Virus record (IMG/VR): IMGVR_UViG_3300012324_000010
Length of the DNA stretch: 64,000 bases
DNA from: a virus
Taxonomy: Duplodnaviria > Heunggongvirae > Uroviricota > Caudoviricetes
Reading direction: 5' to 3' (one strand)
The position numbers and the translations under genes were made by a program. Numbering within the stretch: the first letter of the stretch is position 1; every line of letters starts with the position of its first letter. Shown one piece after another: positions 1-64,000 of the stretch. The notes beneath the pieces were generated by a model. That model saw only the letters and a program-made list of their open reading frames with translations, had not been told where the DNA came from and did not search any database.

Positions 1-250
1 GTGGTTGTCCGTCCGCTTGCCAAGCTCGGGGCAGGTCAGGGCGTGGGGTGATCATCCACGGGTCAGGTGCCCATGCTGTAGGGCTTGGTGCTCCTGGGTT
101 TACGCATGGTACGCGGCCTGCTTCGTTTACGTCTCCAACCATGATGATGAAGTCTGATGGTTCGCCGCCTTTGACGTGTCGGTTATAGCCGCACCACATT
201 CCTATGCAGTTGGCGCGTTCTTGTGGAGTCATATCTGCCAGTGTTTTCAT
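1..250 (-). CDS. hypothetical protein, 5'-partial in window (runs off the left edge); GC-rich
   Basis: Minus-strand ATG at 248-250 preceded by AGGAGG (rc of 258-263). Open frame continues to window edge (MKTLADMTPQERANCIGMWCGYNRHVKGGEPSDF...). Not in ORF track because it has no in-window stop. GC far above window average. Confidence 0.45.
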   Translation of the reverse strand, partial: MKTLADMTPQERANCIGMWCGYNRHVKGGEPSDFIIMVGDVNEAGRVPCVNPGAPSPTAWAPDPWMITPRPDLPRAWQADGQP

Positions 251-1146
251 TTCTCCTCCTGTTTCCTAGCTGTTGTGAGTAGAGCTAGGGCGGGTTCTTG
301 GATGTTTTGGTGTGTTCATGTTTAAGTATAACGTACTCCTTGCTGTGCGTCAATGCATGTTCATAAAACCCTAAAATTTCCTCATACAAACCACAACTCA
401 TATACTAAAACCATGGCAAACAACGACTGCACAACCATGATCAATAAACAACACCTCGCATGCGAGGGGAATACTAGCATTCTGGGTTGTCATTGTTGCC
501 ATAACGAGGATCACCCCCCCCAGCATACGCGGGGAATAGTGTAAAATAACATATTTTTCTTTCTATGGTTGAAGCTCGGGGTATCCGGCTATCTTTGCGG
601 TGATATCTTCTAGTTGGTCTTTAACCCATGCCAGTGCATTTCTTACAACAAAGTTTTGGGTTGTTATAATCTCAGTATCAATATCGCGCAATAATAATTG
701 TTTGAGTTCATCTCCTGACTCTTGGGTAAGTATAGTTCCGTCGAGTTTTTCGAGAATATCAAGAAGTTCATCGCGGGCAAATGAGACTGTCCACGTAGAC
801 GTAGGTATCTACCCCCAGGGGTATTCTTACCAAACAGTGCACCACCAGCCACAGTCATCACAGGGATAGCCACAAAGATGATCCAAAAAGACACCTTCCG
901 CTGCCAATGGGCAGTACTATAGTCATTGGCAAAACATGTTGACAATCTTTTTCATAACCTCTCCTTATAATCATTATATGGTGGGAGTAAAACCTGCTAT
1001 ATAATACATATATGACAAAACACCACAATCAAGAAGATTCATGAAATAATAGCTAAGGAAACCACGGGGCTTGTCCCCGTGGTAGTTGATCTATGAGTAA
1101 TATTGGTTGAGTAAATGGTGATATTTTTCCAAAGTCATGGTGTCTT

Positions 1147-1668
1147 TTACCAACCCCAGCGCAGCACCTTGCAAGAAAGTCCTGCCAACGCTGCTTCGGA
1201 GAAAGTCTTGTCAAGCATGTTTGACCAATCCCTCTTCCCACTCTTCAGATAAGGGGGGAATCCGTTAAGCGCCACGATAGTGCCCACAGGCGCGTTCTTG
1301 TAGTCCTCTGCCGTGGTCAGTGTCTCCGGGTGACCTGGATTGTCCGTAATCTCCACCAGCTTGTACTCCTTCCCATTAGGGACAAGCGAGTCAGGTGAAA
1401 ATCCCCCTTCATTTGTGACAATACAGTCAATACCCTCTTCATAACACATCATCACCACTTCGTTATCTCCTGACATAGTTGCCCCAGCCAGGTAATGCTC
1501 ATCATCATCCCATTCCGCGTCTGCCATTGTCACCGGGGAGGTGGCACCCAAAATGATCTTAGCGGCGGCGGTAGCTGACTGACCATATGTATTCTCCGGC
1601 GCAGATGTAATGCTCTTAGCCCACTGACGGGCTAGGCGCAGAAGCTTTGTGTCAATATCATTATTCAT
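1147..1668 (-). CDS. hypothetical protein (moderately GC-rich relative to window)
   Basis: ORF-track 1147..1743 trimmed to ATG at 1666-1668 preceded by AAGGAG (MNNDIDTKLL...); no recognisable domain. Confidence 0.55.
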   Translation of the reverse strand: MNNDIDTKLLRLARQWAKSITSAPENTYGQSATAAAKIILGATSPVTMADAEWDDDEHYLAGATMSGDNEVVMMCYEEGIDCIVTNEGGFSPDSLVPNGKEYKLVEITDNPGHPETLTTAEDYKNAPVGTIVALNGFPPYLKSGKRDWSNMLDKTFSEAALAGLSCKVLRWGW

Positions 1669-1822
1669 AGGTGTTCTCCTTGTGTTGGTTGTTTTCCGTA
1701 TTTGTGCTTGAGTATATCGCACAGTGTAAATATTGTCAATCAAGGTTAGCTAGCCTATGCCTATTGTTGTATACTAAGTGAATATTCACATTAATACATG
1801 ATACAGAGAGGTGTATAATAAC

Positions 1823-2830
1823 ATGCCTGCACAGAATACTAACCCTGGTCATTTTGGCCCTAAAGCCCCACCTGTGGTGTTTGGGCGCAAAAATCTTGAT
1901 TATGTAGGTGGTAATCACCCAGCTACTCCAAAAACCTCCGGTAGTGTGTCTAGCATCCGTGATGATTTCAACAGTGCTCCAAGTATTAGTCCAGAGGACA
2001 TCAGTGAGGAGACCTATTATGCTTACCATGATTCCCTTGATGATATGCTCAGTGATTTCGACATGATTGGTGAGCCTTTTGTTAGCGCTACTGTGGGTGG
2101 ATCATGGTCTGATGTAGACGATTTGACTGACACTTTGGCAACCATTAAGGCAGATGAGGCTGAGGCTTTAGCTCGCGGCGAAGAGCCAGATGATGAGGAT
2201 CTTACTGACTACTCCCTGGAAGTTAATGTGAGCACGGGAAATCAGCTAGAAAGCCTTACTAATAAGATTTTCCTTGGTATTGAGCCCTATTTTAGGGATG
2301 GGCATCGCTACACCAGTGATGAACAGGTGCCTGAGGAGTGGGTGAATACCAGCCGTGGAAACATCTCTGTTGATGGTAAAACACTCCTGGAAGGATCAGA
2401 TGATACTAGAGATAAGCTCCGTCAGTTGTCCGAGAGCTTAGAGTATCTGGAGTCTGATGGTGGTGTGATTGACCAGAACCTCTATTATGAACTAGAGGAT
2501 ACAGCAGCCAAGAATACTTTTGGGCCAGATAGTGATGTGCGCTTTATTATCAGTGATCTAGTTGACAATGATCTTGAGAGCCATATTTATGACAATAGGG
2601 ATGACGAAGAGTTCAATGAAATATTCGACGAGGATCAGTACATAGAGGAGAGGACAAAATTCTATGAGGATCAACTCACTTTTGACAGAATGTATATGGC
2701 CTACTCAGATATGCGAGCCGAAGAAGGTATCTATGATGATTATGTAGATACCGGAGATCCTAATACTGGATACTTTGATGTGGATATGCAAACCTTAAGC
2801 AATGTAACTATGAGAGTATTAGATTATTAG
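1823..2830 (+). CDS. acidic hypothetical protein
   Basis: Long ORF; ATG at 1823 with GAGAGG upstream (ORF-track 1811 is a GTG with no spacer); very D/E-rich. Confidence 0.6.
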   Translation: MPAQNTNPGHFGPKAPPVVFGRKNLDYVGGNHPATPKTSGSVSSIRDDFNSAPSISPEDISEETYYAYHDSLDDMLSDFDMIGEPFVSATVGGSWSDVDDLTDTLATIKADEAEALARGEEPDDEDLTDYSLEVNVSTGNQLESLTNKIFLGIEPYFRDGHRYTSDEQVPEEWVNTSRGNISVDGKTLLEGSDDTRDKLRQLSESLEYLESDGGVIDQNLYYELEDTAAKNTFGPDSDVRFIISDLVDNDLESHIYDNRDDEEFNEIFDEDQYIEERTKFYEDQLTFDRMYMAYSDMRAEEGIYDDYVDTGDPNTGYFDVDMQTLSNVTMRVLDY

Positions 2831-3365
2831 GTTACTCACCAAAAAAGATATCCCCTCTGCGATCATTATCAGAGGGGATATCTTTGTGTGTAGTCCGCAG
2901 TTGTCGTTTTTGTTGATCAATCATAACCACTGTTGTCTACACTTCAAGATGAGTCAAGAGGTACTCACTAACGTATGCACAAAAACCCCAAGACCCACAC
3001 TGCGCATAACATTACAACTGTTGTCCCTGCATAAACTCTGGGTTAAAAACCAAAAAGTTGATCATTAAATAAGAACCAATCATCCCTGAAACTAAAGATT
3101 TTGGGGCTTTTTAGATGATTTTCTTGATAAACCTCAAGATTGAGTTGCTTAGTTGAGGTTTAATCTCACTTATAGGATAAGGATTTACTCCACAGACGGA
3201 TGCTAAATTGTCTACAAGGTGCATTGCTCATGCACTAACACGTACCTCTAGAAGGAGTTGCACCCTCACAAGCACCTTATAAGAGTGCTGTGTTAACCGT
3301 TACACCACAGAGTCTTAACTTCTACATGAAATCATTCTGGCAAATAATATGGTCTCATGTAGAGA

Positions 3366-3440
3366 GCGCCCCTGAGAGGATTCAAACCTCCAACCTTCCC
3401 TTTAGGAGAGGGGTGCTCCATCCCGTTGAGCTACGGGGGC
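3366..3440 (-). tRNA. tRNA-Arg (anticodon CCT, tentative)
   Basis: Cloverleaf on minus strand: acceptor gcccccg/cggggc, D-arm gctc..gagc, anticodon loop CTCCTAA, T-loop TTTGAAT; one acceptor mismatch. Confidence 0.75.
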
Positions 3441-3513
3441 TTGTATGACTAGATATCCACTGTGTCAACCACTATGGCTATCTAGTTGTTATGTGGAAGA
3501 TAATCACTTGCCA

Positions 3514-3589
3514 TGGTGCCCCCGGCAGGATTTGAACCCGCGACACATGGGGTAGAAACCCACTGCTCTATCCACTGAGCTACGGAGGC
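3514..3589 (-). tRNA. tRNA-Arg (anticodon TCT), CCA encoded
   Basis: Minus-strand cloverleaf gcctccgtagctcagtggatagagcagtgggtttctaccccatgtgtcgcgggttcaaatcctgccgggggcacca; anticodon loop TTTCTAC; GTTCAAATC T-loop; genomically encoded CCA. Confidence 0.85.
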
Positions 3590-4109
3590 ATGTGTTCAGC
3601 CAATGAAAGCAACCTTTCATGACAACTACCATTTAACCACAGTATCATCTTGATGTCAAGAACAACTCTTCCAAGGGTGTTCAAAGTCCTTTGTCAAGCT
3701 GTTCCATGTGAAAGGAAAGACCCAAGATGTATTTGCAGGAAAATCATCCCTACAAATGACACTGATTATCTCAATACTAGATAATCAGTGCGGGAAGTGC
3801 AAGCATCACCCTATCAAAAAGCACACCATCATAATGTGATGCTTATCACTTGTGCGGTTATGAAGTTGTCATCAGATGATGAGGAAACAAGGAGGAGGAA
3901 AACAGCACTATTTTCTACAATAGCGCACCTCATCACCAGTTTCTGGTGCTCTCATCGGCTGACATGAACTACTATAGCACTGCGCAAAATAACTTGTCAA
4001 CTCCCTTACCCGTTTTCACTTAAATGCTGCTGTTTTGCTATTGTTTTAGTCATTCATACAGTCTCATTTTTCAACATGAAAACAACCTACTAGATAAAGG
4101 AAAAGATTT

Positions 4110-5243
4110 ATGGCAACTCTTACTTTTGATGACTTGACATCCAAAGCACTCAAATGGGTGCTTTCTGGTGCAGACAACTCTGATTATGGACACTACATTA
4201 TAATCTCCATTGACAAGGATGGATTTACTAAACTTTCCACCAACACTCCTTTTGGACGCTCTTTGGAGATGCAGGCTGAAAACACTGAAGGTGAATACTC
4301 TGATGTAGCTTTTGCAGCTTCCACTCTTTCTGGTTTGGCTAAAAGTGTAGAAGAAGGAGATCAACTCACTTTAAACATTGACAATAAAAAAGATGTTGTC
4401 TACATCTCACTCGCTTCTACCACTATCACAGTAGATAACCTCTATGATGTATGTCCTGTGGTTGCCAGTTTGCGCGGAAAGACCACTCTGACCACCGTTG
4501 ATGCTAGTTCTGTAGCTCAGGCTTTGACTACTGCTACAAAGATGCTTCCCAAAAATGGTGATGTAGCTATTGATTGTGATAGTGATCGTTTGACTGTTTC
4601 TGCTATTTCTTCTGAACTAGTTTCTAGAGAAGAGTTCCCTTCTACTCTTCCCGAAGGTGAAGAGTCTCATATTCTTGTATCAGGAAAGAAGCTTTCTCCT
4701 CTTAATGCAGTAGTGCGCACTGGAATTGTAGAGGATATGAAGATTAAGGAAGAACGTGGTGTGGTAAGTTTTGTCTTCCCTATCCATGATGATTCCATTG
4801 GTATTGATGCTTTGTCCATGAATGTTTCTACCGCTGTAGAAAACTACAATGGTGAAGGAGGAGAGTTCCTTGATGATGAGGAAGATGAGATCGCTACCTT
4901 GTCTATTTCTGAAGTCAAAGAAGCTCTTGCTCCTTTGACTGCTGTTGTCTCTGATGCCAATGTCACCATTGATACTACAGGCGCTCATGGTGTATCTCTT
5001 ACTATTACCTCCAAAGGTACAGCTGCAAAAACCATTGTTCTAGATGCTGAAGTGGCTTCTGGCACTACCTATACAGTTTCTTTGTCAATGTTTATGGCTG
5101 CTTTGAAGAACATTTCTACTGCACAGGTTATTATCTCTTCCATTTCTGTTGATAATGAACCACTGTGGTATATCCTTACTCCAGATCATGGTGATGATGA
5201 CAACCCTGGTGAAGATCTCATTGTTGCTATTCCTCTTAGGTAG
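4110..5243 (+). CDS. DNA polymerase III beta sliding clamp-like protein (divergent DnaN homolog)
   Basis: 377 aa, SD AAAGGA; three-domain-length protein with DRLTVSA/TLTxxD type segments and a C-terminus ...LIVAIPLR resembling the DnaN ...VVMPMRL end. Weak similarity, pattern-based only. Confidence 0.5.
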   Translation: MATLTFDDLTSKALKWVLSGADNSDYGHYIIISIDKDGFTKLSTNTPFGRSLEMQAENTEGEYSDVAFAASTLSGLAKSVEEGDQLTLNIDNKKDVVYISLASTTITVDNLYDVCPVVASLRGKTTLTTVDASSVAQALTTATKMLPKNGDVAIDCDSDRLTVSAISSELVSREEFPSTLPEGEESHILVSGKKLSPLNAVVRTGIVEDMKIKEERGVVSFVFPIHDDSIGIDALSMNVSTAVENYNGEGGEFLDDEEDEIATLSISEVKEALAPLTAVVSDANVTIDTTGAHGVSLTITSKGTAAKTIVLDAEVASGTTYTVSLSMFMAALKNISTAQVIISSISVDNEPLWYILTPDHGDDDNPGEDLIVAIPLR

Positions 5244-5262
5244 CCTGAGGGATACTTGATAT

Positions 5263-5303
5263 TGCACCTTTTGCTTTTTTAAAGTTGAAAGGTGCATTTT
5301 TTG
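5263..5303 (+). terminator. intrinsic terminator after clamp-like gene
   Basis: Hairpin gcacctttt...aaaggtgc followed by T-run ATTTTTT. Confidence 0.6.
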
Positions 5304-5314
5304 TGTCCCTTTTA
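5297..5314 (+). repeat. polar intergenic motif TTTTTGTGTCCCTTTTAG (copy 1)
   Basis: See finding: one of at least 16 same-strand copies. Confidence 0.8.
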
Positions 5315-5653
5315 GACCTGTGTAGTGCATATGCAACACTTTGTGTTCCTTTTTGAAGATACCTGATGAAAGTTATTTCCAACAATAATCTTTTGATTTC
5401 TCCCTCAATAAGATCAAGGGGAGAATACAACTTTTTTACAGCATTATTACTGCCACATTTTTCAAGTTGGTTATTTATATTCGTGAATATAAATGCAATG
5501 TGCATGCTTTGACCTGCTGTTTTATAACCACTACCCCCATTTTCCACCCCCGTAGAAGTCAAAAAACTTGCGCTGTTCATCTTGCTGTGTCATACTAATA
5601 ACCACAAGGAAAAAACACACCATATCAACACTTCTTAAAGGAGAAAAAATATC

Positions 5654-8221
5654 ATGCGTTATAACACTGGCGTATCTACTATCAGCAATGCACAGTCTAA
5701 TCTTATGACTGTAGATCCTGACAAGGCTGCAAAGGTAGCAGCAATGCTTGTCAACAACTACACCTCCTATGTCACCCCTGTGCGAGAGGTGATCATCAAT
5801 GGTTTGGAAGCTGTTGAGGGTCAAGAAGATGGTCATGTCACAGTAGAGTTTGATGCTCAACAGGAAAAGGCTAGTGCTGTTTTCTCCAACTATGACATCA
5901 ATGGAGAGGGAGACTACATCATTCATATCACTGATAATGGCTGTGGTATGAGCCATGACTTTGCTAAGAACAAGTTTGTTCACCTGACTGCTTCCAGCAA
6001 GGATGACTCTGATGATTCTATTGGTGGCTTTGGTATTGGTGCTAAGGCTGTAGCTTCCATTTCTCACCACACTGTATTCCGCACTGTTCAAGATGGTGTT
6101 GCTACTGTCATTGTCTTTGGTATGTCTGACAAGGGTGCTACTACCTCTGTGAGTGATCCTATGGAAGTAGATGAACCTAATGGTACTAAGGTATCTATCC
6201 ATGTGGATCGGGATACTTTCTACAGTATTATCTCTGATATTGAGGATCAGTTCCTTGACTGGATTGATCCTGAGACTCCACTAACTGTTTCTTCTCCTGA
6301 AAGGGATTTTCAGGTAGGCAAGAAGTCTCAGGATACATTCCATTCTTATGCTCATAGCAATGGTGTTGTAGTTCACATGGTAAAGAACAATGATAAGGGT
6401 ATGTTTAGTTTTAATCCTGCTGACTCTATGCTTCGCTGTGTAGGAATGCCTTATCCTACTACTAACTCTATGAAAGATTCCTATGAGATTGGTACTTCTT
6501 TTGTCAGGGCTTTGAACGGTGTTATCCCAGGAGCGCAAGTAAGAAACAATAGTTTCTACCTCATCATTGATGTTCCACCACGTGATATCACTATTGACTC
6601 TAGCCGTGAGCGTGTAGCTGACACTGTGCATCTTCGCACTGTCATTGATGAAGCTATTGATGCTGCTGTAGAGGATTATGCTTATAGCATTGCACATAAC
6701 CTTAAAAACTCTAAGGATAGCCAGGAGTTTTTTGATAAGATCGCCCAAGGTTTTCCCTGTGTTGGACTCACCCTACGTAGTGGAGCATTGGGCAATGCTA
6801 ACTCCATTGTGGAAGATTACACTACTTATGTAGAAAAAGATAATGATCTTGAGGGCAAGGGCATCTTTATTATCAATGATGAAGATGATAAGTGCTACAA
6901 GAGTGGCAATCTGTATGAAATGGATAATGATTCCATTAGGTACATTCTTGATGCGTGGCGTGCAGAGTCTATTTCTCGTGTTTTTGCAAGCTCTGACAGT
7001 ATTGATGATGCTTTGGGTGTTGATACACACAAGTGCTCTTTTGTGGTAGTTGTTGATACCAAGAATGGTGGCTATACTACACAGATCAACGGTGGCGGTC
7101 TCTATGATAAGATTCTTCCAGATTCTTTCTTGAGTCTTTTTGATGACAAGGAAGACATTGATCTTACTATGGAACTTGTTAAGTGGCATCTTGGCATTGA
7201 TGCTTATACTGCGCCTAAGAGCTACCATGCTATCCGCAAGTCTATGATGACTCGTGGGCGTAGCAAGGGTAAGAATGGTTCCCATTCTAAGCGTGAGATC
7301 TTCTCCTATATTGACAACAATGGAAATCGCAAGATTGTCACTGCTGGTGATGCCAATGATATTCTTACCCAGTGGAAGAATGATAACATTTCTACCCTTG
7401 TTCTGCTTCAAGACAACAATGACAATACTGGTCTTGACTACTATCAAGAAACACTAAAAAACATTGACAAGGTTGTTCAAAAGGTCTATGGCACAGATCA
7501 CAAGGTAGTATTTGTTTCTGCTAAGCGTTGTGATACTGTGGCAAAGAATGTGCGCATCTTGAAAGAAAATGCTGACAAGGCAGTAATGGAAGTCAATGAA
7601 GATATCTTTGATGGTAAAGATGTCACAAACTCTATGTCTCATATCACCAAGGATATGTCTCAAGGAATGGGTTTCTTGTTCTTTGAAAGCTCTCTAGACA
7701 ACTTCTTTGGTGGGGAATATGTCAATAGTGGAATTGGATACAAGTGGCTAGATGCTGAATATGGCAATGGCACTATCCAGGATATTCTTGTTGATTACTT
7801 GAATCTAGATCCTGAAAAGTATCACAAGGCTAAGGAAAATATCATTGAAGCCATTAATGTTGTTTCTGATGATGAACCTCAATCTCCTGATGACACCTCT
7901 GTAGATTACTACCGTGCTATTACTGGAAGTGCTATTGTTTCTGCATTCCACAAATTCTACTACAGCCTTGGAAACAAGGACAAGACACTTGACACTGTAG
8001 GAAAGCTCTTTGCTGATGATGCAGATTACGATGAATACACCCGCCGAGTGCAAATCCTTTTTAACGTTGTAAACTATACTTGCAAAAACCATGTTGGATA
8101 CAGTGGTATTAGCAACAAGGAATCTGCTAAGTTTATGGGTAATACCATTGCTACTGCTCAGGAACTTGCAGACAATCCTGACTCTTTGGCAACTCAAATG
8201 ATGACAAATGGCTGGGTGTAA
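5654..8221 (+). CDS. GHKL (Bergerat-fold, MutL/MORC/Hsp90-type) ATPase domain protein, 855 aa
   Basis: Strong SD AAGGAG. N-terminal motifs EVIINGLEAV (N-box-like), HITDNGCGM (G1 box), IGGFGIGAKAVASIS (G2 box). The rest is acidic with no recognised Toprim or QTK motifs. Confidence 0.65.
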   Translation: MRYNTGVSTISNAQSNLMTVDPDKAAKVAAMLVNNYTSYVTPVREVIINGLEAVEGQEDGHVTVEFDAQQEKASAVFSNYDINGEGDYIIHITDNGCGMSHDFAKNKFVHLTASSKDDSDDSIGGFGIGAKAVASISHHTVFRTVQDGVATVIVFGMSDKGATTSVSDPMEVDEPNGTKVSIHVDRDTFYSIISDIEDQFLDWIDPETPLTVSSPERDFQVGKKSQDTFHSYAHSNGVVVHMVKNNDKGMFSFNPADSMLRCVGMPYPTTNSMKDSYEIGTSFVRALNGVIPGAQVRNNSFYLIIDVPPRDITIDSSRERVADTVHLRTVIDEAIDAAVEDYAYSIAHNLKNSKDSQEFFDKIAQGFPCVGLTLRSGALGNANSIVEDYTTYVEKDNDLEGKGIFIINDEDDKCYKSGNLYEMDNDSIRYILDAWRAESISRVFASSDSIDDALGVDTHKCSFVVVVDTKNGGYTTQINGGGLYDKILPDSFLSLFDDKEDIDLTMELVKWHLGIDAYTAPKSYHAIRKSMMTRGRSKGKNGSHSKREIFSYIDNNGNRKIVTAGDANDILTQWKNDNISTLVLLQDNNDNTGLDYYQETLKNIDKVVQKVYGTDHKVVFVSAKRCDTVAKNVRILKENADKAVMEVNEDIFDGKDVTNSMSHITKDMSQGMGFLFFESSLDNFFGGEYVNSGIGYKWLDAEYGNGTIQDILVDYLNLDPEKYHKAKENIIEAINVVSDDEPQSPDDTSVDYYRAITGSAIVSAFHKFYYSLGNKDKTLDTVGKLFADDADYDEYTRRVQILFNVVNYTCKNHVGYSGISNKESAKFMGNTIATAQELADNPDSLATQMMTNGWV

Positions 8222-8235
8222 CATTTAGTAAATAG

Positions 8236-8273
8236 AAAACCTCTCCCCTTAGTGGGAGTGGTTTTCATTTTTT
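8236..8273 (+). terminator. intrinsic terminator
   Basis: cctctccc cttagt gggagtgg hairpin followed by TTTTCATTTTTT. Confidence 0.6.
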
Positions 8274-8284
8274 ATTTTCAATGA

Positions 8285-8298
8285 TTTTGTGTCCCTTT
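8285..8298 (+). repeat. polar intergenic motif TTTTGTGTCCCTTT (copy 2)
   Basis: same family. Confidence 0.8.
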
Positions 8299-8453
8299 AG
8301 AAGTATTCTATCCTGCATACTAGACAACATTATTGCTGTATGATACAATTGCTCATGTAAGAAAAACACACCAGAAAATATCAAAAAATGTAGTATATAT
8401 ACTTGTCAGAACAATGACTGACTGATATACTATAAAGTACACACTAATCCTAT

Positions 8454-9299
8454 ATGAAAGGAATAAAGGCAATGGCTCAGCCACTATCTTTTACTATCAT
8501 TTCTCAAGATGACACTTCTATCCTCTCTTTTGTAGATATGACTACAGGACAGTCTGGAAATCTTCCACAGTGGTCTAGTCTTGATGAGAAATCACAAAAC
8601 ACCATCATGGATATTATTAAAGATCCAGAAAGTGTAGATGGTGATGCTATCAAGGCTATCTATGATGCAGCAAGCAACTATAACTCCAATGCTATTCAAG
8701 AGATCCGACGTAAGCTAGGTATCAAGGTAGGTCTTGACAATATCTACATTGGTTCTATTGTTTTGCCTAAGACTTTCCAAAAGCTACTGGGAAATGTTGA
8801 AACACTAGAAGAAGCACAAAGCATTGTTGCTTTTGCTAAGGATCTAGAAAATAATCCTGGTGAGCACTGCAAGGAAGCACTCATTGAGTGGTTAGTAGCT
8901 AATCCTAGCTTGTCTTTCGCACCAGATGGTCGCATCATTGGCTACCGTGCAGTTGATGACAAGTTCCTTTCCTATCACAGTGGTTATGGCATTGTCAATG
9001 GAGAAGAGTTTTCTAACTCTAAGCTAGATAACACTCCTGGAAATGTTTTGCAGTTCCCTCGTTTTATGGTAGATCAAAATACTGATAAGCATTGTTCTAT
9101 TGGTCTCCATGTGGGTACATGGAAGTATGCTTCTACATTTGGACATCAAAAGCACATTTCTGTTGCTTTCAAGGCTTCTGATGTAGTCTCACCACCATCT
9201 GATGCTTATCAGGAGAAGATCCGAGTTTCTGAGTTTACCGTTCTAGAAGAAATCACTGAACCCTACCATGACACCATTGTTGTAGGTAAAACCTACTAA
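8454..9299 (+). CDS. hypothetical protein
   Basis: 281-aa ORF directly downstream of GHKL gene; alternative start at ATG 8472. Confidence 0.55.
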   Translation: MKGIKAMAQPLSFTIISQDDTSILSFVDMTTGQSGNLPQWSSLDEKSQNTIMDIIKDPESVDGDAIKAIYDAASNYNSNAIQEIRRKLGIKVGLDNIYIGSIVLPKTFQKLLGNVETLEEAQSIVAFAKDLENNPGEHCKEALIEWLVANPSLSFAPDGRIIGYRAVDDKFLSYHSGYGIVNGEEFSNSKLDNTPGNVLQFPRFMVDQNTDKHCSIGLHVGTWKYASTFGHQKHISVAFKASDVVSPPSDAYQEKIRVSEFTVLEEITEPYHDTIVVGKTY

Positions 9300-9343
9300 T
9301 AAATCAAGCACCATCACTTTTTTAAGAAAGGACACTTTATACT

Positions 9344-10192
9344 ATGTCTAAGATCATTACCATTTTTTCTAATCCTGGAACCTATAGCTCTACGCTTCCA
9401 TCTTCTTCAGTATCTGACAAGGTAGAAGATAACAAAACTCTTACTGCTTTGGGTCATACTGTCGATGAAAAGAACTTTGCTAAGTCTCGTCATGTAGCAT
9501 CTCTTTTCAATGCTATTTCCCGTGGACGCAACGTTCATACCACAGCACAGCGCATTGGTCTTGTTTCTGATCATCCTGGCAAGGGTGACAATGATATTGA
9601 ATATCTATCAGAAGCCATGAAGAATATCTATGGCATTCATGGTGATAATGCCATTCTGGGTAGCATTGAGGTAACAGATGCACAAATGGAATACCTAGAA
9701 TCTAATCCAGCAGCTATGGAGGTATTCATTGATAATGCAACCATTCAGGCTGATAATCTTTCCTGGGATAAGGAAGATGTAGAGCACCGTGAGTCTTTGT
9801 GTGAAGAAGTTCACTCTTTTGCCAATGATGTCAATGATCTCATTGAACTAGCATCTCATGCAGAATATGAAGATGATGACTGGGGCAATGAAGATGACTG
9901 GGACAATGAAGATGATTGGGATGATGAAGATGATTGGGGTGACTGGGGTGTTGAAGATGACTGGGATGATGAAGATGACTACGGTGTAGAAGAAGATGAT
10001 GAAGTTTCTAGTGCTGGGGTCAACTCACCCTCACAGATCAAGGATGATGAATATATCAGCATTGATGATCTCAGCCCACATGCACAGCTTGTAGTGCTAA
10101 CCCCAGAAGAACTAGAGAAGCTGAAAAAGCACCCACGTTTTGCAAATGCAGAACAGCTAGAGCTTTCCTTTGATGATGTAGATGATGAATAA
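9344..10192 (+). CDS. acidic hypothetical protein with tandem EDDW(D/G)N repeats
   Basis: 282-aa ORF, SD AAAGGA; approx. 9871-9990 is an 18-bp tandem repeat encoding DDWGNEDDWDNEDDWDDEDDWGDWGVEDDWDDEDDY. Confidence 0.6.
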   Translation: MSKIITIFSNPGTYSSTLPSSSVSDKVEDNKTLTALGHTVDEKNFAKSRHVASLFNAISRGRNVHTTAQRIGLVSDHPGKGDNDIEYLSEAMKNIYGIHGDNAILGSIEVTDAQMEYLESNPAAMEVFIDNATIQADNLSWDKEDVEHRESLCEEVHSFANDVNDLIELASHAEYEDDDWGNEDDWDNEDDWDDEDDWGDWGVEDDWDDEDDYGVEEDDEVSSAGVNSPSQIKDDEYISIDDLSPHAQLVVLTPEELEKLKKHPRFANAEQLELSFDDVDDE

Positions 10193-10209
10193 TCTTTCTG
10201 TATCTTAAA

Positions 10210-11640
10210 ATTTCACCAAAACCACAAGTCAGAGAAGCCCCGGAATCTTTAGCTCCGGGGAGTGAATGGCTTAAAACTTTCACCCCTCTGGTCCACTTTT
10301 GACAAAGAGGTGAAGAGTATGATATACTTATCCATATCGCCCACAAGACAAAGAAGGGAGGGTTGAAGACATGGAGATAACCTTAACTAGGAAGATTTTA
10401 ATTGAGCCTAGTGAGGAGCAGGAGATACTGCTCAAGAGTACAGCTCAAGCATATACAGATGCCTGTAACTACATCTCAGCGTTCTGTTTCAGAGAGCATA
10501 CAACTTCAAAGAAGAATATTCAGGAATCTTTGTATTATGATCTCAGAGAGCACTTTAACCTCCCTAGTCAGATGGCGATTTCTGCGATTCGTTCAGTGGT
10601 ATCCGCATATGCTACTGTTCACGCAACACAGAAAAGGTGGTCTGTACAACCTGCTTTTAAGAAGCAAAAGTACAATCTTACCTGGAACAGAGACTATTCT
10701 CTCAACAGAAAAACTGGTGATTTTAGCCTCAATACCCTAGATGGTAGGCAGCACATTAAAACCCAGTGGAAGGGACAAGAAAAGTATTCTAGCTTGGAGA
10801 AATACGGCACAGCCACCATTGCTTTTAAGCATGGAAAATGGTTTGCACATATACCCGTATCTATCACTGTGGACGAGTTGAGTCTTGATGATGTGGTAGA
10901 TATTATGGGAATTGACTTGGGTGTAAACTTTCTGGCGACTGCTTACAGCTCCACCACAGGAAAAACACAGTTCTTCAGTGGAAAGCACATCAAGCACAAG
11001 CGAGCACAGTATAATAATCTGCGTTCTGAGCTGCAAAGAAAAGGTACCCGATCTTCAAGAAAACGACTTAAGGCTATTGGTAATCGAGAAAACCGTTGGA
11101 TGAGTGATATCAATCACACCATCACTAAGGCACTCGTGAATACTACCAATCCCACCTTGTTTGTTTTGGAAGATTTAAGCGGTATCCGCTCAGCTACAGA
11201 AAAGGTTCGCACAAAAGATCGCTATGTGCAAGTATCATGGGCATTTTATGATTTCAGAAAGAAGCTAGAATATAAAGCTCAGCTACATGGGCATAAGGTT
11301 CTTATTGTAGATCCTCGGTACACTTCTCAAATGTGTCCTAAATGCGGTTATACACATAAGAAAAACCGCAATAAGAAAACACACACTTTCTGCTGCACAA
11401 AGTGTGGTTATTGTTCCAACGATGATAGAATAGCAGCAATGAATCTGTGTGCAAAGGGAATTCAGTACCGTGCACAGTTCGCTATGAGCAAAGCTCCTAG
11501 CGAAGGGGAAAGTCATCATCCCCACGATGTTCCGACAGCATCTTAGTATGTTAAAAAGGCAGGAGAGATAATCATTCTCGATTACTGCTGGTCAGGGACA
11601 AGCCCTGGAGTCTTTAGCTCTGGGGTAGATGACCCCTTGT
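10210..11640 (+). mobile_element. IS200/IS605-family insertion sequence carrying only tnpB (IS1341-like); boundaries approximate
   Basis: Left-end hairpin ccccggAATCTTTAGCTccgggg at 10238-10260 and near-identical right-end hairpin ccctggAGTCTTTAGCTctgggg at 11603-11625 flank a single TnpB ORF. No tnpA present. Confidence 0.8.
10371..11546 (+). CDS. tnpB: RNA-guided endonuclease TnpB (IS605 OrfB family transposase-associated protein)
   Basis: 391 aa; RuvC-I motif GIDLGVNF, RuvC-II LFVLEDL region, C-terminal zinc finger CPKCGYTHKKNRNKKTHTFCCTKCGYCSNDDRIAAMNL; typical length and architecture. Confidence 0.9.
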   Translation: MEITLTRKILIEPSEEQEILLKSTAQAYTDACNYISAFCFREHTTSKKNIQESLYYDLREHFNLPSQMAISAIRSVVSAYATVHATQKRWSVQPAFKKQKYNLTWNRDYSLNRKTGDFSLNTLDGRQHIKTQWKGQEKYSSLEKYGTATIAFKHGKWFAHIPVSITVDELSLDDVVDIMGIDLGVNFLATAYSSTTGKTQFFSGKHIKHKRAQYNNLRSELQRKGTRSSRKRLKAIGNRENRWMSDINHTITKALVNTTNPTLFVLEDLSGIRSATEKVRTKDRYVQVSWAFYDFRKKLEYKAQLHGHKVLIVDPRYTSQMCPKCGYTHKKNRNKKTHTFCCTKCGYCSNDDRIAAMNLCAKGIQYRAQFAMSKAPSEGESHHPHDVPTAS

Positions 11641-11668
11641 GTGTTATATATACAAGGGATATTTTTTG
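11633..11668 (+). terminator. hairpin plus T-run at IS right boundary
   Basis: ccccttgtgtgttatatatacaagggat then ATTTTTT. Confidence 0.5.
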
Positions 11669-11676
11669 AATCATTT

Positions 11677-11696
11677 ATTTTTTGTGTCCCTTTTTG
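11677..11696 (+). repeat. polar intergenic motif TTTTTTGTGTCCCTTTTT (copy 3)
   Basis: same family. Confidence 0.8.
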
Positions 11697-12106
11697 CCTA
11701 TCAAGATGACACTCTAAAATGTAAAAATAAATGACAACTAATAATGCCACTCGTTTTTTGCTAAGCTCTTCAAACGCTCAACAAAAGGAGTATAAGGTCT
11801 AGGCTCACGGGATTCCAATTCACCTAGTATGTCACTATCAACCACAGTAACGCTGTCTGCTATAGCTTTGTTTCTAGAACATTCTTGGCATTGTCTTATA
11901 TGTTCATCATGCTCATCCATCAATAATCACTTACCTTTCAAAATATCTTCATCAATAGCTTAGTTGCTACAAGATTAAGTTCCTGTTCTTTCATCTATAT
12001 TGATAGTAGATTTCAGTATAACATCAAAAGGATATGTAGTCATTTCATTGTTGATAGAATGATCCACATATCTTAAAAATCATCAAAAAGAAGAGGTAAG
12101 TTCTCT

Positions 12107-13900
12107 ATGGCAAGAAAAAAGACACGCAAATCACCCGCTAGGCGCTCACGTAAGCGTTCAACATCTTCTAAGAAGTCAACTACCCTCAATAGCTCACAAA
12201 AGTCCTTAAAACAGCGTCAGAAGGCTCCTTGGGATAGGTTGAAATTAGCAGGATATGACAATCCTATTATCTATCAATTCCCCTGGGAGGATAGGGCGTT
12301 ATCTAAAGTAGCACAAGCTGAATACTTTCCTGGTATTGGGTATGTATCTTTAAAAGAAAATCCTCTCTTTGAAGATTACAGGGTAAAAAACTACTCTTGG
12401 GAAAAATTCGTAGAAGATAAAACTAGCAATACAACATCTACTCCTTTCCTAGAGGGAGAAAGCCCTTATGTTTTAAGAGAAGATCAAAAAGAAGATGTTG
12501 CAACTATTATGCAAGCCTATAATGCTGGCTCTCCTGAATTCTTGATTGCTAATGCTACTGGTACGGGAAAAACAGTTACCACTCTTGCAGCATTAGATGA
12601 ACTTTCCCCTCACAGTGTTCTTATAGTGTGTCCTGCAGCAGTCATTCCTGTATGGAGAAGACATATTGAAGATATGGGTGATAAGGGAAGGAAATATGTT
12701 GTCATCAACTATGAATCCTTAAAGAAACTTGTGTCCCCTCCTGATGAAGCAGTTAAAGCTAAAAAGGCAGCAACTCAAAATAAACACATTTCTCTATCAG
12801 GAAAACCCTATACATATTTTGATGCAGTTGTTATTGATGAAGCGCACAAGACTAAAAACCCCACTGCACAACAATCACGCATATGCTCTATGATCTCTGC
12901 ACATGCACGCTTTACTCTAAGGCTAACAGCTACCCCTGGAAAAAATCCTTCACAGCTTCATTACTTATATAGACTTTTATCTTTTAATACTGGAGACAGC
13001 ATTGAAGTAAAAGATGATAAAGATTTCTCCCGCTATATTTCCTGGTGTAAAAAGCATCATGTTGATGGCATTGTCTCTGCTCCTTTTGGAAATGGTATTA
13101 CCTTTGAAGGCGGTAGCGATTCTGTAAGAGCTATGGAAAAAATACTCTATGGAAAAACTACCCACGGTGTTACAACAGCCATAAAGAAGAAACCACACAA
13201 TTGGGATAAAGTAATAAGACAACCCTACCCTATTGACATTTCTGCACAAGAAAAACAGGACTATCAACTTCTAGTGGAAGATGTAAAAAACATTATGCTC
13301 AATGCTGGAAAATCTAGAAGAATGGATATGTCTAAAGGTATTGCTGCAATGATGAAGATGCGTCAAAAAGCTGGTCTTTTAAAAGCATCACATATTGCTG
13401 ATTATGCACAGTATTGTGTTCAAGATCTAGGAGAACAAGTAGTCATATCTACTGTATTTCACAACACTGCAGAAGTTATTGAAGAAAAACTCCACTCCTT
13501 AAAAATTGATTGTGTGACAATCACAGGAAAAGACTCTGCTGAAGACAAAGAAGATAAAAGACTAGCCTTCCAACAAGGCAAGGTTCCTGTGGTGATTACC
13601 TCTATTACTACAGGTATTTCTTTACACAGTAATGAAGAATCAGTAGGAGGAAACTCTACTCCTCGCAGACTCATTGTAGGAGATATTCACTTTTCTCCTA
13701 TTGAACATACACAACTAGAGGGAAGGATCAACAGGAATGGAGAAAACGGGATTGTAGTCATTCCCATGCTTGCTGATACAGTAGATGAGAAAGTTGTATC
13801 TACTTTGCTTCATGGTGTAGAAACTCAATCTATTTTGCAATCAAATGGTGATGAAGATGATATTGCTTTTTTGGCTGATGCTTTAGGAGTTAAGCTATAG
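12107..13900 (+). CDS. SNF2/Rad54-family DEAH-box helicase with basic N-terminal tail
   Basis: 597 aa; motif I ANATGTGKT, motif II VIDEAHKTKN, motif III LTATPGKN, C-terminal motif VI QLEGRINRNGE; N-terminus is K/R/S-rich. Confidence 0.85.
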   Translation: MARKKTRKSPARRSRKRSTSSKKSTTLNSSQKSLKQRQKAPWDRLKLAGYDNPIIYQFPWEDRALSKVAQAEYFPGIGYVSLKENPLFEDYRVKNYSWEKFVEDKTSNTTSTPFLEGESPYVLREDQKEDVATIMQAYNAGSPEFLIANATGTGKTVTTLAALDELSPHSVLIVCPAAVIPVWRRHIEDMGDKGRKYVVINYESLKKLVSPPDEAVKAKKAATQNKHISLSGKPYTYFDAVVIDEAHKTKNPTAQQSRICSMISAHARFTLRLTATPGKNPSQLHYLYRLLSFNTGDSIEVKDDKDFSRYISWCKKHHVDGIVSAPFGNGITFEGGSDSVRAMEKILYGKTTHGVTTAIKKKPHNWDKVIRQPYPIDISAQEKQDYQLLVEDVKNIMLNAGKSRRMDMSKGIAAMMKMRQKAGLLKASHIADYAQYCVQDLGEQVVISTVFHNTAEVIEEKLHSLKIDCVTITGKDSAEDKEDKRLAFQQGKVPVVITSITTGISLHSNEESVGGNSTPRRLIVGDIHFSPIEHTQLEGRINRNGENGIVVIPMLADTVDEKVVSTLLHGVETQSILQSNGDEDDIAFLADALGVKL

Positions 13901-13996
13901 ATTATTGCTGATTTAGCATATATAACTATATTATGATATAGTTTTCAACTATGAACATTTGCACATATCTTTTGTCACGAAGAGAAGAGGAAAAAC

Positions 13997-14380
13997 ATGG
14001 CAAAAACTTACCAAACTCATATCATGTGGTCAGGTCACGGAGATGACATCTACAATCAACCTGTCAGTCTTTTAGCTTCTGGAGAAGACAATGCACGAGA
14101 GATGTTTAGCAACATTGTCTCTGAAGGTCTTGCTATTAAAAATGATGGTCTTTTCCTAGCGGCTGTTTCACCAGAGATGACTGAGGAAGAAATCAACACC
14201 TACTCTGGTGACAAGGAAGCACTATGTGCAATCATCAAGGGTGAGGATGAAAAGTTCTCCCTTGGATCACTGATTAAAGAATATGCTACCAGCAATGATG
14301 ATTGGGCAGAAGGATCTTTGACTGTTGTCTATGATAATGATGAAACTGATGCTGATGTTACTATGACTAACCGTGGATAG
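13997..14380 (+). CDS. acidic hypothetical protein
   Basis: 127-aa ORF with SD GAGGAA; followed by strong terminator. Confidence 0.6.
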   Translation: MAKTYQTHIMWSGHGDDIYNQPVSLLASGEDNAREMFSNIVSEGLAIKNDGLFLAAVSPEMTEEEINTYSGDKEALCAIIKGEDEKFSLGSLIKEYATSNDDWAEGSLTVVYDNDETDADVTMTNRG

Positions 14381-14396
14381 TTTTTCTATGGTGTAG

Positions 14397-14443
14397 AAAA
14401 ATCCCCCTTCTAAGGTTGTTTTCCTTAGGAGGGGGATTTTTAT
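14397..14443 (+). terminator. bidirectional intrinsic terminator
   Basis: aaaaatccccc...gggggattttt perfect hairpin flanked by A-run and T-run; sits between convergent genes. Confidence 0.8.
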
Positions 14444-14454
14444 GTCCCTTTTAG
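14437..14454 (+). repeat. polar intergenic motif TTTTTATGTCCCTTTTAG (copy 4, ATG variant)
   Basis: same family. Confidence 0.75.
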
Positions 14455-14465
14455 AAGGTTGGTTG

Positions 14466-15761
14466 TTACTTGCTATCTACTTTTTCAGTAGGATTTTCTT
14501 CTTGAAACTCTACACTATCTTTTTGGCTATTATCTTGAAGTGGTTGAGCACCAGCTTTCTCCATAGCCTTCTGGTAAGACTTTGCAGCTTTTTCTTTCTG
14601 CTTTCTTCTTTCACGAAGTTGCTGGGTAGATTGAGATTCATCTGTTTCCTGATAACGGAATTGAGGAACAACCCAACCACGGTTTTGAGGGCTAGAAGAA
14701 CCTCCTACACCCTTCTTTTTGTTGGTATTAGCAAAACGAGCCTTAGTCAAGGAACGTCCTACCTGTGCAATAGTTCCAGCAAAGTTAACCCTTTGATCAT
14801 CAGGAAGATTTTTAGCATTATTAGCAATCATTCCACGGCGAGTGGTAGCAGCATGAAGAGAATCAAATTCACCCAACTTGACAGTGACATCTTTACCTCT
14901 GGTATTGGTAAGCATATGTCCTAGTTCTTGAGTGTTTTTATCCACTGGAGAAGCATCCTCAAAAGAGGTTGCTACAGTGGTGCGCATGGATACTACATAT
15001 TTACCATCTTTATTTTCAGTAACATGCATATCATGGCGTCCCTCAACTACAGAACCATCTGGCATGGAAAGACGAGTCATCTTAGTCAAGCTGTCAGCAG
15101 CTTTAGTACCAATTTCTTCCCCATCAATCTTTTTTGGAGGTCTAGTTGACTCCTCTTTTCTCCATGCAGAATCTGCACCAGTTTCTACCCATGTAGATGC
15201 ACGCTGTAGCTGTTCATCACTAAGATCATCAAGTTCTACTTTTTGAGGTTTTCCTGTAGTGTAGTCAATCCCTGATTTGTTGCGTTGTGCTCTAGGAGAA
15301 AACTCTGCACCACGGTTGATTGCTTCTTGTCTAAGGATTGGTCTTTCACTAATAAACTCATGATAGTCCTTATAGGAATCATCCCTTCTAGCAATACCTT
15401 CTTTCAAGAGCTTATCATAACGCTCAATCTTGCCTTGCTTTTCCTCCCACAATCTTAGAGCACCTTGTTTGGAAGGAGAAGGTTTGCGTTTAGGCAAAGA
15501 GTCTTGCACCTCTTTAATCTGCTCTGCAAGGTACTCTTGTCCAGCTGGAGTAGCATAAAACACACGGTTTGCCTGCTCCATGCGAAGTTCAGCATTATGT
15601 AGACTTTTAGCTACCTTTTCTGGCATAGGATTGTCATTGCCACCATCTTCAAAAGGTTGTGCTTGTGCTTGTGCCTTTTGAAGATTTTTCCTTGCTGCTG
15701 CATGACGTTTCCTACCGCTATTAGAACACCGTGGGCCTGGTCTTGCTCTACACATGTTCAT
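14466..15761 (-). CDS. hypothetical protein (431 aa; basic N-terminal and charged C-terminal regions)
   Basis: Long uninterrupted minus-strand ORF with SD AGAGGGA; no recognised motif. Confidence 0.65.
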   Translation of the reverse strand: MNMCRARPGPRCSNSGRKRHAAARKNLQKAQAQAQPFEDGGNDNPMPEKVAKSLHNAELRMEQANRVFYATPAGQEYLAEQIKEVQDSLPKRKPSPSKQGALRLWEEKQGKIERYDKLLKEGIARRDDSYKDYHEFISERPILRQEAINRGAEFSPRAQRNKSGIDYTTGKPQKVELDDLSDEQLQRASTWVETGADSAWRKEESTRPPKKIDGEEIGTKAADSLTKMTRLSMPDGSVVEGRHDMHVTENKDGKYVVSMRTTVATSFEDASPVDKNTQELGHMLTNTRGKDVTVKLGEFDSLHAATTRRGMIANNAKNLPDDQRVNFAGTIAQVGRSLTKARFANTNKKKGVGGSSSPQNRGWVVPQFRYQETDESQSTQQLRERRKQKEKAAKSYQKAMEKAGAQPLQDNSQKDSVEFQEENPTEKVDSK

Positions 15762-15919
15762 CCCTCTTTCTTTTATATATTATTTGTTGTAATAAGATTA
15801 CATTGTTTAATAATAACAGTGTCCCCTATCACTGTGCATTAGATGATTTTTGACTTTTTATCTATTCTCATCTACCATAAAATACACATAGGAAAACAAC
15901 CACTAGAAAGGATATACCA

Positions 15920-16264
15920 ATGACTGCACAGTATTTCTTTGTTAAATATGCCAAGGGGCAAGATGGAGGATTTGGAGACTACTGTTCTCCTGACTGGGAA
16001 TGCGCAGAATATCTCAGGGATGATAATGGAAACCTATTATGGTTTTCTAATGGGGAAGAAGCAGGCAAGTTTGTTCAATCTTGCAATGACTATTCTGAAA
16101 ATGTGTTTTACTCTCATGGTGACCATTATGATTATGATGGCGATTTTCCTGTAGAATACACTGTATTTTCTTTTGCAATCCCCAATACTGAACCTGCTGT
16201 AGATGCTGATGCTGCATTTGCAGAATACAAAGAAAAGGTAAAAGAAGAAGCGCTTTCTTGGTAA
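15920..16264 (+). CDS. hypothetical protein
   Basis: 114-aa ORF with SD AAAGGA. Confidence 0.55.
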   Translation: MTAQYFFVKYAKGQDGGFGDYCSPDWECAEYLRDDNGNLLWFSNGEEAGKFVQSCNDYSENVFYSHGDHYDYDGDFPVEYTVFSFAIPNTEPAVDADAAFAEYKEKVKEEALSW

Positions 16265-16377
16265 AAGGTTGCACTGCAACAAACAACCATGCTATGATAT
16301 AGTTAGTTGTTAACCTTTTATTAACTTTCTATCAATATAGATGAACATACACAATAAAAGTAAGGAGATGTTATATC

Positions 16378-16470
16378 ATGAAGTTCATTGCTAAGCTCTT
16401 CAAGATCAAGAAGGATGTCACCCCTGTTGATGCTGCTTACCAGCGTGGCTATGTAATGCTAGTTCGATAA
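16378..16470 (+). CDS. small ORF (30 aa, MKFIAKLFKIKKDVTPVDAAYQRGYVMLVR)
   Basis: Perfect SD AAGGAG 8 nt upstream of ATG; immediately followed by a strong terminator; below ORF-track size cutoff. Confidence 0.4.
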   Translation: MKFIAKLFKIKKDVTPVDAAYQRGYVMLVR

Positions 16471-16480
16471 TAATAGCATA

Positions 16481-16517
16481 AAAACACCCCTTGATATCTC
16501 TGTCAAGGGGTGTTTTT
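16481..16517 (+). terminator. bidirectional intrinsic terminator
   Basis: aaaaacacccctt...aaggggtgttttt. Confidence 0.8.
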
Positions 16518-16536
16518 ATGTATGCCTGAAATCTCT

Positions 16537-17313
16537 TTATACCGCTGGTCCCGTGCTTCCTACTGCAATAGCAAAAAGTGATACAATGATAAACAGAAAT
16601 AGCACTGCCAATGGTAGCAAGAGTGCTACCCAGTTTATCACCTTGGATGCTTTATCTTTCTTGTAAGAGTCATCTAGTATAAACAGGTAGTAGAATGGAA
16701 GAATGATGCCAATTCCAGTTCCCAATGATACCGCTAGGTTGATCATAGAAAAGAAAAGTTGATTCCCCTGTGTTTTCAAAAACTCAGGCCAGTTGCTACT
16801 ACCATCACCAGTATCACCAGAATGAATGAAATCTTCATACTGTTGTTTCACCTGAGCAGGTGGAATAGGAGGAACTGGTCCTCCTCCAGTGAAATAAGAG
16901 TTTCCTTGCTGCTGTTGAAGATGGCTATCTTCATCATAGTCATATCCATCATAGTGTGAAGAAGAAAAGTCTTCATACTGTGCAGCATTGGATTCTGGAA
17001 TATTATCTACATCAGCAAAAGGAGTTCTGCGAGGAGTGTATTCTTCTGCAGTGTCTTCTTCCTGGTAATCATTGTCATCATCATTGATAAAATCATCACC
17101 AGTGTAGTATTCATCAAGACCACTGTCAGTATCTGGGTAGTAATCTTGATCTTCAGTATTATCTTCTTCTACTACAGCATGTGTATCTTCCTGTTCTGTA
17201 TAAGGAGTGGCTGTAGAGTTATTTTCTTCTGTATTATCCACCTCATCATCATAAGGTGCATGGGTGGGGTATTTATTGTTTTGTGGTTGAGTCACTATGG
17301 TGTCACCTTCCAA
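16537..17313 (-). CDS. acidic protein with C-terminal double transmembrane anchor
   Basis: 258 aa; D/E/Y-rich N-terminal 170 aa, then two hydrophobic helices at the C-terminus. Confidence 0.6.
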   Translation of the reverse strand: MEGDTIVTQPQNNKYPTHAPYDDEVDNTEENNSTATPYTEQEDTHAVVEEDNTEDQDYYPDTDSGLDEYYTGDDFINDDDNDYQEEDTAEEYTPRRTPFADVDNIPESNAAQYEDFSSSHYDGYDYDEDSHLQQQQGNSYFTGGGPVPPIPPAQVKQQYEDFIHSGDTGDGSSNWPEFLKTQGNQLFFSMINLAVSLGTGIGIILPFYYLFILDDSYKKDKASKVINWVALLLPLAVLFLFIIVSLFAIAVGSTGPAV

Positions 17314-17408
17314 TTGCGAGGTTAAAAGATTGAAAAAATGTATATAACATATGATAACAGGAAAAGTGCTTATCCTGTTATAGTTGTTACTAGTGTGTTT
17401 TAAAAAAA

Positions 17409-17425
17409 GTTTGTGTCCCTTTTAT
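17409..17425 (+). repeat. polar intergenic motif GTTTGTGTCCCTTTTAT (copy 5)
   Basis: same family. Confidence 0.8.
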
Positions 17426-17494
17426 ATATGTAAAAAAATAACCTCTTTTCCTTATAAAGGGTTAACTTATAGGGAAAAGAGGTTATAAGTTATT

Positions 17495-18211
17495 TTATAC
17501 ACTCAAAGCACGGTGTCCTGAAATGCATCCAGTCTTTCCTGTATCAAACTTAGAACCATCAGCATAACCTGCATTATAAGAGTTCCTATCTACAGAAGAT
17601 CCAGAAGAAGTCTTAAGCTTTCCCTTGCAATCACCCATAGCATATTCTTTAGCCTTTTCCTGATCATTGATAATGGATACTACACCATCACCATTATCAC
17701 TGCGAGCTTCAGCTTCATGTCCTCGAAGAGAATCCTTAATAGCAGAAGCATAACCTACCATGTGGGAAAGACGCTTTTTGCGAACCCCATATACTCCAGA
17801 AGGAATAGCTTTCATGGCAGAATCAACCATGGTCAAAGACGCTACAGAAAACAACATCTTCACACGCTCACGATCAATATCTCGACCATAAATATCCACA
17901 GTATTAACAGCCTTCCCTGGAATATTACTTCCCACTGCATAGCAACCTAGAGCATGAGCAATGACTGTTACTAGAATGTGCTGTTGCTTCTTATAAGGAA
18001 TAGTTGAATCAAAGACAATGCTATCTTTACCCATTTCATTATTGTTATGTGCATTGTGATCATGAACATCATTTTCTTCAATGCCATATTGAGCCATAAG
18101 CTTCATGGCACGAGATAGAGCTGCATCTCCCTCTGCTGTTCCTTGCTGATCATTAGCAAGGTTAAGAAGCTTAGAAATCTTTGCAGTAATAGTAGCACTC
18201 TTATGAGACAA
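17495..18211 (-). CDS. DUF2786-like (phage-associated) protein
   Basis: N-terminus KISKLLNLANDQQGTAEGDAALSRAMKLMAQYGI matches the K(I/V)xKLLALA...NExEAxxAL..AQ.LM signature of DUF2786. Confidence 0.5.
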   Translation of the reverse strand: MSHKSATITAKISKLLNLANDQQGTAEGDAALSRAMKLMAQYGIEENDVHDHNAHNNNEMGKDSIVFDSTIPYKKQQHILVTVIAHALGCYAVGSNIPGKAVNTVDIYGRDIDRERVKMLFSVASLTMVDSAMKAIPSGVYGVRKKRLSHMVGYASAIKDSLRGHEAEARSDNGDGVVSIINDQEKAKEYAMGDCKGKLKTSSGSSVDRNSYNAGYADGSKFDTGKTGCISGHRALSV

Positions 18212-18486
18212 GATATTCTCCTTGATATGGATGGTGTTTTTCTTTGATGTAGTTTCTACTATATACCACTGTGTTTTTCTTGTCTATCTATATCCCTCAT
18301 ATGTGGGTGGATAGGTAGCATGAATATAACTATTGACAAATATCAATCATTATGATAGAGTTGTAAGCAACTGCATTGGTTGATCAATAGCAGGAATATA
18401 TGTTTTTTCTTTGACATTTTTTCAAAGAAATGGTGGAGCTAAAAAAGACACAGGAAAAATCCTGTGTCTTTTTCTATTTATCTTTC

Positions 18487-18735
18487 TCAATGAGAAACAT
18501 CATCAGGTTGAGGGGTTTGTGAAACCCCTACATCACGAGAATAAGTATTGTGATCACTGTGGCGGGTAGGTCCAGCAAAAATAACAGCCATTAATACAAT
18601 TACAAGAATAGCGCAAGATAATACTAAAGATACAGCAAAATCCTGAGCATTATTTTCTTGTGGAGTTCTGTTTTCCCTATAATACATGTCTTGATAGTCT
18701 TTAATGCTTTGAGAACTGTCAGTATAAGTGCTCAT
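18487..18735 (-). CDS. small membrane protein
   Basis: 82 aa with one central TM helix. Confidence 0.5.
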   Translation of the reverse strand: MSTYTDSSQSIKDYQDMYYRENRTPQENNAQDFAVSLVLSCAILVIVLMAVIFAGPTRHSDHNTYSRDVGVSQTPQPDDVSH

Positions 18736-18802
18736 GATAAATGTTCCTTCACAGTTGATATTTTCTTTTTGACAACCATTATAGTTGCTTCAACTTCTTT
18801 AA

Positions 18803-19069
18803 TCAAGGAGTATTTTCTTCAGAAGTACTTTCTGGTTCTACCACTTTATCATTCATAGGATTAATGATTTTTCCTTCACTGTTTCTGATAGTGTTGCCTG
18901 GTCCAATATTATAGTCTGTGGTTTCCTCTTCTATAGGAGAGCTGTCATTGAAATTTGTTTCAAAAGTAACAGATGTTGTTTCTTTATCTCCCTCTACATC
19001 AGAACACGCACTAAGGATAATAGAGCTTATAATGATTGCAGCTGTTGCGCATTGTGACTTTGTAGACAT
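18803..19069 (-). CDS. small lipoprotein
   Basis: Signal peptide ending in lipobox LSAC. Confidence 0.55.
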   Translation of the reverse strand: MSTKSQCATAAIIISSIILSACSDVEGDKETTSVTFETNFNDSSPIEEETTDYNIGPGNTIRNSEGKIINPMNDKVVEPESTSEENTP

Positions 19070-19142
19070 GTTTTTTATTCCCTTTGGATTTTATGTATTT
19101 GTACCATTTTAACATAGAAAACATGTCTAATCATTTGATATA

Positions 19143-19159
19143 TTTGTGTCCCTTTTTAT
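19143..19159 (+). repeat. polar intergenic motif TTTGTGTCCCTTTTTAT (copy 6)
   Basis: same family. Confidence 0.8.
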
Positions 19160-19305
19160 CAAAAGAAGAATGGAATGTGAGAAATGCAGTATAGAGCACC
19201 AATACCAGTACTACAATTCCTCCTCCTCTACCACTATAATGCTCTATAAGGAAGAGCAAAAGAGCACATGTGCAAAACACACATGTGCTCAACAGCATTA
19301 TCTTT

Positions 19306-19524
19306 CTAGTTATCAAAGAAATATCCCTTGATGACATCATAGACATACCAGTATCCTACAAGAGGAATAAGCCCTGCAATATTTTCTAGATACACAGTGC
19401 CATAATAAGCTATGACACCAGGAGTGATAAGAAGAATAGCCAAGGCAACAAACACTGCAATGTTAAATGCATATTGAGATGCCTTATGTTGGATATTCTT
19501 TTCAGAATGGGTAAAAGTAGTCAT
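19306..19524 (-). CDS. small membrane protein
   Basis: 72 aa, two hydrophobic helices. Confidence 0.45.
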   Translation of the reverse strand: MTTFTHSEKNIQHKASQYAFNIAVFVALAILLITPGVIAYYGTVYLENIAGLIPLVGYWYVYDVIKGYFFDN

Positions 19525-19825
19525 TGTGGTGCTACATCCTTTTTCTTATCAGGAGTTGAACAAGTGAAATGTTCTTTTCTTGAAGAACACCTTTCACTGT
19601 AGTCACAAAAGCACCACAAGTCAATATTCACCCCATTTAGGGTGTAGTAGACACTGTTTCTGCTTGTTCCACCTGTGTATTTTCAACAGAAGAAGATTCA
19701 ACCTGATGATGAAAATAAATGGCCATCGCAGCTCCAATAGCTAGAATCCCCAGCAAAATCAAAGCACAGAGAAAGTCTTTCCCTTTTTCATTTAGTTGTT
19801 TCATAAATACTTTATCTCCTTTGTA

Positions 19826-20662
19826 TTACCAGCTAGATAGTAGAGAAGAGCCAGAGCTTAGACCAGGAACTGCAGGTTTAGGCAGTGTAGAAGGAATGTC
19901 TGGAAGAGGGGAAGGAGAAGGATCTGGTGCAGGTGAAGGCTGTGGAATATTATCCTGTCCAGAAACCTCTACACCCCATTGTGCAAAATCTTCAGATACT
20001 TCATCACCAAAATTAAGATCATCATTGTCAACATATCCACCAGAAAGAGAAGCAATGATATGTGCTACACCATTGTCATCTACAGAATAAATAGGAGATC
20101 CTGAATCACCACCAATAGCAAAAACACTAGCTTCTACACTTCCACGCTGGTAATCAATCTTAGTGACTTTACCACATGTCTTTTGAGTGCTCCTGCCATA
20201 TTTACATACAGCGTCTCCTTTACGCACATCACCAAGGGGTTGTGCATTTCCAACAGGAGTATTTCCATTAATAACACCAGAAGTTGTCACTCCTGGTGTT
20301 AGTTTGAAGATAGCCATATCACTAAATACCTTACCATCAGGATTGTGATGATAAGAGTTAGGACCATAGTAGTTTTTCATAAAAGTATCATCAGAAATGG
20401 GAACATTGCGAGAAGAAATCTTCTTCACAGTAGATCCATCATCACGCTTGCGCACACAATGTGCTGCTGTTACACCATAAAGATCTCCCTTTTTATCTTT
20501 TACCACTGAAGTAAGGGTGCATAGTGACACCCTGTTGTTAGAAAACTGGATTTCAATTTGATCTCCAGGATTTACTGAAGCAGGTGCAGCATGTGCCGCA
20601 ACAGGAGATAAGATAGCAACAGATGCAGCAAAAACAGCCGCTGCAAACTTAATCTTAAACAT
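19826..20662 (-). CDS. secreted S1-family (trypsin-like) serine protease with Pro-rich C-terminus
   Basis: Start trimmed to MFKIKFAAAV (SD GAAAGG). Signal peptide, catalytic His motif VTAAHC and Ser motif GGDSGSP; C-terminal PSPAPDPSPSPLP tail. Confidence 0.8.
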   Translation of the reverse strand: MFKIKFAAAVFAASVAILSPVAAHAAPASVNPGDQIEIQFSNNRVSLCTLTSVVKDKKGDLYGVTAAHCVRKRDDGSTVKKISSRNVPISDDTFMKNYYGPNSYHHNPDGKVFSDMAIFKLTPGVTTSGVINGNTPVGNAQPLGDVRKGDAVCKYGRSTQKTCGKVTKIDYQRGSVEASVFAIGGDSGSPIYSVDDNGVAHIIASLSGGYVDNDDLNFGDEVSEDFAQWGVEVSGQDNIPQPSPAPDPSPSPLPDIPSTLPKPAVPGLSSGSSLLSSW

Positions 20663-20793
20663 AGATAATGTGCCTTTCCAGATAGGTTTTTGATAGTTTG
20701 TATAGTAATAGATACTACTGTACAAGCAGAAGAGTACTACGCTGTGAAAAATCTGTCAAGAATATAGAAAAGAAATATGCATTATTTATATAG

Positions 20794-20814
20794 GTTTTCG
20801 TGTCCCTTTTTTAA
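20794..20814 (+). repeat. polar intergenic motif GTTTTCGTGTCCCTTTTTTAA (copy 7)
   Basis: same family. Confidence 0.75.
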
Positions 20815-20890
20815 TCTTATATAAAAATTCCCCTTTGATTCTTATAGAAAATCAAAGGGGTAGCTGAAAGAAGTGATTCTTCATATCACC

Positions 20891-21145
20891 CTAGAAGGTA
20901 ACACGATCAAGAATCTCTACATCAGACTTAGACTCAATGGATTCTTCCTCAATAAGCTCACGCTCTAGTGCAGAGATTGCACGCTTAAGGTTGGAACCAT
21001 AAATAGCACGCTTGTGAACGTCCTTGTTAAGGTCAAACTTTCCTTTATCATCTTTGTCCTTTTTGAAAACATAAGCAAAAACGTAGTTCATATAGTTTGT
21101 CCTTTGTCTAGGGTACAGTTTCTTTCTATGTGTTATGTGAAACAC
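20891..21145 (-). CDS. small basic/acidic hypothetical protein
   Basis: 84-aa ORF. Confidence 0.45.
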   Translation of the reverse strand: MFHITHRKKLYPRQRTNYMNYVFAYVFKKDKDDKGKFDLNKDVHKRAIYGSNLKRAISALERELIEEESIESKSDVEILDRVTF

Positions 21146-21192
21146 ATTGCAAGCATTTTACCACTATAAAAAATACTTTGTTGACAATAAAA

Positions 21193-21233
21193 ATAAAACA
21201 CCACTGTTTTCCCTTGATACAGTGGTGTTTTTG
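21193..21233 (-). terminator. intrinsic terminator downstream of tRNA-Thr
   Basis: acaccactg...cagtggtgt hairpin with flanking A/T runs, abutting tRNA 3' end. Confidence 0.7.
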
Positions 21234-21306
21234 AGCCTTCTATCGGGATCGAACCGATGACCTACGCATTACAAGTGCGTTGCTCTACCATCTGAGCTAA
21301 GAAGGC
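21234..21306 (-). tRNA. tRNA-Thr (anticodon TGT)
   Basis: gccttcttagctcagatggtagagcaacgcacttgtaatgcgtaggtcatcggttcgatcccgatagaaggct; anticodon loop CTTGTAA. Confidence 0.85.
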
Positions 21307-21503
21307 ATATGTGCTTATTAACCTGTGTCTTTATCACTGTCAATCAGCATAAATATAACTATAACACACAGTTTTTCTAACTGTCAAATTGATGCTCAAG
21401 ATTGTTTCTAACCAGAGGAAATTGAAAATAATAGAATAAGAATATCAATTGCTATAATCAATACATTGTAGTACTTTTTAACCTCTACTTTATTTTTAAG
21501 GAC

Positions 21504-21953
21504 GTGTCACCCATGGAGTTTTTTACCACCCCTTCTTGGTCAACATTGAGTGGAATATTTGTTCTATCACTCATTCTTTTTGGAGCTTTCATTGCCATCA
21601 TCTATGATCAGCAAGGTGAAGAAAATCACAGAAATGTAAGAATCATCACTGTGATATATGCAGCCTTGCAAATTACACTTAAAGTATTCCTTGTCATTGG
21701 AATATTCAAAATCACAGGTGGAACAGCTCAAGCAGGATGGGGGCTTTTCATTGGATATATCCTTGTTTTGGTTGTTGACATTCCTACTATTGCTTTAGCA
21801 TCTATTAAACGTCTTTCTCGTGGATATGAGGTATTGCAAGATAGTCTATTTGAAGATGAAGATGATATTAGCAAGGATGGAGATGAGGGTGAAAACAAGG
21901 ATGAAGATAAAGATGAGGATGACATTGACAAAGATAATGAGCCAACCAAATAG
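21504..21953 (+). CDS. membrane protein with acidic C-terminal tail
   Basis: 149 aa, 3-4 TM helices then DEDDISKDGDEGENKDEDKDEDD. Confidence 0.55.
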   Translation: MSPMEFFTTPSWSTLSGIFVLSLILFGAFIAIIYDQQGEENHRNVRIITVIYAALQITLKVFLVIGIFKITGGTAQAGWGLFIGYILVLVVDIPTIALASIKRLSRGYEVLQDSLFEDEDDISKDGDEGENKDEDKDEDDIDKDNEPTK

Positions 21954-22030
21954 AGCTGGTTGTTCCCATACATTCACAGCAGGTAATAACTTATACCTTC
22001 ATCCACATCATGCGGTTAAATACTAGTACT

Positions 22031-22414
22031 TTATAAATGAATCTCTTTGTAAAAAGCACAAGAGACATCTTTGCACACAGCATCAACCATAGATCTTTGT
22101 ACATTTTCCAAATATGATTCATCATCTTCTAATGGAAGCAAAGGAAAATCTCGGTTGTATAAGTTCTGCTCAAAAATATCAAATCCAATATCTTCCACTA
22201 CAAACTTAACTGCATCTATTAACTCTTTGAAGATCTCTTGGACAGTTGCGCCATATCCAAAGATATCCTCATACAGAACATCTTTGATAGCATCCTGTAT
22301 ATCTTTGAAATCCTCTTCATTGATATTGATTCTCATATAGTTTCTAAGACTGTCATCAACAATATCAGTGCATAGCTTCTTGTACATATCCAAATGAGTT
22401 TCCACTGATGTCAT
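22031..22414 (-). CDS. acidic hypothetical protein (paralog of 61884..62309)
   Basis: C-terminal LENVQRSMVDAVCKDVSCAFYKEI aligns with LETVIRSMSAAVVEDISSALQKEI of the 61884 ORF. Confidence 0.55.
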   Translation of the reverse strand: MTSVETHLDMYKKLCTDIVDDSLRNYMRININEEDFKDIQDAIKDVLYEDIFGYGATVQEIFKELIDAVKFVVEDIGFDIFEQNLYNRDFPLLPLEDDESYLENVQRSMVDAVCKDVSCAFYKEIHL

Positions 22415-22569
22415 TTTATTCTCCTTATTATGATTGCAATGATATCTTCAACAAAAAGAATATAAGAGTATGTAGTATATAGACATAGCAACACACCTAT
22501 ATGTGATAGAAAAAACCACCCTGTATAAAATGTTACACAGGGTAGCAAAAGACTGATTAAATATCAGTT

Positions 22570-23673
22570 TTATTCTTCTTCATCATCACGTTGAGCTTGC
22601 ACAACAGATTCTAGAGAGCGAACAATGGTAACGGTAGAATCCTTGGTATAAGGACTTTGCTTCAAGAAAGGATATTCTGGAATATCAATATCCTGTGTAG
22701 CAAAAACCTTGATATCACCTTCATCATCTTCTTCCATAATGAAAGATGCAATAGTGTCAAGGAAATCACCAATTTGATCCTTAGCACTTTCAGAAGAAAG
22801 ACCTTCTACCCAATTATGAGATACCTTCCATACAGCAACCATGTTTGTAGGAGATGAATCATCTTCATTAATATCAAGATCAGCATTGCAAGCAACTACA
22901 ACATGACCTGGAATAATACCTTCAATAGCACTCAAAACCATTGCGTTATCTACTGCAAGGTATCTTCCTTCACCAGTTCTTGCTATCTGAATATCTCCAC
23001 TTGTGCCAGGGGAGTTATCATCATAGATATCCATTCTATATGCAGAAGACATCATTGCTAAACCTTCATATTCAGCTTCTTCCAAATAAGAAGTGTCAGG
23101 AATGAAGAAAAGAGCATACACATCACTTTCATGAGGAAGCATCCTAGGAAGGATACTCATTGTTTCTGTATCTACAATTGTAGAAAGAGCATCATCTACC
23201 TCATCTTTATGAGCTTTTTCATCTGGTTTCTCATCCATCAATGAATCAAACTCATCCTGGTTGAATACTGCAGTAGTAGAAATCCTTCCCAAGAAATCTA
23301 CTGCACGCTCACGGTTTAAGATATAACTTTCTTCTTCTACAGAATCAATGATGTCTTCAATTTCTTGCTCTTGGTTTTCATCTTTGTTCTTTTCATCCTC
23401 TAAAAGGTCTACTTCAAAAGGTGGAAGAGAAAATCCATAGTCATCCAAAACTTGTTTCATTTCTGAAAGTTGCTCTTGTGAAGAACAATGAATAAAACAT
23501 AGATCTTTGCTTTCTACATCTAATACATCAGCTTCTTCTTTAGAAAGATATATCCTAGTGCTTTGTGACACCACTGCTAGAGGTGTGAGAACCTTGACGT
23601 TGGTGAAGTTGGTTGTTTCCAAAAACTTCTCCATAGTAGACAGAGGAGATTGTACCGCAATAATATAAGACAT
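22570..23673 (-). CDS. acidic hypothetical protein
   Basis: Start trimmed to MSYIIAVQ (ATG 23671-23673, SD GAGAAAG); 367 aa. Confidence 0.55.
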   Translation of the reverse strand: MSYIIAVQSPLSTMEKFLETTNFTNVKVLTPLAVVSQSTRIYLSKEEADVLDVESKDLCFIHCSSQEQLSEMKQVLDDYGFSLPPFEVDLLEDEKNKDENQEQEIEDIIDSVEEESYILNRERAVDFLGRISTTAVFNQDEFDSLMDEKPDEKAHKDEVDDALSTIVDTETMSILPRMLPHESDVYALFFIPDTSYLEEAEYEGLAMMSSAYRMDIYDDNSPGTSGDIQIARTGEGRYLAVDNAMVLSAIEGIIPGHVVVACNADLDINEDDSSPTNMVAVWKVSHNWVEGLSSESAKDQIGDFLDTIASFIMEEDDEGDIKVFATQDIDIPEYPFLKQSPYTKDSTVTIVRSLESVVQAQRDDEEE

Positions 23674-23772
23674 AAAAACTTTCTCTTTCTTTCTCAAAAA
23701 GACTATTGTGCTTTTATGCTATCATGCTACAGTTATATAAAGCAAGGAAAACAAAACAACAAGGAGAAAAAA

Positions 23773-23964
23773 ATGATTATTTATACTTCGATCCATAACC
23801 ATAAAAGAGCAGAAAAACAACAGGAAATGCGCAGAAGCAATGCTGCAGGTGTTCATAGCTGTACTGTTTCTCGAAGTGCAGCAGCACATTCTGACATCTA
23901 TGACAACCTGGAATCTTTTGGGCTATCCAGTGCTGATGATGCACTAAACCTAGAAAACTGGTGA
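23773..23964 (+). CDS. small hypothetical protein
   Basis: ATG with perfect AAGGAG SD; 63 aa. Confidence 0.4.
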   Translation: MIIYTSIHNHKRAEKQQEMRRSNAAGVHSCTVSRSAAAHSDIYDNLESFGLSSADDALNLENW

Positions 23965-23969
23965 TTTAG

Positions 23970-24290
23970 ATGATAAAGATTTTTGTTGATGATATGAGAG
24001 TACCTTTATCTAAAGATTGGGTTTTAGCTTCCACTGTGAAAGAAGCACAAGATCTCATCAAACAAGGAGGAGATTTTGTACTTTCCCTAGATCATGATCT
24101 AGGTCAAAGGGAAGGAGATGATGATAACACACGTTCATTGCTTTTATGGTGTATAGACAATGGATATATACCACAAGCTGCAGCAGTGCATTCTTCCAAT
24201 CCTGTTGGTGCTCAATGGCTTAGAGAATGTCTTTTCTATGATTTCCCAGAACCTATTCCTCCTATCACACCTCCATCATGGTCTATTTAG
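23970..24290 (+). CDS. hypothetical protein (contains SLDHDLG and HSSNPVG motifs)
   Basis: 106-aa ORF, SD GGTGA. Confidence 0.5.
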   Translation: MIKIFVDDMRVPLSKDWVLASTVKEAQDLIKQGGDFVLSLDHDLGQREGDDDNTRSLLLWCIDNGYIPQAAAVHSSNPVGAQWLRECLFYDFPEPIPPITPPSWSI

Positions 24291-24335
24291 AAAAAACTTC
24301 CCTCTTATCTTCTAAGAGGGAAGTTTTTCCATATA

Positions 24336-26573
24336 CTAGGGAATAGGATGGACAGCTTTCCTTCCAAACATCTGATCTTCAATCATAGGAGTCAATGTCT
24401 CTGCAAAGAGATTAGTAATGTGATGACTATCACGGTACACTACAACATTTCCCACAATAGGATTAACCCACCCATCAGTGATAATAGAGCTGTTAATATC
24501 CATCAAAGTAACTCCAGGAATACCCCTATATGCTTCTAGAGAAGGATCTATATCATTTAAAAGACCTTGTGAAGAAAATCCACATTCACTTGAGATATCT
24601 TTTCCATCTACCCTAGACTTGCTAACACAAATGCGCATATCATCATATTTACCATCTTCAGTAGTAGACCATGCAACATCTCGCATGAGATAGATGGGAA
24701 TATTCTTATCAGCAAACTTGCGCATAGATTCTACATACTTTTCTGGAACGATCTCTGGTCCTACACCTGTAGCAGTGCTAGGTCTAGTAGAGGTATGGAA
24801 AATACCTTCTGTAGGAGGGTTATTGAGAACATAGTCTACAACTTTGTCAGAGAAGTCTTTACATCCAGGATAATCTGAATTATCCCACTTCTTATCTAGA
24901 TAAAGAGCACAACCCATCTTAATCAAGGGTATAAGCTTTATACCTCTACGCTTAGCAATATCATCTAAAGCTGGTAGATACATTTCAGAATGGGATCCAC
25001 CTAGAATATACATTGTCTTATCAGAAGAGGTGTCTCCATATTCACAAGGAGTACCATCTTTTTTATTAAACACAATGTCATCGTTTTTAAAATCAGAAAA
25101 ACAGCCATCTTTCTGACTTTGTGGATACATGTTATCTACCCCTTCATCAGGGTTAGGCATAATGTCTACACCATCAGGAACAATCTTATTTTCTGTTACA
25201 GCCCTAGCTCCAGGATAAGCAACATCTTTGCCACCATTAGCAGCAATAGCATGTTCTACCTGAATCTTTTTAAGATGTTCCACCCCTGCATAAATTCCAG
25301 GAGAAGTAGCAACAGTAGCAATCATTACCACAATACATGTTGCAGCAGAACGCATTGCCACAGAAGGAGATCTGCGATGCTTCCTCTTAGCTTTTCCTGA
25401 AAGTATCTCTTTTAGTGTTGCTCTTTTAGGCTTTTTCTTTTGCCTTAATGGTTGTTCTACATAAACATGAGTAACCCATGCAAGAGCACTAGATATAACA
25501 ATGACAACAATACCTTGAAGAATGTCAAATTGTGGTCTAGACGTAATATGAGTAGCAATGATAAGCACCATCCAATGCCACAAATAAAGGCTATAAGAAA
25601 TTTTTCCTAGCCATAGCATAAAAGGAGTTTCAAAGATAAGCACTGGACCCATAGTTGCCCATGATTTCTCTTCTGCTTGATTATGATTTCCAGAAAAGAT
25701 AATCAACATAGCACCAACTAAAGGAACTAGTGTTAAAGGACCAGGAAACTGCTCTACACCATTGAGAACTAAGCCTGTACCTATAATGAGCACTACTCCT
25801 ACTAGTGTAGATACCCACCTTAGAAGAGGAGAAAATACTACCTTGTCCAATACAAAAAGACCAATAAGACCACCTAGTGCAATCTCCCAGAACCTAGAAA
25901 AAGTAGAATAATAGTTTTCTACCTGATTGTGACCACCTAGCCATATAGCATAAACAAAGGAGGAAACAGCTAAAATACCAACTACTGTTGCAACAAGATT
26001 CTTAGCATCTTTCCCTGTCTTCTTACACAGTGAAACACATATCACAATCAAAGCAATGACAAGTGCATAGATTTGTACCTGCACTGACATTGACCATAAA
26101 TGCTGGAAGGCATCAGCATCACTGCTAGCTCGTGCATAGGAATCACCATCTTGGATAAAAATCCAGTTAATACAATACAGTGCTGCAGCAGAAGCATGCC
26201 TTAGCATATCCTCCCACTGTGCAGGAGGAATAACCATAAGAGACAAGACAACTCCTGTGGCAATCATCACAATCAAAGCAGGATACAACCTACGCAAGAT
26301 TCTCAACATAGACTGTGTGTAGGATAGACCATCTTCTTTTTGTGCATTGCGTAGCTGAGAAGAAATCAGCAAAAGACCACCAATAAACAAAAAGATATCC
26401 ACACCAGAAGATACCCTGCCAATAAAGACATGGAAGATAACCACTAGAGCCAGAGCAAACCCTCTAAGACCATCAATGTGATGATAATAGCGCCGAGTGG
26501 AAGTAGAACTACTAGCCCTGTGACTCCCCCCTTTTCTAGGAACTAGTGTTTTAGGTGTCATCATTGTAGTCAC
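24336..26573 (-). CDS. acyltransferase-3 family membrane protein with C-terminal SGNH/GDSL hydrolase domain (OatA/OafA-like O-acetyltransferase)
   Basis: 745 aa; about 10 TM helices with acyltransferase-3 motifs (HHIDGLRGFALALVVIFH); C-terminal soluble domain containing GGSHS-type SGNH block. Confidence 0.8.
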   Translation of the reverse strand: MTTMMTPKTLVPRKGGSHRASSSTSTRRYYHHIDGLRGFALALVVIFHVFIGRVSSGVDIFLFIGGLLLISSQLRNAQKEDGLSYTQSMLRILRRLYPALIVMIATGVVLSLMVIPPAQWEDMLRHASAAALYCINWIFIQDGDSYARASSDADAFQHLWSMSVQVQIYALVIALIVICVSLCKKTGKDAKNLVATVVGILAVSSFVYAIWLGGHNQVENYYSTFSRFWEIALGGLIGLFVLDKVVFSPLLRWVSTLVGVVLIIGTGLVLNGVEQFPGPLTLVPLVGAMLIIFSGNHNQAEEKSWATMGPVLIFETPFMLWLGKISYSLYLWHWMVLIIATHITSRPQFDILQGIVVIVISSALAWVTHVYVEQPLRQKKKPKRATLKEILSGKAKRKHRRSPSVAMRSAATCIVVMIATVATSPGIYAGVEHLKKIQVEHAIAANGGKDVAYPGARAVTENKIVPDGVDIMPNPDEGVDNMYPQSQKDGCFSDFKNDDIVFNKKDGTPCEYGDTSSDKTMYILGGSHSEMYLPALDDIAKRRGIKLIPLIKMGCALYLDKKWDNSDYPGCKDFSDKVVDYVLNNPPTEGIFHTSTRPSTATGVGPEIVPEKYVESMRKFADKNIPIYLMRDVAWSTTEDGKYDDMRICVSKSRVDGKDISSECGFSSQGLLNDIDPSLEAYRGIPGVTLMDINSSIITDGWVNPIVGNVVVYRDSHHITNLFAETLTPMIEDQMFGRKAVHPIP

Positions 26574-26732
26574 AGTATCAAGTCACTTCCTTGCATATCC
26601 TTTTTATTGGTGTGGTTCTTATTATTAAAAGATAATATTTTTAACTCTCATTGTATATCAGTATTGTTTAATATCCAACTTTTTGCAGCTATAGCACTCT
26701 TTTGTGGCATTCCATTGAAAAAACAATGATTC

Positions 26733-27110
26733 CTATATCTCTTTATAATCAATAATGTTTAATGGTCTGCTATAAGGTTCAACCCCTGTACCTGTTACTG
26801 TAAACTCATACAAAGAGTCTTCTTTAATGTGGGAGAAAATATCATCAGGATCAGTGCTCAAAGATAGAAAAGAAGGCTTAACAACCAATGTTCCACATTC
26901 TAAAGTGTCAACCTTATATTGCTTTTCATCTTCCTTCCCTTCACCTGAATAGGAAGCTATCTCTTTGCCTGAAACAGTACAGGGAATGGTGTTTTTATGG
27001 CTAGAGTGATAAACCCACAAAGAAAATACCAAAATAGATACAGCACATATAGCTAAAACTGCTAATGCAATCAAGCTGATTGTATAACTTTTCTTTGTGT
27101 TCATCATCAC
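26733..27110 (-). CDS. membrane-anchored/secreted hypothetical protein
   Basis: 125 aa, N-terminal TM/signal. Confidence 0.5.
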   Translation of the reverse strand: MMMNTKKSYTISLIALAVLAICAVSILVFSLWVYHSSHKNTIPCTVSGKEIASYSGEGKEDEKQYKVDTLECGTLVVKPSFLSLSTDPDDIFSHIKEDSLYEFTVTGTGVEPYSRPLNIIDYKEI

Positions 27111-27253
27111 TCTTTCTCTCTATGATTTTTCATCCTTATAGAAGATAAAAATACCACAAAAATAACACCAATCTAAATCAATCATCTGTGATTTTTAAAA
27201 TGATATAGTTTTCAAAATGCCATTAAACAAATCTTTTAAGAGGAAATCAATCC

Positions 27254-27925
27254 ATGACAACAACGTTTCTTATTGCTCAAATCCTAGGATTTTGCGCTGC
27301 TAGTGCAGCATGTATGCAGCACCCATCTCATGTGATTTACCTTTGGGGGCATAGAAAAGATGTTTCTATTCTTAAAGGTTTATCTCTGTTATCTATCCTT
27401 TTTACCACTGCAAACTCTATTGCATGGGGTGTATATGGATTGATGTATAAAGCTTATCCTACAGCACTTATTGCAGTATCAGGAACCATTGTCATGGCTA
27501 TCACAGTAGGAATCCTAGTCAAAGCGCGCATGTGGAAGATTCCTGCACTGATAGGATATATCCTTTTTATCTTGCTGTTGATATTTTTGTCCCTTATAGC
27601 ACCACAGGATCAACTAGGTTTTTGGGGAAATATGATTTCTATTGGAATGTGGATTCCAGCTGCATTAAAAGTTATTAAAGTCAGAAACACACCAGCAGCT
27701 TTATCTTATCCTCCTGTAACATCCTGGACAATCATCATCACCAATATTCTATGGATATCCTATGGTGTTCTTTTACAAGATATATGGCTATGGCTTTCTG
27801 CACCTTTTTCTATCACATGTGCTCTCATGATGCTATGGGCATATCACAGCACAAAGAAACACCTTGATGGTCACGCAACCCATATCATAGAAGAAGATTA
27901 CTCTTTCACTTCTGAAAACTCATAA
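27254..27925 (+). CDS. 7-TM membrane protein with internal 3-TM duplication (PQ-loop/SWEET- or PnuC-like, tentative)
   Basis: 223 aa; two halves each carry the TN..W..YG....P pattern. Confidence 0.35.
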   Translation: MTTTFLIAQILGFCAASAACMQHPSHVIYLWGHRKDVSILKGLSLLSILFTTANSIAWGVYGLMYKAYPTALIAVSGTIVMAITVGILVKARMWKIPALIGYILFILLLIFLSLIAPQDQLGFWGNMISIGMWIPAALKVIKVRNTPAALSYPPVTSWTIIITNILWISYGVLLQDIWLWLSAPFSITCALMMLWAYHSTKKHLDGHATHIIEEDYSFTSENS

Positions 27926-28347
27926 GTCCTATCAGGAGTATTATCTGCTTGGAGTTTTCCTCTGGGCCTTACTTTGAACTCATAAGTATGTCTAGGTTTA
28001 ATAGAGTTATCTATGACTCTGCTGTGCAACTCCTCAATGTTCACTTTAGCTTCAATATCATGATCACACTCATCATCTTGCTTGGTATCAATAAGATATA
28101 TACCCCCAGAATATGATGAGTTATATTGCCCTCCTCCAATCAATCTTTTTAGCTTCACTGCATCAGGAGAATCTTCTATAGTACAAGTCTTTACTGTCTC
28201 CTCTGGATCTGCCTGCTTGACAATATTTTTAGACAAGGAGTTTTCCCCTGAAAACATTCCAGAAGCAACTGCGGTACTTACTGTTACCACTACTACTGCA
28301 AAAAAGAAAAACGCTATTTTCTTCTTGCTAAGATTGTTGTTTTCCAT
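27898..28347 (-). CDS. secreted hypothetical protein
   Basis: 149 aa with N-terminal signal/TM. Confidence 0.5.
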   Translation of the reverse strand: MENNNLSKKKIAFFFFAVVVVTVSTAVASGMFSGENSLSKNIVKQADPEETVKTCTIEDSPDAVKLKRLIGGGQYNSSYSGGIYLIDTKQDDECDHDIEAKVNIEELHSRVIDNSIKPRHTYEFKVRPRGKLQADNTPDRTYEFSEVKE

Positions 28348-28353
28348 ATTGAT

Positions 28354-28370
28354 TTCATGTCCCCTTTTAT
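28354..28370 (+). repeat. polar intergenic motif TTTCATGTCCCCTTTTAT (copy 8)
   Basis: same family; 7 nt from start codon of 27898..28347 (-), its reverse complement doubles as an SD-like AAAGGGGA. Confidence 0.7.
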
Positions 28371-28414
28371 GAGTTGGTTATTCCTTAAAAGTGTGGTTTA
28401 TATGTTATTTCCTT

Positions 28415-30145
28415 TTACAGTATAATCAACCAACGCTTTTTCCCATAATCCCACACCTTATCCAACTCATTAAGCTCAGCAAGTTGAGACTCAGTAAGAC
28501 CATCTATATATTTCAAAGTGGGATCTTGTCTAAACCTAGAAATCCTATAGTTAAACTTATGCTTTCTTTCCATGCCAACTTTGTAGTAGTAATCTGGAAG
28601 AAGATCACCATCAAATGTAAATCCAAGAGTTTTATATAAGCTTCCATCAGAAACTGAATTGTCAGAAAATGTCACAATCTTTTCCAAACCATATTCTCTT
28701 GCGTAAGACATACCCTTTTTAAGAAGCTTTCCCATGCCACCTACAACCACACAAGAGGTTGCATACCTGTCTAGGTAGAGGGTGTTTTTATTCTTTCTCC
28801 AAGAAGACACAGCAACTAGATCACTATCTTGATCATAGAGACCAATATATTTACTTCCCTTTGAGCTTCCCTGAATATGGTATTCATCTAGGAAATCTCG
28901 TGCTGTAGCAAAATCCACAAAATCAAGAGTGGTATTTCTAGCATAAACTTTTCTATCTTGAGATACCCCAAGTTTATGAGAAATCATAGACTCTACTACT
29001 TTTCTTCTTTGCATCCAGTCATCTTCCCATACCACAATCAACTGAATTCCCTTATCTGCACAAATCTTCCACTTGGTAATGTGCTTATCTTTGGTTCTTC
29101 CTACCTTTTCACTGTGCCAATAAAGACCATTGAACTCAATAGCAATGGAAAGTTCTGGAATATAAATATCTAGCTCATGAGTTCTCAAAGCAGATCTATT
29201 GGAAGTTTTCACCTCTATTTCTTGAGGAAGTATAGATTTTACAAAATCAGCAACTTCAGTTTCCATGGTGGATACTTTCTTGCAGCAATGAGGACATCCA
29301 CTACCTCTTGTTCTATCACTTACAAGAGATTTCCAACTGTGACCATTGCCACATAGCCACCATACTTTCTTGGTTGAACTAGCAGGTACATCCTGTGGTG
29401 TAAGAGGAAGATTTTTGCTTGCATCCCATTCTTTAGATAGATCTGGAAAAAGAGTAGCAATATCATTGTCTCCAGATAGTACCTTTTGACCTGCGCATAT
29501 TGGACATCCACTTTTGTTCATGGATCTGTGATAAATGGAAGCTTTGTAACTATGATTTTTCTTTGGACATAACCACCATACTTTTTTACGAGATCCATAG
29601 CTATAAGATGTAGGTGGTAGGTCATTTTTATCACAATCCCATTCTTTTATAAGCTCAGGGAAACGTGTTTCAAGATCTGTTTCTCCTATAATCACCTTGT
29701 TTCCAGAACAATAAGGACATCCTGTTCCACCTGAAACACGTGAATTAATTTTGGTTTCCCACTCATGACCTTTATCACATATCCACCATGCTTTCTTTCC
29801 AGAATTTTGCATTACTTCCTGAGGACTAATCACATTCTTTTGGTGATTCCATTCCTTTGCAATATCAGGATGAATATGTGCAAAGTCATTAAATCCTTGC
29901 AAAACCTTTCTCCCTGCACAATAAGGGCATCCTCTTCCATGCACCCTGCTTTTAATAACAGCAGCCCAACTATGACCTTTATCACATTTCCACCATGCCT
30001 TCTTATGTGATCCAGGAAGTACTTGTTCAGGAGGAATGGTATTTTTATCCTCATCCCATTGTTGAGCAAGTCCAGGGTGTAAATAGACAAGGTTGTTTTT
30101 GCTTGTTACACTCCTGCTTGGTTTAGAAATGATATCATTTTCCAT
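28415..30145 (-). CDS. protein with four tandem zinc-ribbon repeats plus a Vsr/DUF559-like PD-(D/E)xK nuclease-fold domain and an unassigned C-terminal domain
   Basis: Four repeats of W(W)xCxxGHxWxxxxxxRxxGxGCPYCxGxKVxxGxNDxxxxxPxLxKEW; then ELDIYIPELSIAIEFNGLYWHSE...IQLIVVWEDDW. Confidence 0.6.
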   Translation of the reverse strand: MENDIISKPSRSVTSKNNLVYLHPGLAQQWDEDKNTIPPEQVLPGSHKKAWWKCDKGHSWAAVIKSRVHGRGCPYCAGRKVLQGFNDFAHIHPDIAKEWNHQKNVISPQEVMQNSGKKAWWICDKGHEWETKINSRVSGGTGCPYCSGNKVIIGETDLETRFPELIKEWDCDKNDLPPTSYSYGSRKKVWWLCPKKNHSYKASIYHRSMNKSGCPICAGQKVLSGDNDIATLFPDLSKEWDASKNLPLTPQDVPASSTKKVWWLCGNGHSWKSLVSDRTRGSGCPHCCKKVSTMETEVADFVKSILPQEIEVKTSNRSALRTHELDIYIPELSIAIEFNGLYWHSEKVGRTKDKHITKWKICADKGIQLIVVWEDDWMQRRKVVESMISHKLGVSQDRKVYARNTTLDFVDFATARDFLDEYHIQGSSKGSKYIGLYDQDSDLVAVSSWRKNKNTLYLDRYATSCVVVGGMGKLLKKGMSYAREYGLEKIVTFSDNSVSDGSLYKTLGFTFDGDLLPDYYYKVGMERKHKFNYRISRFRQDPTLKYIDGLTESQLAELNELDKVWDYGKKRWLIIL

Positions 30146-30307
30146 TAATATTTTTCCTTTTGTATTTAATATGTTTTGATATTCCTTTTGTAGAGGGTAT
30201 TTCTCTATGCGCTGCTAAATATATAGTTCCATTATAGCATAAAGAAAAACCCTAGAGCAAACATCAACATGCTCTAGGGTTAATATTGTAACTATATTTC
30301 CCATTTG

Positions 30308-31189
30308 CTAAACACGGGAAAATTCGGCAATGAAGTTATCATTGCTAGATTGCATACAGGTAATAAAGACAAGGCGGTTAGGCTTCTTCTCATTCCAAAT
30401 ATCCTTATCTCTTGAAATCAAACCTTTACCAGCACGGTGAGACTTCTCAAATTTAAACTTTACTCCGCCAACTTCCATAATATCACCAGGGTTAAGTTTA
30501 GACTCTCTGGTTACAGGATCATAAAGCCAGTTTCCAGGTGCTAGACCTGATAGTGCTCTACCATCAGGAGTTGTGTCGAGCGCATGAGCCGCCAGGTAGG
30601 ACGTACCTTGTGAGGTCTTATCATACTTCACACCACGGTTTTTAATCCAGAACACGGAAGTAAAGTTGGTTGGCTCAACAGTGCCGTTCTTTGGCTCTAC
30701 CAAAGATCCCAATGCAAAATCAGCATTGAGGGAAGGAATCTTCACTCTTTTACCAGTATTGGAAATCTGTTTCATTTCCTTAGCACTAGGCTTCCTATCA
30801 GTCTGCGCTGGGGTGCTTCCCCTGCGATGAGTATTCTTGTCCCTTTTATTCTTGTTCTTATTATCATTGTGAGGAGATGAGCTGCCATCTCCTCGTCCTG
30901 GAAGATCTGAGTGATTAACTGGATTTCCTAGAAGATCCACATTCTGGTTAGGATCATCATCTTTATCTTGTCTTCCTACAGGTGCATCTTTTACTGCTGT
31001 TAGCTGTGAAGAATCTTCAGGCACTGTCACAGCATTGAACTGGGCACCTGCGTTATCAGATACTTCTTGTCCCTTATCTGACTTCATAAACATTGTTACA
31101 GAACCAACAATGACTAGAATAGCCACTACTGCTACAGCAACAATGATTGCTAGAGTCTTTTTCTCTTTTGCTCCAATTTTTGATGACAT
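30308..31189 (-). CDS. putative sortase (class E/F-like transpeptidase)
   Basis: N-terminal TM anchor, S/P/N-rich linker, catalytic-domain motifs YLAAHAL (His), LVFITCMQ (TLxTC-like Cys), C-terminal Arg (AEFSRV). Confidence 0.55.
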   Translation of the reverse strand: MSSKIGAKEKKTLAIIVAVAVVAILVIVGSVTMFMKSDKGQEVSDNAGAQFNAVTVPEDSSQLTAVKDAPVGRQDKDDDPNQNVDLLGNPVNHSDLPGRGDGSSSPHNDNKNKNKRDKNTHRRGSTPAQTDRKPSAKEMKQISNTGKRVKIPSLNADFALGSLVEPKNGTVEPTNFTSVFWIKNRGVKYDKTSQGTSYLAAHALDTTPDGRALSGLAPGNWLYDPVTRESKLNPGDIMEVGGVKFKFEKSHRAGKGLISRDKDIWNEKKPNRLVFITCMQSSNDNFIAEFSRV

Positions 31190-31194
31190 TATAC

Positions 31195-31211
31195 TTTGTG
31201 TCCCTCTCTTA
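31195..31211 (+). repeat. polar intergenic motif CTTTGTGTCCCTCTCTT (copy 9, degenerate 3' part)
   Basis: same family; 6 nt from sortase start codon. Confidence 0.65.
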
Positions 31212-31358
31212 GTGTTATCCTTGTACTTATAAGAAGTATACTCTATTTTCTATTATCTTCTCATATCAAGAAGCATGTACAAAAACTGCATTGATTCCTA
31301 ATATAAAAAGACATTCTATACCTTCATAGAGTACAACATAGAATCAAGAAAAAGAAAA

Positions 31359-31392
31359 AGCCACAAAGAAAAGTCATCCTTTGTGGCTTTTT
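31359..31392 (-). terminator. intrinsic terminator downstream of flotillin-like gene
   Basis: aagccacaaag...ctttgtggcttttt. Confidence 0.7.
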
Positions 31393-31409
31393 ATACAAGC
31401 TTCTTTGCT

Positions 31410-32528
31410 TTAGCTATTGTCAGAAGATACTTCCTTGTTGTCATTGTCATCAATGGAAAGAGACTTCTTTAGCTCATTGAGAACAGTGGTAGAAGAAACA
31501 GCTAGAGTAGAAAGAGTCTTGGTGATATCCTTGTCATCTCCTACAATGGTGAGGTTGGAGTTAGCAAGAGACTTTCCTAGAGACTCCATGATTTCTGGAA
31601 GATACTTAATCATCTCAGCTTGCAAGGTAACAGAGTTGGAAGAAGATAGTGCTTCTGCTTCCAGCTTGGTAGCCTTTGCCTTGGTTTCTGCAGCAATAGT
31701 ATCTCGCTTGGATTCTGCTTCTGCTAGCTTGACAATATCAGCTTCATACTCAGCTTGACGCAGCTCAGCTTCAGCTTGACGAAGCTTAGTTTGCTCTTGT
31801 GTCACAGAAAGCTTCTCGCGGGCTTCTGCCAATGGACCTGATTGTTCTGCTTCAGCTCGTGCCTTGGCGGTTTCTACAGTGTTCTGGGAGGTCTTGAGAT
31901 CAGTTTCCTTCTGGTTTTCAGAAATATCCCTATCAGCTTCTAGCTGTGCCTTGCGAATTCGTGCCTGGGAAGCTGCATCTTCCCGTGCTGCATTTTCTGC
32001 AACACGAATAAGCTCTGGCTTGGAAAGGTTCTGGATATGTCCATTGTCATCTGTGACACCATTGATCTGGAAAGAATCAATCTTCCAGCCGAATTCTGCC
32101 ATCTTCATTGATACTTCTTCCATAACAGAAACAGCTAGTTCCATGCGATCATTGATGATTTGTTCTACAGAAAGTCCACCAATGAGTCCACGTGTTGCAC
32201 CTTCAAACACATCAGCTGCTGCCTTTTCAATATCATCATCGCTATAGTTCAAGAACTTGGATGCAGCCCTGGTAATACCTTCAATAGAACGTTCTACAGA
32301 AAAGACCACAGTAGCAGAGACTTTGATTTCTACATTGTCCTTTGTCTGTGCTAGAAGTTTAAAGCTAACATTGTGTGCATCTGTGCGAAAACGCTCCACC
32401 CTGTGAAGAAGTGGAATAACCCACGTTCCTGAACCTACCACTACCTTGAATGGTTGCTTAGGATCTCTTTTGCCAAATCCACCTGTGATGATAATGGCTT
32501 CTGTAGCCTTTGGAGTGATAAAAAACAT
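31410..32528 (-). CDS. flotillin/SPFH (band-7) family protein
   Basis: Start trimmed to MFFITPK (SD AAAGGAAA). SPFH-like N-terminal region (IIITGGFGKRDPKQPFKVVVGSGTWVIPLLHRVERF) followed by long E/A-rich coiled coil typical of FloT. Confidence 0.7.
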   Translation of the reverse strand: MFFITPKATEAIIITGGFGKRDPKQPFKVVVGSGTWVIPLLHRVERFRTDAHNVSFKLLAQTKDNVEIKVSATVVFSVERSIEGITRAASKFLNYSDDDIEKAAADVFEGATRGLIGGLSVEQIINDRMELAVSVMEEVSMKMAEFGWKIDSFQINGVTDDNGHIQNLSKPELIRVAENAAREDAASQARIRKAQLEADRDISENQKETDLKTSQNTVETAKARAEAEQSGPLAEAREKLSVTQEQTKLRQAEAELRQAEYEADIVKLAEAESKRDTIAAETKAKATKLEAEALSSSNSVTLQAEMIKYLPEIMESLGKSLANSNLTIVGDDKDITKTLSTLAVSSTTVLNELKKSLSIDDNDNKEVSSDNS

Positions 32529-32776
32529 TGTTTTCCTTTCTTTTGTGATATATTTTTCATCAGTTGAATACATAGTACTGGATATAGATTAAAAGATCAA
32601 CAAAAACACATAAAAGCATAATGAGTAGTAATGTGGTATTATATGCTTAAAGACTTATATGTGATTGTAATCACATATACAATATGGTCTTGTTTTTCAG
32701 TATAATAACAACCTAGATATAATAAACCTTAGAAAAAACCATTGAATAAATAGCACTTGCAGAAAGGGATACACCT

Positions 32777-33235
32777 ATGAACTCTCCTAGTGCATCGCTG
32801 CGCACTCTTGCTGCAAAGGGTCTAGTTCCTTTGTCTTTAGTTGCAGCTCTTGTTACTGGAAACCCTACTGTTTCTGCACAAGAAACCACCTCTTATAATA
32901 AAGATTACAGCTTTTCCCAAGAGGAAAAACCACAGGACAAAAAGCCTTCTTATTCTTTTGGAGCTAAACTCTTTGCTCCTTCTTCTTTTGATGGCCATGC
33001 TGGAATGTGGATAAGCAGAAACCTATCTACTACATCATCTGGGGATATGAACATACCTCAGCTTCATGAGTATTTTGTCTCCAATGAAGGAGTTTTGTAC
33101 AAAACCACTATTACTTCTGGAAAAAACACTATGGAAGAAAAACACACTGGTGTTCTTCCTGAAAAAATAGCACAAAGTCTTAGAGAAAAAATGCCTTCTA
33201 TGCCTGCTGAACTGGTATTTCAGCACTTTTCTTAG
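32777..33235 (+). CDS. secreted hypothetical protein
   Basis: Signal peptide ...VTGNPTVSAQ. Confidence 0.55.
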   Translation: MNSPSASLRTLAAKGLVPLSLVAALVTGNPTVSAQETTSYNKDYSFSQEEKPQDKKPSYSFGAKLFAPSSFDGHAGMWISRNLSTTSSGDMNIPQLHEYFVSNEGVLYKTTITSGKNTMEEKHTGVLPEKIAQSLREKMPSMPAELVFQHFS

Positions 33236-33324
33236 AATATAAGAGATACTATACTACCTCTTTTTAGGGGTGGCATTTTTTTATCTCTTGACAATGTTTT
33301 TTCTTCTATGTCATACTATATTCA

Positions 33325-33675
33325 GTGCTTCACACAGTAGGGAAGAATCTTGCTGTATTAACAAGCACTATGAACTTTGTACAACAACACACTATATCAA
33401 GGAGAAACCTCGTGTTTAGCTTTACTACCCCTGGAATGGAAGAGACTTCTAACGCTATGGAAGACAATCTTGTTGCTTCTGGGGATGACATCACTACCAT
33501 TGATGATTTTGACTTTGAAGATATGGAATATTCATATGATGATTTTGATGATGTGGAAGAAAATCCATATGAGGAAGAGTATGGTGATCTCAGTGATGAA
33601 TGGCTAGATGATTGCTATGAAGACAATCTTCGCATGAAGTTTTCTCGCAGCGCTCGAAACAATGGTGATTGGTGA
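33325..33675 (+). CDS. acidic hypothetical protein (start uncertain)
   Basis: 116-aa ORF, D/E/Y-rich. Confidence 0.4.
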   Translation: MLHTVGKNLAVLTSTMNFVQQHTISRRNLVFSFTTPGMEETSNAMEDNLVASGDDITTIDDFDFEDMEYSYDDFDDVEENPYEEEYGDLSDEWLDDCYEDNLRMKFSRSARNNGDW

Positions 33676-33681
33676 TATATA

Positions 33682-34386
33682 ATGGCTGATCAGCCGTCAT
33701 CTAACAAAAAGGATAATGACTATCTAGATATGCAACTTTTTACCAAGGAGCATTTCTATCTTTTCCCTGTGATTAAATATGATTACACAGGTGATGATGG
33801 TCATATCATTGCAGTATCTTCAGAAGTTTTTGATGGTGGTCTATCCAATGCTATTGATTATACCCAAGGAAAAGCTCTAGAAGAACAGCAGGTACAAAAA
33901 TACAGGCTGATTACTATTCTACCTGCTGTTGCTATGGCTTCTTTTATGATTTTATCTGGAGGTATTTTCAACTACATCATTGCCACTGCTTTGATGATCT
34001 CTATCTTTTTATCTATTAGAAAGTTTCTTAATGCTGAAGCTTTAGTTACTGTGATGAAAAAGTCTTTTAGAGACAACCGCATTATGGATAAATCCACTGA
34101 TCTATACAAGATAGCAACAGTAAAAGAAATACAATCTTTTAACTGTCCTATGGATGTTTCTGAAAATCTCCATCAGATTCCACGAAAAGTATGGGAAGAA
34201 GCTGGTCTGGGAACATATTTTGCCCCACAGGATATGTTTTCCATTATTGTTCTCATAGCACTATCTTCTCCTATGACACACAATAAAACTGTGAGCATAG
34301 TAGAAGATATGATTTATGCTACTGAGGAAGAGAAAATGAAATATATTGACAAGCTTCTAGATCTTGTCATGCAGAAAGTGGATTGA
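33682..34386 (+). CDS. membrane hypothetical protein
   Basis: 234 aa with two central TM helices. Confidence 0.55.
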   Translation: MADQPSSNKKDNDYLDMQLFTKEHFYLFPVIKYDYTGDDGHIIAVSSEVFDGGLSNAIDYTQGKALEEQQVQKYRLITILPAVAMASFMILSGGIFNYIIATALMISIFLSIRKFLNAEALVTVMKKSFRDNRIMDKSTDLYKIATVKEIQSFNCPMDVSENLHQIPRKVWEEAGLGTYFAPQDMFSIIVLIALSSPMTHNKTVSIVEDMIYATEEEKMKYIDKLLDLVMQKVD

Positions 34387-34432
34387 AAAAAACACCCTCT
34401 TGTTAATAAGTTTTTCAAGAGGGTGTTTTTTG
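34386..34432 (+). terminator. bidirectional intrinsic terminator
   Basis: aaaaaaacaccctcttg...caagagggtgtttttt. Confidence 0.8.
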
Positions 34433-34440
34433 CTATCTAG

Positions 34441-35724
34441 TTAAAAGAATACCTTTTTTACTTTATCTAGGAAAGATACACTAACTTCTCCACCTGTATT
34501 AACCTTAGGTCCTACATTGGTAGAAATATTTTTCTTCTTTACAGGTGTAGAGTCATTTTTGTCCCTTGATACCCTTTCTTTGTTGGAAGTATCATTGTCT
34601 TCTTTATCTTCAGTATCATCTACTGATACTGATATATCATCTTGTGAAACTTCTCCCTCAGCTGGTTGTGGGGGTTGTATGGTATAGCCATCATCACTAG
34701 GCTCGCTGGTAGAGGTTGTGGATTGGTCAGAATCTGTGCTGCTATCTTCTGAGGAAGAAGGAAATTGAGATGAGCTACTGGGTGTAGAACTTTCTGTGTG
34801 AGAAGATGCTGTAGAAGGAGATTTATCATCTACATCCTTGTCACCATCTACATCTTTATTCCCGTTAGTTTCCTCTGGTGAAGTTGTAGAAGGTTGTGGT
34901 TCATTCTCAGAAGGATTGGGTTCATCTTCTCCTGTACTATCATCTCCTGTATTATCAACAAACACTTCCTGTCCTACTGTTTTTTCAATCCAGTCTTTGT
35001 ACCCAGAAACAGGCATGTACATAGTTCTTTTGTTTCCTACTGGATCTATTCCTTGTGGGGTTGCTCCAAAAGCAAGAACACCATAAAGTGTATCATTGAT
35101 CACAAATGGTCCTCCAGAGTCTCCCACTGTGGAGATACCATCTTTGAAGATAACAGGATTGATAGTCATTCCTGGGTTAAACTCGTCATCTTTTTCTGTC
35201 TTATGAAACATTGTTCCATCTAGAGTATTAAGATTTTCTAGTTTCTTCTTTTCACCTGGACCCCAACCATATCCTTTTCCTGGGGTATCTTTACTAATAG
35301 TACCATTGTAAAGTTTCATAGGAGTAGCATTGTCTACAGGTTTATTAAGACGAAACAACGCCATATCTCTATCTGAGGAGTAAGTCTTTACATCATCTAC
35401 TGTATAAACAGGCTGTGATTTAGCACTGGTTCCAAAAGAAATATTTGAATACCATTTATCCATTCCATCTTTAGGAATGCAGTGTTGTGCTGTCAACACC
35501 CATTGTGGAGAAATCAAAGTGCCAGTACAAGTCAAGGTATGAACTGTAGGGTTTACATTATCAATATCCTCTTTATTTTTCATAAAAATTCTTGCTACTG
35601 CACTGGTGGTGTCATTGTCAGGTGCATCTGTGGTAGAAACCATTGCTGATGCTGGTACTGCACAAGATGCAAGTGCAATAGCAGCTGTAGCAGAAGATGT
35701 ATATATTTTGCGTTTTAAAGACAT
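34441..35724 (-). CDS. secreted S1-family serine protease with S/T/D-rich linker and conserved C-terminal tail
   Basis: Signal peptide; CTGTLISPQWVLTAQHC (His), GDSGGPF (Ser); C-terminal VGPKVNTGGEVSVSFLDKVKKVFF. Confidence 0.85.
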   Translation of the reverse strand: MSLKRKIYTSSATAAIALASCAVPASAMVSTTDAPDNDTTSAVARIFMKNKEDIDNVNPTVHTLTCTGTLISPQWVLTAQHCIPKDGMDKWYSNISFGTSAKSQPVYTVDDVKTYSSDRDMALFRLNKPVDNATPMKLYNGTISKDTPGKGYGWGPGEKKKLENLNTLDGTMFHKTEKDDEFNPGMTINPVIFKDGISTVGDSGGPFVINDTLYGVLAFGATPQGIDPVGNKRTMYMPVSGYKDWIEKTVGQEVFVDNTGDDSTGEDEPNPSENEPQPSTTSPEETNGNKDVDGDKDVDDKSPSTASSHTESSTPSSSSQFPSSSEDSSTDSDQSTTSTSEPSDDGYTIQPPQPAEGEVSQDDISVSVDDTEDKEDNDTSNKERVSRDKNDSTPVKKKNISTNVGPKVNTGGEVSVSFLDKVKKVFF

Positions 35725-35895
35725 AAAAGAGCATTCCTTTTTTAGACATCATTGTGTTGTTATGCATATTTTGCACATAGCATTGTATATCTATGATACA
35801 TTTTTTCTCCTTTTATTGTCACAGGAGAAAACAATACAAAAACACCTCCATTCCTTAGAATGAGAAATAGAGGTGTTATAAACTAAATTGCAATA

Positions 35896-37185
35896 TTAGA
35901 ACAGATTTTTTATCTTAGAGAAAAATGATTTCTGCTCTACATTTCCACCAGTTTTCACTGTTGGTCCTACAGCATCATCCTCTGACTCATTGTGAATATT
36001 ATCCTCTTCTAAGACAGGTGCTGCATTGTTATTGTCTTCTGCAACATTGCCCCCTAAGGTAGTGTTTTCTACTCCATTGCCACCTAGAGTAGCGTTTCCT
36101 ACTCCATTATTACCTACAGTAGTGTTTCCTGCAACAGTTGCATCACCAACAGGGATGGCTTCAGAAGAATCTTCCTCAGGTGGGTTTATTACTGTTGCTT
36201 CAGTAATACCGCCATCATCATTATTGTGTGTCCCTTCAGATGTGGAAGCTTTCTTGGAAGATGATGGTTTGGAAGATGATGGTTTGGTTGTATGTGATGT
36301 AGAAGGAGTGGAAGATTTGTCTCCATTGGAATCATCTTCTTCAGTGGGTACTTCTGCATCAACAGTTCCACCGTCTTCTTGTGGTTGGGTGTTTCCAGAG
36401 TCTGATCCTGGAGTAGAGACAAAGCTATCACTTTGTTTAATAGTATTTTCAATCCACTCTTTGTATTGTGCTACAGGCATATACAAACCATGAGACACTT
36501 CACCTTCATCAGGAATGGTTGCCATAGACAACACTCCATATACTGTGTCATCTATGATAAATGGAGATCCAGAATCACCCTTTGCAGAATGTCCTCCATT
36601 AAAGATTACCTCATTGGTATCCATTTCTTTGAACGGTCCACCGTGAATAGCTTCTGGTGACATTGTTCCATTAAGAGTGTTGAGAGCTTTTAGTCGTGGC
36701 TCGTCCATGGGCTTTCCCCATCCATAAGCTTGACCTTGTTTTTCTTCTTGCAAGACACTATCCCAAAGTTTCAATGGTTCAACATCATTGACTGGTTTTT
36801 CCAGGTGGAATAAAGCCATATCATCCTGATTAGAATGTGTTTTAACATCATCTATCTTATATGATTGTCCATCATCAGTAGTTCCAAAAGTGACACTTCC
36901 AGAATACTTGTCTAGTCCTCCATTAACACAGTGTGCAGCAGAAAGAATCCATTGTGGAGAAATCAAAGTTCCTGTACAAGATGTAACATGCACAATTCCA
37001 CTACCATTAGCTTGCACTGCATCTAGTTCAGCTTTATCACTTAGCTGAATATGTGCTATAGCATTAGTAGTATCATTAGCTTCTGCATTTGTATCACTCA
37101 CTAGAGCTTGTGCAGGAATGGCCATAGTTGTCAATGCTAGTGCTGCTGTTGCAGAAGCTGTAGCCATTTTTGTTTTACAACCCAT
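35896..37185 (-). CDS. secreted S1-family serine protease paralog with conserved C-terminal tail
   Basis: CTGTLISPQWILSAAHC, GDSGSPF; C-terminal VGPTVKTGGNVEQKSFFSKIKNLF. Confidence 0.85.
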   Translation of the reverse strand: MGCKTKMATASATAALALTTMAIPAQALVSDTNAEANDTTNAIAHIQLSDKAELDAVQANGSGIVHVTSCTGTLISPQWILSAAHCVNGGLDKYSGSVTFGTTDDGQSYKIDDVKTHSNQDDMALFHLEKPVNDVEPLKLWDSVLQEEKQGQAYGWGKPMDEPRLKALNTLNGTMSPEAIHGGPFKEMDTNEVIFNGGHSAKGDSGSPFIIDDTVYGVLSMATIPDEGEVSHGLYMPVAQYKEWIENTIKQSDSFVSTPGSDSGNTQPQEDGGTVDAEVPTEEDDSNGDKSSTPSTSHTTKPSSSKPSSSKKASTSEGTHNNDDGGITEATVINPPEEDSSEAIPVGDATVAGNTTVGNNGVGNATLGGNGVENTTLGGNVAEDNNNAAPVLEEDNIHNESEDDAVGPTVKTGGNVEQKSFFSKIKNLF

Positions 37186-37268
37186 GAAAAATCCTTCTTT
37201 CTTTTATTATCTATCCCTCTTATGAAAAATCATGAACTCATGATTGGTAACATGTCTATTGTAGATGT

Positions 37269-38651
37269 CTACCGTGTTGCATTGTCATGGCTGGATGCAT
37301 GAGCATGGTGGGTATCTACATCATGATCATGAGTAACATCTTTTCTTACAGTGCTTTTGTTTCCATAGGCACTATCTTGTGCAACTTTTTTGTGAGAAGA
37401 GTTTTTGATTGTCTTGAGACGTTTATGCAAACTATCAAATCTCTTGCCACTTTTCCTTTCTACTTTGGAGATTATCTTTTCAGCCAAAGATGCATCAGTT
37501 CCTGCTAGAGCATGTGACTGTGCTCCACCTTGTGCTGTTGCATGTGCTGTGTTTTTACCACCAATAGATGAAGCATGTGCTGAAGAGTGTGATTTGCGTC
37601 CCTTCTGTGCATGATGGGAAGGTTTCTTATTCCCCTTCTTTGCATGTGAAGAAGGTTTCTTCCCTGCTGCTTTAGACCTGTGGTGTCCAGATGCAGGCTG
37701 AGGAGAAGATACTAGTTTCTCACCTGTGGTCTCATTGATCCACTTGCCATAAGGAGAAACAAGAGCATAAAGCACAGTATCAGTAGCCTTTTGCCCATCA
37801 TCATGAATAACACCCTGAGACAAGATTCCATAAACTTTTCCATTGATAATAAATGGAGAGCCAGAATCACCATAGGTAGACTGTCCAGAGTTTAATGTAG
37901 CACGCTGAGTTTTCATACCTGGTACAGCACTGTCAGTTTCTACTTTGGGTTGAATCTGTGCAATATCAGCAGTGAGATTTTCTGCTTCTGCAGGCACACC
38001 TTGATCATCTACATCACCCCATCCATATACAGCACCAGGGGTAGGTGATTTTACTATTTTGGAAGCAATCTTCAAAGGTTGCGCTGCAGAAGGAGTACTA
38101 AGATGAAGCAAAGAAAGATCTACCTTGTCATTATTGACAACGCTATCCACTTCAATTTTATCTGTAGATTCTGGTGTTTCCCCCAAAGTCACTTCAGAAA
38201 ATGCTTCTTGTTTATCTACACAGTGTTTTGCTGTGAGAATCCACTCAGGAGCAATGAGAACACCTGTACAAATAGTGGAACCATATCCTTGACCTGAAGA
38301 GATATCATCAGAGTCAGAGGAATCATCAGAGGAATCATCAGTAGAATCTTCCTTATTGTCCTCATCTTTTATTTCATCAGAATCATCATTGTTGTTGTCT
38401 TCTGAAGATTTTTCATCTGAAGATGATCCATCCTCTTCATTAGCATAGTTTTCTGTTTCTTTGTCCCCAGAACCAGATTCCTTATTACTATCTTCTGGGA
38501 ATGTTGTTTCAACTCTAGCAATAGCACCAACATTTTCTTGATTTTTAGGCTGAGAGCCATCAACAATAGCAAAAGCAGGTGAAGCAACAACACTTGTTGT
38601 TACCACACCTGCACATAGCGCTGCTACATATCTAGACATGTGCTTAGTCAT
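37269..38651 (-). CDS. secreted S1-family serine protease paralog with acidic pro-region and His/basic-rich C-terminus
   Basis: CTGVLIAPEWILTAKHC, GDSGSPF; lacks the VNTGG tail. Confidence 0.8.
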   Translation of the reverse strand: MTKHMSRYVAALCAGVVTTSVVASPAFAIVDGSQPKNQENVGAIARVETTFPEDSNKESGSGDKETENYANEEDGSSSDEKSSEDNNNDDSDEIKDEDNKEDSTDDSSDDSSDSDDISSGQGYGSTICTGVLIAPEWILTAKHCVDKQEAFSEVTLGETPESTDKIEVDSVVNNDKVDLSLLHLSTPSAAQPLKIASKIVKSPTPGAVYGWGDVDDQGVPAEAENLTADIAQIQPKVETDSAVPGMKTQRATLNSGQSTYGDSGSPFIINGKVYGILSQGVIHDDGQKATDTVLYALVSPYGKWINETTGEKLVSSPQPASGHHRSKAAGKKPSSHAKKGNKKPSHHAQKGRKSHSSAHASSIGGKNTAHATAQGGAQSHALAGTDASLAEKIISKVERKSGKRFDSLHKRLKTIKNSSHKKVAQDSAYGNKSTVRKDVTHDHDVDTHHAHASSHDNATR

Positions 38652-38751
38652 GGGTAAATCACACCTTCATGGATAGGAAAACATTTTTCCTTGATATTTT
38701 ATCAGGTTGAAGGTGTTATTAGAGTTGACTTATTTTTCGCTGTGTGCCTTT

Positions 38752-39054
38752 CTACAAAGCTGCATATTCTGCAGCAGAACACAACATCTTTCCCCACTGT
38801 GCCTGGCTGCTATCTTTGTCCTCTTCCCCACGGAAGACTTTCCTTCCTAGCTTATATGCTTCAGCAGAGCTAAAAGAAGCTACCAGTTCTTCTGATGACA
38901 GCAATTCAACGCTATTAGAGTGTGCTTTAGCTACTACACTTTTACCTTCTAGAGACCACGTACAGGTATCACCAATAGATACAGTAGCCTTAATGCGGGG
39001 AACATCCCCATTTCTGTAATAGTTCTTCTTGCTCTTATTATAAGTCATTGTCAT
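38752..39054 (-). CDS. hypothetical protein
   Basis: 100-aa ORF; weak support. Confidence 0.35.
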   Translation of the reverse strand: MTMTYNKSKKNYYRNGDVPRIKATVSIGDTCTWSLEGKSVVAKAHSNSVELLSSEELVASFSSAEAYKLGRKVFRGEEDKDSSQAQWGKMLCSAAEYAAL

Positions 39055-39238
39055 TTTCTCCTTTTATTACATGATATATATTGTGCTTGTTGATATTACA
39101 AAATCAATAGTACCTGATACTACTTATAAATGCAAGATTGTTCTACTTTTGCATAAAAAGTAAAACAGGCTGTGAGCTTGTTATTATAATATATGACCTT
39201 TTCACATTGTAAAAAAAAGATTGGATACTGAAACACCC

Positions 39239-41752
39239 ATGAAGAAAAACACTATTTTAGCTTGTACTGCTCTGTCTCTTATTCTACCTTGTGTCCCTGC
39301 TCATGCTGCTAATGATATTTACAATATATCTCCAGCTTCCACCCCACAGCAGATAAAAGACTCTACCTCTTCCCAGGTAATGACTATCCATGATAGAGAA
39401 CGATCTTCTGATCTCACTACCATTTGGATAGCACCAAGGAAAGACTGTAATGATAAAGCTGATGGTAGTGAAAGCAACCCAGTATGTGATGTGTCACAGG
39501 CTAGCTCTATTCTTAACAACCTTTACCAACAAGGAAAAGCCCAAGGTGATGTAGACATTAGATTTAAAACAGGAAAAGGTGTTGTCTATCAGCCTGAGAA
39601 TGGAAAAAGATTTGGTGATTTTACCTTCGCTCCTACAGCAGGACATGTAGTGAGGTTTATTCCTGATTGGTACAACAACATTGATGACCTAAAGAAAATC
39701 AATGCTGATAACAGAATCAATGTTAAGGGATATCCAGCTTCACAATCTAAAAACAATGACTCTGGGGTGGGTCTATCTATTTCTCCTAAATCTAATAAGG
39801 GAGGAACATATCAAATCAGTGGATTCCATTTTGACAACCTGGTAAACCCCTTAAAAGTTATCACCCCTCAAGTAACCAAAGATAAAATATCCAATAGCTC
39901 TGATCCAGAAGCTATCTACAAAAACATTAGACATTCCCAGAATGCACCCATAGGGAACATGCTTATTTCCAATAACGTTTTTGATCATGTAGGTGATGCT
40001 TACACAGCTGGTGGTGGCAACTACATCTCAGGTGCAATGAGGGTATGGGGTGCTACCAACATGCTTATCAAAGACAACACTTTCATCAATGGAAAAGCAA
40101 CCTCTAAAAACACTTCTACTTCCCATGTTATCTACAACTATATGACATCAGGAACAGTCTATGAAGGAAATACCTTCAAAAATAATAACTACTCTTTGAT
40201 CAGAGCACGTTTGAGCAATGATGATGTTATTACCGGAAATAACTTTTCTACATCTAAAAGCCTTTTTGGAAAAGACAAGGAAGTGATTGGAACATGGTAT
40301 CAAGGATACCTCTATGGTAAAGGTGGTTTAAGAGATAATAAATCTTATGCAGAATGCAAAGGTGATGGTCCTTTTGAGTTCAACAACACCTTTACAGGAA
40401 GACACTCTACTGTCATCAGAAAACTTAGACAACAACCTTATTGCACAGACAAAAAACGCATCACAGCACCTATGTTTCTAGAAGGAATACAAACTGGAGA
40501 AAAAGAATATTCCCTTCGTTGGGGAGATGCTGATACCAATGGTGATGGTGTGAAAAACTACCATGTCTATGTAGGAAAAGCTAATAAATATGGAACCCCT
40601 ACCTCTGATGTACCTGTAAAGGTAAAAACCACTTCTTCTTCTGTACATGAAGCCACAATTGATAAATCTATGTTTGACAAAGCTGGTATTAAACCAGGAG
40701 ACAACTTCCACTATTACGTGGTAGCAGAATCTACATCTGGATGGTTGTCTTCTAGAAACCAGCTAAAGACATCAGCATTCCTTGATAAAACCTACCAGGG
40801 AAGAGACAACTATAACGTAGCTAGAGTGGAATCATGGGATAGAATCACTGATGGAAAGAAGCCAGAAAAATCCACCTTCAACTATGAACTTGTCTCACAT
40901 AAGGTATCACCTAGCTATAAGAGTGTGAAAGTAAAACCAGGAGACAAGGCAACACAATCTGTGTCCCTCTCCAAGGTTCCTGCTTATACTACATTTTCCT
41001 TAAAAGATTCCACGTTCCCTAAAAAGGTATCTATAGATCCACACACAGGGAAAATCACTGCTGACACTGAAGAAGTAAAACCTGGAAAATACACAATAGA
41101 TGTTGATGTGCAATATGGTGACTGGTCTCATGATACAGCAACATTGAACCTTGAAGTAGAAGAATCAACAGCTGACAAGACAACCACTGATAAACCCTCT
41201 ACTAGCAAGCCAACCACTGATAAACCCTCTACTAGCAAGCCAACCACTGATGCTGGTGAAAAACCTTCTACTAGCACTAGTGAAAAACCAACTTCTGCTG
41301 ACAAGCCAACTAGCACATCTAATAATGTCTCTTCCAAGACATCTAGTTCTAAGCCATCATCTAGTTCTAGTGGTGTAACAACTAGCAAAAATCCTACTTC
41401 TCACACAACATCAACTAGTAAGAAGAAAACCACTTCTAGTGCTGTAGATCCTTCTACAGCACAACCTTCTTCTTCAGTAGATAAAGGAAGCTCTCATCAC
41501 TTGTCACTATGGGATAAAATAAAGTCCATCTTTTCTCCACATAAAGAAGATCAACCTTCTTCCAATGGACAAGTAAGAACCTCCTATCATGCAGTTGATA
41601 CAGAAAATAGTGAAAACAACACAGGAGATAGATATAACTATCACCCTGATGATACAAACAATGACATGGAAGAAAAAGTAGGTCCAGAAGTCAACACAGG
41701 TGGAAAAGTGGATAGATCTTTCCTAGATAAAGTTGTATCCATTGTGAGATAG
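39239..41752 (+). CDS. large secreted right-handed beta-helix (pectate-lyase-like) surface protein with S/T/P-rich stalk and conserved C-terminal tail
   Basis: Signal peptide MKKNTILACTALSLILPCVPAHA; repeated N.(F/V).(N/D)N..xG beta-helix turns; TTDKPSTSKP tandem repeat (30-bp unit at 41183-41242); C-terminal VGPEVNTGGKVDRSFLDKVVSIVR. Confidence 0.8.
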   Translation: MKKNTILACTALSLILPCVPAHAANDIYNISPASTPQQIKDSTSSQVMTIHDRERSSDLTTIWIAPRKDCNDKADGSESNPVCDVSQASSILNNLYQQGKAQGDVDIRFKTGKGVVYQPENGKRFGDFTFAPTAGHVVRFIPDWYNNIDDLKKINADNRINVKGYPASQSKNNDSGVGLSISPKSNKGGTYQISGFHFDNLVNPLKVITPQVTKDKISNSSDPEAIYKNIRHSQNAPIGNMLISNNVFDHVGDAYTAGGGNYISGAMRVWGATNMLIKDNTFINGKATSKNTSTSHVIYNYMTSGTVYEGNTFKNNNYSLIRARLSNDDVITGNNFSTSKSLFGKDKEVIGTWYQGYLYGKGGLRDNKSYAECKGDGPFEFNNTFTGRHSTVIRKLRQQPYCTDKKRITAPMFLEGIQTGEKEYSLRWGDADTNGDGVKNYHVYVGKANKYGTPTSDVPVKVKTTSSSVHEATIDKSMFDKAGIKPGDNFHYYVVAESTSGWLSSRNQLKTSAFLDKTYQGRDNYNVARVESWDRITDGKKPEKSTFNYELVSHKVSPSYKSVKVKPGDKATQSVSLSKVPAYTTFSLKDSTFPKKVSIDPHTGKITADTEEVKPGKYTIDVDVQYGDWSHDTATLNLEVEESTADKTTTDKPSTSKPTTDKPSTSKPTTDAGEKPSTSTSEKPTSADKPTSTSNNVSSKTSSSKPSSSSSGVTTSKNPTSHTTSTSKKKTTSSAVDPSTAQPSSSVDKGSSHHLSLWDKIKSIFSPHKEDQPSSNGQVRTSYHAVDTENSENNTGDRYNYHPDDTNNDMEEKVGPEVNTGGKVDRSFLDKVVSIVR

Positions 41753-41766
41753 ATTGAAAACACACC

Positions 41767-41802
41767 AAAAAAGCGCTGAGAGCATTTCTCAGCGCTTTTT
41801 GC
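41767..41802 (+). terminator. bidirectional intrinsic terminator
   Basis: aaaaaagcgctgagag...ctcagcgcttttt. Confidence 0.8.
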
Positions 41803-41874
41803 TTTCCTATACCATATCTATATCATATTCACTTTTTAACCTTTCAGAATGCGATATAGAAGCATTTTTGTCAT

Positions 41875-42243
41875 CTAGAAATAGGTAACAAAAGATATAT
41901 CATTTAGGTTGATATCATCATCTCCAATGACAGTATCACCTTTAACCTCAGAATAATCCACAGTGAAATATTCAGGATAATCTTGAATCAAAGAGGAAAT
42001 ATCATAGTAGTAGTCTCCATCCCAGAAAAACCTATCATCTTCATCATAGATATCCTGAGAAGAAATATCACCATAGTCATCTTGCAAAGACCCATCTTTG
42101 ATGAGATTAAAAAGATCAACAAAACCCTCAGGTGCTAGATTATTGATATGGCAATCAACTTCAGCAATATAGTCTTGTGCAATCTCATCATCTTCTACAG
42201 TCTTAAATACTCCAGTAAAAGAAAAGACCTTATCCTTGTTCAT
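41875..42243 (-). CDS. acidic hypothetical protein
   Basis: Start trimmed to MNKDKVF with AAGGAG SD. Confidence 0.55.
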   Translation of the reverse strand: MNKDKVFSFTGVFKTVEDDEIAQDYIAEVDCHINNLAPEGFVDLFNLIKDGSLQDDYGDISSQDIYDEDDRFFWDGDYYYDISSLIQDYPEYFTVDYSEVKGDTVIGDDDINLNDISFVTYF

Positions 42244-42341
42244 GTTGTTTCTCCTTGTTGTGATGGTGTTTTTATCTTCACCTCTTACCTTAGACAAGAA
42301 AGAACAACATTTCCACCCAACACCCTCTTTCAGGGGTGTTT

Positions 42342-42755
42342 TTAGATTGTGTCTTTGCTGGATTTAATAGTGATATCCTGAGCATTGTTGCTGTGTTGTG
42401 CTGTGGTGAGATCTACTACAATATAATCATCTTCCTCAGCAAGCTTGTTTTCAATATCCTTGCTTTGAACCTTATGGACTACAGCATGTACAGTTCCCAT
42501 ACTTCTATCAGTTTCACAATACTCCATACCTAAGTGAAGAGTACTAAGATAGACCTTAAATACAGTACGCAAAATAGTATTTGCAGCTCCATATGTTCCT
42601 ATATTTTTCAACATAGAAGAAAAGAAGTCATCTCCAAAGATCTCTTCTTCCAAAATCTTTGAGTAGTACTCTGAAACAACTGGAGTGGTAACTATTACTG
42701 CTGTGAAAGTATCTTTATTAATGTTGCTTTCCATCAAAATATCACACTGTGACAT
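42342..42755 (-). CDS. hypothetical protein
   Basis: Start trimmed to MSQCDIL with AAGGAG SD. Confidence 0.5.
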   Translation of the reverse strand: MSQCDILMESNINKDTFTAVIVTTPVVSEYYSKILEEEIFGDDFFSSMLKNIGTYGAANTILRTVFKVYLSTLHLGMEYCETDRSMGTVHAVVHKVQSKDIENKLAEEDDYIVVDLTTAQHSNNAQDITIKSSKDTI

Positions 42756-42819
42756 AAATATCATTCTCCTTTATTATATTTTTCTATTGATTTTCATATT
42801 ACCAGAAAATTTAAAAGCC

Positions 42820-42924
42820 ATGACAGTACTTGAACAAACCATTGATCCAGCAAAGACAGCTAAAGCCACCAGTATGGATGGTAGCGAGACTGTCACGCTT
42901 AACACACATCTGCTACAACCGTGA
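42820..42924 (+). pseudogene. truncated remnant of the 43047/43700 paralog family
   Basis: Encodes MTVLEQTIDPAKTAKA... (compare MTILEQHIDPDQ and MTVFEQHVDLSQ) but terminates after 34 codons. Confidence 0.5.
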
Positions 42925-43046
42925 CACTCAACTGGTGAAGCTTACAGTAGAGGGTGATAAGTAGCGCTCTCTCTTGTGTTAGCAATACAACTACTGTAGT
43001 GTTAACACTTATCAATACTAACCTACCACGCAAAGGAACATACCTT

Positions 43047-43619
43047 ATGACTATTTTGGAACAACACATTGATCCTGATCAGATTCAGATGTCACTACAC
43101 ATTGTCGCTCTGTTGTGTATATGTGTAGTTATCGCTTTTGTAATGGCGTTCGGCCTCTTCAAATATGTAAATAAAACGAAGAATGAAGATAAGGAAGGTA
43201 AGATATCTGCCAAGTCTTTCCTTTTGAGAATTTTCCTAGCAGTATTTGTTGCGGGGTTTGGCGCTATGGGCAGTATATATCTTGTCAATGTTTATGCATA
43301 CAAAGTACCAGGTCTAGATCACTTTGCTCAGCCACAAGGTAGTCCAAATACCCCATCTTTCAATAAGCAACTCTTTGCTGATGCTTACCGCGATGAAATC
43401 AATTATGCAGTAGCAGATAAACTCAGCGACTACGATATGCCAGAGTGCTCAATTGACAAGAATCTCAAATCTCTTCTGTGCCCTGATGGTAGCTATGGCT
43501 ACAATATAGCAGCCACCCGAGATGGTAAGACTTACACCCTCACTCCACATCTTAACTATGACAAAGACACCTCTACTGCCACACTCGATGTAGATATTGA
43601 GGAGGGCTACCATGAGTAG
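43047..43619 (+). CDS. membrane-anchored hypothetical protein (tandem paralog A)
   Basis: Start MTILEQHID with SD AAAGGA; one TM; C-terminal domain shared with next gene (YRDEIN..ADKL..Y...RDGK.Y.L.P...(Y/F)DK.TST). Confidence 0.6.
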   Translation: MTILEQHIDPDQIQMSLHIVALLCICVVIAFVMAFGLFKYVNKTKNEDKEGKISAKSFLLRIFLAVFVAGFGAMGSIYLVNVYAYKVPGLDHFAQPQGSPNTPSFNKQLFADAYRDEINYAVADKLSDYDMPECSIDKNLKSLLCPDGSYGYNIAATRDGKTYTLTPHLNYDKDTSTATLDVDIEEGYHE

Positions 43620-43699
43620 ACTTACTCTTGTGTTAATACTGTAGTCATTATAGCATTACACAGTATCGTAACCACTTACTAAACAAAGGGAACACACCT

Positions 43700-44263
43700 A
43701 TGACTGTCTTTGAACAACATGTTGACCTATCTCAGATTGCTACAGAACCAACACTGCTGGGGCTTGCAATCATTATCCCCATTGGCCTTGTTGTCTCTGG
43801 TACAATCTTTTATCTTTTTGATAAACTTGCTGACAATAAATGTAAAACCTCAACGCAGAGTCTCTATGTAAATGTAATGCTTATCGGGTTTATAGTGGCG
43901 ATTATGGCCTTCTTTGGCTCCGTATTGGCAATCACCGCACTTACCGCAAATAACAGCACAACTGCACAACCAGAGATAGCAAAAAATATTTTCAGCAGCA
44001 ATAAACCCCTTCTCGCTGACAAATACCGTGAAGAAATCAACGCTGGTATTGCTGATAAGCTCGGTGGTTACACCATTGACAACGTTGATCTTGCTGATGA
44101 CTCTATTCTCAACGGCGGTTATTATGACCACGACATCACCGTTCACCGCGATGGTAAGAACTACCTTCTGCACCCGGAAACGAGCTTTGACAAGAGTACT
44201 TCTACTATCAGCATCACCATTGATGTAGAACAACTACCTTTCGATCGTACCACCAAGGAGTAA
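43700..44263 (+). CDS. membrane-anchored hypothetical protein (tandem paralog B)
   Basis: Paralog of preceding gene; SD AAAGGGAA. Confidence 0.6.
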   Translation: MTVFEQHVDLSQIATEPTLLGLAIIIPIGLVVSGTIFYLFDKLADNKCKTSTQSLYVNVMLIGFIVAIMAFFGSVLAITALTANNSTTAQPEIAKNIFSSNKPLLADKYREEINAGIADKLGGYTIDNVDLADDSILNGGYYDHDITVHRDGKNYLLHPETSFDKSTSTISITIDVEQLPFDRTTKE

Positions 44264-44624
44264 TCAACTATGTTTATCACTGTCCTACCTCTACTACTCT
44301 ACTTCGCTGGCTTCTGTGCAGCACTATACAATATGTTCTTCGCTGCTGCACCGTGAAGGTATCAACCGTGTCCTCTGGATACTGTGCAATTTTGGCTTCG
44401 CAGCCTGGCTTGGTTTTCAACTCATTGTCAGCATCACTCAGAGCACCTAGACAGACACAGATATGTTTTCTTTCCTTACACTTATCGTTGCGCGGCAGTG
44501 TGATGCACATGCCATCTAACCGTGGTAAAAGTGATATGCAAAACATCTCAACATTGGATTTTTAAGAGCAGTTGGTATACTTTTTGCATATATCAGAAAA
44601 TAAAAAAAGAAAAGGTGTAAAAGT

Positions 44625-45152
44625 ATGGATACCACAGAAAAACCCCACAACTCTACTGCTAAAAAGCTTGCCACTATTGCAGCAGCTATAGGTGTGCTCA
44701 TAGCTATGATTGTAGCTTTTGTCATTTTTTCTCAAAAAGATAGCAATGATTCTGAAAAAATCAACTCAACACAAACACAGCAACCTTCTGATGAAGACAT
44801 GCTCCCAGAAGAGTCAAAGACTTCATCTGCACGAGACTTGCTAGAAAAACATGATGGAAAAGTAACACAACAGGATAAAGATGCAGTAAAATCAGCTAAA
44901 AAGTATCTTGACAACCCTGGTGGATTCTCTCCTGATACACTAACAGAAAAGCTTAAAAAAGATCATATTCCTGAAACTTCCATTGACTATGCACTAGATA
45001 ACGCTGATGCAAATTGGAATGAACAAGCAAAAACTTCTGCACAAGAGATCAAAAACAGTCTTGGATGGACCAATGAGCAAATCACCAACACACTAGTTCT
45101 TTCAGGTTTTACTGATGAACAAGCACAATATGCTGTAAATAATATTTCCTAA
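44625..45152 (+). CDS. Ltp-like (host cell surface-exposed lipoprotein family) membrane-anchored protein
   Basis: N-terminal TM; C-terminal repeats AKKYLDNPGGFSPDTLTEKLKKD... and LGWTNEQITNTLVLSGFTDEQAQYAVNNI match the Ltp repeat pattern (A..YL....FSr..L..QL...GFs...A.YAV..). Confidence 0.5.
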   Translation: MDTTEKPHNSTAKKLATIAAAIGVLIAMIVAFVIFSQKDSNDSEKINSTQTQQPSDEDMLPEESKTSSARDLLEKHDGKVTQQDKDAVKSAKKYLDNPGGFSPDTLTEKLKKDHIPETSIDYALDNADANWNEQAKTSAQEIKNSLGWTNEQITNTLVLSGFTDEQAQYAVNNIS

Positions 45153-45168
45153 AAAGCATATTATACAA

Positions 45169-45210
45169 AAAGCAGGGAAGAGCACAAAGCTTTATCCCTG
45201 CTTTTTTCTA
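45169..45210 (+). terminator. bidirectional intrinsic terminator between convergent Ltp-like genes
   Basis: aaaagcagggaag...cttatccctgctttttt. Confidence 0.7.
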
Positions 45211-45666
45211 ATTGAGATGATATTCTTTTAAAGCATTTTTAATCATTTTTCTAGTGAAACCATCTGCAACCAACATATCTATCATGTCATTGGTAGATAA
45301 TCCTGTTGTCTTTTCTATATCCTGTAATGCTTGCTGTATTTCTTTGGTATAATCAACATCAACATTATCCAAAGCATATTTAATAGCTTCATCATTATTG
45401 ATATCTTTTTCCAGCTTCTCATAAAGTTTCTTTTTAGAAACAGAATCACCATCAACATACCCTTGAGCTGCATCAAGTGCTTTTTCAAAAAGTTCAGGAG
45501 TTTCTCCTTGTGCGGCTTTTTCTGCAGTAGAAACTATATCTTCTGCAGGTTTAACTTCCTTATCTTTTCCAATATAAGTATCTTTGTCCATAAGAGTACT
45601 ACAAGAAGAAGTAAGCACAGAAGATATAGCTACACTACATATCATTGTTGTTTTTCTAGAAAACAT
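45208..45666 (-). CDS. Ltp-like lipoprotein (second copy, convergent)
   Basis: Signal peptide with lipobox-like LTSSCS; repeats EAIKYALDNVD...LVADGFTRKMIKNALKEY. Confidence 0.5.
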   Translation of the reverse strand: MFSRKTTMICSVAISSVLTSSCSTLMDKDTYIGKDKEVKPAEDIVSTAEKAAQGETPELFEKALDAAQGYVDGDSVSKKKLYEKLEKDINNDEAIKYALDNVDVDYTKEIQQALQDIEKTTGLSTNDMIDMLVADGFTRKMIKNALKEYHLN

Positions 45667-45758
45667 CTCTCCTCCTGTGATACATAATGCATATTATTAA
45701 TATACACTAATAATATCACAGTTATATATCTTTTCTTACAACAACAACAACTTACTTC

Positions 45759-46190
45759 CTACTCGACATAAGAGTCAATAAAGGCTAGTGCATAGGTGAT
45801 ATTCATTGAGTGACGCTGAAGCTGCTCAGCAGAGATATCACCCATGTTGTTTTCTTTAAGGTGAGCAGACAAACGCTGATAATCCTCTTCTTCTACCACC
45901 AAATTCTCTGCTGCTTGACTCAAGCTATGAAACATTCCCACATAAAACCCAAACTGGAATGCTACTAGATGAGACATGTTATCTACACTATATCCTAGAG
46001 AATCAGCTATAGTATAGAACTCATCTTCTCCTACTCCATGAGCCTGAGCATTATCCCCTGTCATCATTCCATGATAAATAGGGGTAGAAAACCCGTAAAA
46101 ACGCTCCTTGTCTAGAGCATAAGTATTCATAGTCTCTACCATGTCTTCAAAATTGTTGCGAAGAAAAGTAGAAGAAAAGATGTTAATCAT
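45759..46190 (-). CDS. hypothetical protein
   Basis: 143-aa ORF. Confidence 0.5.
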   Translation of the reverse strand: MINIFSSTFLRNNFEDMVETMNTYALDKERFYGFSTPIYHGMMTGDNAQAHGVGEDEFYTIADSLGYSVDNMSHLVAFQFGFYVGMFHSLSQAAENLVVEEEDYQRLSAHLKENNMGDISAEQLQRHSMNITYALAFIDSYVE

Positions 46191-46270
46191 TTGATATTTC
46201 TCCTTGAAAAATAGTGGTGTGTTTTTTTGATACTCTTAAAGCATAGCTTACAAAACAACAATGAGCAACC

Positions 46271-46312
46271 TTTTCATAGAAAAACACCTTCTTGGTGAAA
46301 AATCACGAAGAA
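46271..46312 (-). terminator. intrinsic terminator
   Basis: aaaaacaccttcttggtg...cacgaagaaggtgttt. Confidence 0.7.
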
Positions 46313-46360
46313 GGTGTTTATGTCTTTTAAGAGGAGATAAGATACACCTCTTAAAGTTGA

Positions 46361-47224
46361 TTAAATCAAGTTAGCAAATGTCATAAGAACATTCCTATCA
46401 CCTGTAGGGTAGACATCAAAATTAACAGATGGTTTGAGGTTAGCCACCTGAGATACAACCTCAAAAGTCTTATCAGCAGGGAAAGAAACCACTGCTGTTA
46501 CAAAAGTGTTCTTATTAACAGTAGAGATAATATCTACTGCTTCTTCTGCACTATCAACCTCTACACTATAAGAACGCACATCCTTATCATCTACCTCGCT
46601 AAGAACAGTGACCACAGTAGGGTTATCTTTGAGATAGTCTGTAACAAGCTTTTTAGCGTTGCCAATGTGAGAAAGATCCTCATCATATTCAGGGTTGTCA
46701 ATGATAATAACAACCTTGGAGTTTTCACCTAGATAGGCAATAAACTCAGTGTCTTTGTTTTCATTTTCATCACCAAGAACATCCCACATATTCTTCTTAA
46801 TCTGCAAGGTAGCATCACTAACAGTGATAGTCTTGTTCTTATACTTTACCTCAGTAGAGATTTCTTTAAAGAATTGTGAGCATTCTTGTGAGTTGTTATT
46901 TGAATCTTCTTGAGAGTTTGTTTCATCTGCAACAGGAAATCCAGAGAGTGGATCTTTTTCAAGTGTTGATTCCTTGTCACAGCAACAATCATCCTCACAC
47001 TTGTTGGAACAGTCTTTGTCAAAAGAAAAATTCTTTTCTAGAAGAGCAGAGACAACATCAAGAGCAGAGAAAACGTCAGGAGCGGAGTTATTGAAGTTTT
47101 TAAACCCTTCCTTAGGATCACAGACAATAAAGTTGAAATCCTCTTCAGTCGCTTTTCTAATTTGAGGAAGGTGTTCTTCTACTTGGTCAAGAATATTGTT
47201 GATCATATTCTCAGAATAAGACAT
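46361..47224 (-). CDS. acidic hypothetical protein with Cys cluster (CSNKCEDDCCCDK)
   Basis: 287-aa ORF. Confidence 0.55.
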   Translation of the reverse strand: MSYSENMINNILDQVEEHLPQIRKATEEDFNFIVCDPKEGFKNFNNSAPDVFSALDVVSALLEKNFSFDKDCSNKCEDDCCCDKESTLEKDPLSGFPVADETNSQEDSNNNSQECSQFFKEISTEVKYKNKTITVSDATLQIKKNMWDVLGDENENKDTEFIAYLGENSKVVIIIDNPEYDEDLSHIGNAKKLVTDYLKDNPTVVTVLSEVDDKDVRSYSVEVDSAEEAVDIISTVNKNTFVTAVVSFPADKTFEVVSQVANLKPSVNFDVYPTGDRNVLMTFANLI

Positions 47225-47305
47225 GTGTGGTGCTCCTTAAAAATGTTAAAACTACAGTTGCATAATGCATCATAGCATATAGAAAAACAGTTTTTCAACT
47301 ACAGT

Positions 47306-47659
47306 TTATTGTGCTGCAGCAATGCACTCTTTTTCCAGTTGAGGAATCTCAAAAGAAATGCGCTCAATCTTTTCAGTAGAGCGGTATCCATCTCGCACTA
47401 GATAATCACACTCCCTTAAAGCTTTGTCTAGTTTTTGTCCCTCTGGAGTATCTTGTAAAGAAATATTTTTCTCTTTTAGATGCAAGCGCACCTGTTCTAC
47501 TTGTTGTTGCACTCTATCTCTAATCTTTTTGCTTTTCACGTGTGCTCTTTTCTGCTTCTTTTTCTCATTTCCAGCCAGAAACAAAAAAGTAACTAACCCA
47601 ACCAAGAGAATGATAGCAACTGCAACAATGCCAATAGTGACCCAAGTACTTATGCCCAT
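47306..47659 (-). CDS. membrane-anchored hypothetical protein
   Basis: Start trimmed to MGISTWV (SD AAAGGA); one TM then charged coiled region. Confidence 0.5.
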   Translation of the reverse strand: MGISTWVTIGIVAVAIILLVGLVTFLFLAGNEKKKQKRAHVKSKKIRDRVQQQVEQVRLHLKEKNISLQDTPEGQKLDKALRECDYLVRDGYRSTEKIERISFEIPQLEKECIAAAQ

Positions 47660-47824
47660 AGAAATATAATCCTTTTTTATTGAAAAACTTTTTTGTATAT
47701 TCCTTCCACTGTAGTTGTAAACAGTGACATAATCCAAATTTCAATGAAAGTCAAGGATGTAGGGTTGATTTTTTAAAATATACCAACTATCTTGTACAAA
47801 AACAAAAAATGTTACATGGGAAAA

Positions 47825-47839
47825 CCATGTCCCTTTTAG
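47825..47839 (+). repeat. polar intergenic motif CCATGTCCCTTTTAG (copy 10)
   Basis: same family. Confidence 0.7.
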
Positions 47840-48171
47840 TGATTGCAAAAATAAAAGCTCTATTTTCCATTTTAAGCCTTTGAAAACACTTGTATGGGTA
47901 TTTGTACAAATCTCTCCCCTGCAACGCTCTCACAGCCACGCAGGGTATCTATTTAGCTCATTTTGAATACAGCATCAGAAGACATCTTCTCTATATAGGA
48001 TCTTCTTCTCTTTGAGTTGAGTTGTTTCTCATCTCTTTGCACAAAAAAGCAAATCCATTTTAAGAAGATAAACTCTTTTCATGTAGGACCCTACCTAGAT
48101 CTTGTGCTCAACTTCTTAAAACGTCTCATAGAACAAAAACTTCTATCTTTCCCCTTGAAAAATCACAAAAT

Positions 48172-48193
48172 AATAACAGAATAATAACAGAAT
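48172..48193 (+). repeat. direct repeat AATAACAGAAT x2 (iteron-like)
   Basis: aataacagaataataacagaatag in a large non-coding region. Confidence 0.5.
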
Positions 48194-48318
48194 AGTATAC
48201 TTATTTTTCTCAGATTTTTCTTATGAAAATATGAACTTCAGTAAGGGGTAATGTTAAGGTTCCAAATTTTACCAATTTTCACCATATCAGCAGGTAGATT
48301 TATGTTTTTTGCAAAAAC

Positions 48319-48334
48319 TAGACAGAGCTGTCTA
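48319..48334. promoter_or_regulatory. perfect palindrome TAGACAG-AG-CTGTCTA (operator-like), copy 1
   Basis: 7-bp inverted arms with 2-bp spacer; related copies at 48710 and 51435. Confidence 0.5.
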
Positions 48335-48709
48335 TAAAGTTATACAAATGTTATCAAAATTAGTGTTTCTGTGAAATCCCTGTGAATCCTGATTTTTGAT
48401 AGATCTGTGCTTAAATCCAGAAACATTATCTGGAAGAGACATTTAAAGAATCATGGAAGTGAACATTCAAGACAACTAGCAAAGATTATCTAAAGCTTCA
48501 TGGAAATAATGTTTCAAGATCTTTACAAGTTTCAAGATAAGTTGTCTTATGTTCATCTGCAGAATCTTTTTTCAAAAGCTTCAGCAGATGTCTTAAACGG
48601 AATGCTAACGCATTCCTAGAGAAGATTACTTAGAGGTGAATCAAATTGCATAATTTTGTTTAATTTAACCCCCCTATAATTCCCCCCTAAACAATAGTCA
48701 CGTGGTAAG

Positions 48710-48725
48710 TAGACCGAGCTGTCTA
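48710..48725. promoter_or_regulatory. palindrome TAGACCGAGCTGTCTA, copy 2 (one arm mismatch)
   Basis: Same element as 48319 with A>C in the left arm. Confidence 0.45.
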
Positions 48726-48778
48726 TCAGAGATTTCACAGAATACAATATTTTCAAACTATCTCCTGGTAGAGGTATG

Positions 48779-48834
48779 TTTTTCCACCTGGGAAAACGTT
48801 TTATACACATTTTTATCCACAGGGTTGTGGATAA
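48779..48834. promoter_or_regulatory. cluster of DnaA-box-like sequences
   Basis: TTTTCCACC (48779), TTATCCACA (48813), and inverted TTGTGGATAA (48825), which is rc of TTATCCACAA. Lies in AT-rich non-coding DNA. Confidence 0.5.
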
Positions 48835-49195
48835 CTCTAAATAAGCTTTCTACCTGCTGTTATGCAAAAATGTGATCAAACTCATATAGAGGTGAAAATG
48901 ACTTATTTTTATACCTTGAGCTGCAAGTTAATCTTTTGTTAACCTAATGTTCATCTATTATTTTTATTCATAAGTGGTTTTTTGCGAAAAAATGACTCTG
49001 GGGACATGAAAATAGCACCTTTTCTAGTGGTTGAAAATAACGATTTTTGCGTGATCCACTTCACAAAAATGCCCTAAAAATTCAGCCAATTTCTCCATAT
49101 AAACGATTTTTTATAAGGTCTGCACTTTTGATGTAAAAAGTGCAAAAACTTAACATAATGGAGAAGTTTTCTTGGGTTTCTTTTCCTCAAGTATC

Positions 49196-49214
49196 ATTTT
49201 TGTGTCCCTTTTAC
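49196..49214 (+). repeat. polar intergenic motif TTTTTGTGTCCCTTTTACC (copy 11)
   Basis: same family. Confidence 0.8.
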
Positions 49215-49556
49215 CAATTGCTGTTAGTGGATAACACCTATCATTGGATATATCTTCCTACAGCAAAATCGCACCCAAAATCTATTGCTTTAAAAGTGAA
49301 TCTGAAACAGAAGATAAACACCCCTGAAAAACTAAAAAATATAGCTATACAAGGAAAGAAAAACGCATTGAAGTACAAATACTCACAAAAATACTTTCAA
49401 CCGCTTAGAAAGCAATATAGAGCTTTTTATCTCTTCTTCTTTTAAAGATCAAAAATGAGACTGATCTTCAAAAAAACCAGTCTCTTTTCCAACCTATTTG
49501 GTTGTATATTTCATGATAACCTGTGAGGAAAACACAGCTCTTGTTCCTGTGGTAGA

Positions 49557-50540
49557 TTACCACTGTCCATAGATTTCAGAATGTGCTTTAATATTCATAT
49601 TTCCAGCAATAATACCTCCATGGCAGATTGCATGATCTAGAACATGAACATTTTCGCATACCATGCTATCTCCTTGGATTGCACAGTTGCCATAAACATG
49701 TGAAGTGCCGCACACCTGGGAGTTATCTTTTACTACAGCATTGTCATAAACGTGAGATCTTCCATAGCACAATGCTTCACCTGATACTTCTGCATGTCCA
49801 TAGACAACACTGTTGTTATAGATTTTGGCGCTTCCCTTGATTACACAATGTCCATAGGCTTTAGCTTCATCTGATAGACAAGCATGATCAGAAACATGAC
49901 AATATCCTTTAAGTTGAACACTGTCTACAACAATAGAAGATCCATCAACTCGTGCATAGTCTGAAACTACAACATTTCCACAAACATGAGCATTGTCTCC
50001 TACTTGAGCATCATCTTTTACTTGTGCTTTTCCATAGACACAAGCTTTCCCACAAAGGTAAGCATAGCCATAAATATCAGCACTTCCACTGACTTTCACA
50101 CTGTCTTTGACAGTAGCCCTTTGATGCACTTGAGCATTGTCAAAGACTTGACTGTTATCTCTAATGATTGCACTGCTATAGACATGAGCATTGCCATATA
50201 CTTGTGCATTTCCTAGAACAGAAGATTTGCCTGAAACATGAGCTTTGTCATACACCTGCGCATTGTTTTTAATAGTTGCATAATCTTTTACTACTGCATT
50301 TCCATATACTTGTGCAGTGTCTTTTGCACAACTAGAACCAGAAAGAACAGCATTGTCATATACCTTGGCGTTATCAAAAACCCATGCATTATCAGAAAGG
50401 TTATGTGGTGATTCTACAAAACCTCCTTTGTCTCCCTGAGATACACCATGATCAGGAATATCTTTTAATGCTTGAATCCTGTGTAGAGTATGTCCTGAAA
50501 CAACAATGGTGTCATGGGTGAGTCTAAAATAGGTATCCAT
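49557..50540 (-). CDS. hexapeptide-repeat (left-handed beta-helix) protein
   Basis: 327 aa composed of about 45 consecutive hexads ([AS]x[VI]x[GDN]N-type, e.g. AQVYGNAVVKDYATIKNNAQVYDKAHV...). Confidence 0.65.
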   Translation of the reverse strand: MDTYFRLTHDTIVVSGHTLHRIQALKDIPDHGVSQGDKGGFVESPHNLSDNAWVFDNAKVYDNAVLSGSSCAKDTAQVYGNAVVKDYATIKNNAQVYDKAHVSGKSSVLGNAQVYGNAHVYSSAIIRDNSQVFDNAQVHQRATVKDSVKVSGSADIYGYAYLCGKACVYGKAQVKDDAQVGDNAHVCGNVVVSDYARVDGSSIVVDSVQLKGYCHVSDHACLSDEAKAYGHCVIKGSAKIYNNSVVYGHAEVSGEALCYGRSHVYDNAVVKDNSQVCGTSHVYGNCAIQGDSMVCENVHVLDHAICHGGIIAGNMNIKAHSEIYGQW

Positions 50541-50833
50541 AGTTGATAAGATCTCCTTTTAAAGATATGTAGTGCTTTTTAAAACCTAATGATAGGCTTG
50601 TGTAAACAAAAAGTCAATAGCATTTATCACATCATTAACATTTCAAGAGCACAGAAAAAAATCCCTGTGGAAAAAACTCCACAGGGAAAAGTTCTTTTTT
50701 TATTCTGTGCTAATAGCAGCTAGTTGCTCTGCTGTAGCAAGAACAGCAATGAGACCCCATGCTAAAGCTAGTGGCATCATAACAGCACTAATAGCAGCAA
50801 TAACAGTATTTTTCACCATGTGATATCACCTTT

Positions 50834-51271
50834 CTATACAAGATTAGGTTGTGCAGTCTTGTGGAAATCTAGTTCAATAGAGCGCACATCATAAGTAGAT
50901 GCAGCCTTGGATAGATTGATGATCATGAAGTTGTCATCATCACCTGCAAGATTATACACCTCATGCATGGAATCTAGAGCAAAAATATCGGCATCAGTCC
51001 AGTTACGTGCAGCAGCATTTCGGTGGTAGTTATCTTTACCCAAATCCAGCTTAGAATAATCAATCATAAAGACATCTTGCAAAATCAGTCCTGTTACAGA
51101 GTGTACTCCTCGCTTGTTGAGCATCATGGTGATGTCGTTGTCACCAAGTACATTTTCAATCAAAGAAACAGTGGAATCAAAAGTATTCTTGGTAGATGCT
51201 ACTACTCCAGTGACAACTCCAGCACCCTGGTAGTGGTTTTCTACAATAATAAACTTGGACATATATCTCAT
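50834..51271 (-). CDS. hypothetical protein
   Basis: 145-aa ORF. Confidence 0.5.
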   Translation of the reverse strand: MRYMSKFIIVENHYQGAGVVTGVVASTKNTFDSTVSLIENVLGDNDITMMLNKRGVHSVTGLILQDVFMIDYSKLDLGKDNYHRNAAARNWTDADIFALDSMHEVYNLAGDDDNFMIINLSKAASTYDVRSIELDFHKTAQPNLV

Positions 51272-51392
51272 CTCTTTCTGATAGATGGTGTGTTTTCCTC
51301 TTGAACAACTTCCATATTAGTGGGTGATTGAATGGTGATCAAGTTGTAGAAAAGTGGAATACCCCTGTATGGGTGTAGATAGAGAATATATG

Positions 51393-51412
51393 TTTTGTGT
51401 CCCCTTTTTACC
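51393..51412 (+). repeat. polar intergenic motif TTTTGTGTCCCCTTTTTACC (copy 12)
   Basis: same family. Confidence 0.8.
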
Positions 51413-51434
51413 AAATGAAGAGAACTATGAAAAA

Positions 51435-51452
51435 TAGACAGACTTGTCTGTA
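51435..51452. promoter_or_regulatory. palindrome TAGACAGACTTGTCTGTA, copy 3 variant
   Basis: ACAGAC..GTCTGT inverted repeat upstream of 50834..51271 (-). Confidence 0.4.
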
Positions 51453-51523
51453 TATTCCTACCTTGAAGATATAACTATAAAAGAAAAGACAGCACAAGGT
51501 GTTCTTGTACTGTCTTATTCCTG

Positions 51524-51597
51524 CGCTTCTGACGGGACTCGAACCCGCGACCCCTTGCGTGACAGGCAAGTGCGCTAACCGGCTGCGCCACAGAAGC
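51524..51597 (-). tRNA. tRNA-Asp (anticodon GTC)
   Basis: gcttctgtggcgcagccggttagcgcacttgcctgtcacgcaaggggtcgcgggttcgagtcccgtcagaagcg; anticodon loop CTGTCAC. Confidence 0.9.
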
Positions 51598-51731
51598 AAT
51601 AAATATACTATAACACACGTGAAAATATGGTGTCAAGTTCTAGCTTAAAAAACTTTTTATACACAAGAAATACTATGCTGATATGATAGAAAAGAACATT
51701 TATTCCTCTATTTTTTGCAAAGGAAAAGCAC

Positions 51732-52142
51732 ATGGCTAAAAAGAAAAAGACCACCTCTTCATCTACACCCTCTAGAACTGATATTGCAGCATCATTTATT
51801 GCTGACAACATCTACCGCTATAACACCATGACTGTTGAAGATAAATCTGTTAATCCTTGGGATCTCAAAGATGCACTGATTTTAAAAAATCCTGGAAACC
51901 TTTATGAAGTAAAAAACACCTCTGATGGTGATGTAATATCTATCAATGGCAATAACTGTGTTATCTATGCAGGTGATTCTGCTTTTAGTGATGCTGGACA
52001 GAGAGGTTTTAAACTAGACAGGATCATCTATGACCGCATGGGTGGATCTAGAGGGAAAGGATCTGGATCAGGGGGAAGTTTTGTCACTGTTGCACTTGTA
52101 CTTCTTCTTGTCATTATCATTGCAGTGGCTATTTTCTTCTAA
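51732..52142 (+). CDS. tail-anchored membrane protein
   Basis: 136 aa; basic N-terminus, Gly/Ser linker, C-terminal TM VTVALVLLLVIIIAVAIFF. Confidence 0.55.
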   Translation: MAKKKKTTSSSTPSRTDIAASFIADNIYRYNTMTVEDKSVNPWDLKDALILKNPGNLYEVKNTSDGDVISINGNNCVIYAGDSAFSDAGQRGFKLDRIIYDRMGGSRGKGSGSGGSFVTVALVLLLVIIIAVAIFF

Positions 52143-52334
52143 GTTTCACTTGTTCAATGCAAGTAGGCTGGTTTTGTTCTTATACAAGACCAGCTTTTTA
52201 TCTATCACACAAGATAAAAACACCTCTAATAATGCCATATTCTTGCCTGAGATAGCTTGAAACAAGCTCTCTGGATAACTTATGCATAAAGAGATTTCCG
52301 ACTGCTTAGAAAGCAATCTAGGAGGTATTATTAC

Positions 52335-52353
52335 ATTGTGTCCCTTTCTTTTT
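52335..52353 (+). repeat. polar intergenic motif ATTGTGTCCCTTTCTTTTT (copy 13)
   Basis: same family. Confidence 0.75.
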
Positions 52354-52365
52354 CTTTTAAAAAAA

Positions 52366-52412
52366 GAAAAACACCCCTTAAAACACATCTAAGAGGTGCA
52401 TTTAAATCATAG
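52366..52412 (-). terminator. intrinsic terminator downstream of deoxyribonucleotidase-like gene
   Basis: aaaaacaccccttaaaacacatctaagaggtg hairpin with flanking A/T runs. Confidence 0.55.
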
Positions 52413-52419
52413 GCTGTTT

Positions 52420-53106
52420 CTATACAGCCACAGAACCATGATGATCAATGACTACATCAGCAAAATCTTCCAAGGTAGAAACACGAACACCAGGAAGATG
52501 ATTGTTATAGGGCTGGTTGTAGATAACAGGGAAAGACTGAGAATTAGCTAGAGCATCAATAATGTTTTTAGGTGCATCATCAATGATATAGTCAAACCCC
52601 ATTTCTGACTTGTTCTTTTTATCCATGAAGAACAAACGATCATCAGTGATATTGATATTATGGCGAGAGAAGAAACGCAAAGTCTCCTTCCTCCATGGCT
52701 CACGGCGAGCTGTAACAGCAAGTACCTTGAAACCATGATCTACAAGCTTATTGACAGCTGTAGGTGCAGTAGAATCAGCCAAAGGAATATCTCCTGCCTT
52801 ATCCATGACTGAAACATGTGCTTTTTCAAAGTCATCAAAGTTTCTAAACCATCCAGAATCAACAAAGTTATAAGATTCTGGACAGTCAATATCACTGTGT
52901 GCAACAAGAGAATAAGGCTTCATAGCTGCATTAAAATCAGCCATAACACCATCAATGTCCAGTGCTACTACAGGAGACTTCTTAGTAATGGTAAAAGTCT
53001 TTTCTACCATAAGATCTTTGATAAGATGTGCTTCTTTGATCTTTCCTGGAGATACCTGATCTACAGGAAGATGAGAATACGTAGTGTAGAAATCCAATGA
53101 GGACAT
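52420..53106 (-). CDS. HAD-superfamily 5'(3')-deoxyribonucleotidase (NT5C family)
   Basis: Start trimmed to MSSLDFY (AAGGAG SD). Motif I VVALDIDGVMADF matches the NT5C DxDGVxADF signature; later DHGFKVLAVTAR and IIDDAP blocks fit HAD motifs II and III. Confidence 0.65.
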   Translation of the reverse strand: MSSLDFYTTYSHLPVDQVSPGKIKEAHLIKDLMVEKTFTITKKSPVVALDIDGVMADFNAAMKPYSLVAHSDIDCPESYNFVDSGWFRNFDDFEKAHVSVMDKAGDIPLADSTAPTAVNKLVDHGFKVLAVTARREPWRKETLRFFSRHNINITDDRLFFMDKKNKSEMGFDYIIDDAPKNIIDALANSQSFPVIYNQPYNNHLPGVRVSTLEDFADVVIDHHGSVAV

Positions 53107-53787
53107 AAGTGATAAAACTCCTTGATAATATAAGTGCTTTTTTTTAGATACACACAGTACTATAGCAGTGTATCTTTGCTTGATCAAGGGAAATGCAAAG
53201 AAAAATAAAAAACACCCCCTCTATGCAGAGGTAGCTCTTTGCATAAAGGGGTGTTTTAATTGAATACTAAGGAGTAAATAGTTCATCAGATACACCGCAG
53301 CATAAGCTATAAGTAAGCTTCTGCTGCATGTATGACTATACCACAAGATAAAAGAAGATAAAAAGAAAAAGCACACATGTACTTTTTACTCCTTGGTAGC
53401 GATCAAGCCCCCACCACACAATAAGGAAAACAACAGCAAAGGGCGATCAAGCTGGTGGAATAAAAAGCAAACATATGTGCTTCTCCCTCTATTCATTTAT
53501 ATGAGCACTATATAAGAAAACATCCTTTTCCTCAAGTGCTGTTTTTAAGTATACTACATAGGGTAAAAATGTGTCAAAATAGGGTGTATGAAATGGGAGT
53601 TTTTGCAGGTAGATGGCAATAAAATATGTTGATTATTTTTTGCACATCTTTACAGCTTTACAGATTTGCAGATTTACAGCTTTTTCTTGGTTTTTCTCTT
53701 TTCCCTAGTAGTTAGACAAAGATATTATTAAAAAATATAATGCAGATTACAATGGAGTTTATCTTTCAAAAACAAAAGGAGTGCTCT

Positions 53788-54255
53788 ATGGAGAATACAA
53801 ACTATCTTGTTACTTCTTCTGATGAGGATATGTATTATCTTTTAAAGGATGATACTTCTACCCCACAAGAAAGCTTAGAATACTTCCTGCATTGTGATAT
53901 GAAAGCTTTGTCAGAGTTTATAGCAACAGTAGAATCTTCTTCCACGTTGATTTACTACTGGAGGGAAATAGAATCATTGGATATTTCCCTAGATTATTGC
54001 ACTCAATCTCAAGAACTTCTTTTCTCTTTTGTGGGAAATGATAATACTCCACAAGAAATCATCCATGATGTAGTGAGCAATAATACTGTATTAAAAGATG
54101 ACAGGCTAGGAGTAGAACCTTGTGTGGCGCATATGTTTGCTGCGCATAAAAACTCCACTGGAGAACTCATGGAAACATATCATGATAACTTTGATCATCA
54201 TCAGGATATACAAGATGATTTTAATGAGTTAATGGTAGAAAAGTTATTGAATTAA
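53788..54255 (+). CDS. acidic hypothetical protein
   Basis: Start trimmed to MENTNYL with AAAGGAG SD. Confidence 0.55.
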   Translation: MENTNYLVTSSDEDMYYLLKDDTSTPQESLEYFLHCDMKALSEFIATVESSSTLIYYWREIESLDISLDYCTQSQELLFSFVGNDNTPQEIIHDVVSNNTVLKDDRLGVEPCVAHMFAAHKNSTGELMETYHDNFDHHQDIQDDFNELMVEKLLN

Positions 54256-54326
54256 ACCACAATAGCTAAATCTTCTTCTAACTTTTCTATTGTGGCTGCT
54301 TTTGACGCTTGCTGCATCATAGATTC

Positions 54327-54346
54327 TATTTGTGTCCCCTTTTGAC
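54327..54346 (+). repeat. polar intergenic motif TATTTGTGTCCCCTTTTGAC (copy 14)
   Basis: same family. Confidence 0.8.
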
Positions 54347-54483
54347 TTCTTCCAATAGCACTCTTTGAAACAATGCTATGTTCTGCTATCATTGTGTATT
54401 CTTAAAAAAGATACCCCCCATGTAATCACATTCTCTAGATCCTTTTCCACTTAAGCCTATAAAACTCAAGGAGATAACAACTT

Positions 54484-54768
54484 ATGACTACCTCAAATAT
54501 TTCAAGTATAGAAGCAACTGAGCTTCTCTATAGAAAAGTACGCTATACAGGATACCTTCTTCCTGTAGACAACTACATCATTGCTATTGAACAAACATGG
54601 AATGATGATACCAACACCAACAACTTTGATGTTCACATCTTTGCTTATGAAGAAGATCCACAGTTTGTTTCCCACATAACTTCTAGTCTTGTGGAAGATA
54701 ACACCTTGTTTGAGACAGAAAACGCTGCAGGAAAATGGGCTATTGATAAGCTAAACAAGATTGCGTAA
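54484..54768 (+). CDS. hypothetical protein
   Basis: 94 aa with AAGGAG SD. Confidence 0.55.
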   Translation: MTTSNISSIEATELLYRKVRYTGYLLPVDNYIIAIEQTWNDDTNTNNFDVHIFAYEEDPQFVSHITSSLVEDNTLFETENAAGKWAIDKLNKIA

Positions 54769-54775
54769 ATGTAAG

Positions 54776-54826
54776 AAAAAACACCCCATTGGAAGATTAT
54801 AAAATATCAACCAAGGGGTGTTTTTC
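54776..54826 (+). terminator. bidirectional intrinsic terminator
   Basis: aaaaaacaccccattgg...ccaaggggtgttttt. Confidence 0.8.
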
Positions 54827-54836
54827 ATATATTTAA

Positions 54837-55076
54837 CTACAATGCAATGTGAGTAGAAACAACAGTCTTTTCTCCATTGTCTTCTACTTTTACCTTATCT
54901 ACAAAAATGAAATCATAGTGTAGAGATTGAATATGTAGCTCTGCTTCCTTTTTGCTTTTCCACTCTGACTCTACATGAGTATCCTTGCTATAAGAATGAG
55001 CAACCCTTACTACCCACAGGTATCCATCTTCTTGTGGTTTGGATGTTGTTGCTAGAGTATCTAGAACATTAAACAT
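54837..55076 (-). CDS. hypothetical protein
   Basis: 79-aa ORF. Confidence 0.5.
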   Translation of the reverse strand: MFNVLDTLATTSKPQEDGYLWVVRVAHSYSKDTHVESEWKSKKEAELHIQSLHYDFIFVDKVKVEDNGEKTVVSTHIAL

Positions 55077-55171
55077 TGTATCTTCTTTTCTCTCCTTGAA
55101 ATAGTGGTGTGGATTTATCTTCTAATAATGATTATTGCATAGATAGTTTTGTTAGAGCAAATAAAAGAAAG

Positions 55172-55243
55172 CTCCCCCGGTAGGATTCGAACCTACATAT
55201 CACGCATTAACAGTGCGCTGCTTTACCAATCAGCCACGGAGGA
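55172..55243 (-). tRNA. tRNA-Asn (anticodon GTT)
   Basis: tcctccgtggctgattggtaaagcagcgcactgttaatgcgtgatatgtaggttcgaatcctaccgggggag; anticodon loop CTGTTAA; U1-A72 first pair. Confidence 0.8.
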
Positions 55244-55284
55244 ATGTTTACAAAAAATAGTATAATACATAAAGTGAATCATTG

Positions 55285-56007
55285 TCAAATACCATTTTCA
55301 CCAGCAGTATTGCCACTATTTTCTGTATTTGGGTTAGGAAGAGGAATATTAGGTAAAGGCTGATCTCCTACTCCACTGTTGTTATCAGAAGTGCTACCAC
55401 CACTATTTCCTTGAGTTGCATTTCCTTGGGTGGTATTTCCCTGATCTGTAGGAGAAGGACTATTTCCATTATTTCCAGATGTGTTTCCTTGTTGAGCAGG
55501 GGTGTTGTTTCCCCTGTTGTTTCCCCTGCTGTTTCCTCTGTCAGAAGTGTTTTTATCTGGTGTATTAGGACTGTTGTGTCTTTGTGGAGTATTCACATTT
55601 TCTTCAGGATAGCTATTCCCATTGGTGTTTCTTTTTTGATTATTACCTCCAGTATTATCACTGTCATTTTGCTGCTGGTTTTCACCATTTCCTGTGGTAT
55701 TGTCATTTCCTTTCCCAGGAATGCCAGTAGGTGTTGTACCAGTGTTTGCAGAAGAATCTTGCCCTGGATTGTAGGTCTCTACAGTATCTACTGTAGTGGT
55801 AGTAGGGGTGTTGTTTTTGATAATAACCCTTTCTGTAGGAACAGTGGTAACAATCACTGTTTTAACAACAGGATCTTCAGGACCTTTCTTTCCTTCATAA
55901 TAGTCAAAAGCTTTCCCTACAAGGTTATAAGACAGAAGGGAAGATAATACTGCTCCTATAGAGTAGATAACAATGGTTGTTTTCTTGCCGGGATTAAACT
56001 CAAACAT
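55285..56007 (-). CDS. membrane-anchored low-complexity N/G/T-rich surface protein
   Basis: N-terminal TM then ~170 aa of NTxGN-type low complexity. Confidence 0.55.
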   Translation of the reverse strand: MFEFNPGKKTTIVIYSIGAVLSSLLSYNLVGKAFDYYEGKKGPEDPVVKTVIVTTVPTERVIIKNNTPTTTTVDTVETYNPGQDSSANTGTTPTGIPGKGNDNTTGNGENQQQNDSDNTGGNNQKRNTNGNSYPEENVNTPQRHNSPNTPDKNTSDRGNSRGNNRGNNTPAQQGNTSGNNGNSPSPTDQGNTTQGNATQGNSGGSTSDNNSGVGDQPLPNIPLPNPNTENSGNTAGENGI

Positions 56008-56090
56008 GTCTTTTTCCCTCCTTGAAAGTACGTTGTATTTTTTTACCTGTGGTGTGGTTTTTGCCTTATCATATCACTACAGTGCAGCAT

Positions 56091-56966
56091 CTACATCATT
56101 GACATTTTATGTGCCAGCTTCTCCATGGCTTTTTCTATAAATAGTACCTGTGTAGAGTAAGGATGCGGGATAAAAGAAAGAGAAGAAAAGTAAGTTTTTG
56201 CCAATGTATAGCTATCTGCAGAAAATCCCCTCCATTGAGGACCAGTAGCACGAGTGCTAATAAGGAAGTTTTCTGCTCTAGAGATTATGAAACTTTTGTA
56301 CTTATTATCACTATTGTACTTTTTCTCATTATCAATAGTGGTATAAAAATTGGAATAGTTATTACCAAAAAATCCAATGTATACTCCTAAAAGTCCTTTC
56401 CCAGGAATCCATACAGGTCCACCAGAATCCCCAAGTTTCCCATAAGCTCCAGAATCTCCTACAATGACATTGCCTGCTACTATTTTGATACTTCCACAGT
56501 TAATCTTTTTCTGCACTCTGCTATATACACATACTTTTTCACTGCTTTTAACATCAGAAATATCTACTTTTCTATCACCAGAATAGATATTTTCTCCCAA
56601 GGAAACATAGTTGTTAAGTTTTATAACATTGAAATCATTTCCCATAGATTGAGACAAAAGAGTTTTGCTACTTCTGTCAGTGCGAGACTCAATAGTTCCA
56701 ATGATGTGATCATCATTGTCATATACTACTGATTTCTTCCCTTTGAAAGAACAGTGATCTGCGGTATAAGCAAGCCTTTCTTTATGATCTATATATCCAA
56801 TAGTGCAAGTTTTCTTTTCATCAATAGATATTTGATCACCTTGCACAAGGGTAGGAAGATCCTCAATAGGTGTGGTATAAATAGGTTGTGCAGAAGCGTG
56901 AGCGGGAAAAAGAGCAATAAAGCAGAAGGCACACAGTAGCGCTATCTGCTTTGTCAAAGTATGCAT
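56091..56966 (-). CDS. secreted S1-family serine protease
   Basis: Signal peptide ...FPAHASA; His motif YTADHC; Ser motif LGDSGGPVW. Confidence 0.8.
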   Translation of the reverse strand: MHTLTKQIALLCAFCFIALFPAHASAQPIYTTPIEDLPTLVQGDQISIDEKKTCTIGYIDHKERLAYTADHCSFKGKKSVVYDNDDHIIGTIESRTDRSSKTLLSQSMGNDFNVIKLNNYVSLGENIYSGDRKVDISDVKSSEKVCVYSRVQKKINCGSIKIVAGNVIVGDSGAYGKLGDSGGPVWIPGKGLLGVYIGFFGNNYSNFYTTIDNEKKYNSDNKYKSFIISRAENFLISTRATGPQWRGFSADSYTLAKTYFSSLSFIPHPYSTQVLFIEKAMEKLAHKMSMM

Positions 56967-57047
56967 AATAGTTTTATAACCTTTTTGTGTATCTAGGATA
57001 GCTGATCTGTTTTAAACAACTATCCTAGCACAATCATTTCACTATAT

Positions 57048-57575
57048 CTATGCAACATTGACAGTTTCAGGAAGAGTGAGAAGAACATGATCTTTTCCAA
57101 TGCTTCTGTTGAGGATTTTAATAGCAGCATTATGCATATCTTGTCCTCCTGAAGAAGAACACCATGGTTCTACAATGAAAGTTTCTACTCCCTGATCAAA
57201 AAGATCTAGTGCTGTAGCAAGAACACAGCCATCAGTATCAAACCCTGCAAGGAATACCTCACAGTCATCTCCTTGCATCTCTATAAGAGGTACAAGCTGC
57301 TCTGCTGCACTATAGGTATTTTTAGGAAGAGAAATGTCATAAGCATGCTGGATTTGTTTAATGGAAGCGGTTTTCTCATTTTTAATCATCATGTCATCCC
57401 ATCCTAGTTGTTTAACAAAAAGACTGGTAGGATCATTGTAAAATGCAGTAGCAGCAACAAGATCAAATCCAGAAAGATCTGCTGATGCAATAGAAGACAC
57501 TACATCTTGTGTCCCTTGAGTAGTGTTAAAACCATCTTGCATATCAATCAAAGCAAGAAGTTGTGGTGAATCCAT
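57048..57575 (-). CDS. isochorismatase-family cysteine hydrolase
   Basis: LLALIDMQDGF (N-terminal D motif) and GFDTDGCVLATALDLFDQG (catalytic Cys block). Confidence 0.7.
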   Translation of the reverse strand: MDSPQLLALIDMQDGFNTTQGTQDVVSSIASADLSGFDLVAATAFYNDPTSLFVKQLGWDDMMIKNEKTASIKQIQHAYDISLPKNTYSAAEQLVPLIEMQGDDCEVFLAGFDTDGCVLATALDLFDQGVETFIVEPWCSSSGGQDMHNAAIKILNRSIGKDHVLLTLPETVNVA

Positions 57576-57742
57576 AGATATCATCTCCTTGTATTAAAAG
57601 GTGATAGTTAATATTATTTTTACCTATCATAACATTGATACATTGTTTTTATACCAGTGAAAACATCATTTTTAACACATCAGTGCTACTCTATAATAGT
57701 TAAAAACATACAAAATACTACATAGGAGGTTGTATCTATCTT

Positions 57743-58627
57743 ATGGATTTTTTACGTCACATATGGTGGGTGATAAACCACAATCCAATAATCATTGGTC
57801 TATGGTGGTTTGTCATGATCGTCATAGCAGGGGTGCTTATCACCAGAATGCTCAATATGTTGCAGAAAATATTGATTAAGTTCTATGGCATCACTATCAC
57901 AGATTCACAGTGGAATATCACTCTTGTTCAAGCAGTGGTGTGGCTAGCAAAAGTTATGACATGGATTATTATCATTGCCATGATTGCTTCTAGAGTAGGA
58001 ATCCCTGCAGGACTCATTGCAGCTATGGGCACTATTATTGGTGCAGCATTAGGTTTTGGTTCTCAAGAAACAGTAAGAGATGTGGTTAAAGGAAGCATCC
58101 ATCTTCTAGAAAAGCAGTTTTCTGTAGGAGACTATATTGGACTTAATGTTTCAGGCGTAGAACATGAAGGTGTGGTTAAAGATGTATCTTTGAGAACTTT
58201 AACTCTAGCTACAGAAGAATATGGCGTGGTAACCATTCCACAGGGGAATATTACTTTGATCCAAAACTACTCTAGAAATGTTGGTGAATTTGTAGTGCGT
58301 CTTCCTTTTGACACTTCTACTCCAGTATCACCTATTATTGCACTTACAGAAGAAGTAGTGGAAGACATTCACATCAAAGATCACAGTGTTGTTAAAAAAT
58401 ACATCACAGAAGATGATATTAAAGATCTCACCACTATCACTAGTGCAACAGTAAGAGGAGTATCTAGTGTAGAAGATGGAAAGATTATCATCCAGGTAAA
58501 AGGTGAATCTATCCCAGGTTCTCAGTTTGCAGCAAAAAGAGCATTACTTAAAGCTATTGCAGGACATCTAGAAGAAAATGATGTTCAGTTCTACTCTATC
58601 CACCTTCCAGCAAGACAGGAGGTATAA
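57743..58627 (+). CDS. MscS-family mechanosensitive channel
   Basis: Three N-terminal TMs then FSVGDYIGLNVSGVEHEGVVKDVSLRTLTLATEEYGVVTIPQGNI matching the MscS beta-domain signature. Confidence 0.8.
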   Translation: MDFLRHIWWVINHNPIIIGLWWFVMIVIAGVLITRMLNMLQKILIKFYGITITDSQWNITLVQAVVWLAKVMTWIIIIAMIASRVGIPAGLIAAMGTIIGAALGFGSQETVRDVVKGSIHLLEKQFSVGDYIGLNVSGVEHEGVVKDVSLRTLTLATEEYGVVTIPQGNITLIQNYSRNVGEFVVRLPFDTSTPVSPIIALTEEVVEDIHIKDHSVVKKYITEDDIKDLTTITSATVRGVSSVEDGKIIIQVKGESIPGSQFAAKRALLKAIAGHLEENDVQFYSIHLPARQEV

Positions 58628-58630
58628 TAT

Positions 58631-59185
58631 ATGTCTTATATTACAAAGATTATTGAAACATTAGGTGGATGGAAACAAGCATGGTCATTGGTAAAACCAT
58701 CTACCTCTACTACTGTTATGGCTATTGTGCTTTTCATCTTGGTGATATTTTTCCCGGAAAATCAGTGGCAATCACAAGAAGATAAAGATGAAGCATCCCA
58801 TCCACTATTTACTCAAACCCAGCAAGTAGAAGAAACTGAGACCTCTTCTACACCTCAGGAAACTACCACCACTCAGGTAGAAGATGACACTAACAATGAA
58901 GAAACTGATGATACTTCTGTGCAAGACACCCCACCTACCAGTGAGGTAGAAAATGATGATTCCTATAATGATCAAGGAAGCAATGAATCTTATGCTCCAC
59001 AACCATCACAGCAAGAATCAGTACACAATGATCCTAATGGCACACAGGGTGTAGATGATACAACAGATGGATATAGTGGTTATAACAATAGACAAAATAT
59101 ACCTTCTCAAAATCAAGAACCTACACCTGAAGAAGATGCACCTGCACAAAACTATAATGGAGAAGAAAACAATAATCAGCAATAA
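58631..59185 (+). CDS. membrane-anchored acidic Q/T/E/D-rich protein
   Basis: SD AGGAGG; one TM then low-complexity tail. Confidence 0.55.
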   Translation: MSYITKIIETLGGWKQAWSLVKPSTSTTVMAIVLFILVIFFPENQWQSQEDKDEASHPLFTQTQQVEETETSSTPQETTTTQVEDDTNNEETDDTSVQDTPPTSEVENDDSYNDQGSNESYAPQPSQQESVHNDPNGTQGVDDTTDGYSGYNNRQNIPSQNQEPTPEEDAPAQNYNGEENNNQQ

Positions 59186-59187
59186 AT

Positions 59188-59206
59188 AGTTTTGTGTCCC
59201 TTCTAT
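59188..59206 (+). repeat. polar intergenic motif AGTTTTGTGTCCCTTCTAT (copy 15)
   Basis: same family. Confidence 0.75.
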
Positions 59207-59210
59207 GCAT

Positions 59211-59264
59211 AAACAAACTCCTCTTTAACTTTTAGAAGTTATCAAGAGGAGTTTGTTGCTTTTG
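59211..59264 (+). terminator. intrinsic terminator
   Basis: aaacaaactcctcttt...aagaggagtttgtt. Confidence 0.7.
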
Positions 59265-59340
59265 GGGTGAAAACACCACTTTGCTATGATTTTTATCAAC
59301 AACAAAACTTTTTCAAACCACATACAAGGAAATATCTACC

Positions 59341-60264
59341 ATGACAGAAAACAAAGAAGTAATCTCTTCTCCTGATAGTAAAAACTGTTCTGATATCTAT
59401 CCAGCTAGCTCTAATGAGGTAATCAACAATCTCATTATGCGCAATGATAATCAAGAAATATCCTTCTTTCCTACTACCTTTCAAGGTCTTTCCTACATTG
59501 ATGATCTGGTAAGAAACTATAAAAGAAATGGCATTTCTTTTAAAAACAAAACATCAAGAAAAATATCTATTGCTACTTTCAAAGTTGCACGTGTTATAGC
59601 TAGTTTAATAGCTCTTGTTCTTTTTGTGGCCATAGTTGTTTGTGCAGAGCTATTATTTTTCCATCATTTCTCCTACAGTGCTACTAGGCTGGGAGAGTTT
59701 ATTATAGGTCTTAGCATTGGATCTTTAATAATTTATCTTGCCATGAAATCAATGGGAAAAATCAATGATGTAGAAATGAAGATAGAAAACAATATCACTG
59801 GAGACAAAAAGCTCTTTTCTGCTAAAGAGGAAAAGACACTGGATTCTATTGAGGTCATTGATCTCAATGCAACTATCAATAATGATACAGAAGAGATACA
59901 TCATTATTTTCTTAACTCTGTTAAAGATATTTTTGTCTTAAACAAAGACACTTTGCAACATATTGATCTTTTCCCTGTTGCACAGCAATATGATAAATAC
60001 ATGTCCCTTTATAGTTTCTTGATTGCTAACCAACATTCCATCTCACAAGATTTGTCAGAAAAATACATAAGACAGCTAGAAGCTACAGCAAAAAAGTTTA
60101 ATCTAGAAGTGCAAGATGTCTTAGATTTATCACAAAAGTATGACAAAGACATTGAAAAATCACAACTAGAACAAAAACAACTGAAACAAAAAATGATTGA
60201 TGAAGATGCTTTGAGGGCTGTACCTGTAGAAGAAGATGGTCTTTTTGGATTGATGGAAAAGTAA
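59341..60264 (+). CDS. membrane protein, tandem paralog 1
   Basis: 307 aa; shares YD(K/R)YMSLY.FL.AN and C-terminal KQKM(I/L)D(E/D)DALRA.P...DGLF with next gene. Confidence 0.6.
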   Translation: MTENKEVISSPDSKNCSDIYPASSNEVINNLIMRNDNQEISFFPTTFQGLSYIDDLVRNYKRNGISFKNKTSRKISIATFKVARVIASLIALVLFVAIVVCAELLFFHHFSYSATRLGEFIIGLSIGSLIIYLAMKSMGKINDVEMKIENNITGDKKLFSAKEEKTLDSIEVIDLNATINNDTEEIHHYFLNSVKDIFVLNKDTLQHIDLFPVAQQYDKYMSLYSFLIANQHSISQDLSEKYIRQLEATAKKFNLEVQDVLDLSQKYDKDIEKSQLEQKQLKQKMIDEDALRAVPVEEDGLFGLMEK

Positions 60265-60265
60265 A

Positions 60266-61183
60266 ATGTTAGGAAGAGAAAAAATGGCACTAGAAACAAC
60301 ACAAGTTAATGACACCCCCACTATAGAAAACTGTGATGCTTTAATAGATTATTCTGATGATAGATTTGTCTTTCAATGGTTTTTCAACAGGGAAAAAGAA
60401 AACCCTACTATATATCCCCAAGAGCTGAAGGATGTCATATTCATCAATAATATATCTCACAGAAGGGAAAAAGTAGAGAAGCAGTATGGATTGTTCTCTG
60501 AGATTGAAGAAATAGAAAAATCTTTTCTATTGTGTAAAGCAGTTTTATCAATAGTACTTACTCTAACAATGTTTTTGTTACTTGTTATTGCATCTCATAT
60601 TTTTATTCCAGAAGATTTTCCTCTATGGCACTGGTTAGTAGAGCACAACCTTTCTGTTGGCTTACCTTTTCTTATCTCCTTGTCTACTACTTTTCTTCTT
60701 CCTATTAAACAGTGGTCTGAACACATTGATAAAAGCATTTTAATGCAATCTGGAGGGAAGGAAATGAGAAGGATAAAAAATATCACCTTGGTGGATTTTT
60801 CTTTCACTATAAATCAAGAAGTAGATAGTATCAATCAACAGTTTTTGAGAACAATGAAAGAACTTCTATCTCTGGAAAATAATGCACTATCTCACTCAGG
60901 ATGGGAATGTCTTTTCCCTTATTATGATAGGTATATGTCTTTGTATATCTTCTTATCAGCAAACAGAAATGCTATATCCTCTTCCCTTATGGATGAATAT
61001 AGTAGGAAGTTAAATATCAGTTATAAAGAGTTTTATCAGGCTGCACAAGATGTCATTGTCAATGGAAGAAAATATCAAAAAGATATTGATGCAGAAAAAG
61101 ATAATGCAAGACAGATTAAGCAAAAGATGCTAGATGATGATGCATTGAGAGCTATTCCATTAGATAAAGATGGTCTTTTTTAA
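60266..61183 (+). CDS. membrane protein, tandem paralog 2
   Basis: Start 2 nt after the preceding stop; paralogous to 59341..60264. Confidence 0.6.
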   Translation: MLGREKMALETTQVNDTPTIENCDALIDYSDDRFVFQWFFNREKENPTIYPQELKDVIFINNISHRREKVEKQYGLFSEIEEIEKSFLLCKAVLSIVLTLTMFLLLVIASHIFIPEDFPLWHWLVEHNLSVGLPFLISLSTTFLLPIKQWSEHIDKSILMQSGGKEMRRIKNITLVDFSFTINQEVDSINQQFLRTMKELLSLENNALSHSGWECLFPYYDRYMSLYIFLSANRNAISSSLMDEYSRKLNISYKEFYQAAQDVIVNGRKYQKDIDAEKDNARQIKQKMLDDDALRAIPLDKDGLF

Positions 61184-61202
61184 AAGATGTCTTTCCTCTT
61201 GT

Positions 61203-61222
61203 GGTTTTATGTCCCTTTTTTG
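61203..61222 (+). repeat. polar intergenic motif GGTTTTATGTCCCTTTTTTG (copy 16)
   Basis: same family. Confidence 0.75.
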
Positions 61223-61227
61223 AACTT

Positions 61228-61281
61228 AAAAGAAAATCCTTTCTTCCCTCAAGTACTTAAAGGAAGAAAGGATTTTTTCTT
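61228..61281 (+). terminator. bidirectional intrinsic terminator
   Basis: aaaatcctttcttcc...ggaagaaaggatttttt. Confidence 0.75.
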
Positions 61282-61600
61282 ATGCTATTGCTTCAGGAGT
61301 ACCATCCTGGTTCAAAGTGATAACCAAACGCTTCTTATTGAGCATCTTGTACTGGAATTTTACCCTGTAGCTACTTAGTGGCATTTTCATAATGTCATAG
61401 TTTCCAGCAAGATCCTGAGCTGGGGTGTTATTAGCATCCTTCTTCTTGATGCAGTACCAACGGATTCCCTGGTTATCCACTGCATAGATATGGCCACGCC
61501 CATTAGGTGCATTGTTATTAACTGCTTGAAAAATGTTGAGGTATTTCTTACCACTCTTGCTTAGCTGAATGGTTCCCAGTTCAATGTCATTGTTGTTCAT
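61280..61600 (-). CDS. hypothetical protein
   Basis: Start trimmed to MNNNDIELG (SD AAAGGAAAAA). Confidence 0.5.
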   Translation of the reverse strand: MNNNDIELGTIQLSKSGKKYLNIFQAVNNNAPNGRGHIYAVDNQGIRWYCIKKKDANNTPAQDLAGNYDIMKMPLSSYRVKFQYKMLNKKRLVITLNQDGTPEAIA

Positions 61601-61883
61601 GATGTTTTTCCTTTGATGGTGTGGTGTTTTCCTTTGAACACTTATTACTTTAGTGGGTAGACAAGAAGTGGTCAAGTTATCTAAAGGTAAAACACCCCTT
61701 AATGGGTGTAGATGAATAAAAAGAGTATCATGTCATAGGCTTCAACTTGCGCCCCTTTTACTTCACCCCCCTATTAGGGGGTATTTCACACCCCCTCCAC
61801 TTGACCTCCTGCCAACAACCCTATAAAGTAATAAGTGTTCAAGAGGAAAACAACAAATACATCTTCTCAGAAAGGAAAAAACA

Positions 61884-62309
61884 ATGTACACCACTTTGGA
61901 TAATAAGGAAGAATTTTGCCTGGCAGTAAGCAATGTCATGAGATGCAAGCTTGAAGATTATATGCGCATCAAGCTCACTAAGAAAGATATGTCTATTCTT
62001 TTCAGTGAAGCAAATAGTGTGTCTTTTCCAGAAAATTTCCCTCCTGTGACATCTACTAAAAATGTCATTGATGATGTTTTGTGGACGTGCCAGGATGTTG
62101 TGAGCTGGATCTCTTCTGATATCTTAGAGCACAACTGCTACAACAATGATTATGAGCTTTTGCAGGCTAAGGAAGATGAATCTCCTCTAGAAACTGTTAT
62201 CAGGTCTATGTCTGCTGCTGTGGTAGAAGATATCTCTTCTGCTTTGCAAAAAGAGATCGAAGCTAAAACTGGACGCAATCCACTTAAAGATCCTTGGGTC
62301 TTGAAGTAG
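61884..62309 (+). CDS. acidic hypothetical protein (paralog of 22031..22414)
   Basis: 141 aa; shared C-terminal block. Confidence 0.55.
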   Translation: MYTTLDNKEEFCLAVSNVMRCKLEDYMRIKLTKKDMSILFSEANSVSFPENFPPVTSTKNVIDDVLWTCQDVVSWISSDILEHNCYNNDYELLQAKEDESPLETVIRSMSAAVVEDISSALQKEIEAKTGRNPLKDPWVLK

Positions 62310-62318
62310 AAAAACATA

Positions 62319-62365
62319 AAAACACCCTAGAAAGATGTGTTTCTTCTAGGGTGTTTTTCTTTTTA
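62319..62365 (+). terminator. bidirectional intrinsic terminator
   Basis: aaaaacaccctagaa...ttctagggtgttttt. Confidence 0.8.
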
Positions 62366-62659
62366 CAAGACAACCATGCTGTTAGATAAAGCTACCTCTT
62401 CTTGTGTGATATCAGTGAACTCCAACCCACAATGATGCAATATCTTATCCAATCCAGCACTTTCCTTAATGTATAAGCTGTAGCTGCTGTTTTCATCTAA
62501 AGCAAAACAATACCCATAATCATCCCAGCACTGTTGTGCATCTTTTCCTTTGCATAGTTGCATAGCATGTCCATAGGAAATATTATCTCCCAAACCTTGA
62601 ATAATATAGATAGTTTTGTTATTGATAGTTTCTTCTTCCACAGGGAAGATGTCTTGCAT
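62363..62659 (-). CDS. hypothetical protein
   Basis: Start trimmed to MQDIFPV (SD GAAGGAAAG). Confidence 0.5.
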   Translation of the reverse strand: MQDIFPVEEETINNKTIYIIQGLGDNISYGHAMQLCKGKDAQQCWDDYGYCFALDENSSYSLYIKESAGLDKILHHCGLEFTDITQEEVALSNSMVVL

Positions 62660-62777
62660 CACAGTTTTCTTTCCTTCTTGAAAAATCAATCTTTTATGTG
62701 GTGTGTTTTTTAACACCTAGATATTTTAGCATAGATAGACACCTAGGTGTTAAAAACCACTACAGAAGAAGCATTCA

Positions 62778-63284
62778 TTATGCAGCATCAAGAGTCCAAA
62801 CTACTTCACCTGAAGAAGTAGTCATCTTTCCCTGCACAAAATCATTTCGCCACATTTCACCACCTTCTGCTTGCCACTCAATAAAGGATCCAGGCTTGAC
62901 ATAAGGTGCTAGAGCTTTCAAAAACACCTCTTCATCTCCACCATGATCACTTTCAAAAGAAAGAATATGAACATTTCCTTCTAGATCTTTTTCTACTGAA
63001 AAGTTCAACAGCTCTAGGATTTCTTCTACTGCTTCACATACCTCATCATAGTTCCATGGCATGTTGATAAAACGCACAGAAGGATCTTCTGCTAGAGAAG
63101 TGGAGTTTTCTGGCTTGATAAGTTTTTTGCTGGAAAAGATGCATCCACTTTTGAGATCATCTTTGGTGTTAAGATTGCATAATGCTTGGAAAGCTTCCTG
63201 AGTGTTTTCTGCAGGAATGGTCAAATCAACATCCATGGTTTTTAGTGCAATATCACAATCCATGAGATTTAGCTTGTTGTACAT
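62778..63284 (-). CDS. acidic hypothetical protein; poly-G(9) tract in its 5' leader
   Basis: 168 aa, SD AAAGGAGAG; G9 run at 63309-63317 just upstream. Confidence 0.6.
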   Translation of the reverse strand: MYNKLNLMDCDIALKTMDVDLTIPAENTQEAFQALCNLNTKDDLKSGCIFSSKKLIKPENSTSLAEDPSVRFINMPWNYDEVCEAVEEILELLNFSVEKDLEGNVHILSFESDHGGDEEVFLKALAPYVKPGSFIEWQAEGGEMWRNDFVQGKMTTSSGEVVWTLDAA

Positions 63285-63485
63285 GATAGTTTTTCTCTCC
63301 TTTATGATGGGGGGGGGTAAAAAAAGATATGTTCTTGTTTGGTTTCTATTGTACTTTATCTTTGGAAGTATGTCTAGAAAAATATGAAAAAATGCATTCT
63401 CAACTGGAAAAACATAAAAACTTGAATAAAAATTTGCTTTCTTTTTTAGATGGTGCTAAACTAGATTCTTGTCAAGGCAAACAAA

Positions 63486-63558
63486 GCCCCTATAGCTCAG
63501 TTGGTAGAGCAACGGACTCTTAATCCGTGGGTCGCAGGTTCGATCCCTGCTGGGGGCA
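63486..63558 (+). tRNA. tRNA-Lys (anticodon CTT)
   Basis: gcccctatagctcagttggtagagcaacggactcttaatccgtgggtcgcaggttcgatccctgctgggggca; anticodon loop CTCTTAA. Confidence 0.85.
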
Positions 63559-63708
63559 CATAGAGTCTTTACCCGTGGAAGGCTCTGAAAAACAAGGCAC
63601 TAGTGATTTGGGATTTATTTCCACCACCTCTTGTTGCTCACACGGAAAACAAAATAATGTACCCCCTCCCCAACTCCTGTGTGTTCTTGCGTGGAAGGGT
63701 GCATTTTA

Positions 63709-63782
63709 GCCCTGGTAGCTCAGCAGGATAGAGCAACCGTCTCCTAAACGGTAGGTCGAAGGTTCAAATCCTTTTCAGGGCG
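63709..63782 (+). tRNA. tRNA-Arg (anticodon CCT)
   Basis: gccctggtagctcagcaggatagagcaaccgtctcctaaacggtaggtcgaaggttcaaatccttttcagggcg; anticodon loop CTCCTAA. Confidence 0.85.
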
Positions 63783-63887
63783 CAGTTCCTATCTATCCCC
63801 ACAGAAACTTCTTATCTCTATTATTGTAAAAGAGAAGAAACTTCACAGGGGGTAAAGCTAATATTTGTTTTTGAAAAAGGAATCATC

Positions 63888-64000
63888 ATGCAAGAAACTA
63901 GAGTGTACGGTAGAAACACAAGAGTTAATACCATCAGTGCTGAAGAAGCCAAGGATTTTTGCATCAAGTATCACCGGCAAGGATTCCCATCTAGAGCTAC
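63888..64000 (+). CDS. hypothetical protein, 3'-partial at window edge
   Basis: ATG at 63888 (MQETRVYGRNTRVNTISAEEAKDFCIKYHRQGFPS...) open to end of window. Confidence 0.35.
   Translation, partial: MQETRVYGRNTRVNTISAEEAKDFCIKYHRQGFPSRA

What the first reader, a model, noticed from the sequence alone, without database searches (positions are those of the whole stretch)
19826..56966. Five secreted S1/trypsin-like protease paralogs in 64 kb, three in direct tandem
The ORFs at 19826, 34441, 35896, 37269 and 56091 all carry a signal peptide, a TAAHC/ADHC His motif and a GDSG(G/S)P Ser motif. Three are adjacent on the - strand (34.4-38.7 kb), next to a large beta-helix surface protein.

This is an unusually high density of secreted serine proteases for a bacterial chromosome segment. 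It suggests a protein-degrading, predatory, epibiotic or host-associated lifestyle. The tandem array has diversified in its linkers and C-termini: VNTGG tail, Pro-rich tail, His-rich tail.
Basis: partly seen in the sequence, partly recalled or inferred. Interest (0 to 1): 0.55.

Follow-up and report, generated by a model that had tools for sequence, protein, structure and literature searches.

The report
Huge skin phage carries secreted proteases
The five secreted serine-protease genes are real and look catalytically intact, but they probably sit on a very large, uncatalogued phage-like element from human skin rather than a bacterial chromosome, and two of them share a previously undescribed C-terminal tail that looks like a cell-surface sorting signal.

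Summary
Observation confirmed. All five ORFs exist, have Sec-type signal peptides and keep a His/Asp/Ser triad. They are two subfamilies, not one paralog set. T1, T2 and T3 (34441-38651, minus strand) are PF00089 trypsin-family enzymes. S1a (19826-20662) and S1b (56091-56966) are alpha-lytic/Rv1815-like and only about 24% identical to each other.

The triplet is old. Each copy has its own ortholog in four independent metagenome assemblies with the same gene order. Specificity-pocket residues differ between copies and are fixed within each. None has Asp189, so none is trypsin-specific.

The interpretation needs revision. The replicon looks like a huge phage-like element, not a chromosome:
- an rIIA/rIIB pair;
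- 8 tRNAs in 64 kb that decode AGA, AGG, AUA and ACA;
- homing endonucleases, TnpB and PNKP;
- no Pfam match for 19 of 38 sizeable non-protease ORFs.

One orthologous contig is labelled human skin metagenome. No structural genes were seen.

The most novel part is a tail. T1, T2 and the adjacent 837-aa Rib-domain protein end in GPxV[NK]TGG plus 15-16 residues. An exhaustive search found 49 protein clusters, 47 of which carry the strict motif and 45 of those have it 15-18 residues from the C-terminus. They include trypsins, cutinases and Rib, SpaA and VWA proteins. All seven distinct genomic contexts examined are related rII-bearing or phage-gene-bearing elements, two with a divergent sortase nearby. 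Function is inferred.

The parts
19826..20662 (-). S1a: 278-aa secreted alpha-lytic/Rv1815-like S1 protease. Predicted signal peptide cleavage at ...VAAHA|AP. Triad H68/D115/S187. Pro-rich C-terminal tail.
   Evidence: Translation. NCBIfam NF051463 at E 5e-15, below cutoff; Pfam Trypsin_2 at E 0.0065, below cutoff. Weak alpha-lytic protease PDB hits at E 0.2. H/D/S columns invariant in alignment A5. The exact protein is found on a 231,935-bp ENA contig. Its fold was not modelled.
34441..35724 (-). T1: 427-aa secreted PF00089 trypsin-family protease. Triad H81/D120/S203. Pocket residues I189/G216/T226. About 150-aa disordered acidic Ser/Thr-rich linker, then the GPKVNTGG tail.
35896..37185 (-). 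T2: 429-aa secreted PF00089 protease. Triad H85/D122/S205. Pocket residues H189/A216/G226. Disordered linker at residues 260-420, then the GPTVKTGG tail.
   Evidence: In the AF2 model the catalytic core has pLDDT of about 85-95, the linker is below 50, and a short helix is predicted at 421-428.
37269..38651 (-). T3: 460-aa secreted PF00089 protease. The predicted mature N-terminus is IVDG. Triad H143/D178/S263. Pocket residues Q189/G216/V226. It has a 75-aa acidic insertion (net charge -24) and a basic His-rich C-terminal region (net +18) in place of the shared tail.
56091..56966 (-). S1b: 291-aa secreted alpha-lytic/Rv1815-like S1 protease. Triad H71/D111/S181. It has an 80-aa C-terminal extension of unknown fold.
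   Evidence: NCBIfam NF051463 at E 1e-21, below cutoff. AF2 model core pLDDT 70-87. Foldseek best hits are alpha-lytic protease structures (E 4.5e-9, TM 0.65). Orthologs of 86-91% identity lie on contigs up to 381 kb.
39239..41752 (+). 837-aa secreted surface protein, divergently transcribed from the protease array. It has an unassigned N-terminal domain, a RibLong domain, a Ser/Thr/Pro stalk and the same C-terminal tail (GPEVNTGGKVDRSFLDKVVSIVR).
   Evidence: The ortholog is 90% identical in L001.
34444..34515 (-). T1 C-terminal 24-residue tail: GPKVNTGG followed by EVSVSFLDKVKKVFF.
35899..35970 (-). T2 C-terminal 24-residue tail: GPTVKTGG followed by NVEQKSFFSKIKNLF.
   Evidence: Amphipathic: hydrophobic moment 0.59.
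41678..41749 (+). C-terminal 24-residue tail of the Rib-domain protein.
38752..39054 (-). 100-aa cytoplasmic ORF directly upstream of T3. It is conserved at the same position (98 aa) in all four related loci. Function unknown.
35841..35877 (-). Terminator-like hairpin between T2 and T1, followed by a promoter-like site at 35822-35793. T1 may have its own promoter.
   Evidence: These are consensus matches only.
5654..9299 (+). rIIA-like (5654-8221, 855 aa) and rIIB-like (8454-9299) gene pair. These are the main context markers for a phage-like replicon.
   Evidence: phrog_612 RIIA at E 1.3e-22. An RIIB PHROG hit at 3e-31 in the window ORF set. PF26926 Phage_T4_rIIB is recorded on the 275-aa gene called at the matching position in L032, the ORF right after rIIA.
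24336..26573 (-). Acyl_transf_3 + SGNH (OatA-like) O-acetyltransferase. It belongs to the envelope-related gene set around the protease array.
   Evidence: Pfam hits at E 9e-26 and 1e-21. PHROG 'O-antigen acetylase' at 2e-99.
44625..45666 (.). Two small proteins: 44625-45152 (+) and 45208-45666 (-). They probably correspond to the Ltp-like genes of L001. Ltp-type proteins are annotated in PHROGs as superinfection exclusion.
   Evidence: Lipoprotein_Ltp is recorded on two L001 genes of the same sizes (152 and 175 aa); correspondence to the window ORFs rests on size and gene order, not on an alignment. Superinfection-exclusion PHROGs were hit by two unidentified window ORFs, best E 2.8e-28. Only 45208-45666 shows a signal peptide with a Cys, i.e. 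a lipobox-like N-terminus.

Best explanation
The window carries five genuine secreted serine-protease genes of the chymotrypsin fold, from two subfamilies.

Shown:
- T1, T2 and T3 are an old tandem triplication of a PF00089 (S1A) enzyme.
- Each copy forms its own orthologous group.
- The triad and the His-loop disulfide are intact.
- Each copy has its own fixed set of S1-pocket residues. None has Asp189.

Inferred for the enzymes:
- The three enzymes cut after different residues and are not trypsin-like in specificity.
- There is no propeptide. Signal-peptidase cleavage would expose an L/M/I-V N-terminus equivalent to Ile16-Val17. They should therefore become active on export.

S1a and S1b are two distant alpha-lytic/Rv1815-like enzymes without the long folding pro-region.

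Replicon (probable, not proven): the genes lie on a huge phage-like element found in human skin metagenomes. Contigs reach 232-381 kb and GC is 38%. Its host is probably a high-GC Gram-positive actinobacterium.

Anchoring:
- Shown: T1, T2 and the neighbouring Rib-domain protein share one architecture. It runs signal peptide, functional domain, 100-170-residue disordered stalk, then a conserved tail. The tail is GPxV[NK]TGG-x4-5-SF[FLW]xK[VI]xx[LI]F.
- Shown: the same tail ends the proteins of 49 protein clusters of unrelated domain content. It occurs in every related element examined.
- Inferred: after Sec export the tail keeps the enzyme on the cell surface. This could work through its amphipathic helix lying in the membrane interface. 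It could also work through cleavage at T|G and transfer by the divergent sortase that related contigs encode. Both may apply.
- Inferred: T3 would instead be held electrostatically by its basic His-rich tail.

Purpose (inferred): together with the nearby O-acetyltransferase and probable Ltp-like lipoproteins, the proteases remodel the envelope of the infected cell. They could remove phage receptors or competitors' surface proteins. They could also digest skin proteins around the cell.
For: Protease identity and integrity:
- Pfam and NCBIfam hits.
- Invariant H/D/S and Cys pair in alignments A1 and A5.
- T2 and S1b models match S1A and alpha-lytic structures.

Age and sub-functionalisation:
- The NJ tree has three orthogroups, with pocket residues fixed within each group.
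- Synteny holds in four assemblies.
- Between the window and L001, catalytic domains are 82-96% identical and the T1/T2 linkers 49-62%.

Phage-like replicon:
- rIIA and rIIB.
- 8 tRNAs, including Ile-tat, Arg-tct, Arg-cct twice and Thr-tgt. They match the element's heavy use of AGA/AGG (55% of Arg codons), ATA and ACA. More tRNAs lie in the flanks.
- PHROG hits in flanks and related loci to PNKP (1e-92), RNA ligase, UvsX-like recombinase, clamp loader, primase and homing endonucleases.
- The RecA-like protein scores only 104 bits against bacterial RecA. ClpB in the same locus scores 807 bits against M. tuberculosis ClpB.
- 19 of the 38 sizeable non-protease window ORFs scanned individually have no Pfam hit. 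Most called genes in the related loci have none on record.
- Contigs of 231,935 to 380,901 bp.

Skin origin: contig name.

Tail:
- Shared by three window proteins and their orthologs.
- An exhaustive profile search found 49 clusters. 47 carry the strict motif, and in 45 of those TGG lies 15-18 residues from the C-terminus.
- Carriers include 9 trypsins, 3 RibLong, 2 cutinase, 2 SpaA and 2 VWA proteins, and many with no Pfam domain.
- No NCBIfam sorting-signal model matches.
- Five further carrier loci were examined, beyond the window and L001-L004. L037 and L038 carry rIIA-like and/or rIIB genes. L033-L036 carry other phage-type genes.
- A sortase gene lies 8-9 kb from a tail-bearing gene in L033 and L035.
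Against: - No capsid, portal, tail or unambiguous terminase gene was seen. Only about 74 kb of the window's own contig and about 100 kb of related contigs were readable.
- A terminase-large-subunit PHROG hit (1.5e-40) could not be assigned to a protein. It may come from an intein.
- IMG/VR, GenBank phages and PLSDB hold no relative. 'Phage' therefore rests on profile-level markers only.
- MscS, Band_7, a SWEET-like protein, isochorismatase, ClpB and sortase are more typical of cells.
- The tail has no LPXTG, no transmembrane segment and no basic end, so it is not a canonical sortase signal.
- The sortase was seen only on related contigs, not in the window. It gave no PDB sequence hit. By eye it may lack the catalytic Arg.
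- The tail helix is modelled with low confidence (pLDDT about 52).
- Signal peptides were called with a home-made heuristic.
- No expression or activity data exist.
Confidence: 0.55

Rival explanations
1. The window is part of the chromosome of an uncultured, highly divergent Gram-positive (probably actinobacterial) skin bacterium with a small genome. The proteases, cutinases and adhesins bearing the tail are its own surface proteome for living on skin. The rII, PNKP and tRNA genes are prophage remnants or lineage oddities. The tail is that lineage's own sortase signal.
For: - Cell-type genes are present: MscS, Band_7, a SWEET-like protein, isochorismatase and an OatA-like acyltransferase.
- Related contigs carry ClpB very close to M. 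tuberculosis ClpB, plus sortase, NlpC/P60 and SpoU.
- The tail-bearing proteins form a large and varied set, typical of a cell's surface proteome.
- Contigs of 212-381 kb could be pieces of a roughly 1-Mb genome.
Against: - No ribosomal protein, RNA polymerase, aminoacyl-tRNA synthetase or core-metabolism gene was seen. The sequence read was about 74 kb of the window's contig plus about 100 kb of related contigs.
- 19 of 38 sizeable non-protease ORFs lack any Pfam match.
- RecA is far too divergent for a cellular RecA, while ClpB in the same locus is conserved.
- rIIA/rIIB recur in the window, L032, L037 (rIIA-like only) and L038.
- tRNA density is about one per 8 kb, with a duplicated Arg-cct and an Ile-tat.
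- No relative closer than 30% identity exists among 185,579 GTDB species representatives. Parts of that collection are masked, which weakens this point.
Confidence: 0.2
2. The proteases act inside the phage life cycle rather than on the outside world. They might help lysis or release by cutting envelope proteins at the end of infection. They might also process other exported phage proteins. In this reading the tail merely tethers them until then.
For: - The genes sit on an rII-bearing element near envelope-acting genes.
- There is no propeptide, so the enzymes would be active on export.
- NlpC/P60 cell-wall hydrolases occur near tail-bearing genes in related loci.
Against: - Three sub-functionalised paralogs plus two further S1 enzymes, kept over long divergence, is more than a lysis accessory would seem to need.
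- The same tail is carried by adhesin-type domains (Rib, SpaA, VWA) and by cutinases, which point outward.
- No holin or endolysin neighbourhood was seen around the array.
Confidence: 0.15
3. The tail is not a sorting signal but a conserved C-terminal interaction peptide. It might dock these proteins onto a common partner or onto each other, with no cleavage or membrane role.
For: - No transmembrane segment or LPXTG is present.
- No sorting-signal model matches.
- The sortase link is only neighbourhood in two related loci.
Against: - The position is strictly terminal, with a fixed 15-16-residue spacing in 42 of the 47 strict-motif clusters.
- It occurs mostly on proteins with signal-peptide-like N-termini and a long disordered stalk. 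It is attached to unrelated domains.
- These are the classic hallmarks of sorting signals.
Confidence: 0.1

Closest known systems
Staphylococcus aureus Spl operon (SplA-F): tandem secreted S1 proteases on the nuSa-beta island
   Same: - It is a tandem array of diverged, secreted chymotrypsin-fold paralogs.
- There is no propeptide, so signal-peptidase cleavage creates the active N-terminus (my knowledge of the Spl literature).
- Spl structures appear among the fold hits of S1b.
- The organism is skin-associated.
   Different: - Spl enzymes belong to the S1B (V8/glutamyl endopeptidase-like) branch, not PF00089.
- They are released, not tethered.
- They are chromosomal.
- They have no stalk or C-terminal tail.
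Exfoliative toxin A of S. aureus (phage-encoded S1 protease that cuts desmoglein-1 in skin)
   Same: It is a secreted chymotrypsin-fold serine protease carried by a phage in a human-skin organism (my knowledge; not tested here).
   Different: - It is a single gene on a small temperate phage.
- It belongs to the S1B branch.
- It is a soluble toxin.
- No sequence relationship beyond the fold was shown here. T2 has no tblastn hit in 50,697 GenBank phage records.
Bacterial and animal S1A trypsin/chymotrypsin family (PF00089): Streptomyces trypsins, kallikreins
   Same: - The Pfam domain, catalytic triad, Cys42-Cys58 disulfide and GDSGxP oxyanion motif are all present.
- The nearest database relatives are actinobacterial, at 26-30% identity.
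   Different: - There is no Asp189.
- The Cys191-Cys220 disulfide is absent.
- A long disordered stalk and the tail (T1, T2), or an acidic insert plus a basic tail (T3), are added.
- The kallikrein-6 top rank by sequence is not mirrored by structure. It probably reflects PDB composition.
Rv1815 of Mycobacterium tuberculosis and the alpha-lytic protease (S1E) group
   Same: - S1a and S1b are small secreted proteases with the alpha-lytic-type fold, a triad and two conserved Cys pairs.
- Rv1815 is reported to be a secreted, active serine protease (PMC13090312).
   Different: - Scores of 55 and 77 bits are far below the family cutoff of 175 bits.
- There is no long N-terminal pro-region as in alpha-lytic protease.
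- S1b has an extra 80-residue C-terminal region, and S1a a Pro-rich tail.
LPXTG/sortase cell-wall sorting signals of Gram-positive bacteria
   Same: - The tail is at the C-terminus.
- It occurs on signal-peptide proteins behind a long Ser/Thr/Pro stalk.
- It is shared by unrelated adhesins and enzymes.
- It has an invariant T-G.
- A sortase gene lies nearby in two related loci.
   Different: - The motif is GPxV[NK]TGG, not LPXTG.
- It is followed by only 15-16 amphipathic residues.
- There is no hydrophobic membrane span and no Lys/Arg-rich end.
- No NCBIfam sorting model matches.
C-terminal amphipathic-helix membrane anchors (for example E. coli PBP5/DacA)
   Same: It is a short terminal amphipathic helix on an exported enzyme. 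The hydrophobic moment is 0.55-0.66 for the three window tails.
   Different: This is a functional analogy only, recalled from memory. The invariant GPxVxTGG box in front of the helix has no counterpart there.

Membership tests
Peptidase S1A / Pfam PF00089 Trypsin (T1, T2, T3) | Domain match above the curated gathering score | tested here: met
   82, 95 and 86 bits against a cutoff of 20.6.
Peptidase S1A / Pfam PF00089 Trypsin (T1, T2, T3) | Catalytic His57, Asp102 and Ser195 in order, with Gly193 and Asp194 | tested here: met
   Invariant in the 11-sequence alignment A1 and in 32 family members aligned with bovine trypsin.
Peptidase S1A / Pfam PF00089 Trypsin (T1, T2, T3) | Chymotrypsin double-beta-barrel fold | tested here: met
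   T2 model core pLDDT of about 85-95. Foldseek hits to S1A structures at E 1e-11 and TM of about 0.7. T1 and T3 were not modelled.
Trypsin-type specificity (cleavage after Lys/Arg) | Asp189 at the base of the S1 pocket | tested here: not met
   Position 189 is Ile (T1), His (T2) and Gln (T3). They belong to the trypsin family but are not trypsins in specificity.
S1A activation by a new Ile16-type N-terminus | Mature N-terminus I/L/V-V-x-x able to pair with Asp194 | tested here: inconclusive
   Predicted signal-peptidase sites leave MVST (T1), LVSD (T2) and IVDG (T3). The cleavage site was not determined with a dedicated predictor or by experiment.
NCBIfam NF051463 Rv1815-family serine proteinase (S1a, S1b) | Score above the curated equivalog cutoff (175 bits) | tested here: not met
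   55.4 and 77.2 bits. They are distant relatives, not equivalogs.
Alpha-lytic protease group (S1E-like) (S1a, S1b) | Alpha-lytic-type fold with a His/Asp/Ser triad | tested here: met
   For S1b, the best Foldseek hits are alpha-lytic protease and Lysobacter L1/L5 (E 4.5e-9, TM 0.62-0.65). The triad is invariant in A5. For S1a there is sequence evidence only.
Alpha-lytic protease group (S1E-like) (S1a, S1b) | Large N-terminal pro-region needed for folding | tested here: not met
   The catalytic domain starts about 15-20 residues after the predicted signal-peptide cleavage site in both proteins.
Sortase-dependent LPXTG sorting signal (tail of T1, T2 and the Rib protein) | LPXTG-type pentapeptide | tested here: not met
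   The motif is GPxV[NK]TGG. Only the T-G is shared.
Sortase-dependent LPXTG sorting signal (tail of T1, T2 and the Rib protein) | Hydrophobic membrane span followed by a basic tail | tested here: not met
   Only 15-16 amphipathic residues follow TGG in 42 of 47 clusters.
Sortase-dependent LPXTG sorting signal (tail of T1, T2 and the Rib protein) | Sortase encoded in the same genome | tested here: inconclusive
   PF04203 sortase genes lie 8-9 kb from tail-bearing genes in the related loci L033 and L035. None is in the window. The sortase has no PDB sequence hit. No structural alignment to S. aureus SrtA was obtained.
Generic C-terminal protein-sorting signal | Extreme C-terminal position, on signal-peptide proteins, on unrelated domains, several per genome, lineage-restricted | tested here: met
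   - 49 clusters were found. 47 carry the strict motif, and in 45 of those TGG is 15-18 residues from the end.
- At least 5 domain families are involved.
- Three carriers lie in this window alone.
- All sequences looked up are from Logan/ENA assemblies only.
Large T4-like or jumbo phage (the replicon) | Phage-specific non-structural markers (rIIA/rIIB, PNKP with RNA ligase, UvsX-like recombinase, homing endonucleases, tRNA set) | tested here: met
Large T4-like or jumbo phage (the replicon) | Virion genes (major capsid, portal, terminase, tail) | tested here: inconclusive
   None was identified in the sequence readable here. One terminase PHROG hit could not be assigned to a protein and may be intein-driven. 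The rest of the contigs could not be fetched.

The most novel reading that the evidence does not exclude
A clade of huge rII-bearing phages on human skin carries its own cell-surface display system. The system consists of a new C-terminal sorting signal (GPxV[NK]TGG plus a 15-16-residue amphipathic end) and a divergent phage-encoded sortase. The phages use it to re-dress the infected actinobacterial host with phage-made proteases, cutinases and adhesins. This would change how the infected cell interacts with other phages, neighbouring microbes and the skin itself.
Probability: 0.3. Interest if true: 0.85.

Novelty: new variant of a known kind. Interest (0 to 1): 0.62.

Why it matters
Taken alone, the proteases are new members of well-known families.

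What would matter is the setting:
- If the replicon is a huge phage, it devotes many genes to exported, surface-tethered hydrolases and adhesins. That is unusual for phages. T2 has no relative in 50,697 GenBank phage genomes or in IMG/VR.
- Such a phage could shape the surface and behaviour of skin bacteria. It would do so in the tissue where host proteases of the same family control desquamation.
- The shared tail gives a simple, testable handle. One 24-residue motif defines the exported surface proteome of an uncultured clade. It may also define a new sorting pathway or a new sortase specificity, which could be useful for protein display or ligation.

Tried and rejected
Organism identification
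- Two GTDB scans found only relatives of 23-30% full-domain identity, plus one 39% match over a 57-residue fragment, in unrelated genomes.
- I considered 'Candidatus Pellibacterium'/QFRN01, a skin genus. The taxonomy had no entry, and the two papers that mention it gave no genome features to compare. The SMGC paper itself is not held.
- One literature search was wasted on a poor term.

Searches that found nothing
- No DNA match in GenBank phages or PLSDB.
- No IMG/VR relative.
- No tblastn hit for rIIA or T2 in phages.

Tail searches
- The word-index protein search with the tail profile returned one fragment only and was a poor use of a capped search. The exhaustive search worked.
- Full-text searches for 'VNTGG' and 'VKTGG' gave only unrelated peptides.
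- NCBIfam on the tails alone gave nothing.

Rejected or unresolved leads
- Kallikrein resemblance as a sign of host-gene capture: rejected. It is the top rank by sequence only. The structure search shows no preference, and identity is about 28%.
I do not count it as evidence.
- The AFDB library was unavailable.
- The sortase could not be aligned with S. aureus SrtA by BLASTP. The apparent loss of the catalytic Arg is only an eye alignment.

Full report
**1. The observation**

The five ORFs are present on the minus strand at the stated coordinates. I call them S1a (19826-20662), T1 (34441-35724), T2 (35896-37185), T3 (37269-38651) and S1b (56091-56966).

For S1a the sensible start is the ATG at 20662. 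It gives a classical signal peptide (MFKIKFAAAVFAASVAILSPVAAHA|AP).

- The His motif is TAAHC (S1a), TAQHC (T1), SAAHC (T2), TAKHC (T3) and TADHC (S1b).
- The Ser motif is GDSG(G/S)P in all five.

T1, T2 and T3 match Pfam PF00089 Trypsin at E 8e-23, 6e-27 and 3e-24. S1a and S1b have no significant Pfam match. They match NCBIfam NF051463, the Rv1815-family serine proteinase, at 5e-15 and 1e-21. Their scores of 55 and 77 bits are well below that model's 175-bit cutoff.

A tblastn of all five against the window finds no further copy. A simple n/h/c-region test flags a signal peptide on all five. Purine-rich ribosome-binding sequences precede each start.

**2. Two subfamilies, all apparently active**

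T1, T2 and T3 are 33-46% identical to each other. S1a and S1b are about 24% identical to each other and unrelated to the T group at sequence level.

For the T family:
- In an alignment of T1 and T2 with nine metagenomic relatives, His85, Asp122 and Ser205 (T2 numbering) are invariant. So are the Cys70-Cys86 pair, which corresponds to the His-loop disulfide, and the GDSG box.
- The T2 model has a confident catalytic core (pLDDT about 85-95).
- Residues 260-420 are disordered.
- The core matches S1A structures at TM about 0.7.

For the S1a/S1b family:
- His71, Asp111 and Ser181 (S1b numbering) are invariant across ten sequences, including S1a.
- The S1b model (core pLDDT 70-87) matches alpha-lytic protease and the Lysobacter L1/L5 proteases best (E 4.5e-9, TM 0.62-0.65).
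- Neither protein has room for the long pro-region of alpha-lytic protease.
- The S1a fold was not modelled.

The pseudo-protease refutation therefore fails.

**3. The tandem array is old and sub-functionalised**

P0007 is a 74%-identical relative of T2. It lies in four independent assemblies with the same order. That order is Rib-domain protein, 98-aa ORF, T3, T2, T1, 234-aa protein, Band_7 protein, DUF4379 protein.

A neighbour-joining tree of catalytic domains puts T1, T2 and T3 in three separate groups, each containing the window copy and its L001/L004 ortholog.

- I/G/T in the T1 group;
- H or Y / A or G / G in the T2 group;
- Q/G/V in the T3 group.

These are fixed within each group. None has Asp189. 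The enzymes belong to the trypsin family but are not trypsin-like in specificity, and the three probably prefer different residues. That last step is inference.

Between the window and L001:
- catalytic domains are 82-96% identical;
- the T1 and T2 linkers are only 49-62% identical;
- the last 24 residues are 75-88% identical.

Predicted signal-peptidase cleavage leaves MVST, LVSD and IVDG. These are equivalent to the Ile16-Val17 N-terminus that activates chymotrypsin-family enzymes. There seems to be no propeptide. This too is inference.

**4. The replicon is probably not a bacterial chromosome**

Evidence from the window:
- ORFs 5654-8221 and 8454-9299 are an rIIA/rIIB pair. Support comes from phrog_612 at 1.3e-22, an RIIB PHROG hit at 3e-31, and Pfam Phage_T4_rIIB on the 275-aa gene at the matching position in L032.
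- The window holds 8 tRNA genes: Ile-tat, Arg-tct, Arg-cct twice, Thr-tgt, Asp, Asn and Lys-ctt. The flanks and a related contig add Pro-tgg, Glu, Gly, Met and Ser.
- The element uses AGA/AGG for 55% of Arg codons, ATA for 15% of Ile and ACA for 32% of Thr, with GC3 of 0.29. These are the codons a high-GC host reads poorly. That reading is inference.
- Of the 38 sizeable non-protease ORFs scanned one by one, 19 have no Pfam match.

What is recognisable in the window:
- TnpB;
- an SNF2 helicase;
- a four-fold DUF4379 protein that hits HNH/homing-endonuclease PHROGs;
- NT5C;
- an OatA-like acetyltransferase;
- superinfection-exclusion PHROG families, hit by two window ORFs that are probably the Ltp-like pair at 44625-45666;
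- MscS, Band_7 and an isochorismatase.

Evidence from flanks and related contigs:
- PNKP (PHROG 1e-92).
- RNA ligase.
- UvsX-like recombinase.
- Clamp loader.
- Primase.
- A T4-type topoisomerase subunit.
- ClpB with an insertion, annotated as a LAGLIDADG intein in L033.
- dCMP deaminase.

The RecA-like protein scores only 104 bits against bacterial RecA. ClpB in the same locus scores 807 bits against M. tuberculosis ClpB. This pattern fits a virus that recently took ClpB from an actinobacterial host better than it fits a cell.

No ribosomal protein, RNA polymerase, aminoacyl-tRNA synthetase or core-metabolism gene appeared in about 74 kb of the window's own contig. None appeared in about 100 kb of related contigs either.

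The longest contigs carrying orthologs are 231,935, 359,645, 359,681, 374,128 and 380,901 bp. One is named 'SRR3191698.PRJNA46333.539655_human.skin.metagenome'. Two others carry study codes that I read, from memory, as skin studies. A preprint notes that twenty novel jumbo phages were reported from skin (10.1101/2025.05.01.651599). I could not check whether this is one of them.

Caveats:
- No virion gene was identified.
- One terminase PHROG hit in a pooled scan could not be traced and may be intein-driven.
- Nothing similar is in GenBank phages, PLSDB, IMG/VR or the GTDB representatives.

I put 'huge phage-like element' at about 0.7-0.75 and 'divergent small cell' at about 0.2.

**5. The shared C-terminal tail**

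T1, T2 and the divergently transcribed 837-aa Rib-domain protein all end in VGPxV[NK]TGG followed by 15 residues. Examples of that end are SFLDKVKKVFF, SFFSKIKNLF and SFLDKVVSIVR. Their orthologs keep the tail even where the linker is unalignable.

A profile of 11 tails was searched against 1.84 billion representative proteins and found 49 clusters:
- 47 carry the strict motif.
- In 42 of these, TGG is exactly 15 or 16 residues from the C-terminus. In 45 it is 15-18 residues from the end.
- Most full-length carriers have a signal-peptide-like N-terminus by the same crude hydrophobicity test. A few (for example P0083-P0085) do not.

Of 41 carriers scanned, 9 are trypsins, 3 RibLong, 2 cutinases, 2 SpaA and 2 VWA. 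About half have no Pfam domain. No NCBIfam model matches the tail, and the motif is absent from the searchable literature. The ten clusters looked up contain only Logan/ENA sequences.

All seven distinct genomic contexts I could read are the same kind of element. They are the window, L001-L004, L033/L034, L035/L036, L037 and L038, with GC from 37% to 50%. The window, L037 (rIIA-like only) and L038 carry rII genes. L033-L036 carry other phage-type genes. The tail is therefore a trait of this clade.

It meets the usual criteria of a sorting signal but fails every specific criterion of an LPXTG signal.

Two related loci encode a PF04203 sortase 8-9 kb from a tail-bearing gene, next to a polytopic membrane protein. 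The sortase is very divergent. The last ten residues are amphipathic, with a hydrophobic moment of 0.55-0.66. AF2 draws a short, low-confidence helix there.

My reading is that the tail tethers these proteins at the cell surface, through the helix, through sortase-type processing at T|G, or both. This is inference.

T3 lacks the tail. It has a conserved 75-residue acidic insert (net -24) and a basic His-rich C-terminal region (net +18, 17 His). This suggests a different, electrostatic way of staying on the envelope. That is speculation.

**6. What it most likely does**

The array sits among envelope-acting genes:
- the O-acetyltransferase at 24336-26573;
- a secreted 152-aa protein at 32777-33235;
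- the Rib-domain protein;
- two small proteins at 44625-45666 that probably correspond to Ltp-like (superinfection-exclusion type) genes.

The most economical reading is that the element remodels the surface of the cell that carries it. The proteases would trim surface or nearby proteins: receptors, competitors' proteins or skin proteins. Nothing here tests substrates, timing or activity.

**7. Comparison with known systems**

The closest functional analogues, cited from my own knowledge, are two S. aureus systems:
- the Spl operon, a tandem set of secreted paralogs that lack a propeptide;
- the phage-borne exfoliative toxin A, a secreted S1-fold protease from a phage in a skin organism.

Both belong to another S1 branch and neither is tethered. 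The nearest sequence relatives of T2 are Streptomyces and other actinobacterial trypsins at 26-30% identity. The nearest relative of S1b is a Mycobacterium S1 peptidase at 29%. Human kallikrein-6 tops the PDB sequence hits for T2 and T3. Structure shows no such preference, so I read that as PDB composition.

**8. Verdict**

It is wrong about the replicon and about a single paralog family.

The proteases are new members of known families. The new and testable parts are their placement on a probable huge skin phage and their attachment to an undescribed C-terminal module.

Noticed in passing
window 34444-34515 (-), 35899-35970 (-), 41678-41749 (+); also P0042-P0086: A shared 24-residue C-terminal tail, GPxV[NK]TGG plus 15-16 amphipathic residues, on T1, T2 and the Rib-domain protein. 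The profile search found 49 clusters, and 47 carry the strict motif. They have unrelated domain content. No known sorting-signal model matches.
   Followed up: yes
window 5654-8221 (+) and 8454-9299 (+): An rIIA-like (855 aa, with a GHKL ATPase domain) and rIIB-like gene pair. This is the strongest sign that the replicon is a large phage rather than a chromosome.
   Followed up: yes
window 3242-3589 (-), 21233-21306 (-), 51523-51597 (-), 55171-55243 (-), 63486-63783 (+): Eight tRNA genes in 64 kb: Ile-tat, Arg-cct twice, Arg-tct, Thr-tgt, Asp-gtc, Asn-gtt and Lys-ctt. The set matches the element's AT-rich codon use. A bacterial-type tRNA-Ile with anticodon UAU is itself unusual.
   Followed up: partly
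window 10371-11546 (+); L026 13764-15497; L033 16201-16762 (cut by the locus end); L037 2675-4195: TnpB/IS605 OrfB (Cas12f-like TNB domain) genes recur in every related locus, at different places. They look like active mobile insertions within these elements.
   Followed up: no
window 28415-30145 (-); L030 7463-9397; L037 12960-15329: Large proteins with four DUF4379 treble-clef zinc-finger repeats, or related proteins that hit HNH/homing-endonuclease PHROGs. There are several per element.
   Followed up: partly
window 37269-38651 (-), residues 50-125 and 315-460 of T3: T3 carries a 75-residue acidic Asp/Glu/Ser-rich insertion between the N-terminal strand and the His-loop (net charge -24). 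It also has a basic His-rich C-terminal region (net +18). Both are about 90% conserved in the L001 ortholog.
   Followed up: partly
L033 10630-15337; L035 14910-20546: A conserved module in related contigs: ClpB with an insertion of about 360 residues, a 293-aa polytopic membrane protein (L035 only), and a very divergent sortase. The insertion is annotated as a LAGLIDADG intein in L033. The best PDB match of the ClpB is M. tuberculosis ClpB.
   Followed up: partly
window 24336-26573 (-): A 745-aa Acyl_transf_3 + SGNH O-acetyltransferase (OatA-like). It hits the PHROG 'O-antigen acetylase' at 2e-99, so it is a candidate surface-modifying gene.
   Followed up: no
window 49557-50540 (-): A 327-aa protein made of hexapeptide/beta-solenoid repeats, with weak YdcK and bactofilin matches. 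This is the only clear beta-solenoid signal found in the window.
   Followed up: no
window 41768-41800: A perfect 14-15-bp GC-containing hairpin flanked by T and A runs on both strands, directly after the Rib-domain gene. It looks like a bidirectional terminator.
   Followed up: no
T2 and T3 against the PDB: By sequence, the best solved-structure matches of both T2 and T3 are human kallikrein-6, PSA and kallikrein-7, rather than bacterial trypsins. The structure search does not reproduce this. It is probably a database-composition effect, but it is curious for a skin element.
   Followed up: partly
L035 1874-1947: ARAGORN reports a tRNA-like gene with a four-base anticodon (ggaa) inside a tRNA cluster of a related contig. 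It could be a frameshift-suppressor-like tRNA or a miscall.
   Followed up: no

What the first reader, a model, noticed from the sequence alone, without database searches (positions are those of the whole stretch)
34441..41752. Conserved C-terminal tail VGPxV(N/K)TGGxV..SF(L/F)xK(V/I).. on two tandem S1 proteases and a beta-helix surface protein; a sortase is nearby
Three secreted proteins end with a colinear ~24-aa tail:
VGPKVNTGGEVSVSFLDKVKKVFF (34441..35724)
VGPTVKTGGNVEQKSFFSKIKNLF (35896..37185)
VGPEVNTGGKVDRSFLDKVVSIVR (39239..41752)
Each tail follows a long S/T/D/E/N-rich low-complexity stalk.

The tail is not a canonical LPXTG signal. There is no TM segment or basic stop-transfer after it; the last 12 residues are amphipathic. 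It also does not look like known CTD secretion tags or GlyGly-CTERM.

A putative sortase (30308..31189) lies 3 kb away. The P-x-V-x-T-G-G core loosely recalls a sortase pentapeptide with an extra residue.

This may be a lineage-specific sorting or anchoring signal. It could be a sortase variant motif or an amphipathic-helix membrane or cell-wall anchor. The third paralogous protease (37269..38651) lacks it.
Basis: seen in the sequence. Interest (0 to 1): 0.7.

Follow-up and report, generated by a model that had tools for sequence, protein, structure and literature searches.

The report
New C-terminal sorting tag, phage-like genome
Three secreted proteins in this window share a real, strongly conserved 24-residue C-terminal tag found on many unrelated secreted proteins of an uncultured, probably giant-phage lineage that also encodes unusual sortase-like enzymes, so it looks like a new protein-anchoring signal whose mechanism is untested.

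Summary
Three ORFs end in GPxV(N/K)TGG, 4-5 residues, then SF(L/F)xK(V/I)xx(V/L/I)F and the stop codon. No other reading frame in the window has it.

It is not a duplicated 3' segment. Synonymous codons differ between the copies. Among distant protease orthologues the tail is 58% identical, against 35% for the catalytic domain and 22% for the stalk.

A tail-only profile search of 1.84 billion proteins found 56 clusters. Nearly all match at the extreme C-terminus and most have signal peptides. Their domains are unrelated: trypsin, cutinase, VWA, SpaA, RibLong, DUF11.

One 382-kb contig carries at least 7 carriers. No Pfam or NCBIfam model matches the tail.

The lineage is metagenome-only and absent from GTDB. 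It carries rIIA/rIIB, a UvsX-like recombinase, topoisomerase II, ribonucleotide reductase and dense tRNAs. Independent contigs reach 375-383 kb. It is probably a jumbo phage, though no capsid or terminase gene was seen.

Best reading: a new bipartite envelope-sorting signal, possibly processed by the sortase-fold enzymes. The tail-enzyme link is inferred, not shown.

The parts
34441..35724 (-). Carrier 1: Sec-type signal peptide, S1 (trypsin-family) protease, ~150-aa low-complexity stalk, C-terminal tail
   Evidence: ORF and translation. Pfam Trypsin E 8e-23. HC, D and GDSGGP motifs are readable in the sequence. About 45 metagenomic orthologues keep the tail.
34444..34515 (-). Tail of carrier 1: VGPKVNTGGEVSVSFLDKVKKVFF
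35896..37185 (-). Carrier 2: signal peptide, S1 protease, stalk, tail
   Evidence: Pfam Trypsin E 6e-27
35899..35970 (-). Tail of carrier 2: VGPTVKTGGNVEQKSFFSKIKNLF (5-residue spacer form)
39239..41752 (+). Carrier 3: signal peptide, ~550-aa N-terminal region of unassigned fold, RibLong domain, S/T/K/P-rich stalk, tail
   Evidence: Pfam RibLong E 1.5e-14; no other domain found; orthologues P0138, L026, L034, L055, L057
41678..41749 (+). Tail of carrier 3: VGPEVNTGGKVDRSFLDKVVSIVR
37269..38651 (-). Third tandem S1 protease paralogue without the GPxVxTGG tail. It has a His/Lys-rich C-terminal extension containing SLAEKIISKVERKSGK.
   Evidence: Tail-less paralogues also sit beside the carriers in L006 and L016. 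The L006 copy has a similar C-terminal element, SFMQKMIGKFEKSGK.
30308..31189 (-). Membrane-anchored sortase-fold protein: N-terminal TM helix, conserved juxtamembrane segment, disordered linker, C-terminal catalytic-type domain (residues ~135-293). Candidate processing enzyme.
31410..32573 (-). SPFH/flotillin-like membrane-scaffold gene next to the sortase-fold gene (context; functional link unknown)
   Evidence: Pfam Band_7 E 2e-16, Flot 5e-5; adjacency kept in L001 and L002
5654..8221 (+). rIIA-like protein (context: phage hallmark)
   Evidence: PHROG RIIA E 1.3e-22; Pfam HATPase_c; orthologue beside the proteases in L016
8454..9299 (+). rIIB-like protein (context: phage hallmark)
   Evidence: PHROG RIIB E 3.1e-31; L016 orthologue hits Pfam Phage_T4_rIIB

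Best explanation
**What it is.** The tail is a modular, strongly selected C-terminal tag. Its consensus is [V/A/Y]-G-P-x-V-[N/K]-T-G-G, then 4-5 variable residues, then S-F-[F/L/W]-x-K-[V/I]-x-x-[L/I/V]-F, then 0-1 residue and the C-terminus.

**Where it occurs.** It is attached through a disordered stalk to many unrelated Sec-exported proteins: proteases, cutinases, VWA, Rib, SpaA and DUF11 adhesin-like proteins. These belong to a clade of uncultured genomes of about 380 kb with 35-50% GC that look like jumbo phages, probably of an actinobacterial host.

**Proposed mechanism.** It is a bipartite envelope-sorting signal.
1. The signal peptide exports the protein (inferred from sequence).
2. 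The short amphipathic helix at the extreme C-terminus keeps the exported precursor at the outer face of the host membrane. It takes the role of the TM segment plus basic tail of a classical cell-wall sorting signal (inferred).
3. The invariant P-x-V-x-T-G-G element is recognised, and probably cut after Thr, by a membrane-anchored sortase-fold Cys/His enzyme encoded in the same genome. Candidates are 30308-31189 here and a Pfam-positive sortase elsewhere in a closely related genome (inferred).
4. The enzyme then fixes the protein to the wall or to another acceptor (inferred).

**Shown versus inferred.** Shown: the tag's reality, modularity, strict C-terminal position, purifying selection and lineage restriction, and the sortase fold of the neighbouring enzyme. 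Inferred: membrane retention, cleavage, the enzyme-tag pairing, and the phage and host assignment.
For: **Modularity and significance.**
- A tail-only HMM over 1.84e9 proteins gives 56 clusters at E<=1e-3 (best 2.7e-11). All but two match at the very C-terminus.
- Carrier domains include Trypsin, Cutinase, SpaA, RibLong, VWA, DUF11 and CshA_repeat.
- 57 of 63 full-length carriers have a signal-peptide-like N-terminus.
- In a MAFFT alignment of 40 carriers the only invariant columns apart from the start Met are G, P, V, T, G, G, S and K of the tail.

**Selection rather than recent duplication.**
- The tails of carriers 1 and 3 (34441-35724 and 39239-41752) are 65% identical in DNA. Of 15 identical residues, 6 use different codons. 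The upstream 300 nt align no better than about 50%.
- In distant orthologue pairs the tail is 58% identical, the protease domain 35% and the stalk 22%.

**Geometry.** The spacer is 4 or 5 residues in 96 of 101 tails. The Ser-to-C-terminus distance is 10-11 residues in 92 of 98. The helix is amphipathic.

**Many carriers per genome.** There are at least 7 on the 382,215-bp contig ERZ1031795.1 NODE-1, which is closely related to the window. A VWA carrier lies on the window's own contig.

**Specific to this lineage.** The strict DNA pattern gave 40 true tails among 43 loci in the JGI metagenome contigs. It gave 0 true tails among 2 loci in 185,579 GTDB species genomes.

**Enzyme.**
- The protein has a TM anchor and invariant His and Cys in an L-V-F-I-T-C context.
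- The enzyme family has the same metagenome-only distribution and shares contigs with carriers.
- A second, Pfam-positive sortase (E 4e-11) lies about 8 kb from a carrier in L005. That carrier's orthologue also lies on the 382-kb contig.
- No classical LPXTG + TM + basic-tail substrates were seen in the window, L005, L006, L008, L010 or L013, about 170 kb of phage-like sequence.
- The domains carrying the tag (SpaA, Rib, VWA, CshA, DUF11) are those that usually carry LPXTG in Gram-positive bacteria (established knowledge).
Against: - No experiment or computation here links the tail to either sortase-fold enzyme.
- The window enzyme lacks the canonical catalytic Arg, with Asn at that position. 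It is invisible to Pfam and NCBIfam sortase models, so it may not be a transpeptidase.
- P-x-V-x-T-G-G is not LPXTG. The Pro is four residues before Thr rather than two.
- The helix is too short to span a membrane, and the post-motif net charge is only about +1.
- The sequence-level conservation of the helix (invariant S and K) goes beyond what membrane retention alone would need.
- Enzyme-carrier proximity is conserved mainly in close relatives. In L008 no carrier lies within 10 kb of the enzyme.
- In L011 a 41%-identical short homologue sits beside proteins with classical motif + TM + basic signals. Enzymes of this family may therefore serve conventional substrates.
- The phage assignment lacks a localised capsid, portal or terminase gene.
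Confidence: 0.42

Rival explanations
1. The tail is a non-covalent anchor. The terminal amphipathic helix lies in the plane of the host cytoplasmic membrane (or mycomembrane) or binds a wall polymer. GPxVxTGG is a conserved turn or hinge, or the docking site for a non-enzymatic partner. The tail is not cleaved, and the sortase-fold genes serve other substrates.
For: - The helix is amphipathic, with mean hydrophobic moment 0.51 and mean hydrophobicity 0.25. Its distance to the free C-terminus is fixed at 10-11 residues.
- There is no TM segment or stop-transfer.
- Tail-less paralogues in the window and L006 keep a similar S(F/L)xxK(I/M) helix without GPxVxTGG.
- The enzyme lacks the canonical Arg.
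- C-terminal amphipathic helices anchor E. coli PBP5 and PBP6 (established knowledge).
Against: - Six invariant positions in an eight-residue stretch, including T-G-G, across carriers with unrelated domains indicate recognition by a protein rather than by lipid.
- A membrane-binding helix alone does not explain why S and K are invariant.
- Genomes with the tag also encode sortase-fold enzymes but show no classical substrates in about 170 kb scanned.
Confidence: 0.3
2. The tail is a recognition tag for a different processing event. One option is removal as a pro-segment that releases or activates the enzymes at lysis. Another is O-acylation of the invariant Ser, by analogy with protein O-mycoloylation in Corynebacteriales. 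A third is recognition by a dedicated export or quality-control factor.
For: - The Ser and Lys of the helix are invariant.
- Many carriers are hydrolases plausible in host-envelope attack. In L014 a cutinase carrier lies beside an NlpC/P60 gene. The window has tandem S1 proteases.
- O-mycoloylation targets Ser in secreted Corynebacterium proteins and directs them to the mycomembrane (PMC11066868).
Against: - O-mycoloylation has no strict consensus and occurs in flexible Ser/Gly-rich stretches (PMC11066868). This tag is rigidly conserved.
- Adhesin-like carriers (SpaA, Rib, VWA, DUF11) are not lysis enzymes.
- A mycolate-containing host is only inferred.
Confidence: 0.13
3. The tail targets proteins to the virion or to another phage-built structure, for example as a docking peptide for decoration proteins, rather than to the host envelope.
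For: - The genomic context is phage-like.
- Ig-like, Rib and SpaA domains are typical of phage decoration and fibre proteins (established knowledge).
Against: - 57 of 63 full-length carriers have Sec-type signal peptides. These would send them out of the cytoplasm where tailed-phage virions assemble.
- No structural module was seen near the carriers.
Confidence: 0.06
4. The similarity reflects only shared ancestry of a duplicated 3' segment among paralogues, with no function of its own.
For: Two of the three window carriers are tandem paralogues.
Against: - The tag is present on unrelated domain families in 56 or more clusters.
- Synonymous divergence between copies is accompanied by amino-acid conservation.
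- The tail is more conserved than the catalytic domain.
Confidence: 0.02

Closest known systems
LPXTG-type cell-wall sorting signal with sortase (Gram-positive bacteria; classes A-F, including variant motifs such as LAXTG, NPQTN and the C. difficile (S/P)PXTG / NVQTG)
   Same: - It is a C-terminal tag on signal-peptide proteins of many unrelated families, placed after a disordered stalk.
- It has an invariant T-G core preceded by Pro.
- It sits on the domain types that usually carry LPXTG (SpaA, Rib, VWA, CshA).
- Membrane-anchored sortase-fold Cys/His enzymes are encoded in the same genomes.
   Different: - The motif is the heptapeptide P-x-V-x-T-G-G, not L-P-x-T-G.
- There is no TM helix and no basic stop-transfer. 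Instead there is a 10-11-residue sequence-conserved amphipathic helix ending exactly at the C-terminus.
- The candidate enzyme lacks the catalytic Arg and is not recognised by sortase HMMs.
- The context is phage-like rather than chromosomal.
Other C-terminal sorting domains (PEP-CTERM/exosortase, GlyGly-CTERM/rhombosortase, PGF-CTERM/archaeosortase, MYXO-CTERM)
   Same: A short lineage-restricted C-terminal tag is shared by many secreted proteins in one genome. This is the signature by which those systems were discovered.
   Different: All of those have a motif followed by a TM helix and a basic cluster, and they pair with polytopic membrane enzymes. No NCBIfam model of this kind matches, and no such enzyme was seen.
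C-terminal amphipathic-helix membrane anchors (e.g. E. coli PBP5/PBP6)
   Same: A short amphipathic helix sits at the extreme C-terminus of an exported enzyme, with no TM segment.
   Different: Those anchors have no invariant upstream motif and are not shared as a module across unrelated protein families.
Protein O-mycoloylation targeting to the mycomembrane (Corynebacterium; PMC11066868)
   Same: It is a Ser-dependent way of fixing secreted hydrolases to the envelope of an actinobacterial host. The nearest tail-less homologues (P0046, P0047) end in Gly/Ser/Leu-rich segments of that general style.
   Different: O-mycoloylation has no strict consensus. The tag here is rigid and bipartite. A mycolate-containing host is unproven.

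Membership tests
Sortase (Pfam PF04203 / MEROPS C60), for ORF 30308-31189 | Eight-stranded sortase beta-barrel fold | tested here: met
Sortase (Pfam PF04203 / MEROPS C60), for ORF 30308-31189 | Recognised by curated sequence models | tested here: not met
   No Sortase hit in Pfam even at E<=10 and none in NCBIfam. None of 42 homologues has a precomputed Pfam domain. No PDB sortase found by phmmer. hhalign against a Pfam-positive sortase aligns the His and TC motifs in register, but at probability 2.3%.
Sortase (Pfam PF04203 / MEROPS C60), for ORF 30308-31189 | Catalytic His and Cys (TLxTC-type motif) | tested here: met
   H202 and C278 (in LVFITC) are invariant in 27 homologues. They align with the His and TC of two Pfam-positive sortases.
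Sortase (Pfam PF04203 / MEROPS C60), for ORF 30308-31189 | Catalytic Arg on the strand after the Cys | tested here: not met
   No conserved Arg follows C278. Invariant N285 lies next to that position, which is a gap in these sequences. The Pfam-positive L005 sortase also has Asn there, while the class C sortase of L011 has the Arg.
Sortase (Pfam PF04203 / MEROPS C60), for ORF 30308-31189 | N-terminal membrane anchor with extracytoplasmic catalytic domain | tested here: met
   A hydrophobic helix at residues 7-36 is predicted with moderate to good confidence, followed by a linker.
Sortase (Pfam PF04203 / MEROPS C60), for ORF 30308-31189 | Transpeptidase activity on a sorting motif | not testable with these tools
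   Needs an enzyme assay.
LPXTG cell-wall sorting signal, for the tail | L-P-x-T-G pentapeptide | tested here: not met
   The motif is G-P-x-V-x-T-G-G, with Pro four residues before Thr.
LPXTG cell-wall sorting signal, for the tail | Hydrophobic TM segment followed by a basic tail after the motif | tested here: not met
   Only 14-24 residues (mean 15.7) follow TGG. They are amphipathic and carry a net charge of about +1. A C-terminal TM scan finds classical signals only in L011.
LPXTG cell-wall sorting signal, for the tail | Match to curated anchor models | tested here: not met
   The three 27-aa tails and the full proteins give no anchor or CTERM model in NCBIfam or Pfam at E<=10.
LPXTG cell-wall sorting signal, for the tail | Found at the C-terminus of many unrelated signal-peptide surface proteins in the same genome | tested here: met
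Exosortase / rhombosortase / archaeosortase-type CTERM domains | Motif + TM helix + basic cluster, with a cognate polytopic membrane enzyme | tested here: not met
   No TM segment, no NCBIfam CTERM model hit, and no such enzyme among annotated neighbours.
Tailed jumbo phage (genomic context) | Phage hallmark replication and lysis-control genes, dense tRNAs, genome >200 kb | tested here: met
   - rIIA and rIIB.
- UvsX-like recombinase, topoisomerase II large subunit, PhoH, primase, clamp loader.
- Ribonucleotide reductase, DnaB, homing endonucleases.
- 8 tRNAs in 64 kb.
- Contigs of 374,554, 382,215 and 382,744 bp.
- No ribosomal, RNA-polymerase or aminoacyl-tRNA-synthetase genes in any locus read.
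Tailed jumbo phage (genomic context) | Major capsid protein, portal, terminase | tested here: inconclusive
   PHROG 'terminase large subunit' families were hit by one unidentified protein (E 3.5e-42). Ten candidates scanned individually gave nothing. No structural Pfam appears among the annotated neighbours. No relative was found in INPHARED or IMG/VR.

The most novel reading that the evidence does not exclude
A clade of ~380-kb jumbo phages encodes its own protein-sorting system. The system consists of Arg-less sortase-fold enzymes plus a new TM-less sorting signal (PxVxTGG followed by an amphipathic helix). The phage uses it to fix a dozen phage-encoded proteases, cutinases and adhesin-like proteins covalently to the infected host's envelope. 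This would be the first viral sortase/substrate system and a new class of sortase signal.
Probability: 0.25. Interest if true: 0.88.

Novelty: new variant of a known kind. Interest (0 to 1): 0.72.

Why it matters
C-terminal sorting tags such as LPXTG, PEP-CTERM and GlyGly-CTERM each revealed a dedicated protein-anchoring machine when they were first noticed as short tails shared by unrelated secreted proteins. This tail has the same signature but a different architecture. It has a heptapeptide motif, no transmembrane segment, and a sequence-conserved amphipathic helix that ends exactly at the C-terminus. No curated model describes it.

The tail occurs only in a metagenome-only lineage that looks like giant phages. 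That lineage also carries sortase-fold enzymes in which the catalytic Arg is replaced by Asn.

If the two are partners, three things follow:
- The range of signals recognised by sortases would be wider than known.
- A transmembrane anchor would not be required for sortase-type sorting.
- Phages would be shown to remodel the host surface with their own anchoring system.

Even if the tail is only a non-covalent anchor, it is a compact, portable surface-display tag, and it marks the exported proteins of an unstudied phage group.

Tried and rejected
- **Tail-only word-index search.** An alignment of the three 42-aa C-termini found no candidates in the search for homologous proteins. The exhaustive profile search replaced it.
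- **Variable-gap DNA pattern.** A fixed strict pattern was used instead. It misses the T/S/Q/V and K/D variants, so the counts are lower bounds.
- **GTDB scan.** It gave only two chance matches, a 42-aa and a 13-aa ORF. The lineage is therefore not among the species representatives.
- **Single-sequence AF2 of the sortase-like protein.** Useless, with pLDDT 40. It was redone with an alignment.
- **BLASTP of the window enzyme against the L005 Pfam sortase.** No significant similarity.
- **Taxonomy from the GyrB-like and RecA-like proteins of related loci.** They are only ~35% identical, or ~100 bits, to any solved bacterial homologue. I now read them as phage topoisomerase II and UvsX rather than as markers of a cellular lineage. 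This led me to drop my earlier working idea of an uncultured low-GC actinobacterium.
- **IMG/VR and INPHARED.** No relatives of the carriers or of the rIIA-like protein.
- **Localising the 'terminase' PHROG hit.** Failed.
- **Literature.** 'VNTGG' returns only unrelated epitope and laccase papers. Nothing was found on TM-less sortase signals or on sortases in jumbo phages. The sample accessions were not found in any paper.
- **afdb50 fold library.** Not available.
- **BFVD viral structure library.** No sortase-fold match at E<=0.001.

Full report
**1. The observation**

The three ORFs exist as described and end in colinear 24-residue tails.
- VGPKVNTGGEVSVSFLDKVKKVFF (34441-35724, minus strand)
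- VGPTVKTGGNVEQKSFFSKIKNLF (35896-37185, minus strand)
- VGPEVNTGGKVDRSFLDKVVSIVR (39239-41752, plus strand)

A six-frame scan of all 64 kb finds the core G-P-x-V-x-T-G-G only in these three ORFs, each time 23 residues before the stop. The degenerate DNA pattern for the core has 3 matches against 0.00 expected from shuffles.

Two carriers and the adjacent third paralogue (37269-38651) are Pfam Trypsin-family proteases with readable His/Asp/Ser motifs. The third carrier has a RibLong domain. I could not verify its 'beta-helix' N-terminal part. No Pfam model at E<=0.1 and no PDB sequence match supports it. The third paralogue does lack the tail.

**2. Not a duplicated 3' end**

At the DNA level the tails of carriers 1 and 3 are 65% identical. 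Six of their 15 identical residues use different codons. The 300 nt upstream align no better than about 50%.

Homologues of carrier 1 are about 45 metagenome-only proteins reaching down to 28% identity. All keep the tail while the stalk changes freely in sequence and length. In the 37 most distant pairs the identities are:
- protease domain: 35%
- stalk: 22%
- tail: 58%

The tail is therefore under stronger constraint than the catalytic domain.

**3. A modular tag on unrelated proteins**

I built a 31-column profile from 16 tails only and ran it exhaustively against 1.84 billion representative proteins.
- It returned 56 clusters at E<=1e-3 (best 2.7e-11).
- In all but two the match ends at, or within a few residues of, the C-terminus.
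- Lengths run from fragments of 55 aa to 837 aa.

Pfam on 40 of the carriers finds Trypsin (4), Cutinase (3), SpaA (3), RibLong (2), VWA (2), DUF11, DUF7507 and CshA_repeat. Many have no known domain.

In a MAFFT alignment of these 40 otherwise unalignable proteins, the only invariant columns besides the start Met are G, P, V, T, G, G, S and K of the tail. By a simple heuristic, 57 of 63 full-length carriers have a signal-peptide-like N-terminus. The 60 residues before the tail are 70-90% S/T/P/D/E/N/G/Q/A/K.

**4. Anatomy of the tag**

Over 101 distinct tails collected from proteins and loci the pattern is:
- [V/A/Y]-G-P-[K/E/T]-V-[N/K]-T-G-G
- a spacer of 4 residues (36 tails) or 5 residues (60 tails)
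- S-F-[F/L/W]-x-K-[V/I]-[K/x]-x-[L/I/V]-F
- 0-1 further residue, then the C-terminus

The distance from the Ser to the C-terminus is 10-11 residues in 92 of 98 tails. The terminal segment is amphipathic, with mean hydrophobic moment 0.51 and mean hydrophobicity 0.25. It is far too short and too polar to span a membrane. The net charge after TGG is about +1.

Part of this set was collected with a regex that fixes P, V/I and TGG. Invariance of those positions is therefore better judged.

No Pfam or NCBIfam model matches the tails or the C-termini of the full proteins, even at E<=10. That includes the LPXTG, PEP-CTERM and GlyGly-CTERM type models. The string VNTGG occurs in the literature only in unrelated contexts.

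**5. Distribution**

All 30 tail-carrying proteins whose sources I looked up come only from Logan, ENA or JGI metagenome assemblies. None comes from NCBI or UniRef.

A strict DNA pattern for GP[K/E]VNTGGxV gave contrasting results in two collections.
- In 185,579 GTDB species genomes it found two loci, both chance matches in tiny ORFs.
- In the JGI metagenome contigs it found 43 loci. Forty are real C-terminal tails and three are chance.

One contig of 382,215 bp (ERZ1031795.1 NODE-1, 105x coverage) carries at least seven strict-pattern carriers. These include orthologues of all three window genes. A VWA-domain carrier lies on the window's own 231,935-bp contig about 40 kb away. One genome therefore has at least eight different carriers, and this is a lower bound.

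**6. The 'sortase'**

ORF 30308-31189 has no hit to sortase models and no PDB relative by sequence. Its 42 homologues are again metagenome-only, and none has a Pfam domain.

An AlphaFold2 model from a 27-sequence alignment is confident for residues ~135-293. The fold searches agree:
- Foldseek against PDB returns only sortases in the top 50 (E from 1.6e-7, probability 1.0).

The protein has an N-terminal TM helix, a conserved juxtamembrane segment and a disordered linker. H202 and C278 (LVFITC) are invariant.

No Arg is conserved on the strand after the Cys. Asn285 is invariant beside that position. A Pfam-positive sortase (E 4e-11) in locus L005 also shows Asn there. L005 comes from a closely related 38%-GC genome and carries a tail protein whose orthologue lies on the 382-kb contig. 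A class C sortase in L011 has the usual Arg.

The neighbour is thus a sortase-fold Cys/His protein of a divergent, Arg-less kind. BFVD, a library of predicted viral structures, has no comparable fold at E<=0.001.

**7. Evidence bearing on a link between enzyme and tail**

For a link:
- The tail and the enzyme family share the same restricted distribution.
- They share contigs of 9 to 337 kb, judged from matching contig lengths.
- Carriers have the domain types that normally bear LPXTG.
- About 170 kb of phage-like sequence (window, L005, L006, L008, L010, L013) contains no classical motif + TM + basic-tail substrate.

Against a link:
- Proximity is largely synteny among close relatives. L008 has no carrier within 10 kb of the enzyme.
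- In L011 a 41%-identical short homologue sits beside a conventional pilus cluster with ILPATG and LPVTG signals. It also sits beside a 271-aa protein ending in IPSLTGKG + TM + RR.
- The missing Arg leaves catalysis in doubt.

The pairing remains an inference.

**8. Genomic context: probably a jumbo phage**

I first took this for an uncultured low-GC actinobacterium. The loci contain Rpf-type transglycosylases, NlpC/P60, cutinases, LCP, a class A PBP, a DsbA/MdbA-like thioredoxin, MscS and ABC transporters.

The following evidence points to a phage instead:
- The window carries an rIIA-like gene (5654-8221) next to an rIIB-like gene (8454-9299; PHROG E 3e-31). The L016 orthologue hits Pfam Phage_T4_rIIB.
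- Related loci have a UvsX-like recombinase, topoisomerase II large subunit (PHROG E 5e-133), PhoH, primase and a clamp loader.
- They also have ribonucleotide reductase, DnaB and DUF4379/HNH homing-endonuclease genes, plus many TnpB copies.
- The 'RecA' and 'GyrB' are only ~100 bits and ~35% identical to bacterial ones.
- There are 8 tRNA genes in 64 kb.
- No ribosomal, RNA-polymerase or tRNA-synthetase gene appears in any locus read.
- Contigs of 374,554, 382,215 and 382,744 bp come from separate assemblies.
- The lineage is absent from GTDB.

Caveats:
- No capsid, portal or terminase gene was localised.
- INPHARED and IMG/VR hold no relatives.
- My crude estimate of coding density is only ~76-80%.

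I put the phage or phage-like reading at about 0.75-0.8.

An actinobacterial, possibly Corynebacterium-like host is suggested only indirectly:
- cutinase carriers next to NlpC/P60
- Rpf domains
- NCBIfam Rv1815-family protease hits
- the nearest named S1 homologue being from a Corynebacterium
- Ala-rich signal peptides

One sample label (OHJU14-1) may mean a 2014 skin study. That is my guess and I did not verify it. Twenty jumbo phages have been reported from skin metagenomes by Kashaf et al., as cited in 10.1101/2025.05.01.651599. I could not check whether this lineage is among them.

**9. Mechanism**

The rigid, protein-like conservation of P-x-V-x-T-G-G argues for recognition by a protein. 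The strict C-terminal placement, the signal peptides and the surface-type cargo point the same way.

The best-supported model is a bipartite envelope-sorting signal. The terminal amphipathic helix retains the exported precursor at the membrane surface, and the T-G-G element is processed by a sortase-fold enzyme.

The main rival is a purely non-covalent amphipathic-helix anchor. It accounts for the helix but not for the invariant upstream motif.

Lesser rivals are a cleavable or acylated processing tag and a virion-docking tag. Known O-mycoloylation sites have no strict consensus (PMC11066868), which fits this tag poorly. Simple paralogy is excluded.

**10. Verdict**

The tag is a lineage-wide sorting-type signal and the neighbour has a sortase fold. 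The enzyme-tag link and any cleavage are untested, and the probable phage context was missed.

I rate it a new variant of a known kind (C-terminal sorting signals), with interest 0.72.

Noticed in passing
window 5654-8221 (+) and 8454-9299 (+): An adjacent rIIA-like and rIIB-like gene pair, which is a phage hallmark. Together with related loci (UvsX, topoisomerase II, RNR, DnaB, PhoH) it suggests the window is part of a ~380-kb jumbo phage rather than a bacterial chromosome.
   Followed up: partly
window 3242-3589, 21233-21306, 51523-51597, 55171-55243, 63486-63783: Eight scattered tRNA genes in 64 kb. They include tRNA-Ile(TAT), two tRNA-Arg(CCT) and one tRNA-Arg(TCT). This density is unusual for a chromosome.
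   Followed up: partly
window 19826-20725 (-) and 56091-56966 (-): Two further chymotrypsin-like ORFs with GDSG(S/G)P motifs and no tail. They are probably the two NCBIfam 'Rv1815 family serine proteinase' hits. That makes five serine proteases in one 64-kb window.
   Followed up: partly
window 37269-38651 (-); L006 8655-9935: Tail-less protease paralogues sit next to carriers. They keep an S(F/L)xxK(I/M)..K(F/V)E(K/R)(K)SGK element inside a basic, His/Lys-rich C-terminal extension. This may be a related but distinct C-terminal module.
   Followed up: partly
window 28415-30145 (-): A 576-aa protein with four DUF4379 treble-clef zinc fingers and a weak REase-like C-terminus. Similar DUF4379 proteins recur in L006, L008, L013 and L014, with an HNH-domain gene next to the L013 copy. 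They look like homing endonucleases.
   Followed up: partly
window 10371-11546 (+): An IS605-type TnpB (OrfB_IS605 + Cas12f1-like TNB). Related loci carry many TnpB copies (L006, L008, L014-L017).
   Followed up: no
window 24336-26573 (-): An AT3 + SGNH O-acyltransferase (OatA-like). Its L008 orthologue lies immediately upstream of the sortase-fold gene. This may reflect a conserved envelope-modification neighbourhood.
   Followed up: no
window 44625-45152 (+) and 45208-45666 (-): Two Ltp-type lipoprotein genes (Pfam Lipoprotein_Ltp in L001). They are probably the two ORFs behind the window's PHROG 'superinfection exclusion' and 'lipoprotein' hits. That points to further phage-encoded envelope proteins.
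   Followed up: no
window 42954-43619 (+) and 43700-44263 (+): Tandem paralogous small membrane proteins with similar N-terminal (ILEQHIDPDQIQ / VFEQHVDLSQIA) and C-terminal segments. Function unknown.
   Followed up: no
L011 8070-10612 (ERZ27134095 NODE_611): A short (203-aa) homologue of the sortase-fold protein lies beside a classical pilus cluster. The cluster has an LRR/SpaA adhesin, a pilin, a class C sortase and a 271-aa protein ending IPSLTGKG + TM + RR. A type I-E CRISPR-Cas locus is adjacent. This contig looks bacterial and could be a host or the source of the enzyme.
   Followed up: partly
L005 20073-20945 and L005 13127-15169: A Pfam-positive sortase in which Asn replaces the catalytic Arg. 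It lies on a closely related 38%-GC contig that carries a tail protein found on the 382-kb contig. A nearby TQ-ester adhesin ends in ...DYSVTGSTLFNR, a very short unconventional C-terminus.
   Followed up: partly
L006 245-757: A variant tail with Tyr in place of Gly (SYPVVNTGGSSNSSFFYKLKKMIF). P0048 has GPKVNTGG followed by a non-consensus hydrophobic end (RSTTIQTLLGYIMK). The family is therefore broader than the profile used.
   Followed up: no

What the first reader, a model, noticed from the sequence alone, without database searches (positions are those of the whole stretch)
47740..49556. 1.8-kb gene-free AT-rich region with DnaA-box-like sequences, palindromes and iteron-like repeats: candidate replication origin or regulatory/ncRNA hub
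This is the largest non-coding stretch in an otherwise tightly packed window. It contains:
- an iteron-like direct repeat (AATAACAGAAT x2, 48172)
- two copies of the operator-like palindrome TAGACAGAGCTGTCTA (48319, 48710)
- a cluster of DnaA-box-like sequences: TTTTCCACC at 48779, a consensus TTATCCACA at 48813, and an inverted TTGTGGATAA at 48825
- C6 homopolymer pairs (48669-48686)
- two copies of the polar motif (47825, 49196) plus the only inverted partial copy (49003)

No dnaA or rep gene is adjacent. The region could be an origin that recruits host DnaA, a DnaA-regulated promoter region, or the locus of one or more non-coding RNAs.
Basis: seen in the sequence. Interest (0 to 1): 0.65.

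Follow-up and report, generated by a model that had tools for sequence, protein, structure and literature searches.

The report
Conserved DnaA-box non-coding hub
A 1.8-kb gene-free stretch of an uncultivated huge phage (relatives about 380 kb) contains a ~950-bp non-coding core, conserved among relatives, with a tight cluster of binding sites for the host replication initiator DnaA; it is most likely a replication origin or another DnaA-dependent DNA control site, not a gene or a structured RNA.

Summary
Window 47738-49556 has no ORF in any frame or stop-codon recoding, no Rfam match, and no gene called in the source contig or in about 20 relatives. Only part of it is constrained. A ~960-bp core (48052-49013) is more conserved than four-fold degenerate sites of the neighbouring genes. 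The outer ~300-540 bp drift or are replaced.

The core holds four closely spaced DnaA boxes (48779-48834). Across 15 family members they vary at the degenerate N position of TTATNCACA in 4 of 4 boxes, but at only 2 of 32 other positions (P = 2.5e-4). That pattern indicates selection for DnaA binding. Two very unstable AT-rich tracts are present, one a tandem 11-mer. Nine blocks of 14-43 nt are invariant, including a palindrome and a C6-N7-C6 motif. The minimum of cumulative third-codon-position GC skew over 73 kb lies right next to the gap.

There is no covariation, no internal terminator, no conserved small ORF, no DnaA-trio and no recognisable rep gene nearby.

Best reading: a cis-acting DNA element using host DnaA, most likely a replication origin (about 0.45). 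Rivals are a T5 iss-like DnaA-binding site, a regulatory region, and a non-coding RNA. It is a new member of a known kind.

The parts
47738..49556 (.). Whole gene-free gap between the 327-aa beta-solenoid gene (49557-50540, minus) and the 116/143-aa membrane-protein gene (47306-47659/47737, minus)
   Evidence: Stops in all six frames under every recoding. No gene called in the source contig or relatives. No Rfam match.
48052..49013 (.). Conserved non-coding core, the constrained part of the gap
   Evidence: Identity is 92-97% in close relatives and 82% in L023/L031, where the solenoid gene is 68%. It is more conserved than four-fold sites of neighbouring genes in every comparison. Nine invariant blocks of 14-43 nt across 14 distinct sequences. 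Single copy in the window.
48826..48834 (-). DnaA box A (TTATCCACA; TTATTCACA in 9 relatives)
   Evidence: Varies only at position 5.
48813..48821 (+). DnaA box B (TTATCCACA), 4 bp from box A (3 bp in L023/L031), forming the palindrome TTATCCACAGGGTTGTGGATAA
48801..48809 (+). DnaA box C (TTATACACA; position 5 is A, T or G in relatives), 3 bp from box B
48779..48787 (+). DnaA-like box D (TTTTCCACC, two mismatches; TTTTTCACC in L023/L031), inside the invariant inverted repeat TTTTCC-CAGGT-GGAAAA
48161..48193 (+). Three tandem AT-rich 11-mers (AATCACAAAAT, AATAACAGAAT, AATAACAGAAT). Two perfect copies plus one degenerate copy are kept in all relatives, shifted by one unit in L023/L031.
48135..48235 (.). 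Least stable duplex of the region, candidate unwinding element 1
   Evidence: Nearest-neighbour stability profile: top 0.01-0.03% of the 64-kb window.
48928..48990 (.). Second unstable AT-rich tract, about 100 bp from the DnaA boxes and almost invariant; candidate unwinding element 2. Contains TTATTTTTATTCATAA and the palindrome TTTTTTGCGAAAAAA.
48319..48334 (.). Palindrome 1, TAGACAGAGCTGTCTA, invariant in 14 distinct sequences
48710..48725 (.). Palindrome 2, TAGACCGAGCTGTCTA (one mismatch to palindrome 1), directly followed by the invariant CAGAGATTTCACAGAATACAA
48655..48697 (.). Longest invariant block (43 nt) with CCCCCCTA repeated at a 13-nt period (C6-N7-C6)
   Evidence: The exact 22-mer retrieved only family members.
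48599..48616 (.). Invariant perfect 7-bp hairpin/palindrome GGAATGC-TAAC-GCATTCC
48554..48590 (.). Long imperfect palindrome CATCTGC...TTTTTTCAAAAG...GCAGATG
48441..48519 (+). Two ~32-nt direct repeats at a 47-nt period (ATTTAAAGAATCATGGAAGTGAACATTCAAGA and ATCTAAAGCTTCATGGAAATAATGTTTCAAGA), with TCTTGAA repeats nearby
   Evidence: family D2.
48367..48382 (.). One arm of a 16-nt, 94% inverted repeat (TTCTGTGAAATCCCTG). The partner is at 48727-48742.
   Evidence: I8.
48267..48298 (.). One arm of a 32-nt inverted repeat containing CAGCAGGTAGA. The partner, at 48849-48880, contains TCTACCTGCTG and lies in an invariant block.
   Evidence: I2, D1.
48083..48094 (.). Small hairpin GTAGG-AC-CCTAC at the downstream edge of the core. 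A 1.7-kb TnpB-carrying insertion sits in its loop in relative L024.
49457..49484 (-). Intrinsic terminator of the solenoid gene; marks the upstream end of any minus-strand transcript of the gap
   Evidence: Conserved in close relatives.
47828..47846 (+). Polar motif copy 1 (TGTCCCTTTTAGTGATTGC), preceded by the hairpin 47814-47830
49197..49221 (+). Polar motif copy 2 (TTTTTGTGTCCCTTTTACCAATTGC)
47853..47907 (.). Left arm of a 55-nt, 78% inverted repeat that brackets the core. The right arm is at 49373-49427. The left arm is missing in relatives that carry an extra gene here, so it is not essential.

Best explanation
The gap contains a ~950-bp cis-acting DNA element (48052-49013) of an uncultivated huge phage. 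The source contig is 232 kb and relatives are 363-382 kb. The element works as double-stranded DNA, not through a product.

Shown:
- It is non-coding.
- It is single-copy in the window.
- It is under purifying selection.
- It carries four closely spaced DnaA boxes whose pattern of evolution matches the DnaA recognition consensus.

Inferred: host DnaA binds the head-to-tail boxes D-C-B and the inverted box A. Together with unidentified phage or host proteins bound to the invariant palindromes and repeats, it opens one of the two unstable AT-rich tracts. These are 48928-48990, about 100 bp away, or the tandem 11-mers at 48161-48193. The opened DNA then loads the replicative helicase. On this reading the element is a replication origin of the plasmid/P1 type, in which host DnaA acts as a cofactor, rather than a chromosomal oriC copy.
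For: (1) Non-coding:
- Stops in all frames under all recodings.
- No conserved small ORF.
- No gene called in about 20 related contigs.

(2) Constraint:
- Core identity is 0.96 / 0.93 / 0.93 / 0.82 against four-fold-site identity of 0.85 / 0.87 / 0.83 / 0.77 in the neighbouring genes, for L020 / L027 / L034 / L023.
- The outer parts of the gap drift or are replaced.
- Nine invariant blocks.

(3) DnaA boxes:
- Three TTATNCACA boxes in 34 bp, never reached in 300 randomisations.
- Across 15 family members the N position varies in 4 of 4 boxes, other positions in 2 of 32, and spacers in 15 of 35. Fisher P = 2.5e-4.
- L042 breaks the A/B hairpin pairing yet keeps both boxes within the consensus.
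- The same 22-nt double box recurs inside DnaA-box clusters of 11 unrelated viral contigs.

(4) Unwinding candidates:
- 48135-48235 is in the top 0.01-0.03% least stable DNA of the window. 48928-48968 is in the top 0.3-1.3%.

(5) Strand asymmetry:
- Cumulative G3-C3 falls steadily from 0 to -472 over 1-46 kb. It reaches its minimum at 46.2-47.7 kb, then stays flat or rises slightly to 73 kb.
- The best orientation-corrected breakpoint is at 46.3-48.6 kb, with a step of +0.16. Permutation P = 0.014, or below 0.001 for the fixed gap position. Without the solenoid gene P = 0.027.

(6) DNA rather than RNA:
- Covariation term +2.3, with only 8 of 259 pairs showing double changes.
- Similar folding z-scores on both strands, -5.4 and -4.4, as expected for DNA palindromes.

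(7) An IS insertion (L024) or an extra gene (L023, L031, L034-37) separates the core from the downstream genes in successful lineages. The core is therefore not a leader of those genes.
Against: - Only 3-4 boxes are present. No DnaA-trio or GC cluster lies beside them.
- There are no classical iterons. Repeats are pairs or a 3 x 11-mer, and repeat density is only modestly above chance.
- No initiator, DnaA, helicase loader or ParAB gene was recognised within 64 kb. Most neighbours are unannotatable, so this is weak evidence.
- The skew signal appears only at third codon positions. All-position skew and intergenic skew do not switch at the gap, and the right arm is near zero rather than clearly positive.
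- Gene orientation does not diverge at the gap.
- The strongly strand-biased polar motif stays on the + strand on both sides. That would argue against a bidirectional origin if the motif is replication-oriented.
- Phage T5 shows that a conserved, repeat-rich, DnaA-box-bearing untranslated region can exist away from the mapped origins.
- The whole replicon could not be read, so a genome-wide skew minimum is untested.
Confidence: 0.45

Rival explanations
1. A T5-iss-like or DnaA-capturing element. The boxes bind host DnaA not to start phage replication but to hold or pause the entering genome at the membrane (staged injection). Alternatively they titrate or hijack DnaA and so disturb host initiation. 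The other conserved repeats bind phage pre-early proteins.
For: - The T5 untranslated Repeat Region 3 is 1.2 kb and more conserved than the neighbouring ORFs. [quoted passage not shown] The T5 origins map elsewhere.
- Here boxes B-C are 3 bp apart and A-B are 4 or 3 bp apart. The architecture is a similar nest of pairs.
- The surroundings look like a host-takeover or accessory region: small unknown genes, an NT5C-family 5'-nucleotidase 3 kb away, and Ltp-type exclusion lipoproteins.
- The one-strand polar motif across 73 kb suggests a genome with a built-in polarity.
Against: - The T5 model itself is an untested proposal.
- There is no sequence similarity to any phage record.
- There are 4 boxes, not 8, and no duplicated IR-spacer-IR module with a 52-bp spacer.
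- No A1/A2-like genes were recognised. The NT5C protein does not hit T5 by tblastn.
- Contig ends near the gap are scattered (47951, 48107, 48198, 48437, 49471) rather than at one coordinate. Large contigs place the gap at different internal positions. So there is no sign of a physical terminus.
- This reading does not explain the GC3-skew minimum.
Confidence: 0.2
2. A transcriptional control region. Operators (the two TAGACAG-N-CTGTCTA palindromes and other inverted repeats) and DnaA acting as a transcription factor regulate promoters for the downstream minus-strand gene block or for transcripts arising in the gap.
For: - The palindromes contain TAGACA, a -35-like hexamer, in both directions.
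- The gap lies between an upstream terminator (49457-49484) and the next gene block on the same strand.
- DnaA regulates promoters in bacteria, and closely spaced box pairs are typical of such sites (abstract of PMC11317965).
- Polar-motif copies sit on both flanks.
Against: - Sigma-70-type promoter matches are not enriched: 6 found against 9.7 expected, all weak, and the candidates are not conserved in L023/L031.
- The core is about 400 bp or more from the downstream start codon. It is separated from it by an IS or an extra gene in several lineages.
- About 950 bp of constrained DNA is far more than a promoter-operator region needs.
- The part immediately upstream of the gene (47738-48051) is the least conserved.
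Confidence: 0.2
3. One or more non-coding RNAs, either a long structured RNA or several small ones, are transcribed from the core.
For: - Folding energy is well below shuffled controls on both strands: z = -5.4 on the minus strand and -4.4 on the plus strand.
- Invariant hairpins are present, for example GGAATGC-TAAC-GCATTCC.
- One terminal helix (about 48048-48115) shows a few compensatory changes.
- Terminator-like hairpins lie at both ends of the gap.
Against: - No Rfam family matches even at E <= 10.
- RNAalifold gives a covariation term of +2.3. Only 8 of 259 pairs have double changes and many are broken.
- The similar z-scores on both strands point to DNA palindromes.
- The region is more AT-rich than its surroundings, unlike known large structured RNAs.
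- No terminator lies inside the core.
- The only helix with covariation is the one split by the IS in L024.
- The box substitution pattern fits protein recognition, not pairing.
Confidence: 0.08

Closest known systems
DnaA-box-assisted origins of plasmids and phage-plasmids (P1 oriR, F, RK2, pSC101, R6K type; named from established knowledge, not compared by sequence here)
   Same: A non-coding region of several hundred bp. It combines a few closely spaced consensus DnaA boxes, an AT-rich easily melted tract with short tandem repeats, and further repeats or palindromes for an element-specific protein.
   Different: There is no array of 17-22-bp iterons and no adjacent rep gene was recognised. 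The element sits in a ~380-kb phage-like genome of an unidentified host. The distance from the boxes to the tandem 11-mers is about 600 bp. There is no sequence similarity to any plasmid record.
Bacterial chromosomal oriC, Firmicutes type (DnaA-box clusters, DnaA-trio, DUE; PMC7561715)
   Same: The TTATNCACA boxes meet the usual cluster criterion of at least 3 boxes less than 100 bp apart. AT-rich unwinding candidates are present, and a local minimum of cumulative GC3 skew lies beside the element.
   Different: There is no DnaA-trio or GC cluster next to the boxes. There are only 3-4 boxes, against 5-19 per sub-origin in clostridia. There are no dnaA or dnaN neighbours.
Phage T5 untranslated Repeat Region 3, the proposed injection stop signal (Davison, bioRxiv 10.1101/866236)
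   Same: It is a 1-2-kb untranslated region, more conserved than nearby ORFs. [quoted passage not shown]
   Different: T5 has 8 boxes in two copies of an IR-spacer-IR module with a fixed 52-bp spacer, located in the terminal repeat. Here there are 4 boxes in one cluster and no duplicated module, and the terminus position is unknown. There is no sequence homology, and the hosts differ (E. coli for T5, unidentified here).
DnaA-titrating or DnaA-inactivating loci (E. coli datA, B. subtilis DnaA-box clusters; from established knowledge and PMC12371093)
   Same: A small cluster of high-affinity boxes outside a chromosomal origin.
   Different: Those loci are host chromosomal. They do not come with ~900 bp of additional invariant non-coding sequence.

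Membership tests
Chromosomal-type oriC (DnaA-dependent origin) | Cluster of at least 3 DnaA boxes (TTWTNCACA, at most 1 mismatch) spaced less than 100 bp apart | tested here: met
   Three perfect TTATNCACA boxes lie in 34 bp, plus one two-mismatch box 13 bp away. None of 300 randomisations reached this.
Chromosomal-type oriC (DnaA-dependent origin) | DnaA-trio array (3'-[G/A]A[T/A]-5', more than 3 repeats) preceded by a GC cluster next to a box | tested here: not met
   The only WAR/YTW runs of at least 4 triplets are at 48955 and 49433. Neither is adjacent to a box or a GC cluster. The background rate is 0.34 per kb.
Chromosomal-type oriC (DnaA-dependent origin) | AT-rich DNA unwinding element adjacent to the boxes | tested here: inconclusive
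   Unstable tracts lie at 48928-48990, about 100 bp from box A, and at 48135-48235, about 550 bp from box D. No superhelical-stress (SIDD) calculation or experiment was done.
Chromosomal-type oriC (DnaA-dependent origin) | Position at the minimum of cumulative GC skew of the replicon | tested here: inconclusive
   The cumulative GC3 skew minimum over 73 kb is at 46.2-47.7 kb (P = 0.014). All-position and intergenic skew do not switch, and only about 20-30% of the replicon could be read.
Chromosomal-type oriC (DnaA-dependent origin) | Linkage to dnaA/dnaN | tested here: not met
   No such domains were found in the window ORFs of at least 100 aa that were scanned (most of them).
Iteron-type plasmid/phage origin (P1 oriR-like) | Array of at least 3-5 direct repeats of about 17-22 bp (iterons) | tested here: not met
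   Only a 3 x 11-mer AT-rich tandem, one pair of ~32-nt repeats, and several two-copy direct or inverted pairs were found.
Iteron-type plasmid/phage origin (P1 oriR-like) | DnaA boxes plus an AT-rich region in the same non-coding block | tested here: met
Iteron-type plasmid/phage origin (P1 oriR-like) | Adjacent gene for the cognate initiator (Rep) | tested here: inconclusive
   Neighbours have no Pfam or PHROG replication domains, but most are unannotatable. The AlphaFold model of the 287-aa neighbour was too poor to use, with pLDDT 44.
Iteron-type plasmid/phage origin (P1 oriR-like) | Autonomous replication of the cloned fragment, or replication intermediates mapping to it | not testable with these tools
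   Needs experiment or read-depth data.
T5-type injection stop / Repeat Region 3 | Large untranslated region, more conserved than neighbouring ORFs, with nested repeats, inverted repeats and palindromes | tested here: met
   Definition.
T5-type injection stop / Repeat Region 3 | DnaA boxes in pairs separated by 3 bp; eight boxes in two IR-spacer-IR modules with a 52-bp spacer | tested here: not met
   Pairs at 3-4 bp spacing are present, but there are only 4 boxes in one cluster and no duplicated module.
T5-type injection stop / Repeat Region 3 | Location in a terminal repeat beside pre-early genes (dmp, A1, A2) | not testable with these tools
   Termini are unknown. Contig ends near the gap are scattered. 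An NT5C-family gene lies 3 kb away but has no tblastn hit to T5.
Structured non-coding RNA (Rfam families; large ornate RNAs) | Match to a covariance model, or covariation supporting a conserved fold | tested here: not met
   No Rfam match at the gathering threshold or at E <= 10. The covariation term is +2.3 and 8 of 259 pairs have double changes.
Protein-coding gene missed by the standard code | Long open frame under TAG, TGA or TAA reassignment, or a conserved small ORF | tested here: not met
   The longest frame is at most 489 nt under any reassignment. All small ORFs are broken in relatives. The one exception, a 36-aa frame, loses its ATG and shows 10 non-synonymous against 2 synonymous changes in L023.

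The most novel reading that the evidence does not exclude
The element may be a hub through which a huge phage captures host DnaA for something other than starting its own replication. One possibility is a T5-like checkpoint that holds the entering 380-kb genome at the membrane. Another is a DnaA sink that shuts down host initiation. In either case the invariant palindromes and the C6-N7-C6 block would be sites for unknown phage proteins, and the one-strand polar motif would be part of the same genome-polarity system.
Probability: 0.15. Interest if true: 0.75.

Novelty: new member of a known kind. Interest (0 to 1): 0.5.

Why it matters
Huge phages of 200-700 kb are known almost only from metagenomes. 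How their replication starts has been inferred only from GC-skew shapes, and the survey of huge phages (PMC7162821) does not mention DnaA.

This finding gives a defined ~950-bp sequence with DnaA boxes that are visibly under selection. It is therefore a concrete, clonable candidate for the origin, or for another point of contact between a huge phage and the host initiator.

It can be tested directly by read-depth profiling of existing high-coverage samples, by DnaA binding assays and by plasmid replication assays. If it is not an origin, it would extend the unexplained T5-type DnaA-box region to a very different phage group. That would suggest a more general phage use of DnaA.

Tried and rejected
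- Recoded or missed gene: rejected.
- Known RNA family: none found.
- Large structured RNA: no covariation.
- Mobile element bracketed by the 55-nt inverted repeat: rejected. All relatives keep the core, and the left arm is simply absent where an extra gene sits.
- Repeated genomic element: rejected. Apart from the polar motif, nothing in the gap recurs in the window.
- Similarity to known phages or plasmids: none.
- Family members in IMG/VR or GTDB genomes by exact invariant motif: none. The metagenome scan gave only close relatives at 88-97% identity, so no deep comparison was possible.
- Distant solenoid-gene homologues in IMG/VR: no DnaA-box cluster nearby.
- Neighbours of DnaA-box clusters in 11 unrelated viral contigs: uninformative.
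- Host identification through the O-acetyltransferase gene: failed.
- Structure prediction of the 287-aa neighbour, to look for a Rep-like fold: pLDDT 44, unusable, so no fold search was run.
- By-eye checks for parS, dif, Spo0A, LexA (Cheo) and cre sites: nothing conserved. These rest on remembered consensus sequences and are not formal tests.
- The apparent cumulative GC-skew maximum at 15-22 kb: explained by gene orientation. It disappears at third codon positions.
Full report
**What the window is**

The 64-kb window comes from a large phage-like genome. It carries the following:
- eight scattered tRNA genes;
- an RIIA homologue, an SNF2 helicase and an HNH homing endonuclease;
- a TnpB gene;
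- many small unannotatable genes, plus surface and exclusion-type genes such as Ltp, Rib and trypsin-like proteins.

Exact protein look-up places the window on a 231,935-bp ENA contig. Homologues of a flanking gene lie on contigs of 363-382 kb. No isolate phage or plasmid resembles it. The host was not identified. Gram-positive-type surface domains and Shine-Dalgarno sequences suggest a Firmicute, but that is inference.

**Checking the observation**

- The second palindrome has one mismatch.
- The 'iteron' is two perfect copies plus one degenerate copy of an AT-rich 11-mer.
- A third consensus DnaA box, TTATACACA at 48801, had been missed.

The stretch is truly non-coding. Each frame has 5-17 stops of each type, and no single stop-codon reassignment opens more than 489 nt. 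Gene callers found nothing here in the source contig or in any relative. Every small ORF is interrupted in relatives. The only frame that stays open, 36 aa at 48332-48442, loses its ATG in L023/L031. It also shows 10 non-synonymous against 2 synonymous changes (read from the alignment).

The DnaA-box cluster is not a chance event. Three TTATNCACA boxes lie in 34 bp, and none of 300 randomised windows reached three in 60 bp. 'AT-rich' is modest, with GC 0.32-0.36 against roughly 0.33-0.46 elsewhere in the window. The density of repeats in the core is only modestly above chance.

**Conservation**

About 20 related contigs keep a gap of 1.8-2.1 kb at the same place, but only part of it is constrained.
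- Window 48052-49013 aligns at 92-97% in close relatives. It aligns at 82% in the most distant ones (L023, L031), where the upstream solenoid gene is only 68% identical.
- The two outer parts, 49014-49556 and 47738-48051, are less conserved, unalignable or replaced.
- Using four-fold degenerate sites of the four neighbouring genes as a neutral yardstick, the core is more conserved in every comparison. The values are 0.96 vs 0.85, 0.93 vs 0.87, 0.93 vs 0.83 and 0.82 vs 0.77.
- Fourteen distinct sequences share nine invariant blocks of 14-43 nt. These include palindrome 1, the GGAATGC-TAAC-GCATTCC hairpin, a 43-nt block with CCCCCCTA repeated 13 nt apart, the sequence next to palindrome 2, and part of an AT-rich tract.
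- None of these elements recurs elsewhere in the window.

In L024 a 1.7-kb TnpB-carrying insertion sits in the loop of a small hairpin at about 48088. In L023, L031 and L034-37 an extra 240-249-aa gene, a paralogue of the 287-aa neighbour, lies between the core and the next gene. The core therefore does not have to be contiguous with the downstream genes.

**DNA or RNA?**

Rfam gives nothing, even at E <= 10. Both strands fold better than shuffled controls to a similar degree, with z = -5.4 and -4.4. That is what DNA palindromes produce. RNAalifold on ten sequences gives a covariation term of +2.3. Only 8 of 259 predicted pairs show a change on both sides, and many are broken. The one helix with a few compensatory changes is the one split by the IS in L024. 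No intrinsic terminator lies inside the core. The region is more AT-rich than its surroundings. I conclude that the constraint acts on double-stranded DNA.

**The DnaA boxes**

Four boxes lie between 48779 and 48834:
- D: TTTTCCACC, plus strand;
- C: TTATACACA, plus strand;
- B: TTATCCACA, plus strand;
- A: TTATCCACA, minus strand.

Start-to-start spacings are 22, 12 and 13 bp. Among 15 family members, position 5 (the N of TTATNCACA) varies in all four boxes. Only 2 of the other 32 box positions vary, while 15 of 35 flanking and spacer positions do. Fisher P is 2.5e-4, or 0.003 without box D. L042 carries TTATTCACA opposite TTATACACA. This breaks the A/B hairpin pairing but keeps both boxes within the consensus. 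This is the signature of selection for recognition by DnaA or a protein with the same specificity.

The exact 22-nt double box TTATCCACAGGGTTGTGGATAA also occurs in 11 unrelated IMG/VR contigs, always inside clusters of 2-22 boxes. DnaA-box clusters are therefore a recurring feature of viral contigs. Their gene neighbours told me nothing.

**Evidence bearing on an origin**

In favour:
- The least stable 40-100 bp of the region is 48135-48235, which contains the tandem 11-mers. It ranks in the top 0.01-0.03% of the whole window. A second, almost invariant unstable tract at 48928-48990 lies about 100 bp from box A.
- After removing the effect of gene orientation, third-codon-position GC skew has its best breakpoint at 46.3-48.6 kb, with a step of +0.16. 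This used the window plus 9.3 kb of the same contig. Permutation P is 0.014 for the best breakpoint and below 0.001 for the fixed gap position. Without the repeat-rich solenoid gene, breakpoints at 46-53 kb are about equally good (P = 0.027).
- Cumulative G3-C3 falls steadily from 0 to -472 over the first 46 kb. It reaches its minimum at 46.2-47.7 kb and then stays flat or rises slightly. The direction, negative to the left, is that expected at an origin.
- The apparent maximum of ordinary cumulative skew at 15-22 kb is an effect of gene orientation and vanishes at third positions.

Against:
- All-position and intergenic skew do not switch at the gap, and the right arm is near zero.
- Genes do not diverge from the gap.
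- No DnaA-trio or GC cluster adjoins the boxes.
- There is no iteron array.
- No replication gene was recognised within 64 kb.
- The polar motif keeps its strand on both sides.

**Closest described analogue**

Davison's analysis of phage T5 (bioRxiv 10.1101/866236) describes a 1.2-kb untranslated 'Repeat Region 3'. It is more conserved than the surrounding ORFs and packed with nested repeats, inverted repeats and palindromes. It carries consensus and near-consensus DnaA boxes in pairs 3 bp apart. It lies in the terminal repeat, away from the mapped origins, and is proposed, without experimental proof, to stop DNA injection by binding membrane-bound DnaA.

The resemblance in kind is striking. 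However, the defining details are not met: T5 has eight boxes in two IR-spacer-IR modules with a 52-bp spacer. There is no sequence similarity. The location relative to genome ends cannot be tested here. Contig ends near the gap are scattered rather than fixed, and large contigs place the gap at different internal positions. An NT5C-family nucleotidase gene 3 kb away has no tblastn hit to T5.

**Verdict**

The element is a new sequence family of a known kind. It is a cis-acting, DnaA-box-bearing non-coding DNA region.

I rate the readings as follows:
- replication origin that uses host DnaA as a cofactor, together with unidentified proteins bound to the invariant palindromes and repeats: about 0.45;
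- T5-like DnaA capture or titration site: about 0.2;
- transcriptional control region: about 0.2;
- non-coding RNA: below 0.1.

The survey of huge phages inferred replication mode only from GC-skew shapes and does not mention DnaA (PMC7162821). A defined candidate sequence therefore has practical value. The decisive tests are whole-replicon skew, read-depth profiles and terminus mapping on the existing 380-kb assemblies, followed by DnaA binding and plasmid replication assays.

Noticed in passing
window 5304, 11685, 14443, 17414, 19147, 20801, 27588, 30838, 47828, 49203, 59195, 61210; plus 68001 and 72769 in the extension (L039): The polar motif (TTT)TTG-TGTCCCTTTTW occurs in 14 copies, all on the + strand, against about 1.7 expected. 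The shorter cores are equally one-sided: TGTCCCTT 24:1 and TTGTGTCCC 18:0. Copies are mostly intergenic, often just after a terminator hairpin, and do not depend on the orientation of neighbouring genes. The motif does not change strand across the gap. Its function is unknown; candidates are a strand-specific nick site, a Chi-like signal, a priming site or a packaging signal.
   Followed up: partly
window 10371-11546 (+); L024 5532-7127 and 9646-11540; L027 9856-12049; L034 376-2339; L038 2135-4181: TnpB (IS605 OrfB / Cas12f-like) genes, often paired with a serine resolvase (IS607-like), sit at different places in different family members. One insertion lies in a hairpin loop inside the studied gap (window about 48088). 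These are active insertion sequences in a huge-phage lineage.
   Followed up: partly
L007-L017 (IMG/VR contigs): The exact 22-nt head-to-head DnaA double box TTATCCACAGGGTTGTGGATAA occurs in 11 unrelated viral contigs, within clusters of up to 22 DnaA boxes (for example L012 and L017, with tandem TTATCCACAGGG units). DnaA-box clusters seem widespread in viral contigs and are largely unstudied.
   Followed up: partly
L023 6676-7395, L031 6664-7389, L034 5940-6689, L035 6640-7389, L032 778-1497 (corresponds to window about 47740-48050): Some relatives carry an extra 239-249-aa gene, a paralogue (about 47% identity) of the 287-aa gene at window 46361-47224. It sits between the conserved core and the next gene. 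The window lacks this gene.
   Followed up: partly
window 47853-47907 and 49373-49427: A 55-nt inverted repeat (78% complementary) brackets the core at a distance of 1465 nt. The two arms are diverged copies of one sequence. The left arm is absent in relatives with the extra gene.
   Followed up: yes
window 34441-38651 (-): Three tandem paralogous trypsin-like serine protease genes (427, 429 and 460 aa) lie next to an 843-aa Rib-domain surface protein (39221-41752). This is unusual cargo for a phage.
   Followed up: no
window 18211-19719: This is the second largest stretch (1.5 kb) without an ORF of at least 100 aa. It contains a polar-motif copy (19147) and a weak DnaA-like box (19269). Its conservation was not examined.
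   Followed up: no
extension beyond the window (L039 5350-6423, equivalent to window 66862-67935): A polynucleotide kinase-phosphatase-like gene (KTI12 / AAA_33 / HAD_PNKP) lies close to the tRNA genes at 63486-63783. This suggests a tRNA-repair function.
   Followed up: no
contig ends mapping to window 47951, 48107, 48198, 48437, 49471 (L028, L029, L030, L032, L019): Several short, low-coverage metagenomic contigs break inside or next to the gap, at scattered positions. This is more likely assembly fragmentation at a variable or AT-rich spot than a physical genome end.
   Followed up: partly
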